Origin: Promethearchaeota archaeon
GTDB taxonomy: Archaea > Asgardarchaeota > Lokiarchaeia > Sigyniarchaeales > SOKP01
Reading direction: 5' to 3'
DNA: 34,221 bases
NCBI GenBank assembly: GCA_016840085.1
Contig: JAEOTA010000011.1
Coordinates: forward strand, 1-34,221
Shown here: one piece after another, positions 1 to 34,221 of the stretch
Position numbering within the stretch: position 1 is the stretch's first letter
How the letters are laid out: each line of letters opens with the position of its first letter
Program-made: the position numbers and the translations under genes
Notes under the pieces: model-generated
What the model was told of the DNA's origin: nothing
The model's database searches: none
Seen by the model: only the letters and a program-made list of their open reading frames with translations

Positions 1-188
1 CTCAAATGCTCCATAAAACTTCATATAAATTACTGATTTGACTTAAGAAAATAAGAAAATAATGTCGGATTAAAATTTAAAGGTGATTGAAGATTTAAAA
101 AAAGAAGGTAAATTAAAAATTATCTTTTGGCTTAAGAATTAAAAACTATACTTAATGCTTAAATTAATGTAAATATAATCTTTCATTA

Positions 189-758
189 ATGAGTAGTAAA
201 GAAGATTATTCTATTTATTATGATTTATCAGATTACTTATTTCATAATGTTCATAAAAAGTATCAAGAAAATGGATATTTGGAAGGTTTTGATTTCTATT
301 TAATCCTAATTTGGAAAGCTAATAGAGCTAAATTTAGAAATGCAAAAAAAGTATTCAATAAGTCTAAGAATAAAACTTTTGATGAAGGTGTAGAAATACT
401 AACAAAACAAATTTTCAATGCTAGATCAGATTTTGAAAGAGTACAGATCTTATTTAATTGGAAATTCAGAGTTGCGACAGCTTCTGCGATATCATCAGTT
501 TTATATCCTAATAAATATACTATATATGATTATCGTGTTCTAGAAAGCGAAGACCTTTTAGAATTTAAAAATCTTGATAATAAATTAAACGTTGAGGAAA
601 AAGTAAATGGTTATTTGGAATTTGTGGAAAGCTTTAAAAATTTAAGAATAAAATTAGGATTTAAAAGCTTAAGAGAACTAGATAAATATTTGTGGGGGCA
701 ATCTTTATTTAATCAAGTTAAAAAAGAAATTAAAAAATTAGACGAACTAAGTAGATAA
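189..758 (+). CDS. Hypothetical protein, probable HhH DNA-glycosylase-superfamily fold
   Basis: 189 aa ORF. LIWK motif, a degenerate HhH-like segment (LFNWKFRVATASAISSVLYP) followed by YDYRV, and C-terminal LRELDKYLW match the layout of HhH-glycosylase-like proteins. Ends 22 bp before the Nmad2 gene. Confidence 0.5.
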   Translation: MSSKEDYSIYYDLSDYLFHNVHKKYQENGYLEGFDFYLILIWKANRAKFRNAKKVFNKSKNKTFDEGVEILTKQIFNARSDFERVQILFNWKFRVATASAISSVLYPNKYTIYDYRVLESEDLLEFKNLDNKLNVEEKVNGYLEFVESFKNLRIKLGFKSLRELDKYLWGQSLFNQVKKEIKKLDELSR

Positions 759-780
759 TTAAAAAATTAAGGAAGTTATT

Positions 781-1482
781 ATGAAAGATGATGATAAACC
801 AACATTATTTTCATATTGTATACCTATTGATGATGGTGCTGCTCCTAATCCGTATTGGGGAATTTGTACTTTAACAATTTGTAAACCAGTTATAAGAAGA
901 GTTGCTAAAGTTGTAGATTGGGTTGTTGGAATTGGTTCGAAAAATTCACCAATAGGGGATATTTCACATAAAGTAGTCTATGTTATGAAAGTAACAAAAA
1001 AGCTGACCCTGCAAGAATATGATGACTTATGTAGGGAAAAATACCCAAATAAAATACCTGATTGGAATAGTGAAGATTTCCGTCGTAGAGTAGGTGATTG
1101 TATTTATGATTTCTCAGAGGAATCAAATCCTAAATTAAGAAAGAGTGTACACATTGAAAAGAATAAAGAAAAGGACTTAAGTGGTAAAAATGCTTTAATT
1201 TCTGACCACTTCTATTATTTTGGTGATAAACCTATTTCTTTACCAGATAATCTAAAATTTATAACAAAAGAGGGTCAAGGTTATAAATCAAAGTCAAATA
1301 TACCTTACATTAACGATTTTATAAAATGGATTGAGAATCTCGGTTATGAAATTAATAGTGTTAATGGAGAACCTCAATTAAAAGAAGAAATAATGAAAAT
1401 TAAAGATGTTTGTTCAATTTGTTCAAATGTAAGATATGATGAAGCTGTAAAAGACGAAGAGATTGGCTTAGGAAAATGTTAA
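781..1482 (+). CDS. Nucleotide modification associated domain 2 (Nmad2) protein
   Basis: N-terminus LFSYCIPIDDGAAPNPYWGICTLTICKPVIRR..DWVVG, plus GDCIY and LISDHFYYFG, is the characteristic Nmad2 pattern. Confidence 0.85.
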   Translation: MKDDDKPTLFSYCIPIDDGAAPNPYWGICTLTICKPVIRRVAKVVDWVVGIGSKNSPIGDISHKVVYVMKVTKKLTLQEYDDLCREKYPNKIPDWNSEDFRRRVGDCIYDFSEESNPKLRKSVHIEKNKEKDLSGKNALISDHFYYFGDKPISLPDNLKFITKEGQGYKSKSNIPYINDFIKWIENLGYEINSVNGEPQLKEEIMKIKDVCSICSNVRYDEAVKDEEIGLGKC

Positions 1483-1547
1483 TGTAGTCATAAAATCCTA
1501 AAATATTATTTTCTATAAATTCTCTCCATATATCTCCTAGTATTATG

Positions 1548-1623
1548 AATTTTTGTGAAGCGGTTATATCGCACTAAAAAAGTATAAAGTTTATACTTTC
1601 ATGAACCGAGTTTTCACGAAATT
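1548..1623. repeat. Nested inverted repeat carrying the dispersed GTGAA-CGGTT / AACCG-TTTCACGAA motif
   Basis: Perfect inner IR AAAGTATAAA (1579-1588) / TTTATACTTT (1590-1599). Imperfect outer arms AATTTTTGTGAAGCGGTT (1548-1565) and AACCGAGTTTTCACGAAATT (1604-1623). Lies between convergent genes. Confidence 0.7.
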
Positions 1624-1714
1624 AGAGTCTGATTTCAATGAAAATTCTATTGAAAAGACGAAATAAATTCAGAAATTTATACCAGTAAAAAATCCCTTTC
1701 TTTCAGATTGTCTA

Positions 1715-3271
1715 TCAGTTGATTTGTCGTTCACAAGCAAAAACATCTAAATCATCCGGGATATCTATAAAATCTAATTTAACAATTGATAAAATGTTTT
1801 CAGAAGAAATTTCGCAGTTAACAATCCTAACACCTCTTTCAAAAGTAGTAGAAATTCTATGTGGGGGAAATGTTTTAATAATGTAATGAGAGTTATCCTG
1901 TGTTGTAGATATCCACCAATAAGGATCTGGATAAGCGTTTACAATCCCAGATTCAGTAGCACTTTCCATTCTTCTAGAAAAGGTTTGAGGCAATATAAGC
2001 TTAAGATCTTGAAAGAAAATTAGTTTAGAATCGTCTTCATCATCATTGATCATTTCTGATTGAAATTCAACCTCTTCTATATTTCTCGTACCAAATCTAT
2101 CTTTTAAGTGGAGATTATTTGGATTATGAACCTTAACATTATAAGTAAATTTATCTAAAATGGTTGTCTGTGTCATTTGTTCCATATTGTCTCTGAGATT
2201 ATTTATCCTATTTTCGAATTTCCAATCTATTTCATCATTCAAGAACTGGTTTAGCTCAAAATCCATTATGATCTTAATAGTAGACATTAAAATATTTACA
2301 TCTTCAACTAATCCGGGTGATCCTAGATAAGTTTCTATACTATGTCCAATTTCATTTCTTCGTGAATATATTCGCCTAAAATTATTTAATAAAGCTTGAA
2401 CATCTTCATTTTCTCGTAAATCTGCTGTTAACCGAATATTATAATAACTCTTAAATCGTTGTTTAATGGTTCTCATTATTTTTCTATCTGAAGGAAATGT
2501 AGAATCTTTAAAAGAATTCAACTGATTAAGTTTTTCACCGTCATAATCATGGTTTCTAATAAATTGTGCAAAATGTGTCCTTAGATCCTCATGTATACTA
2601 TCCTGCTCATTTGGGCTAGCAACTGCAGCACCCCATAATTGAGAAAATCCATTAGCCTCAGCCCAATTATGTATTATTCCCTCAAATGTTGCGAAACTAA
2701 AGAAATAATCTATTACACCGGAATTACCTATTTTACTAGTAGCATAATTATACATAATTGCTCTTAACTTATCTGTGGGATTGTATTGGAGTAATTTGGT
2801 GAGAAGCGGAAGAACTAAATCATATTGATTATATCTTACTTGAAAATTACTTCCACTATCGCAATTTATTTCAATTATTCTCTGAAAAGAAAGTTTAGAA
2901 TCCTTATTTTCTTCGCTATAGCTCTCAACATGGAAAAAAACTCTAGCTTTTAAATTAAGGTTGACAAGAAAACGCAAAAGATATAAAAAATCCATTATCC
3001 ACCTACATAAACTACGATATAATTCAACATTCTCTTCAAAAGTCTCCTTCGGTATGATTCCAACGCCTAGCCATAGGGAATGGGTGTCTGTACCAAACCC
3101 ATTATGAAGTTGAGTAACTGGTTCGGGTTCTATATTCTGAATATATATTATGTCACCCTTATACCAAGACCTTCCCTTAATGAATAGATCTTGTGGAATC
3201 TCATAAAGAGCATTAATTCCATAATAGTTACTTTTATCAATTAGATGTATCAAGAAAAAAGATTCTGTCAT
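1715..3271 (-). CDS. HEPN-domain protein (ApeA-like), putative RNase effector with C-terminal extension
   Basis: 518 aa. FFSFATFEGI helix with conserved Glu and RxxxxH motif RNEIGH (nt 2342-2359). Confidence 0.6.
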   Translation of the reverse strand: MTESFFLIHLIDKSNYYGINALYEIPQDLFIKGRSWYKGDIIYIQNIEPEPVTQLHNGFGTDTHSLWLGVGIIPKETFEENVELYRSLCRWIMDFLYLLRFLVNLNLKARVFFHVESYSEENKDSKLSFQRIIEINCDSGSNFQVRYNQYDLVLPLLTKLLQYNPTDKLRAIMYNYATSKIGNSGVIDYFFSFATFEGIIHNWAEANGFSQLWGAAVASPNEQDSIHEDLRTHFAQFIRNHDYDGEKLNQLNSFKDSTFPSDRKIMRTIKQRFKSYYNIRLTADLRENEDVQALLNNFRRIYSRRNEIGHSIETYLGSPGLVEDVNILMSTIKIIMDFELNQFLNDEIDWKFENRINNLRDNMEQMTQTTILDKFTYNVKVHNPNNLHLKDRFGTRNIEEVEFQSEMINDDEDDSKLIFFQDLKLILPQTFSRRMESATESGIVNAYPDPYWWISTTQDNSHYIIKTFPPHRISTTFERGVRIVNCEISSENILSIVKLDFIDIPDDLDVFACERQIN

Positions 3272-3354
3272 AGGTTATAGATTTCCTTTTTTAGTTAAAT
3301 ATGTTATGAGGGGTCTCGATTCTATCCTTTAAAACCATATAAGACTTCCATTTT

Positions 3355-4101
3355 TTATTTTTTCAATAATCTTTCAATAAACTCTTCGCTCCACATATTC
3401 ATACGACTAACTCGGTATCGTTTTCCTTCTAAAACTCCTCGAGTAAAATCCCGCAATTGATTTGCGCCATCGGAATTCCAGCCATTTTGAAGAGCCCAGA
3501 TTCTCATATTTTCAGGATTTAATTGTATTCTATTTCGATGTAATATTCTTAAAAGTTGAATAGCACTTTCTCTATCAGATGAATGGGTTAAACCTGTAGA
3601 TAAATTGATTGTGTTTGTTAATGCGACCAAAGCCCTTTCTAATCTAGGATCAAGCTCTAATAACTCTACATGTTCTTGAGCATCTCCAATTATTTCTGGA
3701 TTCCATGTTTTTATCCATACATCTCTTTCCTTATCTATCCAAGGAACAACAACAATCGCTTTTGCTCTATTTAAATCATTAAGATTATCCATCATTCTTG
3801 AAGTGGGATATAATGATAATACGATATCCTCTACCCAATTAATTATTTCAAGACGCTCAGTTTTTAAAGTAAATGTAATGTTATTCCAAGTACCATAATT
3901 ATCTTTATTTAGCTTTCTAATTGTAGTTTGATCTAATAAATTACTTAGTTGCTCTAAATGTTCCTTTGTAGGAAGATGAAGTATTACAGCATTATGCGAA
4001 AGAGAAACACATAATTCAAGAATTTTTTTAAAACCATTAACGAGAGCATTCCTATCTGAACTTGCTGAATTAGTTATATATCTTTCTGGCATTAAAATCA
4101 A
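3355..4101 (-). CDS. Hypothetical protein with C-terminal DUF1889/YoaC-like domain
   Basis: 248 aa. C-terminal LERALVALTNTINLSTGLTHSSDRESA...WALQNGWNSDGANQL resembles DUF1889. Confidence 0.5.
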   Translation of the reverse strand: MILMPERYITNSASSDRNALVNGFKKILELCVSLSHNAVILHLPTKEHLEQLSNLLDQTTIRKLNKDNYGTWNNITFTLKTERLEIINWVEDIVLSLYPTSRMMDNLNDLNRAKAIVVVPWIDKERDVWIKTWNPEIIGDAQEHVELLELDPRLERALVALTNTINLSTGLTHSSDRESAIQLLRILHRNRIQLNPENMRIWALQNGWNSDGANQLRDFTRGVLEGKRYRVSRMNMWSEEFIERLLKK

Positions 4102-4596
4102 TTTCCTTAATAATTAATATTAATACTTTTGTCTAATCTTAAAATAAGAACAATAGAAATATATTTTTTTCCCTATTCTCTCCTAATATAATTATTCAAA
4201 ATTAAAAGAAATAAATATTAAAAAACTATTTGGTGCGGTTAATGTTCTTTAAATATTCATATCAAAGATATTATCACAATAAATATGAGAAGAAATTACA
4301 ATAGTCACAATAAAGTATTTTAATGTTTGTTTAAAACATAGCAATCTACTCTCCTTAGAAGTTGAAGGCTGTAAAATTTAATATTAAAATAATCTTGATC
4401 AGGATAAATTATTATATATAACTTATCAAAATAATTTAAAATAGTTTATAATAAAATAACTTAATTTACATCCATAAATTATATTGAAATGATTATCAAA
4501 AGAGGTTTCATGCTTATTTTGTGCATTGATTCAAAATTGCTCCGATTATGATAAAAATTGAAGAAGCTTTTTATATTTCTCAATAATGTTCTGTGT

Positions 4597-7560
4597 CTAA
4601 TGCTCACATTTTTTTATTAATTTGTATAAGATAGTTATTCTATGTACAATATTTGAGTCATTTGGTCCATACATCTTTAATATATTTAATGAATTTCGAT
4701 AATAATTTTTCGCTTTCTTCTTTTTTCCTTTTAAAAAGTAAAAATCCCCTAAAAGTTTATAATTTGAAGCGACTCCTAAATGATTGTTATTCTTAATGTT
4801 AATATTAAGACTTTCATTTATATTTTCATAAGCTTTAGTGAATTCTTGTCTTTTTAAATAAATACTCCCCAAAGTATTTAAAGAAGTTTCTAAATTATTT
4901 ATAATATTTAATTCTCTATAAAATTTTACAGCTTTCTCAAGATATATAATTGCCCTATTATCTTTATTTACCCTTAAGCTTAAATATCCCAAATTATTAT
5001 AAACATCCGCTTTAATGTCATTTTTAATCTCTTTATTAAATTTTAAAATTTTTTTGAAATATAATAAAGCTAAATTCAATTTTTCTAATTTGAAAAAAAT
5101 TTTAGCTTTCTCTATAAAGATTTTACCAATATCATTAATATTTTGTGACTTACACAAAAGTTCAATTAGAATGTTATAATTATTTAAAGTTTTTTTAAAA
5201 TTTTCTTGTATTATTGAAATCTTAATCATTATTTTAAGAGACTCTATCTGATCCTCTATGTTATTTAATTTTTGATATACATTAAAAGCACTGTTAAAGT
5301 AAGAATAAGAGGTCTGATATTTCTTTGTATCAAAGAAAATAATTCCTAAATTTTTATTTATAGAAGCTATTGCGTATACTAATTCATTTTTTTGAGCTAT
5401 TTCTAATGCTTTCATTAAAGAGCTTATTGCATCATCAAATTTTATCCATCTTGCTAATATAACTCCAATTTGGTGCAGGCAATTTGTTTCAATCTCTTTA
5501 TATCCTCTTTTTTGGGCAATTTTTAAAGAAGCCTCATAATACTTAACAGCAGTTTGATAATCCTTTTTTAGGTCATATATCTGCCCTTTTTTGCTTAAAC
5601 AAGATGAAATTTCTCTAGCATTATTAGAATCCTTCAATATTTGAAATGTTTTTTCAATTATTTTTAATGCTGTATCAAATTCTTCATTTTGTGCATAAAC
5701 AAGGGCAATATTTGTCAAATTAGATACATTTTCGGTGCGTTCTAACTTTTCAGAAATTTTCAAAGATTGCTTGAAATAATTCATTGCCTTATCCTTATTT
5801 CCTTCTCTGACAAAAAGACTTCCAAGATTATTATATCCATTAGCAATACTCGGAAAATCATTAATCTTTTTTGCACTCTTAAGATTATTTTTCCAAATTA
5901 ATTTTGCTAACTTTAAGTTACCTTGATCATAATAAATTTTTCCAATTTTGTTTTTGCTAGCTATTTCTCCTTTAATGTCAAATATAATTTTAAATATATC
6001 TTTAGCTTTGTTGTAATACTCTATAGCTTTTCCAATATCACCTTTCTGATGAAAAATGCTTCCCATATTATCGATGATAGAAGCCATTCCTATCATATTA
6101 CCTATATCTTCCGTCAAAAGCAAGGATTCCTCGTAAAGTTTAAAAGCTTCCTCTAAGTAACCTTGACTATTATAAGCTCCTGCTAAATTATTCAAAACAA
6201 TTGATTTTAATAATTTACTATTTACAATTGAATTTATAAATTTGAGGGACTTTTTATAAAAATAGATAGACTTTTTATAATTTCCTTTAACATAATAGAT
6301 CCAACCAAAGCTATTATAAACATTAATTATTCCTTCTAAATATTTTAATTTTATATAAATTTTTACCGCTTTTTTATAATTAATCATAGATTCGATAAAA
6401 TTATACAGACTCATATAAGACTTTCCGATATTATTATAAGCTTCTGCTTTATAGAATTTTTCATCATTTTCTATTGATTTTTCAAGCATCCTTTCTGAAC
6501 ATCTTAAAGATTCATTAAATCTATTGAATCTATAATAGATCTTATTTGTAAAGCCACATTTCAATATTGTATTAGGTGTACTTATTTTTTCATTTAACCA
6601 TTGTGTTGGTGTAATTGAAAACGGTTCACTTTTTAATTTATACTTAAAATCAAAAAATTTTTTGATTAAAATTGAGGTATTAATATTTATTTTATATATA
6701 TTAGTTAATGGACTAGCTTTTTTGATGTTTACTAAAATTATATCAATAGCGTCTAATCTGTTCGATAATTCAACATCTGTCTGCTCTATTTTGTAAATTT
6801 GTTCAACTCCGTACTCTTTATCTGTATGATTTATCCAATAAATATTTTCTAATTTCTTTAGTGTCTTAATAGTAGGAATAATATCAAAATCATCTCCTCC
6901 TGAATATCCAATTACTACAAGGGAACGATGTTCGGTAATTTTCTCTAACAAAGGTTTTTTATAATACTCAACAGAAAGAATGTTAGTTCCCTTTTTATTA
7001 GAGCCTAATGCTTGTAAAGTAGAGATTAATGAAGCTTTAACATTTTGCGAAGTTATGATGTTTTTAACTGATCCATGGATTTTATAGACAGGATATTTTG
7101 ATTCTTCATTTAATTTGTATGGATTACTAAATTTTTCAAAATCTTCTTCAGTAATAACTGGAATAACAGATTCTTTTGGAATTTTCAATTTTAGTAAAGC
7201 ATATTCAATTAATGAATCAAAATTTGTTGTGATCACAAAATTCCCCTTTTTAATCATCTGAGCTAGGAAAATGTGTTGCAAATTAGGTTCATTACATTCC
7301 CCATAATAATCTAAAATCTTGAGATTTGGATCTAAAAGATCTCGATATAGTTCAACTAATTCTTCAAATCTAAGTCCATTAATATTTAAAATTTTTTGAA
7401 TTTCAGATTTTAAACATGAAAATTCAATAATTGCTTTCATCATATCATTAGCAGTTCCTAGATTTGAAGGTGATTCGACAGAACATCCTGCTCCTACGAG
7501 AAAAGTCAACTTTTTAGATCTTTTTAATAAATCAAGAAAATTAAATCGCAATATTTTCAT
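4597..7560 (-). CDS. SIR2-like (SIR2_2) domain + tetratricopeptide repeat protein
   Basis: LVGAGCS, ITTNFD, YKIHGS and VIGYSGGDDFDI are SIR2-like motifs, followed by about 600 aa of TPRs (e.g. AEAYNNIG, VLNNLAGAYNSQG, GYNNLGSLF). ATG at 7560 has an AGGAGAG RBS and is preferred over the GTG at 7605. Confidence 0.9.
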   Translation of the reverse strand: MKILRFNFLDLLKRSKKLTFLVGAGCSVESPSNLGTANDMMKAIIEFSCLKSEIQKILNINGLRFEELVELYRDLLDPNLKILDYYGECNEPNLQHIFLAQMIKKGNFVITTNFDSLIEYALLKLKIPKESVIPVITEEDFEKFSNPYKLNEESKYPVYKIHGSVKNIITSQNVKASLISTLQALGSNKKGTNILSVEYYKKPLLEKITEHRSLVVIGYSGGDDFDIIPTIKTLKKLENIYWINHTDKEYGVEQIYKIEQTDVELSNRLDAIDIILVNIKKASPLTNIYKININTSILIKKFFDFKYKLKSEPFSITPTQWLNEKISTPNTILKCGFTNKIYYRFNRFNESLRCSERMLEKSIENDEKFYKAEAYNNIGKSYMSLYNFIESMINYKKAVKIYIKLKYLEGIINVYNSFGWIYYVKGNYKKSIYFYKKSLKFINSIVNSKLLKSIVLNNLAGAYNSQGYLEEAFKLYEESLLLTEDIGNMIGMASIIDNMGSIFHQKGDIGKAIEYYNKAKDIFKIIFDIKGEIASKNKIGKIYYDQGNLKLAKLIWKNNLKSAKKINDFPSIANGYNNLGSLFVREGNKDKAMNYFKQSLKISEKLERTENVSNLTNIALVYAQNEEFDTALKIIEKTFQILKDSNNAREISSCLSKKGQIYDLKKDYQTAVKYYEASLKIAQKRGYKEIETNCLHQIGVILARWIKFDDAISSLMKALEIAQKNELVYAIASINKNLGIIFFDTKKYQTSYSYFNSAFNVYQKLNNIEDQIESLKIMIKISIIQENFKKTLNNYNILIELLCKSQNINDIGKIFIEKAKIFFKLEKLNLALLYFKKILKFNKEIKNDIKADVYNNLGYLSLRVNKDNRAIIYLEKAVKFYRELNIINNLETSLNTLGSIYLKRQEFTKAYENINESLNINIKNNNHLGVASNYKLLGDFYFLKGKKKKAKNYYRNSLNILKMYGPNDSNIVHRITILYKLIKKCEH

Positions 7561-7610
7561 ACAATTTTCTCTCCTTCGAATTTTTATAAACCTTTTAGTG
7601 CTCACTTTAG

Positions 7611-9350
7611 TTATAATTCATTCAATTCAGATAATAAATTCTCTGCCTTCTTAATCCATTTTTTTAAATGTCGTTGTTCTGCTATCTGCTTGCCTATTTT
7701 AATGTTTTTTATGGCTTTTTCGATTTCTCCTTTTTCCTTGTAACAAATTCCTAATCTTATATGAGTCATATGATTAAAATATACAAAAGTATTAGCATCA
7801 ATTTCCTCTTCTAATCTTTTTAATATACTTTCATAAATATTTATTGCTTCCTGGAATTTACCTTCTATCTGAAAAATTTCTGCTTTAGTATCGGTATAAT
7901 CTAATATTTCTAATTCCCCTTGTGTAATTTTAATTACCTCATCAATAATGCGATGTGCATTTTCGAAATCTCCTTTCTTAGCAAGAATCAGACTCTTAAT
8001 GTTGAATGGAGTAAGGGATGCTTCAGATAACTCATTAATGCCGTATTCATCTAATAATTCAAGTGCCTCGTCCAGTCGTTCTAACTCATAGTAAAAGACC
8101 ATTTTATAATATACAGCTTGGCGGAAAAAATCATATTTCATTGTAAATTTGGTGTGTTTGAGTAATTCTTCAACTTCGGTTAAAGCATCAGATGTCTTTC
8201 CTTCAGAATCTAGAAGATTTACTTTGTGGAGTGTTTTAGCAATTTCTTGGTGTTCAATTACATTAACACTGATATATTCCTTAATAATCCAATATATCGC
8301 ATCTAATAGTAGAAAGACCTTTATTGAATTTTCCTTCGTGTATAGTTCTTTAATATACTTACCGTGTCCAACAGCGTGTCTGTTTGGAAAATCTACATTC
8401 ACTTTTTGAAACCAATCCTTAAAAGTTTCTAGCATAGGTCCATCAATGAGAAATGCAAAGGTAAAATAAAGGACACTTTGGAACTCGAAAGTTGACAAAC
8501 TAATATTCTCTAAAACTTTCTTAACATCCTTGGTTTTGGATTCTTGACGAAATCTCATTTCAGTAGTAACCGAATACCCAAAATCAGTTATTATCCCCTC
8601 AAAATGAGGAATTAGAGTGCTGATTGTAGTTATATATCGTTGGTTTCTATGACAAAAGAATGCTTCTTCAATGATTTCCTTCCTATCATTAAACTCCTTG
8701 AGTTCCCACCAATTTTCCATTAAACCCATTAAAAATTCTTCAGAACAATGTGTCATAATTATTTCTCTTGCTTCAGTAATATTATCCTCTTTTAAAGCTC
8801 TAATTATTTTATTTAATGGTGTTGGAATTAAAGCTGGAATGATCCATAATCCATTTTTCATTAGGAGATCATTATGATGTGTAATAAATTTAGTGATAGT
8901 TTCTCTTATCTGCTTTTTCAACAACTTAATTAATCCTTCCTTAGCTATTTTTGAATATTTTTCTTTTTCTGAATCTTTTATAGGATTATTTGGTGTGAAG
9001 TCAAACATATAATCATATGACGCACCTTCTGAATAACTACCATTGAATTGTAAGTATATAAACGCTAATCTTTCACCATTTTCACTCGGCAATTCTACAT
9101 CAGCAATATCTTCATATTCCTCTGGAAAAATAGGATCTCCTTTATTCTTTCCCTCTTTAAGGTTTAATTTCATCATTGCGGCAAATCCAAATTCATTATT
9201 AAACTTAACAATTGGATTTGAATTTTTAGGGAAGGTAATGAGACATTTTGTGAACCTAAAATCCTTTTCAATCAACCCACCCGCCTTTCTCTTGTCTAAT
9301 TCGGGTTTAATCCAGTTATTATGTATTTGATCATAATTTAAGCCCATCAT
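7611..9350 (-). CDS. HEPN-like domain + C-terminal TPR protein
   Basis: 579 aa. IEEAFFCH..LIPHFEGII and PNRHAVGHG (RxxxxH, nt 8364-8381) mark the HEPN-like region. C-terminal ~200 aa are TPR-like (DTKAEIFQIEGKFQEAINIYE, HIRLGICYKEKGEIEKAI). Confidence 0.7.
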   Translation of the reverse strand: MMGLNYDQIHNNWIKPELDKRKAGGLIEKDFRFTKCLITFPKNSNPIVKFNNEFGFAAMMKLNLKEGKNKGDPIFPEEYEDIADVELPSENGERLAFIYLQFNGSYSEGASYDYMFDFTPNNPIKDSEKEKYSKIAKEGLIKLLKKQIRETITKFITHHNDLLMKNGLWIIPALIPTPLNKIIRALKEDNITEAREIIMTHCSEEFLMGLMENWWELKEFNDRKEIIEEAFFCHRNQRYITTISTLIPHFEGIITDFGYSVTTEMRFRQESKTKDVKKVLENISLSTFEFQSVLYFTFAFLIDGPMLETFKDWFQKVNVDFPNRHAVGHGKYIKELYTKENSIKVFLLLDAIYWIIKEYISVNVIEHQEIAKTLHKVNLLDSEGKTSDALTEVEELLKHTKFTMKYDFFRQAVYYKMVFYYELERLDEALELLDEYGINELSEASLTPFNIKSLILAKKGDFENAHRIIDEVIKITQGELEILDYTDTKAEIFQIEGKFQEAINIYESILKRLEEEIDANTFVYFNHMTHIRLGICYKEKGEIEKAIKNIKIGKQIAEQRHLKKWIKKAENLLSELNEL

Positions 9351-9367
9351 ATAACATCATTTACCTT

Positions 9368-10399
9368 TTAACTTATATCCTCCTCCTTTCGAGTTGGAAT
9401 AAAATCAACATTTTCTAAATCGTTAATCCAACTGTCAAGCATTTCTATGAGAGGTTTTTGACCATCCTCCCTCATATTCAAAGGGACGGCATATGTAAAT
9501 GCAAATCGATAAGATTGAACCACTTGTATTAATGAAAAGAAATATTTAACTAAATCTTTAATTGGTAATTCCTTCTTATCAGTTTCTAAAGAGGGAAAGA
9601 TGATTTTCCGTTCATCTGGGTTGACTTGATATTCAATTATAAAATTAGGGTGAAATATAGCATTTCGATATTTCCTAAAGGTATGACCATCATTGAGTTC
9701 ATTTAAAAGGTTAAAAAAAGTTTTTCTATTTACACTTTGATTTGTATATGATATATCATTGAGGAGGTAATGTAGTTTTAGCTCCACTCTTAGAATGTCA
9801 ACCAGATATCCCTCTATTAAATAGCCAAATTTTAGTAGCCAGTCGAAAACATACCGCATATAATCCTCTTCATCGCATTCATCTAGTCTTTTTATGAATA
9901 AGGTTTCTACCTTATTGGAATAATCAATAAGCGTGGAATTCAGAGTAAGTTCAAGCAATTCTGGCAAAAAATCTTGATAAAATAAGACAGATTCAGTTAG
10001 TTTCTCAATTGGGTATTTTAGTTTAAAGGAGTGTTTATAATTAAGATAAATTTCTTTGACTTTCAATGGTTCTTTCTTTAATGCTTCAATTACACAGTCC
10101 TTCACTTCAAGGTATAACTCTTTATTTACTATATCTGTTTGGATGAGACTCTCCTCAAAATTCAATATTCCGTGTTTAAAGGCTTCAAGTGAGGTGATTA
10201 ATCCTTCTTTACTCTGAAATATCACGGAAATTTCATTAAAAAAGTTAAGTAATGCTTCGATCACACTTTTATTTTCGAAATCTTCCTCAATTTGCTCAAA
10301 ATCTATATTTGAAAAAATCTCATCAAGTTTCTTTTTTAAATCCGTTGGGAATTTTCTCTCCATCTTAAATATCGCTCCTTTTTGTCTTTTTTTCTTCAA
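9368..10399 (-). CDS. Hypothetical helical protein with putative HEPN RxxxxH motif
   Basis: 343 aa (true start may be a downstream Met, MERKF). GYLIEGY helix and YRNAIFH (nt 9650-9667). Confidence 0.5.
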   Translation of the reverse strand: MKKKRQKGAIFKMERKFPTDLKKKLDEIFSNIDFEQIEEDFENKSVIEALLNFFNEISVIFQSKEGLITSLEAFKHGILNFEESLIQTDIVNKELYLEVKDCVIEALKKEPLKVKEIYLNYKHSFKLKYPIEKLTESVLFYQDFLPELLELTLNSTLIDYSNKVETLFIKRLDECDEEDYMRYVFDWLLKFGYLIEGYLVDILRVELKLHYLLNDISYTNQSVNRKTFFNLLNELNDGHTFRKYRNAIFHPNFIIEYQVNPDERKIIFPSLETDKKELPIKDLVKYFFSLIQVVQSYRFAFTYAVPLNMREDGQKPLIEMLDSWINDLENVDFIPTRKEEDIS

Positions 10400-10453
10400 T
10401 AAATAATATTTCCTACGATTTATTTTTTTACATTATTGATGAAAAAAAAATTG

Positions 10454-10641
10454 TGTCCAATAGTGGACATTTTAGATAATCCATTTTTTCAGTATGTATA
10501 AAATCAGAGGAAATTGAAAATTAACAATGCTGTATTTTTATCCAATATGGATAATTTGGGATCTTTTTGAATTTAAATGATTTTATAATAAGAGAAAATA
10601 TGAAAATGACAATACTTATTTTTAAGTATCAATACTTATTT
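10454..10641. promoter_or_regulatory. Cluster of short palindromes and direct repeats, candidate operator sites
   Basis: TGTCCA-atag-TGGACA (10454-10469), TTATCCA-ata-TGGATAA (10538-10554), and CAATACTTATTT twice (10610-10621, 10630-10641), in the divergent intergenic region. Confidence 0.35.
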
Positions 10642-10700
10642 GCGGGATTTTTTCTATTGAATAATCAAATAATATTAGAAAAATAGGAAAAAGTAAGGAT

Positions 10701-10839
10701 AACGGTTAGTGTTTCTTATCCATAGAATTTTGCATAACTCTCTAATAAAATTAGAATTTTATCTTCTGGAGAAGAAATTTGAAGTAGACTAAATCTATTA
10801 AAAATAATAGAACTGTTGAATATACGTGAAATAACTGAA
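10701..10839. repeat. Dispersed motif copy: AACGGTTA ... ATACGTGAAATAACTGAA
   Basis: 10822-10839 matches 15869-15886 at 17 of 18 positions. AACGGTTA at 10701 mirrors the arrangement at 15739. Confidence 0.6.
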
Positions 10840-10890
10840 AGTTAAAATAAATTTAGCTTCAAATTAGTCTTAAAATTATAGAATAAATTT

Positions 10891-11068
10891 TTAATTAATT
10901 ACTCCTTTTTGAGTAATATTTTTCGCCAATTCTTCAACTTGATTTGATAGAGAAAGATTGAAAAGGATTCACTTTTTATGCTCATTTCTTTTTAAGATTT
11001 TTATTAGGAATTTTCTCAATCTCAGCAATAGTAAGATTTGAGTTATAAATCTCAAAATTTTCAATCAA
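10891..11068 (-). pseudogene. Degraded PIN-domain (VapC-like) gene remnant
   Basis: Joining frames on the minus strand gives ENFEIYNSNLTIAEIEKIPNKNLKK/EMSIKSESFSI/SLSNQVEELAKNITQKGVI, resembling the middle of a PIN toxin. Interrupted by frameshifts and a stop. Confidence 0.4.
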
Positions 11069-11335
11069 TACATTCAAATTTGATATAATTTATCCTATTA
11101 GTTAATATTTAAATTCAAAAAGTTCTATTAAACAGTTAGACATTTTTATAATAAATCTAAAAATCTAAGAAACGTTTTATTTACCATTACAATGTACTTA
11201 GGAGCAGTAGGAATTATAATAATTGTTAATATAAACAATCCATCAAAACTGGTGGAAAATGTAATTATATTTATGATGTAGAATTTTCTAATAAATTACT
11301 TTAATTTAATTTAGGAAGAGAAGGGCAGTAAAATA

Positions 11336-14251
11336 ATGAGCGAAGAAGATCTATTTGATAAAATTATTGATGAATTCAATTTACAAAATATCATTTTAGA
11401 TGACAATAAACAAGAAATTATGAATGAATACATCCCTCTTTTAAAAAAAAAAGCCGAGAGTTTTAGTGATTTCAATTTTAAAATGATATTGACCGTAATG
11501 CTTCTATTATTAAATAGAATGAAAGAAATTAGATTTGAAAGCAATCCTCCAGTTGTGGTTTTAACAGCATCAGTATTATGGCATAATGCAATAAACAGAC
11601 CTAACGATAGAGAATATATTTTACAAGATGAAATTGAAAAAAGATTTGATGCTAGTATAAATGCAGAAAGATTTTTAAGAAGAGAACTAGGAATCAATAA
11701 AAGAGTTTATTCAGATCTAGAAAGTTTAATAGAAGATTTAAACAAAGGATCAAACATAATACTCGGAAACTTATTCACATCTCAAAATTTTAGAAAATGG
11801 GATGAAATTAGAAATTTTTTAATTGAAAAAGTTTTTAAAAGAGAAAATTTTAATCAATGCGCATTAGAGGCAGCTATATTTTTGTATTTAAATAGGGAAA
11901 GAACTTACACGAAATCCGAGATATGGAATGCTACTAAACATGACATTTTACTTGAAGGTGATACTCCAGAAGCCACTTTTAATTCTGATTTAAGTAGATA
12001 TACAATAAACTCTGATGTCAAAAGTAAGAGAAAACCATTATTGTTCGAAATAGTAAACCCAGATGAACAACCACATAAAATTGTTATATTAGATAATATT
12101 TTTGAAGAAATTAATAGATTTTTAATGGATATTGCTGAATTAATTAAACCATTTGTTGAATTTTCAAAATTACTAGAAGAAACTGATGAAAATGTAAGAC
12201 AGATATGTAATATTATTAGGGAAAGTGAAAGAGAATATATTAATGCATATTATAATAATTTTTTTCAAGTTAGAATCCCTTTAGAAAAAAATATATCACC
12301 TTTTTTTAGAATTTTAACTATTAATAAAATTTGTAAAAGTAATAGAAGAAATAATCCTTTTAATAGTCTAGCTGATTTTATAAATTATGTAGATGAATTT
12401 AAGGATAAATTAAAGGATGATAGTTTTCCAGATAATTTTATTGATGATATTCTTGAACTTAATGACATTGAACCCATTATTTATGAAGGAAAGGAGTATC
12501 ATTTCAATTTGGATTTTGTAAGAAAATTTGTTAAGGTCACCGAATCAGTTGATAGACAATTCCAAAATTATGGTGGTTTTAATTTTTTTAGACACTTTAT
12601 AATTTATTATACACCTCAAGGAATTAAGTTAAAGGAGGCTCATTCTAATTTATGGAATATGATATTTAATCCCATTATTAAATTATTGAATTTAGAGAGT
12701 GAAGAATATTTCGTCGATCACGGCAGATTTTTCATGCCGAAAGGTGTTTATGAAGATGACAGGACATGGGGTGCATTATTAAAGTCAAATATTGGAAACT
12801 TGGAAATAGAAGAACACCGAACAAGATCACTTCAATTATATATTGGTATAAATCCTAAAGGTTTGGAAATTGGAACAAATTTAGGAAGTAATGCAGATAT
12901 TGCATTAAAAACATTTTTAGAAGAGAATGCCATTGAGAATAAAGATAAATTAATTAATCTTTTTAAAGAATTTAAAGTAAAATATCAAGATAATATAAGA
13001 ATAATAAGTTCAGAGAGGGATGTGGAGAAGTTAATCAATCTAGACCAATCTTTAGAGGATGATTCTTTTAAAGAAGAGATTTTCGATTACTTTAAAAGGC
13101 AATTTTCTATAATTTATGGTGAATTTCAAGGAGATCAAACACAATTTAATTATATAGTTAAAGATCTTTTCGAAGTATATAAAATTTTAATTGGAGAGTC
13201 GGAGATCGAACCACTTCCTCCAATTTCTCCATTAAAAGAATTAATTACAAATAATGTTCAAACTACTAATTTTCTGTCAGCGAAAGATGATATTGTTAAA
13301 TATCTTAATAAAGAATTTGTTGGAATAGATTTAAACAATATTGTTGAAAAAATATTAAATCTTTTAGAGTCTGAAAAAAATATTATACTTTATGGAGCAC
13401 CAGGTACTGGTAAGACAGTCATTTTGGAAGATATTTTTAAAATACTTAAAGAAAAATTTGATGTTATTGAGGACATTCTATCAACTACAGCAACTTCTGA
13501 TTGGACTTTATTTGAGACTATAGGTGGACTTGTTCCAGAAGCAAAGAAATTGAATTTTAGACCTGGTCTATTTCTCAGATGCTTTAGAAAACCAGGAACT
13601 AAAATAAGTAATAATTGGTTAATAGTTGATGAATTAAATCGAGCAAATATAGATAAAGCATTTGGTTATTTTTTCACTTCATTAAGTGATGAGTCTGTAG
13701 AACTTCCATTTAAAAATCTTGATGACCAAACAATAAGACTTGTACCAATAAAAAAATATATGCATGAGGGAAAAAACATAGATGAAATATTTGATCTTAT
13801 CAATTCCGGTACTCGTGGGTTTGATACATATTATATATCACCTAATTGGAGAATGGGTGGAACTATAAATTCTTCTGACAAAGCTTCATTACACCAACTT
13901 TCACACGCATTTATTCGAAGATTTGGTTTTGTCAACATTCCATCTCCAGATATCGAAAAATTTATGAAAGATTTTAAAAATTTTGAGTCATCAGAAAAAA
14001 AACAAAATGATTTAAAAAAAGTATGGGAGATAATTCAAGAAATTTATGAAATTGGACCTGCAATTATAATAGATATGGATAAACTTCTAAAATCAGATAA
14101 TTTAGATATATTTGACGCCTTTGAGGCTTATATTTTACCCCAAATTGACACACTTCCTGATGATATCATTAACAATCTAATGGAAAAATTAATTAAGGAA
14201 TTTGGAGAAGAAAGAGGAAAGAGATTTTCTGAATATAAAGTAATACTTTAA
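11336..14251 (+). CDS. mcrB: McrB-family AAA+ GTPase with long multidomain N-terminus including a HARE-HTH
   Basis: Walker A LYGAPGTGKT, Walker B WLIVDELNRANIDKAFG, McrB NxxD signature GTINSSD, and AFIRRF. ALEAAIFLYL..YTKSEIW..LEGDTPEATFNSDL matches HARE-HTH. Confidence 0.88.
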   Translation: MSEEDLFDKIIDEFNLQNIILDDNKQEIMNEYIPLLKKKAESFSDFNFKMILTVMLLLLNRMKEIRFESNPPVVVLTASVLWHNAINRPNDREYILQDEIEKRFDASINAERFLRRELGINKRVYSDLESLIEDLNKGSNIILGNLFTSQNFRKWDEIRNFLIEKVFKRENFNQCALEAAIFLYLNRERTYTKSEIWNATKHDILLEGDTPEATFNSDLSRYTINSDVKSKRKPLLFEIVNPDEQPHKIVILDNIFEEINRFLMDIAELIKPFVEFSKLLEETDENVRQICNIIRESEREYINAYYNNFFQVRIPLEKNISPFFRILTINKICKSNRRNNPFNSLADFINYVDEFKDKLKDDSFPDNFIDDILELNDIEPIIYEGKEYHFNLDFVRKFVKVTESVDRQFQNYGGFNFFRHFIIYYTPQGIKLKEAHSNLWNMIFNPIIKLLNLESEEYFVDHGRFFMPKGVYEDDRTWGALLKSNIGNLEIEEHRTRSLQLYIGINPKGLEIGTNLGSNADIALKTFLEENAIENKDKLINLFKEFKVKYQDNIRIISSERDVEKLINLDQSLEDDSFKEEIFDYFKRQFSIIYGEFQGDQTQFNYIVKDLFEVYKILIGESEIEPLPPISPLKELITNNVQTTNFLSAKDDIVKYLNKEFVGIDLNNIVEKILNLLESEKNIILYGAPGTGKTVILEDIFKILKEKFDVIEDILSTTATSDWTLFETIGGLVPEAKKLNFRPGLFLRCFRKPGTKISNNWLIVDELNRANIDKAFGYFFTSLSDESVELPFKNLDDQTIRLVPIKKYMHEGKNIDEIFDLINSGTRGFDTYYISPNWRMGGTINSSDKASLHQLSHAFIRRFGFVNIPSPDIEKFMKDFKNFESSEKKQNDLKKVWEIIQEIYEIGPAIIIDMDKLLKSDNLDIFDAFEAYILPQIDTLPDDIINNLMEKLIKEFGEERGKRFSEYKVIL

Positions 14252-14276
14252 CTTTTTTTATTAATTTAATTATGGT

Positions 14277-15701
14277 TTGGTTATCAATTTGACTGAAATT
14301 TCAAAATATGATAGGTTGTTATGGAGCCCAAATAAAGAACAACTAAGAAAATTAGGATTTAAACTTGAGACTGAATTAGAATGGTTTGAAGAAGATACAT
14401 TGGGATATTTGATTACTTATTTCCAAACAGGCTATTTTGTTTTTATAAATGAAATTTTCGATAAGATTAAAATTGATATAGATAATATACCAACGAGAAC
14501 AAAGGATGAATTTTTTCAGTTATCCTTTTTGAAATTTATATCTCAACAAATTTCTGAATTTAAAAAATTCTTATATAATTGGATTCAAAAGATTAAAATA
14601 ACGTCAGTTGATAACCCTTTAATATTGAATAATCAAATTGAAGGTAAAATATTATGGAAGGATACATTTAGAGAAAGAAACTATTTACCTTATCCCAAAA
14701 GCATAAAATTTGTATGTACTTCATATAAGACCAATTTTGATTCATTAGAAAATATAATTTTAAAATCTTTTCTAAATTTTTTAAAAAATATTATAGAAAC
14801 TCACCTAAATTATCTTAAAGTAGAAAAAGAAAAAAAAAAAGAAGATTGGAGATTCCATGCTATCACTATTTACAATCTTTTGAAAAGAATATTAACTAAT
14901 TATTATATGCGAGAAATTACTTTAAAGAAAAATGAATGGAAAAATAAATATTCCCTAAATAGAACACTTAGATCTTGCCACAAAAATAATTTATTAATTT
15001 TATTAATTGCTAACCTCTACATCGATTTGAGATCCTCAAAAAATAGAAATTTACTTGAAAAATTTTTAATGAATAATATAATTAAGCCTAACCAAGATAA
15101 AACTGCTGAATTATTTGTTTTATTTACAATTATTCAAAAATTATCTTCCCAAAAAGAGGGATATGAAGAGTATTTATTGATTAAACCAAGAAAGGATATT
15201 GTGAAACAGTTCTCGCAACCTGTTTATACAAAAATTTATGATGATGATATTAAAATCAATCTATATTATCAAATCACGCCTAATTGGATCTCCATTAAAT
15301 ATCCTGATGTTTCCTTATTTAGTATAACTTTAAAACAATACAAACTAAAGAATATTGAAATGCACCCTGATATCACAATCGAGGTTTCAAAAGGGCATAA
15401 AAAAAAGATTATTTTTTTGGAAGTAAAAAATTCTAAGAAATCTGATTATCTACGTCAAGGTTTGATGCAAATATGTAATTATTACGAATTTTTAAAAATT
15501 ACTGAAGAAAGTATAATCGAAAATACCTCAGATTTCAAAAAAGAAGGAATATTAATTTCTAAAGGTATTCCTGATGGATGGGAAATAAATACTAATAATA
15601 TGTGGACTAATAATCAAATAAAAATTAAGTATTTAGACTTTCAAGGGCTCAAATCTCTAGATAATCGAATTTTTGTGGCAAAATTATTACATATTTCATA
15701 A
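14277..15701 (+). CDS. McrC-like PD-(D/E)xK nuclease
   Basis: Starts 25 bp after McrB. IEGKILWKDT and FDSLENIILK are McrC/DUF2357-like. C-terminal HPDITIE...IFLEVKNS...GLMQICNY is a nuclease motif. Confidence 0.78.
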   Translation: MVINLTEISKYDRLLWSPNKEQLRKLGFKLETELEWFEEDTLGYLITYFQTGYFVFINEIFDKIKIDIDNIPTRTKDEFFQLSFLKFISQQISEFKKFLYNWIQKIKITSVDNPLILNNQIEGKILWKDTFRERNYLPYPKSIKFVCTSYKTNFDSLENIILKSFLNFLKNIIETHLNYLKVEKEKKKEDWRFHAITIYNLLKRILTNYYMREITLKKNEWKNKYSLNRTLRSCHKNNLLILLIANLYIDLRSSKNRNLLEKFLMNNIIKPNQDKTAELFVLFTIIQKLSSQKEGYEEYLLIKPRKDIVKQFSQPVYTKIYDDDIKINLYYQITPNWISIKYPDVSLFSITLKQYKLKNIEMHPDITIEVSKGHKKKIIFLEVKNSKKSDYLRQGLMQICNYYEFLKITEESIIENTSDFKKEGILISKGIPDGWEINTNNMWTNNQIKIKYLDFQGLKSLDNRIFVAKLLHIS

Positions 15702-15734
15702 ACTCATTTGATTATATAGTTATAAAGATTAATA

Positions 15735-15886
15735 GTGAAACGGTTACAGAACAAAAATTTAACCTCAGAGTGTCTATTTATTAAAAATTAAGAGCTGAGT
15801 TTTTCATAAATTTATAATAAGACCATTACAGTTCAGGAGATAACAACAGTTAGATTAATTTTGTGGAAATACGTGAAATAACCGAA
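15735..15886. repeat. Dispersed motif copy bounded by GTGAAACGGTTA and CGTGAAATAACCG (MITE-like or recombination-site-like)
   Basis: 15735-15746 is identical to 21243-21254. 15872-15884 is the exact reverse complement of 21249-21261. CGGTTA/TAACCG inverted ends span 15741-15884. Confidence 0.65.
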
Positions 15887-16172
15887 TATTATATTTAAAT
15901 GATTACAAAATTATTATAAAACTCCACTTAATTTATTAATTCTTATTGTAAATAAATCTATAAACAGTCTGAATTCATTTACTTAGTATATTAAAATATA
16001 AGTTTAATATTCATATAATACACTCATTTTTGATTTAATTCTAAGTATTAAACTTCTGAAGATAATTATTTTCATTTGTTTGGAGCTAAATTAAAAAACA
16101 ATTATTTTTACCTAAATGTACATTATAATTAAGAAATTTTAAGATAAAATTCAATGAGTTGATATTTGTTTA

Positions 16173-17309
16173 ATGTCAAGAAGTATTATAAAAACTCCTT
16201 TTAAAGAATTACCTGAGGCTCTTGTTGAGGATATGTTAATTCAATGCGATGGAATAAGCAAAAAATTGTCAACGACGTTTCAAAATTTATTAGATCTTAA
16301 AAAAAGAGCAAGGAGGATATTAAAGGATAAAGAATTACTAAAAAATGATTCTAAGATTACATTAACACCATCTCACCCAACAACTTGTGGAGTAGACGGA
16401 GCTTTTGCTATAGAGAAACTGCTCTCTACAGATATAGTTGGTATTGCTGGTGTAGCGGTTGAAGGATTAGCTCCTCCAACTGAAGTTCGATATTGGCCAG
16501 TACCATACCATAACTCTAATGTTCTAACTTTAGCACATAATGATACAACAGGTTTAATTTCAAGAGCAATAATGATGTGCATGGAATTAATTTTGGCGGG
16601 AAATGCACCTCACGATGTAGTGTTTATTGATGGTTCATTAATAACGCCTTTTATAAAATTAAATCAAGCTTTAAATCCTAATATTAAGCCAGTGAAGGAA
16701 ATAATGGATGTATTATTTAGAAAATTAAAACCTGCATTGAATTCGTATGAAAAAATACTTAATTCTAAAAAAACTGACCAAATATTCACTGGTGTGCCAA
16801 AATATACTACTATAAATCAAATTTCGCAAGATATTCTGAATTTAAAGGGATTTGAAGATCGTGGATTACTTTCCTTCATTTTAAAAGCAGGTGAATTCGT
16901 AGGACCGTTTAAAATCAAAAAACCAATATCAAAATGGAGTCTAGAGTACTTACCATCTGATACAATAGAACAATTCAAAAGGATCTTAAATGCATTAAAT
17001 GAGATTAATATGGTTTATTATAGACCTTCTGAATTTTTTCCTGTATTAAGAGTGGAAATTGCTCCATCAATAGCAACGAATAATTATAGGTTAGCAATGT
17101 TATTTGAATCTATAAAATTACAATGTGGTGCTCCCGGGATTATAGAACCTTATCCATTATATTTCGCAGATAGAATAGTTAAACATCTAAGAAAAGCCTT
17201 ACCAGCAATTAGAAGAACAGCGACACAGGATATGACATTAAAGTGGAAAGGAGCAGAAGGAAATATTTATTTTGCCTTACATGGATATCGTACTGATTGG
17301 GGGAAATAA
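16173..17309 (+). CDS. nurA: NurA-family nuclease
   Basis: CGVDGA and VVFIDGSL acidic motifs and the C-terminal EPYPLYFADRIVK motif. Directly upstream of HerA. Confidence 0.85.
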   Translation: MSRSIIKTPFKELPEALVEDMLIQCDGISKKLSTTFQNLLDLKKRARRILKDKELLKNDSKITLTPSHPTTCGVDGAFAIEKLLSTDIVGIAGVAVEGLAPPTEVRYWPVPYHNSNVLTLAHNDTTGLISRAIMMCMELILAGNAPHDVVFIDGSLITPFIKLNQALNPNIKPVKEIMDVLFRKLKPALNSYEKILNSKKTDQIFTGVPKYTTINQISQDILNLKGFEDRGLLSFILKAGEFVGPFKIKKPISKWSLEYLPSDTIEQFKRILNALNEINMVYYRPSEFFPVLRVEIAPSIATNNYRLAMLFESIKLQCGAPGIIEPYPLYFADRIVKHLRKALPAIRRTATQDMTLKWKGAEGNIYFALHGYRTDWGK

Positions 17310-17320
17310 GGTGATTAAAA

Positions 17321-19057
17321 ATTAGTAATGTTGATGAGAAACTAGACAAGGCAGAAAGAATAGGAGTAATTGGTTCTCCCTCTTCGACAGGAGAATTAAC
17401 GATTGATATTATTGGAACTGCGGTTAATAAAAAATTAGTGGGTAAGTTAAGCATCTTTAATTTTATGCAAGATGGAATGGCTCATTATGCTTTAGGACAA
17501 ATATCTGAAATCGTGATGCGAAATATTTGGGCTCAAGATCCAACCATGAGAGGTATAATTAGACAAAAAGGTCGAGTTGACCCAATCACAGAAAGACAAG
17601 ATCTTCATATTGCTAAAATGATGGTGAGTTCTGTTTTTGCAAGCAATGATCAACATCTTGTTCCTAGCATACTAGGTACAGTACCAGCAACAGGAACTTC
17701 CATTAAATTATTTGATGAAGAAATAATGGAGAGTTTATTAGATGATTACCAAGAAGAGTTATTTTATTTAGGGAAAGCTTATGGTTCAAACATAAAACTT
17801 CCAATGTGGTTTAAACATTTCGACATTGGAAAGGATGGTATTGGTGAAGCTTATCATATTGGTATTTTTGGTAAAACAGGTTCTGGTAAATCTGTTCTAG
17901 CTAAAATGATTGTGAGTGGTTATGCGAAACATAAAAATATGTCGATTTTTATTTTGGATCCTCAAGGTGAATTCTCTCTTGAGTTTTCTTCTAATGAAAA
18001 ATTAAAACAAATAATTGAGAAAGAAATAGGTAGAAAAATCAAAATCTATACAATACAAAATTTAGTGCTTGATTATTCCGATAGTTTATTCAAAGATCTT
18101 TTGATAGCCTCAGGTTTCTTTAATAGATTAAAAATCTATTATGATGAACATTGGCCTCGTTTTGTAGATGAAATCATTCGAATTCTTAATACTAAGACCA
18201 AGATTTTTGATGGATTTAAACCTTGGGAATATTATAAGAAAGAAGCATTTAAAATAATATGGAATTTAATCCCTGATGACCAATTCTTACAAAGAGTTAT
18301 CTTTACTAAAGAACCAAGAGAAAGAGTCAAGAGTGTATGGCTATCACTAAATGAAGACCTTATGTATGATTTATGGGCAGGAATTACAAATTTGTTTAGC
18401 TATAAAAGAGCTAAAGAAAGTGTTAGATTAACAACTTTATTTGAAAAAGCATCAGAAGGAAATCCTTTGGTTATAATAGATTTATCCTCTAGAGAAAAAC
18501 CTAAAGATATTATATGGAATGATGACATTCAATTAATTGCGATTCAACAATTTCTTAGTAAAATTACGATACAAGCAGAAAATAAATTTAAACAAGGGGG
18601 CAATGTAAACTCTTTAGTTGTAGTTGATGAGGCACATAGATTAGCTCCAAGAGGAAGAATAGAAAATGAGAATATAACCAGAATTAGAACAACCTTTATT
18701 GATGCAATTAGGACCACTCGAAAATTTGGCCTTGGATGGATGTTTATTAGTCAGACGCTTTCAAGTATTCATCATGAAATTATCAATCAAATAAGGGTCT
18801 TTACTTTTGGGTTTGGTCTTGGTTGGGGTACTGAATTACGCGCCCTTCAGGAAATTATAGGAGGAAATAGAGAAGCAATAAGGTTATATCAAAACTTTAA
18901 AGATCCTCAAAGTGGTTTAGGACAAAGAGAATACCCTTTTATGACAATTGGTCCGATTTCTCCTCTTTCATTTTCTGGCACTCCACTTTTTTTCAATGCA
19001 CTTAATTATCCCGAGGAATTTCTACAAATTAATTTTGCTAAGGATGAACAAACTTGA
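17321..19057 (+). CDS. herA: HerA/FtsK-family ATPase (DUF87) with HAS-barrel, probable ATT start
   Basis: HIGIFGKTGSGKS, ILDPQGEF, VVVDEAHRLAP and TRKFGLGWMFISQ motifs. The frame is open upstream of 17438 to ATT 17321 (ISNVDEKLDKAERIGVIGSPSSTGELTIDII, first HAS-barrel strand), with RBS AGGTGA at 17309-17314. Confidence 0.9.
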   Translation: MSNVDEKLDKAERIGVIGSPSSTGELTIDIIGTAVNKKLVGKLSIFNFMQDGMAHYALGQISEIVMRNIWAQDPTMRGIIRQKGRVDPITERQDLHIAKMMVSSVFASNDQHLVPSILGTVPATGTSIKLFDEEIMESLLDDYQEELFYLGKAYGSNIKLPMWFKHFDIGKDGIGEAYHIGIFGKTGSGKSVLAKMIVSGYAKHKNMSIFILDPQGEFSLEFSSNEKLKQIIEKEIGRKIKIYTIQNLVLDYSDSLFKDLLIASGFFNRLKIYYDEHWPRFVDEIIRILNTKTKIFDGFKPWEYYKKEAFKIIWNLIPDDQFLQRVIFTKEPRERVKSVWLSLNEDLMYDLWAGITNLFSYKRAKESVRLTTLFEKASEGNPLVIIDLSSREKPKDIIWNDDIQLIAIQQFLSKITIQAENKFKQGGNVNSLVVVDEAHRLAPRGRIENENITRIRTTFIDAIRTTRKFGLGWMFISQTLSSIHHEIINQIRVFTFGFGLGWGTELRALQEIIGGNREAIRLYQNFKDPQSGLGQREYPFMTIGPISPLSFSGTPLFFNALNYPEEFLQINFAKDEQT

Positions 19058-19130
19058 GATAGTGAATAAAGTTATTCTTAAAAATAACTACTTATTAAAC
19101 TTAATTAATTCAATTTTATTGGGATAAAAT

Positions 19131-20048
19131 ATGGGTGTTGTAATTAGTTTTATTAATTTGAAAGGAGGCGTTGGTAAAACCACATGTTGTGCTAATGTTG
19201 CGGGTGAATTAGCGAGAGAGAATCGAAAAGTATTAGTAATTGATGCGGATCCACAAGCGAATATCTCAACTTTATTAATGGGAATAAAGAAATATCATGA
19301 AAAATTCAATCCAAACAATCAATCTGATGATTATTATAAAGATAGTATATATCAAATCTTTTTGGATGCTATGGAAGAAAATGAAGAAAATAAGAAGTTT
19401 AATTTTGACACAGCAATAATTAAATCAGTAGTTAGTAAAACAGTTCAAGGAACGGAAACCCATCCATTAACTCATCTTGATTTACTCCCAGCTACGCATC
19501 ATTTAATGCAATTAGAACAGAAGATTGTAAATTATGTTAGATCTAGATTTGCTATTCTTGAAAGATTTATAAACCTGATAAAAAATGAATATGATTTTAT
19601 ATTGATTGATTGTCCTCCCAATATTTATACTACAACTCATAACTCCTTATATGCCTCAGATTATTACATAATTCCTACAATACCAGATTACCTTTCGATT
19701 AGTGGATTTCCTCTCCTTATTAATTCTCTTAATCGGACTATTGATATAAAAAAGGAAGAAAAAAATGAACGGGTAATTTTAGCAGGTGTTTTAGTTAATT
19801 TAATGGATATGAGAATTAATGTTCATAAAGACGGATTAGAATCAATTAAACGAGTATTGAGATATTTCCGACAAAATGGATTAGTTGATGAAAATGCTGT
19901 TGTATTTGAGAGTGTTATAACTAATAAAGTAGATGTAAAAAATGCTTCTGGAAATCATTTACCAGTTTGTGTTGATAAACCTCGGTCAAATTCTACTATG
20001 GAATATATGAAATTGTGTAAAGAAATTTTAGAAAGGATTTCAAAATAA
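19131..20048 (+). CDS. parA: ParA/Soj-family ATPase
   Basis: Deviant Walker A NLKGGVGKTT, VLVIDADPQAN and YDFILIDCPP. Confidence 0.92.
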   Translation: MGVVISFINLKGGVGKTTCCANVAGELARENRKVLVIDADPQANISTLLMGIKKYHEKFNPNNQSDDYYKDSIYQIFLDAMEENEENKKFNFDTAIIKSVVSKTVQGTETHPLTHLDLLPATHHLMQLEQKIVNYVRSRFAILERFINLIKNEYDFILIDCPPNIYTTTHNSLYASDYYIIPTIPDYLSISGFPLLINSLNRTIDIKKEEKNERVILAGVLVNLMDMRINVHKDGLESIKRVLRYFRQNGLVDENAVVFESVITNKVDVKNASGNHLPVCVDKPRSNSTMEYMKLCKEILERISK

Positions 20049-20062
20049 CGGAGGTTTTTACT

Positions 20063-20671
20063 ATAGAAAAATCTATTTTCTCATTATTGAATGAAATCAA
20101 ATTAAAAATCCAGTCTAATCTTAACAATTATGATCTTAAACAAATCAATGAATTATTAATAAATTTAGATCAAGAAATAGAGTTATGTGTAAAAATAAAT
20201 GAAGATCTATTAAGATTTTTTAATAAAAAATCAAATTTTAGAACAATAGCTAATCTAAAAGGTTTCTCTACTAACAAACTAAACTATAAAATAAAAAGTA
20301 CTAAACGAGTCGATATAGAAGAAGAATTGGCAAAAATCTCTACGACAAGAAATATCAGCGGTGAAAAATTAAGAACTTTATTAGGGAAACCAAAAATAGA
20401 AGCACAGCAACCTGTTAAGAAAAAAGCACCAAAAAAACCTAGCTCCATAAAAGTTAATGATCAAACTTCGCGATGGTTAAGTCTAATCCCTACCCAGTTG
20501 AAAGATGAGTTAAACGATTTAAACAGATATCCTGATGCTCGAACTTTAAAACAAGCAGCCTACTCTATCCTTAAATCTAATGAAAAAAGGTTTAGAATAC
20601 GTGAGAAAATTATTAATATAATATTAGAACGTATTTCTGAGGAAAAAGCAATAGCAAATTTAGGAAGGTAA
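20063..20671 (+). CDS. Basic hypothetical protein, candidate ParA partner with possible C-terminal HeH/Rho-N-like DNA-binding module
   Basis: Follows parA closely. RBS GGAGGT (20050-20055) sits 7 nt before an in-frame ATA at 20063 (track start TTG 20087). Lys/Pro linker precedes TLKQAAYSIL...REKIINIILERI. Confidence 0.5.
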   Translation: MEKSIFSLLNEIKLKIQSNLNNYDLKQINELLINLDQEIELCVKINEDLLRFFNKKSNFRTIANLKGFSTNKLNYKIKSTKRVDIEEELAKISTTRNISGEKLRTLLGKPKIEAQQPVKKKAPKKPSSIKVNDQTSRWLSLIPTQLKDELNDLNRYPDARTLKQAAYSILKSNEKRFRIREKIINIILERISEEKAIANLGR

Positions 20672-20676
20672 TTATA

Positions 20677-21144
20677 TTGTTCTTTATTGAAAAGGAACCA
20701 AAAATTACTGAAAAAGAAATTCAGAATTTATATCAAACTCACCCATATTTAATTGAAAAGAAATTTCTTAATCAGGAAGTAGTTCCACAATACTCTTTAC
20801 CCTCAGGATTCGCAGATATTGTAGTTTTTTTAGAAAATGAAATCGTAGTAATTGAATTAAAAGTCGAGATTCTTGAAAATCGGCATTTACTACAGTTATA
20901 TGGATATTTAGAAGATATGGAAAAAAAATTCAAGAATATTAAAAGAATTAGAGGAATATTAATTGGTAAGGAGCCTGATAAAGAACTATATTTGATGATT
21001 AAAAATTTCTCATTCGAAATAAAAATACTGGTTTTGAATAAAGAGATTATAACAAAGGTTAAAATTTGTAATAGCTGTAGATTAGCTAATGATTTAAAGA
21101 ATGATTATTGTATTTATTGCTGTAATAAATCATTTTTGTTATGA
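20677..21144 (+). CDS. NucS/DUF91-like PD-(D/E)xK endonuclease with C-terminal Zn ribbon
   Basis: TEKEIQNLYQTHPYLIE, GFADIV, VVIELKV, LLQLYGY and RGILIG motifs, then CNSC...CIYC. Confidence 0.8.
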   Translation: MFFIEKEPKITEKEIQNLYQTHPYLIEKKFLNQEVVPQYSLPSGFADIVVFLENEIVVIELKVEILENRHLLQLYGYLEDMEKKFKNIKRIRGILIGKEPDKELYLMIKNFSFEIKILVLNKEIITKVKICNSCRLANDLKNDYCIYCCNKSFLL

Positions 21145-21239
21145 TTTAACTTAGAATATTTGAAAGATTTTACAAAAAAAAAATCTTAAGTTATATAAAT
21201 TAAATAAGTTAGAATGAATCTATAGCTAAAATTTATAAC

Positions 21240-21263
21240 TTCGTGAAACGGTTATTTCACGAA
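21240..21263. repeat. Perfect palindrome TTCGTGAAA-CGGTTA-TTTCACGAA (compact form of the dispersed motif)
   Basis: 9-bp perfect inverted arms with a 6-nt spacer, read directly from the sequence. Confidence 0.8.
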
Positions 21264-21323
21264 AATCTTTAATAATTTATATAATATATAAGTTCAATTA
21301 TAATATGTTTAATGTGGTGAGAT

Positions 21324-21602
21324 ATGCGTTTTCCAAATGTAAAGGTTAATAGAGAGAATGTAGAAGGAACAAAACTTTGTTATTGGATCAGGAGCAAGAA
21401 AATAATAATCATTGATTATGGTTATCCTAATGGTGATATCCATATATATAGGCATTTAAAAACAACAAATTCAGAGAACTTACGAGATGTATTAGAAGAA
21501 TTATTAGAGAATGAAGATCTCTCTTCTAGGGCATATTTGGAGATTAAAGAACTTAAAGATAATGACGAATTATATAATAAAATTTTCTCTCCAAGATATT
21601 AA
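21324..21602 (+). CDS. Hypothetical protein
   Basis: 92 aa ORF with a GGTGA RBS just upstream. No family recognised. Confidence 0.6.
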   Translation: MRFPNVKVNRENVEGTKLCYWIRSKKIIIIDYGYPNGDIHIYRHLKTTNSENLRDVLEELLENEDLSSRAYLEIKELKDNDELYNKIFSPRY

Positions 21603-21750
21603 ATAAACATACTTTTAGAATTTCCATATATTAAAGTAATAAAAAAAAAATAATAAAAAATAGGTTATTGATTTTTCTCTCTTAATAACTAATAGTGTAT
21701 TAATCTCACTTTTTATTGTTAATTTCAATACTTTTGCTTAGAGCCTCTTT

Positions 21751-22149
21751 TTAACTTAAAAAGATAATAATCATTGAGATCCATAAACTAATAAATAACA
21801 AAGGTAGAAGATATGCTATATGCCTCATTTGAATACCTCTTACATCACCTGAAAATACAGATGGTACACTTCCACTTTTCTCTAAGAGTTTAGCTTCATT
21901 TTTCCATTTTTTAATATATGAACTGCTTCTATGCTGAATTAATAACCATCCAATACTTAATATTAACCCTGAAATAGATATAAAAAATTGAATCGTTAAA
22001 TTTTCAAACTGGCTAATTGCTAATAAAAATATACTTGATACAACCAAAAAAACATTATTTCTTTGCCAATGTAATTTTGCTTCAGATTGTTGTATCTTGA
22101 TTAACTTCTCATGCTTTTTTGCATTACTATCTTCTGTCATGATAATCAA
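21751..22149 (-). CDS. Small 3-TM membrane protein, RipA-family octameric-membrane-protein-like
   Basis: WQRNNVFLVVSSIFL followed by two adjacent TM helices, then W..E..LE and a C-terminal TM helix. Confidence 0.6.
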   Translation of the reverse strand: MIIMTEDSNAKKHEKLIKIQQSEAKLHWQRNNVFLVVSSIFLLAISQFENLTIQFFISISGLILSIGWLLIQHRSSSYIKKWKNEAKLLEKSGSVPSVFSGDVRGIQMRHIAYLLPLLFISLWISMIIIFLS

Positions 22150-22410
22150 AGAAGATTTACTTTCATATAAATCATATGTTATTATAAATATTACACTAAA
22201 TTAAATTACTAATTTATTCTTATTGAAAAAAACACCTTTCTTTAAAGTTCTTTTTAACTTTTCTTTCTAAATTTTTATTAATTTTTTATTTCAGTTTTTC
22301 GCTTGCTTGAAAATGATAAAAAGATTCTTACTTAAAATTTTAATATTATTTTGTATGAGCGAATTGCGCACGACCAGGTGATGTGTGATGGTGATAATTT
22401 ATTGTTTAAA

Positions 22411-23250
22411 TTAATTAAATTCAATAAATTCAAATCTATCTTGGAATAATTCAGCAAATTCTCTATGATCTAGCCAAGTGTCGATTCTTTCTAAGTGCTC
22501 TTCTAAGGAACTAATAGAAATTCCAATGGACCTAAAAAAAAAGTCTTTCTTTAAATTATATTGGTTTATCCTTTGAAGTTTTTTAATCACTGAGAAAAGA
22601 TAATAGCAAGCAGAACCAAATCGTGATGCTCTATACCTTTCGGTAAACTTATCATTACAATTTTTAATAATGTAGATAATAGGATCCAATAAATCTTCTA
22701 AATTTATATTATAGGTCTTGAAAGTATAGTAATTTTCATTTAAATCTTCTAAAAATTCTATTATTTTTATCTTATAGTAATTTGTCATAAATTCATCTCG
22801 TTGTTGTTCATTCAAAAAAGCTGCTGTGAGAAATACCTTAAAATGTCCTAGTTCAATTGTTTTAATCATTTTTGATAAATAATGGATTAATTTTTGGAAT
22901 TCTCGTTTAATTCTTGCATTATTTGTTGACGCTTCCAACAAATTTTTAATTTTACTTATGATATCTTTAAAATCATATCCTAGTGAAACATAAGAAACAA
23001 ATAAGGTTGCAATATAAACTTTTATTCTATCTAATCCTTTTATTTTTTTAAAGCTATGGTCATTTTGTCGTAAAAGTCTTTTTGCATGTAGTTTAACTTC
23101 ATTTTCTATATTTAAGCAACTATTAGAACATAAAGTATCAAATGTACCAAGTAAAAGTTGTCTATCTTTTGATATATTATCCAATAATTTTAACATATCA
23201 AAGAAATTTGGTAAATTTTTTTTGCTACTATTATTATTATTTTCTATCAT
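22411..23250 (-). CDS. Divergent TFB/TFIIB-like tandem cyclin-fold protein lacking the Zn ribbon
   Basis: FDTLCSNSCLNIENEVKLHAKRLL..KIKGLDRIKVYIATLFVS and ASRFGSACYYLFS...IGISISSLEEHLERI align by eye with TFB cyclin repeats 1 and 2. Confidence 0.45.
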   Translation of the reverse strand: MIENNNNSSKKNLPNFFDMLKLLDNISKDRQLLLGTFDTLCSNSCLNIENEVKLHAKRLLRQNDHSFKKIKGLDRIKVYIATLFVSYVSLGYDFKDIISKIKNLLEASTNNARIKREFQKLIHYLSKMIKTIELGHFKVFLTAAFLNEQQRDEFMTNYYKIKIIEFLEDLNENYYTFKTYNINLEDLLDPIIYIIKNCNDKFTERYRASRFGSACYYLFSVIKKLQRINQYNLKKDFFFRSIGISISSLEEHLERIDTWLDHREFAELFQDRFEFIEFN

Positions 23251-23296
23251 TTTTATCTAAACCTTAAGAAAATAAACAAAATATAGAGAAAATTAT

Positions 23297-24151
23297 TTAA
23301 AATCCTCTAACGCGGATTCTGTTTCTCTTTCTGTCTCTTAGACGCGTTAACGCATTAATAACCGTATCTTTAAGATATAGAGTCTCATTAGCGAGGTCAA
23401 CACGAGCAATAATATTAGTTTTTCCTGGAGATCTAATTGAAAACCCTAAAAGTTCATAAAAAAAGTTATTTTGAGTTCCTTTTGATAATTTTATTCTTTC
23501 GTGTTGTTGATTTATTAAGGTAAGGTCAATTTGGTTCGGAATAGGATTTCCAGTTCTTTCAGATTCAATGATTATGCTAGTAAATAAAAGAAAAAGAGAA
23601 ATTGCCTTACGAGGCAGAATTCCCCGCGTGGGATCAGCCATTTTGCGATGAATAAGAGCATTAGTTAGAACTATACTTATTATACCAAAAAAACGTTCTG
23701 CAGGTTCTTTAATCTCGTTTGGATTTGTTGTCAATGCATCTCTTAACTGTAAAGCTAAAGTTTGTGCCCTGGGAGTCCTGTCATATCTTTCTGGATCTGT
23801 AGGATTACGGGTCACTAAATCACCTTGAACTAAGACATCGATAATATCCTCAGATGGAGTTTTTGTGAAATTGAAATTATCCAAATCTTCCTTTGTAATA
23901 TGATCTCTTGTCAAATCTGAGACAAAATGTAGCATTACTTGAACTGTAGTATTATAATACCCAGATAATTGTAAATAACTCGCATATATAAAGGAAAATT
24001 CTTTAAGAATTGCTGCTATATATGGATGTGGACCTGCACCTGAAAAATAATCATCTATTATTTCCTCAATATAGAATACAGCATCATAGCAGGTTTCACA
24101 TAAATTACTTGTTCCTAATAAAGGTGTTTTATCACAAAATATACATGACAT
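23297..24151 (-). CDS. Hypothetical protein with N-terminal CxxC..CxxC Zn finger, putative winged-helix regions and Arg-rich tail
   Basis: CIFC-x11-CETC at the N-terminus. HITKEDL..SEDIIDVLVQGDLVTR..RYDRT has a wHTH-like pattern. Tail is RLRDRKRNRIRVRGF. Confidence 0.5.
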   Translation of the reverse strand: MSCIFCDKTPLLGTSNLCETCYDAVFYIEEIIDDYFSGAGPHPYIAAILKEFSFIYASYLQLSGYYNTTVQVMLHFVSDLTRDHITKEDLDNFNFTKTPSEDIIDVLVQGDLVTRNPTDPERYDRTPRAQTLALQLRDALTTNPNEIKEPAERFFGIISIVLTNALIHRKMADPTRGILPRKAISLFLLFTSIIIESERTGNPIPNQIDLTLINQQHERIKLSKGTQNNFFYELLGFSIRSPGKTNIIARVDLANETLYLKDTVINALTRLRDRKRNRIRVRGF

Positions 24152-24338
24152 GAATTTTTCACTAATTTTCTTAATTAATTAATGGACTTTTTTGTTTAAT
24201 ATAATTTATTATAAAAAAGACACCTAAATATATAATCTTCATATTTTAATGTTCTTATTTATTAACAGTATTTGTCAATAAATTACACTATTTAGCATAG
24301 ATGAAATTTTAAATATAAGATAATTTAAATTTAAATTA

Positions 24339-26294
24339 TTATATTTCAATTTTTTCAATAGGGTCATCTGTGACACGTGTCAAAACGACAAATAAATCAT
24401 CCTCAACTGTTAGCTCTTTCAAATACTCAAAAAATTTTTTCTGATTCTGAGGACTAAATTCTAAAAATAAATCATCACCTATAAAAAAGGGAACATTCTC
24501 AAGATAAGTCTTTTTACATGAAATTTGTAATATTGCTCCAATTAATGCTCGCTCTGCCCCTGATAAGGACCCTAATTCTTGAATGGCCCCACCTTTTCGA
24601 ACAACAGTTAGATGATAATCTTCCAAATTAATATATATGTCTTCAAATTCTTGAAGTTCTAAATTTTTCATAATATTTTTAATATATGTATTAAACTTCT
24701 TTCCTGCTCCTAATCTTTGTTCATTCATTTTATCAATTAAGTAAGTGTCAATTTTCTCCAATTCATTCTCTAATTTTGATGTTATGCTCTCAGCCTTTTC
24801 TAAAGGTATCATTATATCAAGAAATTCAATAAAAGACTTTTCTTTTATTAATTCTTTGTATTTTTCAATATCTATCTCAATTTTCTTAATTGAATCATTG
24901 ATCTCCTTTTCTTTCTCCTCAAAAGGTCTCATAATATCAAATTTTTTTATATCAGCACTTATTTTTTCAAGGTTTTTTTCTAATTTATTAATATCATTTT
25001 GAATTGAATTAATATTTTCATTTATTGTTTTAAGTTCCTTCCGCTTCATTATCTTCTGTTCTTCAGCATTCTCGATTATTTTTTTCATCTGACCCATTTT
25101 TGTCTTTGATTCATCTCGCGCTCCTTCTTTATGTTTAATTTTTTGAATTTCTGCTTTAATATTATTCAAATCATCAATTTTAAAATAGATTTTTTCTTTT
25201 TCTTTTAAAATTTCACCTCTTTTATCTCGAATTTCTTCTAATTTCTTAACAAAAAATTCTTCAGTGAGAGTCACTTTACTTTCACAAACTGGACAAGTAC
25301 CTTGTTCCAGTGAAGCTTTAATTAAAACCTCGTAAATAGTCCCATATAAATCTAATTTACCTTGTTCAGCTGAAATTATATTCAATTTTTCTTGAAGTTT
25401 GTCTTTTTCTTCCTCAAAATTTCTATTTTTTTTAATTTCCTTAAGACTAATAATTTCTTTTTCGATAGAATCAATCTCTTGTTGAATCTTGGAAATTTCA
25501 ATAGTATAATCAGCAACTTTTTTGTCCTCTTGTTCTATTTCTGACTGAAATTTGTTTAATTTTTTCTCTTCAGTTTTTTTAAGAGCATTTTTTTTTTTAA
25601 TTTCTGCGTTTACATCTTTCTTATCTTTTTGTAACTTTTCTAATTCAGGAAACTGAGAGATATCTATTTTTGCCTTTTCTTCCTGAACATATTTTAATTC
25701 ATTATCCAAATTTAATTTTTCCTGTGTTAATGAATCGATTTTTCTTAAGTAATCACTAAGCTGATTCTTAATTGAATCAATATAATTAATTGCATTCTCG
25801 TTAATACTGATATATGAATTTATTTTAGATTTTAATTGTTCATATGCTCCCGCAGATGACATTTCTGATACTATCCATTGAAAATTATCATTTCCAGTAG
25901 TTATATATTCTTGAATTTTAGAATTTTTTACTAGCATAGCAGCATATAGAAAATTCTCATTACCTTTATGGTTCGTTTTGACTGTACCATCTTTATTGAG
26001 AATTAATTCAATTTTTTCTTGGTTATAAGATAAACTAATCATTGCTTTATCTTTAAAAGCGTTAATTATAGGTGATTTTTTTGATTTCATTGGTAAAATA
26101 CCAAATTTTATTGCTTCATTTATTATATTCTCAGATTTTATAGGACAAGAAATAGCTGCGGCTAATGATTTTATTATTGTGCTTTTTCCCGAATAGTTTT
26201 TACCAGCAAAAATAGAAATTTTTCCACTTGTCAAATCAATTTCTCTTAGACCTTGATGTCCACCTACGTCCTTAAGGATTAATTTAGCGTTCAT
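24339..26294 (-). CDS. Archaeal SMC-related ATPase (ClsN/Sph-like) with central Zn hook
   Basis: Walker A AGKNYSGKS, long coiled coils with central CPVC (nt 25284-25295), signature LSGAE and Walker B PFFIGDD. Start revised to ATG 26294 (651 aa), which overlaps the stop of an upstream 48-aa ORF (ATGA). Confidence 0.88.
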   Translation of the reverse strand: MNAKLILKDVGGHQGLREIDLTSGKISIFAGKNYSGKSTIIKSLAAAISCPIKSENIINEAIKFGILPMKSKKSPIINAFKDKAMISLSYNQEKIELILNKDGTVKTNHKGNENFLYAAMLVKNSKIQEYITTGNDNFQWIVSEMSSAGAYEQLKSKINSYISINENAINYIDSIKNQLSDYLRKIDSLTQEKLNLDNELKYVQEEKAKIDISQFPELEKLQKDKKDVNAEIKKKNALKKTEEKKLNKFQSEIEQEDKKVADYTIEISKIQQEIDSIEKEIISLKEIKKNRNFEEEKDKLQEKLNIISAEQGKLDLYGTIYEVLIKASLEQGTCPVCESKVTLTEEFFVKKLEEIRDKRGEILKEKEKIYFKIDDLNNIKAEIQKIKHKEGARDESKTKMGQMKKIIENAEEQKIMKRKELKTINENINSIQNDINKLEKNLEKISADIKKFDIMRPFEEKEKEINDSIKKIEIDIEKYKELIKEKSFIEFLDIMIPLEKAESITSKLENELEKIDTYLIDKMNEQRLGAGKKFNTYIKNIMKNLELQEFEDIYINLEDYHLTVVRKGGAIQELGSLSGAERALIGAILQISCKKTYLENVPFFIGDDLFLEFSPQNQKKFFEYLKELTVEDDLFVVLTRVTDDPIEKIEI

Positions 26295-26437
26295 TTTAGC
26301 CATTCCTTTATTTTGTTTGTTATAATTTCCTGACATTTGTTTTTAAAATCATTAATTTTAATTGAATTAATTTGGATCTCAATTTCTTTAATTATTAATT
26401 CAGAAATTAAGTCTTCAGAGTCTTTCTTTTTTGCCAT
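26291..26437 (-). CDS. Unannotated 48-aa helical protein translationally coupled to the SMC gene
   Basis: MAKKKDSEDLISELIIKEIEIQINSIKINDFKNKCQEIITNKIKEWLK*. Strong RBS GGAGGT (26451-26446) 8 nt upstream, and its TGA overlaps the SMC ATG. Confidence 0.8.
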   Translation of the reverse strand: MAKKKDSEDLISELIIKEIEIQINSIKINDFKNKCQEIITNKIKEWLK

Positions 26438-26485
26438 AATATATTACCTCCTAATTTTCATTATTAATTTTTTCTAACAATTACT

Positions 26486-27490
26486 TTAAAAGTTTTTATA
26501 TAGATTTAATTCAGCTCCAATTAGGATTAATGGTTTTTTAATTCTTTTAAACAGACCAACATTACTATTATATTGGTTATTAAATACCTCCACAATAGCT
26601 TTTCTAAAATTTTGAGTTTGATTAATTGGTCCTAAATATTTATATAGAATCATTACTCCTGCAGCTCTATTAGAAATTTTATGAGGTTTTTTTGTACTTC
26701 TATCAGTATATAAAAGAGTAGGTTTTTTTATGATAGAAAAATTTATTGGATAAATATAATCTTCATTCTCATTCAAGGATCTATTATCGGCATATTCTAA
26801 GAATGTATTCCTAATATCATTGAGTATATCTGGACTTGGTCGTTTATAAACATAATTTATACCAGAATCATTAGGTCGTTTTTTTCTAAATTTTCTTTCG
26901 ATACCAAGGAGGCTCCTTCTAAAATCATTGGGATCTGCCTTAATGTCACCTTCAAATAACATATATACTAAAAAATAGTTTTGATTTAAGATTTCCTCTA
27001 AAAAATCAGATTCTGAACATAATAATATTTTATAATCATCAATATCAATAAATATCTCTTCCTCTTTTAACTTAAATTTCTTATCTAGTATTTTAATATA
27101 ATCTTCAATATAATTTATTAATCCCATATACTTGTATATGATCATTATTTCTGGAGGTTTATTTATAAATCTTGTGTGTCTAAATCTCTTACCAAATTTA
27201 TAACTCTCAGCTTCATGAGTATGAGTTATTTTTTTAATAATTGAGAAATCTATGGGATATAGCAAAGGTTCTTCCTGTATTTCTTCTTTTCTTTTAAGAA
27301 TTTCTTTATTAAATTCAAAATCAATTTTTTTAAGAATATTTTGAAATTTCACCTTTTTTCCATTTTCTTTATAAAGATTATATAGATTTTCATCACCTTT
27401 TAATGAAACTAAAAGAGATTCATTATTAAGCTTTCTTTCATCTTTGAAATCAAGAATTATCACAATATAATTCTCATTCATTATTTCCAA
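26486..27490 (-). CDS. Hypothetical protein made of two tandem ~165-aa repeats
   Basis: YPIDFSIIKK..IMIIYKYMGLIN (from aa 78) recurs as YPINFSIIKK..VMILYKYLGPIN (from aa 247). Starts 1 bp after the AAA gene. Confidence 0.75.
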   Translation of the reverse strand: MEIMNENYIVIILDFKDERKLNNESLLVSLKGDENLYNLYKENGKKVKFQNILKKIDFEFNKEILKRKEEIQEEPLLYPIDFSIIKKITHTHEAESYKFGKRFRHTRFINKPPEIMIIYKYMGLINYIEDYIKILDKKFKLKEEEIFIDIDDYKILLCSESDFLEEILNQNYFLVYMLFEGDIKADPNDFRRSLLGIERKFRKKRPNDSGINYVYKRPSPDILNDIRNTFLEYADNRSLNENEDYIYPINFSIIKKPTLLYTDRSTKKPHKISNRAAGVMILYKYLGPINQTQNFRKAIVEVFNNQYNSNVGLFKRIKKPLILIGAELNLYKNF

Positions 27491-27491
27491 A

Positions 27492-28271
27492 TTATTTTAA
27501 CATCTCCTTAACGTATATTTTAGTTATAAAATGTTGAATATCTCTTATATTTGGAGGATCTCTTTGGATTTTTTTTTCTTCAATTTCTTTAGCTAATTGA
27601 TCAAGTGATTCATTTACCCGAGTTTCTAAATCTTTTTTACCTGTAATACTTAAACTTTTAATTATATCCCAGGCAATTTTCTTCAGATCTCCAAGAGGGA
27701 TAGGCTTAATCTCATAAAAATATAGTCTGGATCGAAGAGCATCATCGATTAAATCGGTTCTATTTGAAGTAGCAATAACAATTACGTTTGTTGGATTTAT
27801 TCTATCAAGTTCATGAAATAATACTGAATTAATTGAATAATGCCACTCCACAGCAACAGTAGAACCTCTTTTAATCATTATACAATCAATATCATCTAAA
27901 ATTAAAATATGTTTTACCTCCTCATCATTAGATATTTTAAAAAGATTTTTTATAGCGTTTTCAGCATCTCCCCATCTAGCAGCAGCAATATTTGCACTAT
28001 CTACAAGTAAATATTTTAGTTTTTTACCTTTTTCCTTTAATTGTTCTGCGACTAGCCTAGCTGTTTGTTTTGCTAACTCTGTCTTTCCAGTTCCAGGAGG
28101 TCCTTCTAATAAAAAACCCCTAAAAGGGATGTCTATTCTAGATGGATTAAAGAAAAAATGAAAAATAATTTTCTTCATCTCCATTAAAACCTGATTTAAT
28201 TGACCTTTAAATGTATAAGGTTTAATATCCAATGCATTAAGTTCAGGAATTGATTTTCTTATTAAACTCAA
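27492..28271 (-). CDS. Stand-alone classical-clade AAA ATPase (Cdc48/PAN-like single domain)
   Basis: GFLLEGPPGTGKT, pore loop ARWGDAE, Walker B variant ILILDDID, and SRH ATSNRTDLIDDALRSR. TTG start with GAGGT RBS. Confidence 0.9.
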   Translation of the reverse strand: MSLIRKSIPELNALDIKPYTFKGQLNQVLMEMKKIIFHFFFNPSRIDIPFRGFLLEGPPGTGKTELAKQTARLVAEQLKEKGKKLKYLLVDSANIAAARWGDAENAIKNLFKISNDEEVKHILILDDIDCIMIKRGSTVAVEWHYSINSVLFHELDRINPTNVIVIATSNRTDLIDDALRSRLYFYEIKPIPLGDLKKIAWDIIKSLSITGKKDLETRVNESLDQLAKEIEEKKIQRDPPNIRDIQHFITKIYVKEMLK

Positions 28272-28391
28272 TTTTAATAAACCTCATTAATTTAATTTCT
28301 TTTTATTGATTTAGACATTTTCCTACTTTTCTATTTATCAGCTTTTTTTATATATAAATATTTTAGATTTTTGTAAAAGATAAAAATATAT

Positions 28392-29891
28392 CTATTTATC
28401 TAATATCTTCATTATGAAATTAATATTTTCATTAATCACATGATTCCAACATTTAAAATCAATTAAGGTGAATCCTTTATCAGTGCTAATGAAAATAATA
28501 AAGTCATCAAAGGCATAAGAAGCTGTTTGATTAGTTTTTAAAAAAATTTTAGGTTTATCCTTAAAATAATGATCTAATATTTTTAGAACTCGCGAAATAG
28601 ACTTCCTAGTTTTTATTAAACCTAGGTTTTCTCTTGGCGTAATTTCTTTAGTATTTTTAAAATGAAAAGAATTTTTTAAATTAATCTCCTTAAATTTTTT
28701 TCTAAGATATGAAATTTCATTATTTAACATATTATATTCATTAAACTTATATCTAATAGGAGAATAATTTCTTGCAACACATCCAGCTCTTAATTTATTC
28801 GATCGAAGGCAATTTAAACAATAGTTACACTTTGAGAAGTCTATTTTCATTTGATTATTTACAATTTTTATGGCAGAATTAAAGCATAGTGATCTACAGG
28901 CACCACAACCGACACAATTTACTTGTTTTTCACAATATATTAGTACTTTTTTAATATCCAAATGAGATGATAAGAATTCGATTTTCTTCTCAGTCTTATT
29001 TATTAAAAAATTTGTAGATTTTTCTTTTAATAGTTTTAAATTACCTTTTAATTTTGAAAATGTTTTGAGATCCTCTGTTTTAATTCTAAAAAACATAGAA
29101 TTCTTTTCTTTCCTAAACTCGATAAAACCCTTTATAATATTTTTTATTGGCAGGGCATTTTTCGTCCATGCATAATTTTCTATATAATCATCTATATTTC
29201 TCACAGTAATGCCATCGAATTTTTCAATGTTCTTTCTGATTGTAATCTCTAATTGACTATATAAAGTTTTAAAATGCTTTTTAAGCCTTTCAAATCCTTC
29301 ACTTTTCTGATATGGACACATCCAACATCCTAATCTCTCATACCCTTTATCGTAAAGAGGATTATAAGGAAGATTATGATGATGTATATATTCCCACACG
29401 TCTTCTGTAGTCCAATGTAAAATAGGATTTATCTGGAAAGCAGGAATAAGGGGATTTTTACTAACTTTTGAATAATTATGTCTTTTACGGGATTCTTGCG
29501 ATCTTATTCCAGTTATCAAATATTTAATTTTATTTTTTAAGACATAATGAGATAAAGGTCCAAATTTATAGACTTCACAACACCATCTAAGTCTTTGAGA
29601 AGGAAAAGCAAGATGATTAACTAAATCTAAAAATTCTCTTGGAGGTTTGACCTGTGTTATTTTAATTTGATAAAATTTTTCTAAATTTTTTATATATTCT
29701 TCTGTACCTGGAAATGTTAGTGAGGTATTGCTAAACACAAAATTCTTTATCCCGACTTTTAATGAGATATCTAAGACAATTAAACTGTCTTTTCCACCGG
29801 ATATACTTACAGAGCTATTCTGAATATAATTTTGTAAAAAATTCATTGCTTCTAATGATTTATAATATATATTATCAGTAGTAATATTCAT
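28392..29891 (-). CDS. PAPS-reductase-family (PP-loop) protein with fused 4Fe-4S ferredoxin domain
   Basis: SISGGKDS, RWCCEVYK, TGIRSQESRKR, NPILHWT and RLGCWMCP motifs, plus ferredoxin CVGCGACRSLC...CNYCLNC. Confidence 0.92.
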   Translation of the reverse strand: MNITTDNIYYKSLEAMNFLQNYIQNSSVSISGGKDSLIVLDISLKVGIKNFVFSNTSLTFPGTEEYIKNLEKFYQIKITQVKPPREFLDLVNHLAFPSQRLRWCCEVYKFGPLSHYVLKNKIKYLITGIRSQESRKRHNYSKVSKNPLIPAFQINPILHWTTEDVWEYIHHHNLPYNPLYDKGYERLGCWMCPYQKSEGFERLKKHFKTLYSQLEITIRKNIEKFDGITVRNIDDYIENYAWTKNALPIKNIIKGFIEFRKEKNSMFFRIKTEDLKTFSKLKGNLKLLKEKSTNFLINKTEKKIEFLSSHLDIKKVLIYCEKQVNCVGCGACRSLCFNSAIKIVNNQMKIDFSKCNYCLNCLRSNKLRAGCVARNYSPIRYKFNEYNMLNNEISYLRKKFKEINLKNSFHFKNTKEITPRENLGLIKTRKSISRVLKILDHYFKDKPKIFLKTNQTASYAFDDFIIFISTDKGFTLIDFKCWNHVINENINFIMKILDK

Positions 29892-30231
29892 TATATCAGA
29901 GTTTTTTGTAAAAAGGCTAAATAATATTAGGTTTTATTGATTTAATAAAGTTTTTTAATAGACGACAAAAAATGTAATAGATAAATTATGTTTTCAGGAG
30001 GACAGAATTTTTTTGTTTAAAAAGAACAATTATCTGATAATAATTCTCTAAATCAAATAATTTATTCCTGATATACCTTATTTCCTAAATTTAAAGTAAA
30101 AAAACTGAAATTTTTTTAAAAATTTTTCTTGTTTAAAATCTCTCATGGACAGATATTGATATAGTATGAATTCTTTAAATTGGGGAAGAAAATTACCAAA
30201 ACTGTGTCTTTATTTTGAGTACCTTTGCATT

Positions 30232-30330
30232 ATGAAATTTTGCTGTAATATCTGTGAATTTAAAATTAAAGTAGCAAAAGAAGGTTTTTATTATTGTCCT
30301 ATATGTGATGATTTTAATTATTTTTCTTAG
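30232..30330 (+). CDS. Possible unannotated small Zn-ribbon protein
   Basis: MKFCCNICEFKIKVAKEGFYYCPICDDFNYFS* has two CxxC pairs. An in-frame ATG at 30166 would extend it to 54 aa. Confidence 0.45.
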   Translation: MKFCCNICEFKIKVAKEGFYYCPICDDFNYFS

Positions 30331-30354
30331 GATTACAAGATTCATATCTTAAAA

Positions 30355-31247
30355 TTAAAAAATAATTCTAAGCCCTTGTTCCTTTAATTTTTCAATGCAT
30401 TCTGGAATTTCAATCCAGTAATTTGCTTTTAAATAAGTATTTCAAGACTTTTTAAGTTCTCAACGCATTCAGGTAAATTTTTTAATTTATTATTTCTTAG
30501 ATTCATTTTTTTTAACATCAATAATTCTCCGATTGAATCTGGAATTTCTACCAACTTATTCGAGCTTAGATTTAGATATTTCAATTTCATAAGGAGCCCT
30601 ATTGCGTTTGGCAACTTCACGATGTTATTTAATCGCAAATCCATGCATTCAAGGTTAGAAAGAAATCCAATATTTTTTGGCAAAGTTTCAAGGTTGTTTC
30701 TCCTAAACGCTAAATTCTTAAGCGATTTGATTTTTAGAATTTCACGTGGCAAGGTGTTCAATCCACAGTTGAAAAGGCTTAATCCAGTAATTTCGTCCCC
30801 TTCCTTAATGTAGCATGTCGCACTTACAGTAAATTCCTCTTTCAGCGGGATGGATTTATTGATTAACTTTTCAAGTGAAAGAATGATATTTCTTTCTGTA
30901 TAATCCACGTCAGGTATATCTGAGATTCCACCGTGCTTATCATATCCTTCTAATTTAGGCAAAGGTTCACCACATTTCGAGCAAAACTGAATCTAGGGTG
31001 AACAAAGAAAACTACAATGTGGACAAAGTATTTTTACAATTTTATGTTTAAAGGGGCGTTCTACTGGCTTATCTTCTTCAATTTTTCCTGTTATTACAGT
31101 CTTTAAATCTAAGAACTCTTTATAGAAACGATTTTCCAAATAGCCTTTATCTTCATATAATTTCAATAATTCTCGCAATTTCTCATTAGTTTCAGAATTC
31201 TCTTCCAGAAATTTTATTTTTTTAAAGAATTTGAAAAATATACTCAA
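30355..31247 (-). pseudogene. Zn-ribbon + leucine-rich-repeat protein gene broken by an in-frame TAG and a frameshift
   Basis: ORFs 30993..31247 and 30429..30962 are in frame: CPHCSFLCSP*IQFCSKCGEPLPKLE. LRRs follow (LxxLxLxxNxL). A 1-nt shift near 30432 restores LKANYWIEIPECIEKLKEQGLRIIF* ending at 30355. Confidence 0.85.
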
Positions 31248-31277
31248 GATATATTATTACCTATATTTGCATCTTGA

Positions 31278-31535
31278 CTTTATGAAGAATTTCGCAACGG
31301 TCTTGTACATGAAGGACGTATCAAAGATGCAAGTCAATTTTCCTATATAATTGATAATATGGTCATAATTGATGGATCAATAATGATAATTAATCCAAAT
31401 TTTCTTCTAAAGGAAATAATTAGTTCATTTAGGAAATATATAAATAAACTTAAAACTGATGATGATAAATTTGAAAAATTTAAGAAAAATTTGGAAAAAG
31501 ATTTTCAAAAAGATAGGGATTTTATGAAAAAATAA
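31278..31535 (+). pseudogene. 5'-truncated HEPN-like gene fragment
   Basis: Open frame LYEEFRNGLVHEGRIKDASQFS...IINPNFLLKEI...DFMKK* with RxxxxH (RNGLVH). It is preceded directly by TGA and has no start codon before the motif. Confidence 0.65.
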
Positions 31536-31646
31536 TCATTTCTACTTTCTAATAAATATCTTAACATATTTCCCTTCAAATTCTTTTTAATTTAAAGAAA
31601 GTAAATAGCAATTATTTTTAAATTTCTTCTTAATTAAGAAATAAAA

Positions 31647-33983
31647 TTATCCCCAACGATTTTTTATATATTTGAGAGCTTCTCTTGTATTTAATTTAAT
31701 ACTCGACGCCTCAGTTCTAATAATAATTACTTCTTCATCTTTGTTTATTTTTAAATAAATTGGTTCCTCACTCTTTTTTACAGTAATAATACAGATTTCT
31801 TTATTTTCAATCTTTTTAAAATCAAACTTAATAGTTTTTGGATTATTATATTCCTTCCCTATGTAGTTGTTTATTATTTCAACTAATTTCAATTTAAAAC
31901 CATCTCGATTCTTTTTTCTCAATGATAAATAATCATTGTTTAAACCTAAAATTTGACCATCATCATCAACACCAATAAATAATTTGCCCCCTTCAGTATC
32001 TAAAAATGCTACAATGGTTTTTGCAATTTCAAGCTCAAGTTCTTTATTAGGTTTTTTTTGACTATAGTCATATCTAACTGATGATTTAAACTCGGTATTG
32101 AGATTTTCCCCATTTAATATGATTTCCTTAATAGGATCCCTCATTACTCCCTTCTTCTTAATAGAATTATCAAAATCTTTTATTTGGGATAGATAATTTG
32201 ATAATAATTCATTTACCAACCTAATTATATTGATATTTGAAGTTTTTGGAGAAATAATTTTATCTTTTATTTTCTTCAGATTATTAAAATTGAGGGATGA
32301 AATAAAAATACTATTTTTTGGAAAATATTTACCCATTATATTTTCTGGTATTTCTCTTGCCTCTTTATCAAATAAAGCCCAATTAGTCATACCTCCTTTA
32401 AATAAATCATTTACCTTCATAATCTTTTTCCTAATAATATCAAAAGGTATTAAATTATTGCTGTTTAATTTTGTATTATCATTAATAATACCCAAATATC
32501 CGTTTATAAACCATTCTTGAATTATTGATAAAATCTCATTAGAAAATTTCAAAGATTGTTTTAATTGGGTCTTCATTTCCTTTCCATCCTTTTCTTCATC
32601 AAAAATCTCATGTTCTATTCTTTCTGATTTAACAAATCTTTTTAATCTAAATATTGGTCCTCGCCTATCATGAGGAATTGCATCTAAACACCTTCTAAAG
32701 GCAGAGTCCAAAGCTAATTTACCTTCATAATCATGAAAAAGAGGTGGATTGTATTCTGGTTTTATATTTGACAAAGCAGAGAGAGAAAATTTCTCATATA
32801 TAAACCTATAAGTTAAAGCCTTATAGTTTTTAAGACCTTTTGAATTAAATGGAATAGATCCTTTATTATAAATATCTTCAATTAAACCAAAAATTTCATT
32901 AAACCATTTTTGATCCTCATTCTCTCTTAAATATTTAAATATGGGCACATAATCTAAGGCAGGGGTGCCACTAAATATTCTTTCGATATCATCAAAATAA
33001 GTTTCTTCGTATCTCTTCCTTCTTATATCTTTAGTACAAAAGTCAAGAAAGTCATTGAATTTTTGTTTGTTATATTCAAAATTTTTTATAAAATTTGTTA
33101 AATAATCATCAAAAAATGCATCAATATATTCTTGTGTACTCGCTTCCCCAAGTCTTTTTCCAAAAAAATCTACTATTCCTGGACATAGGAAATATTTCAA
33201 TAATTCTTGCATAAATTCTGGTTTAATGGCATATTGAAGTCTTTTTTTATAAAGTTGATAAATATCTGATGTATTCCAATAGTTATAAATAATCCATTTA
33301 TCAAACACACCTCTGCCTGTACTGCTTTTTAAAGCAGCAAAATTCTCCCAATCTTTATGTCCTATAACAAAGATAAAAATTGGGATTTCAGCAAAATATC
33401 TTTCATCCTCCCAATATCCCTGAAAATTGCGCCAAAATTCAAAAAACGGTGTAAATTGTGCTTCATCTGTTATAACATTAGTTTGATCAAATTCGACAAT
33501 ATATTTAGCTGAAGGTTGTTGGTTCAAATATCTTTTATAAATTTTACATATTAAATACAATTTTTCGAGATAATTTCCTAATTTTCGATCTTGTGGGTGA
33601 AATCCCTTCTCGTTTTGAAATTTTTTAATTTCCTCTAATACAATTTCTTTAAAATCTTGTTTTTCTACAAATGTTAAATGGGTTAACCATTGATTATATA
33701 TCCATTCATCAATTTCTTTCACACTAAGATATTGTGCCATTTTTGAATTAATTGTTAATACAATACAATTATCATAGCATTGTTTCAATTCTAAATTTAT
33801 ACATTTACCAAGTTCAGTTTTACCTATTTTAAAATCTCCTAAAATGGCAATCCTTTTTCCAAAAAAGTATGTTTCAAACTCTAATTGATGATTAACTAGT
33901 TTACTTAATGGATCAAATATATCAGAAATTAAATCTTTTTGATTAACTTTAACAAATAACTCATTTCTATTATTTTTCGACAT
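31647..33983 (-). CDS. P-loop NTPase fused to C-terminal Schlafen/AlbA_2 domain
   Basis: Walker A AILGDFKIGKT and Walker B-like YIVEFDQ. C-terminal GENLNTEFKSS..IAKTIVAFLDTEGGKLFIGVDDDGQILG is AlbA_2. Start MSKNN at 33983 is tentative (track start 34037). Confidence 0.85.
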   Translation of the reverse strand: MSKNNRNELFVKVNQKDLISDIFDPLSKLVNHQLEFETYFFGKRIAILGDFKIGKTELGKCINLELKQCYDNCIVLTINSKMAQYLSVKEIDEWIYNQWLTHLTFVEKQDFKEIVLEEIKKFQNEKGFHPQDRKLGNYLEKLYLICKIYKRYLNQQPSAKYIVEFDQTNVITDEAQFTPFFEFWRNFQGYWEDERYFAEIPIFIFVIGHKDWENFAALKSSTGRGVFDKWIIYNYWNTSDIYQLYKKRLQYAIKPEFMQELLKYFLCPGIVDFFGKRLGEASTQEYIDAFFDDYLTNFIKNFEYNKQKFNDFLDFCTKDIRRKRYEETYFDDIERIFSGTPALDYVPIFKYLRENEDQKWFNEIFGLIEDIYNKGSIPFNSKGLKNYKALTYRFIYEKFSLSALSNIKPEYNPPLFHDYEGKLALDSAFRRCLDAIPHDRRGPIFRLKRFVKSERIEHEIFDEEKDGKEMKTQLKQSLKFSNEILSIIQEWFINGYLGIINDNTKLNSNNLIPFDIIRKKIMKVNDLFKGGMTNWALFDKEAREIPENIMGKYFPKNSIFISSLNFNNLKKIKDKIISPKTSNINIIRLVNELLSNYLSQIKDFDNSIKKKGVMRDPIKEIILNGENLNTEFKSSVRYDYSQKKPNKELELEIAKTIVAFLDTEGGKLFIGVDDDGQILGLNNDYLSLRKKNRDGFKLKLVEIINNYIGKEYNNPKTIKFDFKKIENKEICIITVKKSEEPIYLKINKDEEVIIIRTEASSIKLNTREALKYIKNRWG

Positions 33984-34221
33984 TTTCTGAATATAGATAC
34001 GATCTTCAAAAAAGAATGTGGATGAAATTATAAACACCTTAAAATTTTAGCCTCAAGTTAAAAATATTGAATCTGGAATATTTTGTTTTTATTTATCAGT
34101 ATCTAATGAAGTATTTATTTATCTTTAATTTTTTATTTTTTTTATTCCGACATTAATCTCACTTTAACTGTTATATATCATTCATTTTTGGAAAGATGTG
34201 AAAAATGTCTCCACTAGCATA

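Follow-up and report, generated by a model that had tools for sequence, protein, structure and literature searches.

Host Xer recombinases are exploited by IMEX, for example the CTX phage. The pdif/dif modules of Acinetobacter (XerC/XerD; PMC13141974, PMC12907356) are separated by dif-like sites in which the orientation of the 6-bp spacer alternates, are served by a host Xer in trans, carry toxin-antitoxin cargo, include modules without an ORF and, where the spacers of two sites match, undergo inversion and pairwise excision. Each of their sites has both arms, C and D; the spacers vary, and there is no centre. In the R64 shufflon (Rci/sfx; PMC11852207), asymmetric sites combine a conserved 7-bp core and one conserved arm with a variable second arm. 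Inversions there are nested, symmetric sfx sites also permit excision, Rci is encoded alongside, and the segments are parts of one gene, with nothing gained. Archaeal dif sites (PMC2958812, PMC8371274) are single-copy and intergenic, with inverted arms and a 6-bp spacer in an 11-6-11 arrangement; XerA is unlinked to the site, and TaXerA also recombines arm-mutated sites (PMC8371274). Integrons, including archaeal ones (PMC9668308), have a unique receiving site that is regenerated on cassette entry, IntI with an insertion domain beside attI, and attC hairpins.

The locus described here lies in a 34,221-nucleotide stretch (the window) of a 4.68-Mb genome from a Promethearchaeota (Lokiarchaeia) genus, which was compared with 53 genomes of that genus. 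Judged by this comparison, it is a defence island divided by short repeats into swappable modules pointing to one central site. The repeats, all of them intergenic in the window, are one full palindromic site, P (arm, core and inverted arm), and a set of half-sites, each with one good arm, the same 6-bp core in either orientation and one poor arm. The features are as follows, with PWM scores for the half-sites.

1552–1575, plus strand: degenerate half-site d1, after Nmad2 (12.4)
1598–1621, no strand assigned: arm-like palindrome d2, with a 5-bp centre
10694–10717, plus strand: half-site c1, decayed to an intact core at 10703 without its arm (0.2)
10823–10846, plus strand: half-site c2, good arm, inverted core with one change (26.2)
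10838–15740, plus strand: McrBC cargo module between c2 and b1, McrB-like 11336–14251 and McrC-like 14277–15701
15732–15755, plus strand: half-site b1, good arm with one or two changes, core in plus orientation, poor arm (25.1)
15747–15878, plus strand: ORF-less spacer module of 132 bp, between b1 and b2
15870–15893, plus strand: half-site b2, good arm, inverted core, poor arm (31.0)
15885–21248, plus strand: composite cargo module adjoining P, with NurA, HerA, ParA-like, 194-aa and NucS-like products
21240–21263, no strand assigned: full palindromic site P, 9-bp arm, core CGGTTA (21249–21254), 9-bp inverted arm

This system works like pdif modules and shufflons, and its architecture differs from both. 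The pdif features of site-bounded modules, alternating 6-bp spacers, toxin-antitoxin cargo and ORF-less modules all have counterparts here, as do, in the proposal below, inversion and excision between matching spacers and a host Xer acting in trans. Exchange of modules with the crossover at the site, a criterion for pdif modules, is likewise seen in sequence comparisons. Unlike pdif sites, these have one good arm and one shared core, the half-sites point from both sides to a single symmetric full site, an empty module of fixed length recurs, and the host is an archaeon in which one homomeric recombinase would act. The shufflon is matched in its asymmetric sites and in the nested inversions proposed here, but gain and loss here affect entire genes across tens of kilobases, the symmetric site is natural and no recombinase lies adjacent. 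Archaeal dif is matched in its inverted arms, 6-bp spacer and intergenic, XerA-unlinked position. However, 7–14 dispersed full sites with different cores occur per genome, and the strongly conserved arm is only 8–9 bp. Paired inverted sites cannot form a duplex hairpin of the CTX type, because their arms are direct.

The original prediction described four motif loci at the boundaries of gene modules. All four are present as written, and the calls of McrB, McrC-like, NurA, HerA, ParA, NucS-like and Nmad2 genes were supported. The palindrome at the rightmost locus was borne out and is here refined to the full arm-core-arm site P. Other details held in part. The b and c loci were described as directly oriented and similarly spaced: the b arms do run in the same direction, but the b cores are inverted, and the core-to-core distances are 138 bp in b and 129 bp in c, where the left arm is lost and the intervening DNA is unrelated to the b spacer (52% versus 54% for shuffled sequence). 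We retained c1 for its core and position alone. The leftmost locus resolves into d1 and the separate palindrome d2. The former is homologous to a perfect site at G041:C4:56202 and to about 48 bp beyond it; the latter is the sole match of its kind in the genome and is possibly a dead site. From its flanking sites, 10838–15740 would be a single module; a search for a second copy of it found none. Homology does end near sites, as expected if the motif marks module edges, but the NurA-HerA block (16003–19036) has its own ends away from them, and the sites thus do not account for every gene block in the window. An Rfam search of the window gave no match, and generic repeat finding returned AT-rich noise only.

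The motif is far too frequent for chance. Each of two 12/13-mers has exactly two occurrences in the 4.68-Mb genome, both inside the window; with one mismatch allowed, there are three matches for each against 0.06 and 0.18 expected, a number reached in 0/100 shuffles. Only the 6-bp spacing between arms is enriched (5 exact occurrences against 0.0085 expected; 0–1 at other spacings). Exact full sites with different cores number 3–11 per genome in 53/53 genus genomes, which are related MAGs with 3–9% contamination and give counts that are not independent; the reversed control gives about zero. P is one of about nine full sites in the source genome, and in single-contig genomes the sites are dispersed around the chromosome (10 in G006, 7 in G022). 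One lies downstream of rpoM at a constant 52 bp. Such a palindrome with a variable centre could also serve as the operator of a dimeric regulator or as a site for a chromosome-organising protein, with islands gathering there by other means. The dispersal of the sites, the constant distance from rpoM and the lack of half-site scars in most cargo adjoining the rpoM site fit that account. We consider it improbable. Of 133 sites, 45 are flanked by the ends of two converging genes, and the adjacent gene shows no preferred direction. Where cargo is absent, the rpoM site itself has a convergent gene on either side. In site logos of the half-sites it is the core, and not the second arm, that is conserved. 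Polarity flips at P, and the breakpoints and chimeric junctions described below map to the core.

Arrays in relatives contain up to about 30 half-sites, placed at module edges, with exactly one P per array in 7 genomes. Half-site polarity flips at the single P in 71/71 cases in genomes and, out of sample, in 28/29 cases in independent metagenome contigs, among which no mixed-strand contig lacked P. On this comparison P is the centre of the array and would be its insertion point. The original prediction, which is partly supported as an interpretation, missed that the rightmost palindrome alone forms the centre of a polar array and that the genome has other full sites like it. Against the present reading, one arm, on G051:C34, is directed at core genes with P absent there, and the DNA to the right of P in the window is free of half-sites. 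Homologous module pairs keep the same polarity toward P in 40/40 cases in genomes and 91/92 in metagenome contigs. Core orientation alternates at 79/111 junctions in genomes, and at 107/120 in metagenome contigs, which were retrieved by an alternating pair. Because 32/111 genome junctions do not alternate and one arm is joined to opposite cores in L256 and L281, core homology is not always obeyed.

A comparison of strains for gain and loss of modules had been proposed, and it places breakpoints at the core. Homology ends within 40 bp of a site in 25/112 cases, against 3.6% expected. An antiporter module shared by three genomes is 88–90% identical over its whole core-to-core stretch, and its neighbours differ from genome to genome. 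Contigs L248 and L279 share 2,539 bp at 99.6% identity and then continue into a half-site with new DNA in one and into P in the other, so that P and a half-site appear as alternative alleles. Among near-identical spacer pairs, 18/30 have unrelated flanks, with identity ending 0–6 bp past the core. Together with the polarity, these homology ends, module exchanges and spacer flanks support the proposal of pdif-like recombination sites that assemble cassettes. No circular contig was found among 57 metagenome loci.

The b1 half-site opens an empty spacer module, of a kind that recurs in arrays at a fixed 128–134 bp and is present in 18/53 genus genomes and in G000 (C17, C56, C58). Fixed length, and copies 96–99% identical in different contexts, would also be expected of a 150-bp MITE or IS scar, of which P would be the empty or excised footprint, and scars of this kind had been offered as one explanation. 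That reading is largely refuted, and we regard it as very improbable. The arms are direct and not terminal inverted repeats, target-site duplication does not exceed permuted controls, many spacers of equal length are unrelated in sequence, and single half-sites bound gene modules. Strict polarity is not expected from dispersed insertion, and the same arm forms 3–11 stand-alone palindromes per genome.

Other full sites also behave as crossover points. In G033 and G039, the rpoM-side flank is joined to the flank of a tRNA locus exactly at the full site, and the G033 junction carries the partner's core. As read from these assemblies, the junctions show a chromosomal crossover at a full site in two genomes.

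No recombinase gene was found in the window, as had been stated, in any array or at the metagenome loci, and the choice of catalyst therefore proceeds by elimination. XerA scores 243.6 against the NCBIfam XerA cut-off of 220, and its chromosomal gene (C49:156715–157662 in G000) adjoins orc1/cdc6. Array carriers G002, G040, G004, G024 and G046 have no PF00589 gene besides xerA. XerA is the sole tyrosine recombinase in several carriers of 95–100% completeness and the only recombinase common to array carriers; no serine resolvase was found in G000, G002 or G046. The occurrence of full sites in every genus genome is as expected for a core-encoded binder. Some distributions fit XerA less well, and the same cassette system could be run by a tyrosine recombinase that is diverged or element-borne, or with an accessory factor, in either case missed by PF00589. 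XerA is present in nearly all genus genomes, while arrays of P's core occur in a subset; in G079, a XerA of 51% identity occurs in a genome free of such palindromes; and G048, whose xerA locus is without the gene, retains half-sites but no full site of P's core. In the G003 and G050 assemblies the entire xerA locus is absent. Given the complete carriers with XerA alone, we judge another catalyst unlikely.

An integron was also suggested by the original prediction, and an attC array (CALIN) with single-strand hairpin sites would suit both the toxin-antitoxin and defence cargo of the arrays and the enrichment of integrons and CALINs in Asgard genomes (PMC9668308). Most spacers fold no more stably than shuffles (z of +0.4/+0.2 for b; only 4/29 at −2 or below), the cargo genes lack a common orientation, the array is two-armed, and there is no IntI: XerA scores 98.8 on the IntI profile, whose cut-off is 265. 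We consider this account extremely improbable.

We think it likely that the motif belongs to a tyrosine-recombinase site family served in trans by a homomeric recombinase, most likely XerA, and that recombination between P and half-sites rearranges the modules. The recombinase would recognise the full site, arm A, 6-bp core and inverted arm A, and a half-site would retain the core and the arm on the side distal to P. Recombination of P with a half-site would always rebuild one full site, much as the receiving site of an integron is regenerated. With cores in the same direction, modules would be excised or inserted at P; with inverted cores, DNA would be flipped to the other arm of the array and P would move. 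Half-sites on opposite arms would invert nested segments, as in a shufflon. All good arms would come to face outward and all modules to share one polarity toward P. The empty spacer may be a filler module, cargo travelling as a two-module unit, and the constancy of its length points to a constraint from looping or geometry. Circular intermediates, this role of the spacer, catalysis by XerA and the way in which new cargo first acquires sites are inferred.

This looks like an archaeal mode of collecting and reshuffling genes that has not been described previously, probably run by the cell's own XerA. A literature search of incomplete coverage, centred on Xer and dif, integrons and cassette arrays in Asgard archaea including Lokiarchaeia, found no description of it. 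It is possible, at somewhat less than even probability, that this is a distinct archaeal gene-capture platform of integron rank. In it, Lokiarchaeia would have converted one XerA site into several landing pads coded by their cores. One pad would be a symmetric, moving hub where defence modules are loaded and shuffled on two arms, with one-armed sites, a fixed-length spacer and no dedicated integrase. The system would account for the build-up of defence and toxin-antitoxin islands in the archaea most closely related to eukaryotes, and it bears on the question of how archaeal XerA functions where FtsK is lacking and how it handles many sites. With one 315-aa protein and 24-bp sites, the XerA question lends itself to a cheap assay in E. 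coli. The symmetric hub, its one-armed partners and the natural core variants are candidate orthogonal recombination sites.

A viral link was considered and rejected. Full-palindrome matches in IMG/VR were unconnected to G000, the two examined lying between terminase genes of HK97-type phages, and 15-mer viral matches were single and unrelated. A Fylgjavirus primer ends in the arm sequence (bioRxiv 10.64898/2026.02.13.705702), with no tie to the site family established. In G000, the cores of other full sites have no half-site arrays. A second core is carried by a few half-sites in G000 and relatives.

All four motif loci first described for this DNA were found in the window, each of them between ORFs. 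Across the host genome, G000 (4.68 Mb, 29.5% GC), both motifs occur twice, with every copy in the window, and their excess over composition is borne out: with one mismatch, the window has three matches to each, where 0.06 and 0.18 would be expected. Both derive from a single underlying unit, composed of arm A (TCGTGAAA), a 6-bp core and a second arm; half-sites have one good arm, the core and a poor arm.

1552: half-site d1, left arm alone retained, core as CGGTTA
10694: c1, core kept, arm lost
10823: half-site c2, left arm alone retained, core as the reverse complement
15732: half-site b1, left arm alone retained, core as CGGTTA
15870: half-site b2, left arm alone retained, core as the reverse complement
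21240-21263: complete palindrome P, copy (a) of the original prediction, both arms present

The cores of c1, c2, b1, b2 and P thus alternate in orientation along that series, and zero half-sites lie right of P in the window. Site d1 matches a site in G041, and the roughly 100 bp that follow b2 have matches at the starts of modules in G050 and contig C17. The arm of c1 may have been lost because a 240-bp intergenic block (10450-10689; 89-93% identical to G000:C80 and G051:C42) stops 14 bp before its core. This block, which contains a TGTCCA-N4-TGGACA palindrome (10454-10469), is probably a regulator site. A 23-bp intergenic repeat at 1624-1646 has seven copies in G000, one of them next to a second-core half-site (C49:4508).

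The compared genomes are related MAGs. In 16 mapped regions, arrays hold up to about 30 half-sites, placed at the edges of gene modules, and their cargo comprises toxin-antitoxin, defence-like and membrane genes. Seven arrays each contain a single P, with half-sites on the plus strand to its left and the minus strand to its right (71/71). This polarity, in which the good arm faces away from P, held in 28/29 cases in 57 metagenome contigs left out of matrix building, none of which was of mixed strand without P. Core orientation alternates in 79 of 111 inter-site modules. ORF-less spacers of 128-134 bp make up 28 of the 111, all of the same type, and many are unrelated in sequence to element b, the 150-bp spacer with b1 and b2, which recurs in 18/53 relatives and three further G000 contigs. 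A metagenome search open to 122-142 bp returned only spacers of 128-133 bp (mode 133), and in these contigs they occur on both sides of P. Reading the sites as attC was rejected, as most spacers have no folding signal and IntI is absent. An operator function was likewise discarded: convergent genes flank 45 of 133 sites, gene direction shows no bias, and the conserved part is the core, not the second arm. The MITE scars originally offered as one option do not fit either, the arms being direct and target duplication absent. On one contig without a full site, an array arm made up of half-sites is aimed at ribosomal-protein genes (L067, G051:C34:13166 onward).

Homology between arrays stops near a site in 25 of 112 cases, against 3.6% expected. 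Homologous modules share polarity toward P, opposite arms included (40/40 and 91/92). Three genomes share an antiporter module that aligns from core to core, its neighbours differing among them, and spacers of 95-99% identity sit in unrelated flanks, the identity ending 0-6 bp past the core. The contigs L248 and L279 are 99.6% identical over 2,539 bp as far as the core, beyond which one reads P and the other a half-site followed by different DNA, as would be expected if an event at P separated the two states.

Based on site geometry, exchange between P and a half-site would always leave a full site plus a half-site whose good arm points outward. With cores in direct orientation the outcome would be excision or insertion at P, inverted cores would carry a module to the opposite arm and displace P, and half-sites on opposite arms would invert nested blocks. 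Such a scheme would explain why there is only one P, why polarity is mirrored about it and why module polarity is invariant. Alternation would favour movement in pairs, as in pdif modules (PMC13141974), giving the empty spacer a role. Exceptions to core homology, namely 32 non-alternating junctions, core swaps, and the contigs L256 and L281, in which the same arm adjoins opposite cores, suggest that some exchanges may take place at a single core edge and involve little homology. The NurA-HerA block (16003-19036) has 90-91% identical counterparts in G051:C5, G044:C43 and G038:C37 that share its ends and are free of flanking sites. Its ends lie away from any site, and the module bearing it is therefore composite; the block itself appears to have moved by another route.

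G000 holds five exact and eight near-exact arm-N6-arm palindromes plus one N7, the core different in each; 0.0085 are expected per spacer length, and lengths other than 6 gave 0-1. Every other genus genome (53/53) has 3-11 exact palindromes, with approximately none in the reversed control; outside the family, occurrence is patchy. In single-contig genomes the full sites are dispersed (10 and 7 sites), and, being many, they are therefore not the single dif of the archaeal XerA literature (PMC8371274). Of 31 loci downstream of rpoM, fetched without bias, 26 carry a full site, which usually lies 52 bp 3′ of rpoM and is convergent with rps27e where cargo is absent. The core of this site is identical in 16 loci and has been replaced in the rest, some of which bear a core that typifies another locus. 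Two genomes, G033 and G039, combine the left flank of the rpoM locus with a right flank belonging to another full site, one that adjoins a tRNA gene; G033 makes this switch at the core edge. These hybrid flanks are comparative evidence for crossover at full sites. In G003, G018 and G005, 41 bp separate a second-core half-site from a full site whose core is different again (L093 and L096 ends; L095:8244-8306); new full sites seem to be brought in by insertions. At a position occupied by a full site in relatives, G014 carries a 229-aa gene flanked by two inward-facing half-sites (L102:7287-8458), an arrangement that looks attL/attR-like.

Neither the array regions nor the metagenome loci examined contain a tyrosine recombinase. 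G000 has XerA, adjoining orc1/cdc6, plus one broken gene; XerA exceeds its NCBIfam cut-off, scores far under that of IntI, and has neighbours at 82-84% identity from Promethearchaeota and Hermodarchaeota MAGs. In five array carriers of 95-100% completeness, XerA is the sole PF00589 match, and three carriers tested have no serine resolvase. Against XerA, G048 has no xerA at its locus yet keeps half-sites, although it lacks a full site with this core; G079 possesses XerA and none of these palindromes. Given recombination, XerA is thus quite likely to be the catalyst. In G048 (92% identical to G000), an unrelated ORF next to cdc6 replaces xerA (L148).

Of the recombination sites originally proposed, the pdif-like reading is supported. 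The arrays resemble pdif modules in their alternating sites and presumed host Xer, shufflons in their one-armed sites (PMC11852207) and integrons in their unique entry point, but each of the three has a defining feature that the arrays lack. Targeted literature searches returned no description of this system, and those papers on archaeal integrons and Asgard elements that the analysis covered describe other structures. As judged from sequence, it would be a new variant of Xer-exploiting module systems, and possibly a class of its own.

Right of P, an operon without half-sites (24339-29891) encodes an archaea-specific SMC-related protein, a 334-aa ORF, an AAA ATPase and a BrxP/PAPS-reductase-like Fe-S protein, and is a possible defence system. 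An LRR gene at 30429-31247 is broken into two pieces (177 and 84 aa); homologues in G041 and G045 have 319-349 aa. Between terS and terL, HK97-type phages that have no link to G000 carry a longer palindrome whose inner arms are the same (L123, L124); the likeness is probably convergent. A possible lead comes from Ca. L. ossiferum B36, whose excising Fylgjavirus provirus has a terminal inverted repeat; a primer pointing outward from the provirus end finishes in arm sequence (10.64898/2026.02.13.705702).

Follow-up and report, generated by a model that had tools for sequence, protein, structure and literature searches.

The window, a 34,221-nucleotide stretch of contig JAEOTA010000011.1 from a sediment-dwelling Promethearchaeota archaeon, contains seven neighbouring genes (Table 1), all of which (7/7) were recovered on the minus strand when the open reading frames were re-checked. 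From the PAPS-reductase gene to the gene for a 279-aa protein they are separated by 120, 1 and 48 bp, an ATGA overlap, 187 bp and 46 bp. Both the co-orientation with this spacing and the tight coupling of four core genes (1-bp gap, 48-bp gap, ATGA overlap) were found as originally predicted. No nuclease is encoded among the seven genes.

Table 1. Features of the seven-gene cassette, with positions in the window
Feature	Position	Strand	Basis
PAPS-reductase (PP-loop) + alpha/beta + 2x[4Fe-4S] ferredoxin protein	28392..29891	-	PF01507 1.6e-43, PADLOC BrxP
Minimal single-ring AAA+ ATPase, classical clade (Cdc48/TRIP13-like)	27492..28271	-	PF00004 1.3e-20
Tandem duplicate of a ~160-aa ferredoxin-like (RRM-type) domain, long beta-hairpin	26486..27490	-	Alignments, AF2 model
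48-aa two-helix microprotein	26291..26437	-	GGAGGT RBS, ATGA overlap with SMC
ASRP-family (ClsN/Sph-related) zinc-hook SMC-like ABC ATPase, 651 aa	24339..26294	-	NF045487 3.6e-65
Zn-finger + tandem winged-helix protein, Arg-rich tail	23297..24151	-	37 representatives, AF2 model
279-aa helical protein, possibly cyclin-fold/TFB-core-like	22411..23250	-	Homologues in close relatives only
Cassette extent	22392..30094	.	Same span matched by 8.8-kb contig of an independent study

The matching 8.8-kb contig differs from the cassette at 445 positions (~94% DNA identity), and beyond the cassette its DNA is unlike that of the window. Because a single contig of an independent sample carries the block between different flanks, the seven genes form a discrete, mobile cassette. 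The junction between the PAPS-reductase gene and the upstream LRR gene was covered by one 7015-bp contig with zero differences; the absence of PglZ at this place is therefore not an assembly gap. The island's AACGGTTA motif was not found at the cassette flanks and is missing from most related loci. An 8xMP membrane gene follows 3' of the cassette, likewise in loci L034 and L064. The McrBC said to adjoin the cassette lies 6.7 kb away and is a candidate with an AAA_5 match only and no McrC match; the 'next to McrBC' description was not confirmed.

The PAPS-reductase/Fe-S label of the first gene was confirmed by Pfam, where the PF01507 domain was accompanied by Fer4. PADLOC ranked the enzyme as BrxP (2.2e-49, residues 23-376) ahead of SspD (2.5e-19) and DndC (2e-8), and the DndC model TIGR03183 remained below threshold (26.5 bits, cut-off 290). 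The protein is stand-alone and of BrxP/SspD-like architecture without DUF4007; PRK13795 scored 191 bits versus 166 for BrxP, and housekeeping-like archaeal PRK13795 proteins have an identical PAPS-Fer4 architecture. The SGGKDS, WCC and GCWxC motifs and the ferredoxin cysteines showed no variation in 28 homologues and are intact in the cassette copy. Judged by these features, the product is a putative sulfur-inserting enzyme.

The AAA protein, which is 57-61% identical to its homologues in close loci, also matched CDC48 (2.7e-17) and, in PADLOC, TRIP13 (1.2e-18), and it contains a WG pore loop and a DDID Walker B. Of the predicted unfoldase-type AAA, the family assignment stood; unfoldase and ATPase activities are unproven, because the catalytic Walker B Glu is replaced by Asp both here and in the SMC-like ATPase. 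The halves of the next, 334-aa protein align at 29% identity, which bears out the proposed internal duplication, and distant-locus homologues have one domain only. Its AF2 model (pLDDT 87) had ferredoxin-like top fold matches (Z<=8.0), and the protein is accordingly modelled as a ferredoxin fold, not as DndE. RAMP/Cas7 kinship was rejected, as the top Foldseek match (Csm3/RAMP, E=6e-3, TM 0.34) is weak and ties with generic ferredoxin folds. A HORMA identity, an idea taken from the TRIP13 match of the AAA protein (~1e-18; HORMA-TRIP13, CBASS type III), found no support: the model is ferredoxin-fold and HORMA was not among the matches listed.

In agreement with the predicted ClsN/Sph-like character, the best family match of the SMC protein was the ASRP model NF045487, at 220.7 bits under its 300-bit cut-off, compared with 34.6 for Rad50. 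The protein has an N-terminal Walker A (GKNYSGKST), a coiled coil with a central CPVC zinc hook, and a C-terminal signature (LSGAE) and Walker B (FIGDD); the H-loop His is missing. Its best PADLOC match was LmuB (4e-13), while DndD gave E=2e-4 over just 42 residues and PbeC 3.5e-3. In a tree without ClsN/Sph it clustered with other ASRPs and was separated from the family of ~700-aa proteins, and by its sequence we assign it to the zinc-hook ATPases of the ASRP (ClsN/Sph) family. The microprotein stop codon overlaps the SMC ATG at 26294, which sets the SMC length in Table 1, and the two genes are translationally coupled. Microprotein equivalents of 42-52 aa, for which the alignment gives two helices, are located immediately 5' of ASRP in 18 loci.

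The AF2 model of the 284-aa protein (pLDDT 94) supported the predicted combination of zinc and winged helix. Its fold matches were generic wHTH proteins at Z 5-6.7, and Nse1 (Z 6.2, rmsd 3.5, 81 aligned) and JetB (Z 5.9) among them were tied with generic regulators. The protein is paralogous to a 285-aa gene 5' of the AAA gene in distant loci (HHalign 96.8%), and it is a candidate DNA-recognition or KITE-like subunit. The TFB-like identity proposed for the 279-aa protein is unproven: the profile search gave no TFIIB/PF00382 match, the sequence has no N-terminal Zn ribbon, and its family aligned weakly with the host TFBs (HHalign probability 2-6%, E 0.006-0.02). A PDB sequence search with the family returned no significant match. 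With 30-36% identity in six loci and 59% in L062, the protein is a lineage-restricted accessory, possibly of cyclin-fold/TFB-core-like type.

The seven-gene order is kept in L033, L034, L036, L038, L039 and L041, and L062 has a matching gene content in the same short form at 58-65% protein identity. Conservation of the neighbourhood therefore held in related metagenomic loci, except that the TFB-like gene is confined to close relatives. Among 400 genomes of the phylum, the ferredoxin-fold partner was found in 4 and the Zn/wHTH protein in 2; ESM Atlas feature searches gave nothing above score 0.82, and pattern scans of genome and viral contigs gave no matches.

A search starting from the PAPS-reductase protein divided the loci into 26 in-clade matches and 54 others. 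Module genes were on the same contig in 15 of the 26, six further loci, on contigs that are truncated or of insufficient length, had PglZ/DndB/HerA/TGT, and four (L081, L100-102) were without the module; beside the out-of-clade matches, module genes were found in 0/54 at E<1e-8. In the PAPS tree, a quick IQ-TREE run in which long branches join at the root, a long branch with SH-aLRT 100 had every module-linked protein on the same side, and the placement of L132 is likely a long-branch artefact. The PAPS-linked ASRPs form a single clade in the ASRP tree, and the two trees were congruent over 19 loci (Mantel r=0.92 on distances, 0/2000 permutations), so that the PAPS gene as a chance neighbour, named beforehand as a refutation, failed. 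The PAPS gene varies in position between loci (upstream, downstream or divergent), and the ASRP and PAPS clades are co-inherited despite repeated gene-order changes. Congruence alone is not proof of joint function, because linked genes share trees by hitch-hiking.

In L065, L084 and L090 a cysteine desulfurase (TIGR01977 over cut-off, with catalytic Lys and Cys motifs) immediately follows the PAPS gene; these loci are sisters and the acquisition thus counts as one gain. The compact set of L065 spans ~7 kb, desulfurase included. PglZ is present in L033-L039, L079, L080, L085 and L166, and fuller loci combine it with HerA-NurA and a DndB/DpdB-like DGQQR protein, the DndB/ParB-like partner scoring best as DpdB (1.8e-24 and 7e-29). 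The lack of PglZ and DndB noted originally holds for the source copy and not for its fuller relatives. PglZ, HerA, NurA, the DndB-like gene and a 241-aa gene have no counterparts in the source genome, and the window's NurA/HerA, tried as orthologues, did not match those of the fuller loci. The source copy is thus a short form of these loci. A GmrSD/SspE-like gene lies near L033.

Altogether, we give about even odds that the cassette is a mobile phosphorothioate-type self-DNA modification module in which an ASRP replaces DndD/SspC, and it is probably part of anti-virus defence acting through a chemical self-mark on DNA. DNA modification, one of the functions offered by the original prediction, is favoured because desulfurase, DndB/DpdB-like, PglZ, TGT and methylase genes adjoin the module in relatives. 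In the established biochemistry of Dnd, Ssp and BREX-4, inserting sulfur into the DNA backbone takes at minimum a PAPS-reductase-family ATP pyrophosphatase, a P-loop NTPase and a cysteine desulfurase, which may be encoded locally or be a housekeeping enzyme (PMC11185695). In the proposed mechanism, a dimer of the zinc-hook ASRP with the microprotein would clamp and scan DNA, the Zn/wHTH and ferredoxin-fold proteins would supply target recognition in place of DndE/SspB, and the Fe-S PAPS-reductase would mark host DNA with sulfur from the host IscS-type desulfurase, whose gene is present at C49:59827-60936. The small AAA+ ring would remodel or release the complex. PglZ, HerA-NurA and DndB/DpdB-like restriction effectors would be optional add-ons of fuller relatives, the seven-gene form serving modification only, with an effector, if any, elsewhere in the island.

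Alternatively, the ASRP module may be a DNA-scanning platform for another modification. Inserting or tailoring 7-deazaguanine (Dpd-like) and base thiolation/adenylation are examples, and a base, not the backbone, would then be what the PP-loop enzyme adenylates. TGT and DUF5591 genes adjoin the module in G055, G131 and L086, a C5 methylase accompanies it in G057, and the ParB-like partner resembles DpdB; however, TGT is missing from the window and most loci, and the sole biosynthetic enzyme directly after PAPS is the desulfurase, which leaves this reading unlikely. Since G055 and G131 add TGT with DUF5591 and G057 the methylase, the scaffold may still serve chemistries besides sulfur.

Next in order, and likewise improbable, is surveillance or silencing of foreign DNA (Wadjet/Smc5-6/coalescin-like). 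The shape of DNA would then be recognised by the ASRP, winged-helix and AAA proteins, and instead of self-marking the PAPS-reductase would act as an effector or in signalling, by consuming nucleotides or by thiolating protein or tRNA. PAPS-free ASRP operons of the class do retain AAA and unannotated partners (L042-L047, L059-L061), KITE subunits are among the structures that the tandem wHTH resembles at generic Z, and the 8xMP gene recurs after the cassette. Yet kleisin and JetD nuclease were not found, the desulfurase, DndB-like and PglZ partners indicate modification systems, and PAPS-reductase + NTPase pairs form phosphorothioates experimentally (PMC11185695).

An accessory chromosome-organising or transcription-linked, coalescin-like module with a TFB-like subunit, also part of the original prediction, would fit the membership of ClsN in the ASRP family (PMC9389158) and the TFB-like genes 3' of ASRP in the host's second ASRP operon and in L166, but we hold it to be highly improbable because the cassette is rare, patchy and mobile, and its island setting, discreteness and weak TFB homology speak against it as well. 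Decay from a larger PglZ/DndB locus would explain the genes missing from a 98.8%-complete genome, but is the least probable reading, as every frame and invariant residue is intact, the short form recurs in L062 and in the other study, and the same genes are also missing from compact distant loci.

Returning to phosphorothioate-type modification, it is possible, though we hold this more tentatively, that the cassette represents a fourth, archaeal phosphorothioation machinery, in which DndD/E or SspB/C are replaced by a coalescin/Sph-family zinc-hook SMC-like motor, a dedicated AAA+ remodeller and DNA-binding subunits of a new kind. It would be a swappable platform for methyl, phosphorothioate and 7-deazaguanine marks, with PglZ or HerA-NurA as the effectors. 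The new element here is the co-inherited ASRP-PAPS clade. To our knowledge, most ASRPs lack known functions or partners. If true, the reading would give one ASRP branch its first biochemical function and link the coalescin family to archaeal epigenetic self/non-self marking, probable Asgard hosts included. Current defence annotation would overlook the cassette, whose gene set is compact enough to be cloned and whose activity could be read out directly by chemical means. The pairing of an ASRP with a sulfur-transfer-type enzyme was not found described in the searched literature, and Krishnan et al. 2020 (NAR 48:10045) may list the neighbourhood.

As predicted, the cluster fits no described system that could be found, membership in Wadjet, Ssp, Dnd and BREX-4 having failed in each case. 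Like Wadjet (JetABCD) and Lamassu, it combines an SMC-like ATPase with a winged-helix partner within an island, but its SMC has a zinc hook instead of a hinge and about half the length of JetC, and no JetD or LmuA effector was found at the cassette. With Ssp (SspABCD-E) it shares the SspD-like enzyme, the desulfurase and a wHTH partner; PADLOC gave no match to SspB or the Orc/Cdc6-type SspC. DndABCDE and CxC-DndE (PbeABCD) systems likewise consist of a PAPS-reductase-family enzyme, a ~650-aa coiled-coil ABC ATPase and small partners on a scaffold that takes several modification enzymes (PMC10853773), and DndB-like and desulfurase genes occur in cassette relatives. Unlike them, the cassette has an ASRP rather than DndD/CxC, an enzyme nearer BrxP than DndC, and additional AAA+ and Zn/wHTH proteins; DndE, which has two ribbon-helix-helix domains and in Dnd systems is an obligate partner of the ATPase, had no PADLOC match, the adjacent proteins being modelled as ferredoxin-fold and Zn/wHTH. 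BREX type 4, a phosphorothioate system of BrxP-BrxC-PglZ-BrxL (PMC11185695, PMC12839542), has a BrxP of the same architecture as the cassette enzyme (PMC12839542), i.e. PAPS-reductase, alpha/beta and ferredoxin parts; an optional cysteine desulfurase is also shared, and in fuller relatives of the cassette PglZ occurs with a STAND-like gene 5'. BrxC (Orc/Cdc6 DUF6079), BrxL and DUF4007/BrxA, in contrast, had no PADLOC/NCBIfam match in the seven genes or in the added genes of fuller loci, PglZ is absent from the source copy, and the cassette instead has the ASRP ABC ATPase, the minimal AAA, the ferredoxin-fold protein and the microprotein. The ASRP family itself (Sulfolobus ClsN/coalescin, Halobacterium Sph1/2), described without named partners, shares the split Walker A/B head, coiled coil, zinc hook and ~650-aa length (PMC9389158), whereas the cassette SMC belongs to a subclade of its own that scores under the family cut-off and travels with a modification enzyme.

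The cassette is real. Re-reading of the open reading frames bore out the seven minus-strand genes of the original prediction, with their lengths and gaps; the start codon of the SMC gene, at 26294, overlaps the stop of the microprotein gene, which makes the SMC 651 aa long. A 7015-bp contig covers 23538-30552 with 0 differences, so faulty assembly does not account for the gene content. The predicted boundaries were matched by a contig from another study's run that holds 22392-30094 at ~94% identity between flanks unlike those of the window. The host genome (4.68 Mb, 29.5% GC, marine sediment) carries many TFB paralogues; together with homologues named as Promethearchaeota, these make Lokiarchaeia the probable affiliation.

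The product of the first gene is a PP-loop enzyme of the PAPS-reductase family that also carries a ferredoxin domain; it keeps all residues invariant across 28 homologues and has BrxP as its best defence match. The AAA+ protein, a minimal ring, belongs to the classical clade; its pore loop has WG and its Walker B reads DDID. In the 334-aa protein, a domain found singly in other loci is repeated in tandem; the modelled fold of this unit is ferredoxin-like and includes a long hairpin, and the protein is not DndE. In 18 loci an equivalent of the microprotein occupies the corresponding position. The SMC is a zinc-hook ASRP, the family of ClsN/coalescin and Sph; because Asp replaces the Walker B Glu in 21 of 25 aligned relatives, its ATPase activity is only putative. 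The 284-aa protein is confidently modelled as a Zn finger plus winged helices, with generic fold matches only. The TFB label of the 279-aa protein is putative (no TFIIB match; HHalign probability to host TFBs 2-6%); since a TFB-like gene occupies the equivalent slot in the related locus L166 (E 4e-7), a cyclin fold is a plausible though unproven candidate. Another ASRP operon, unrelated to the first, lies elsewhere in the host genome (L059, G000:C53 ~88100-94900; 377-aa gene, AAA, ASRP); the next gene encodes an 812-aa protein whose C-terminal part has TFIIB cyclin repeats. A distant relative is found at L033:13922-16909.

All seven genes recur in the same order in five metagenomic loci; a sixth locus breaks off at the AAA gene. 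These loci are longer, with STAND-like and PglZ genes ahead of PAPS, genes for HerA-like, NurA and DndB/DpdB-like DGQQR proteins between PAPS and AAA, and 241-aa and 59-aa genes following; none of the larger additions was found in the host genome. The seven-gene short form also occurs in L062 (58-65% protein identity, last two genes inverted). As this locus and the ~94%-identical contig share it, the short form is, judged from these sequences, a lineage and not an accident. The module is rare in the phylum, with the ferredoxin-fold partner in 4 and Zn/wHTH in 2 of 400 genomes.

Chance proximity of the PAPS gene, considered in the original prediction, does not explain these loci. Module-linked PAPS enzymes are confined to one side of a long branch, and 15 of the 26 matches in the cassette enzyme's clade had module genes on the contig; a further 6 had accessory PglZ/DndB/HerA/TGT genes, 1 contig was cut and 4 had neither, while 0 of 54 more distant matches were linked. 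ASRP and PAPS trees were congruent over 19 loci (r=0.92), agreement of which physical linkage can be the source. PAPS-linked ASRPs form one clade, apart from those of PAPS-free operons. The PAPS gene was present in loci reached via Zn/wHTH (L062, L064, L065, L165, L167) and in GTDB genomes reached via ASRP (G055, G057, G131); the 20 kb covered in L166 have none. It is retained though relocated (upstream, downstream or divergent), and the 24 to 51% GC range of these contigs suggests several host lineages. At L081:9938-14421 an in-clade reductase lies beside TcmP and an ABC ATPase that is arcadin-4/Rad50-like, so a different ATPase may serve the same logic there. The in-clade reductases of L100-L102 have no module genes with them; a MADS2-like adenine methylase lies close to one of the three.

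The experimental minimum for BREX-4 phosphorothioation is a PAPS-reductase homologue, a P-loop NTPase and a desulfurase (PMC11185695), and the cassette enzyme shares the BrxP domain layout (PMC12839542). From these we infer, at a probability of about 0.5, that ASRP and its small partners would scan DNA, the Fe-S PAPS enzyme would insert sulfur supplied through a host IscS-type gene, and AAA+ would remodel the complex, with optional effectors. Such a host gene was found, and three sister loci have a cysteine desulfurase 3' of PAPS. Certain other loci gain TGT and DUF5591, others a C5 methylase; a modification chemistry other than phosphorothioation is an unlikely alternative, as is surveillance by DNA shape with PAPS as effector. 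A chromosome organisation module is improbable, and decay to a degenerate remnant very improbable.

Variants of the module and further SMC-like operons were seen. L048, L050, L160, L161 (G055, G131) and L086 have an ASRP variant with two single ferredoxin-fold genes, plus DUF5591 and TGT, HerA-like, DpdB-like and PAPS reductase genes, a possible combined deazaguanine/PT island. L049:11437-15642 (G057) combines PAPS, an EndoIII-like glycosylase and a C5 cytosine methylase with the module, and ASRP operons at L042:11930-14044 and L043 contain a histone doublet and a pair of 273-aa paralogues. Many genomes of the class share a conserved SMC-like gene of ~700 aa, unannotated here, within a 580/390/440/700-aa operon (L051-L057); it looks housekeeping.

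Features of the island around the cassette
Feature	Window position
Nmad2	781-1482
SIR2-like-TPR and TPR proteins	4597-9350
AACGGTTA motif, three intergenic regions	10701, 15739, 21247
McrB-like protein	11336-14251
NurA-HerA-ParA-194aa-NucS-like run	16173-21144
92-aa gene and 8xMP membrane gene, after the cassette	21324-22149
LRR protein	30429-30962
Schlafen/AlbA_2 protein	31647-34037

Longer forms of the tabulated motif were seen on the window contig only, and no copy of the motif flanks the cassette. An N-terminal domain of ~90 aa is common to the McrB-like protein and L041:9925-12054 (42% identity), the latter a nuclease of Mrr/FokI type encoded close to a related cassette. The NurA-HerA run is without Mre11/Rad50, and its NurA/HerA were ruled out as orthologues of those in the longer loci. 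The 92-aa and 8xMP genes recur near L034, and 8xMP also after PAPS in L064.

The ASRP family paper (PMC9389158) describes no partners of ASRP, and term searches of Dnd and BREX surveys found no ASRP-PAPS operon of this type. As originally proposed, the cassette fits none of Dnd, Ssp, BREX-4 and Wadjet when set against their defining features. Although it is without DndD/DndE, SspB/C and BrxC/BrxL/DUF4007, the cassette would, by analogy, work like Dnd, Ssp and BREX-4.
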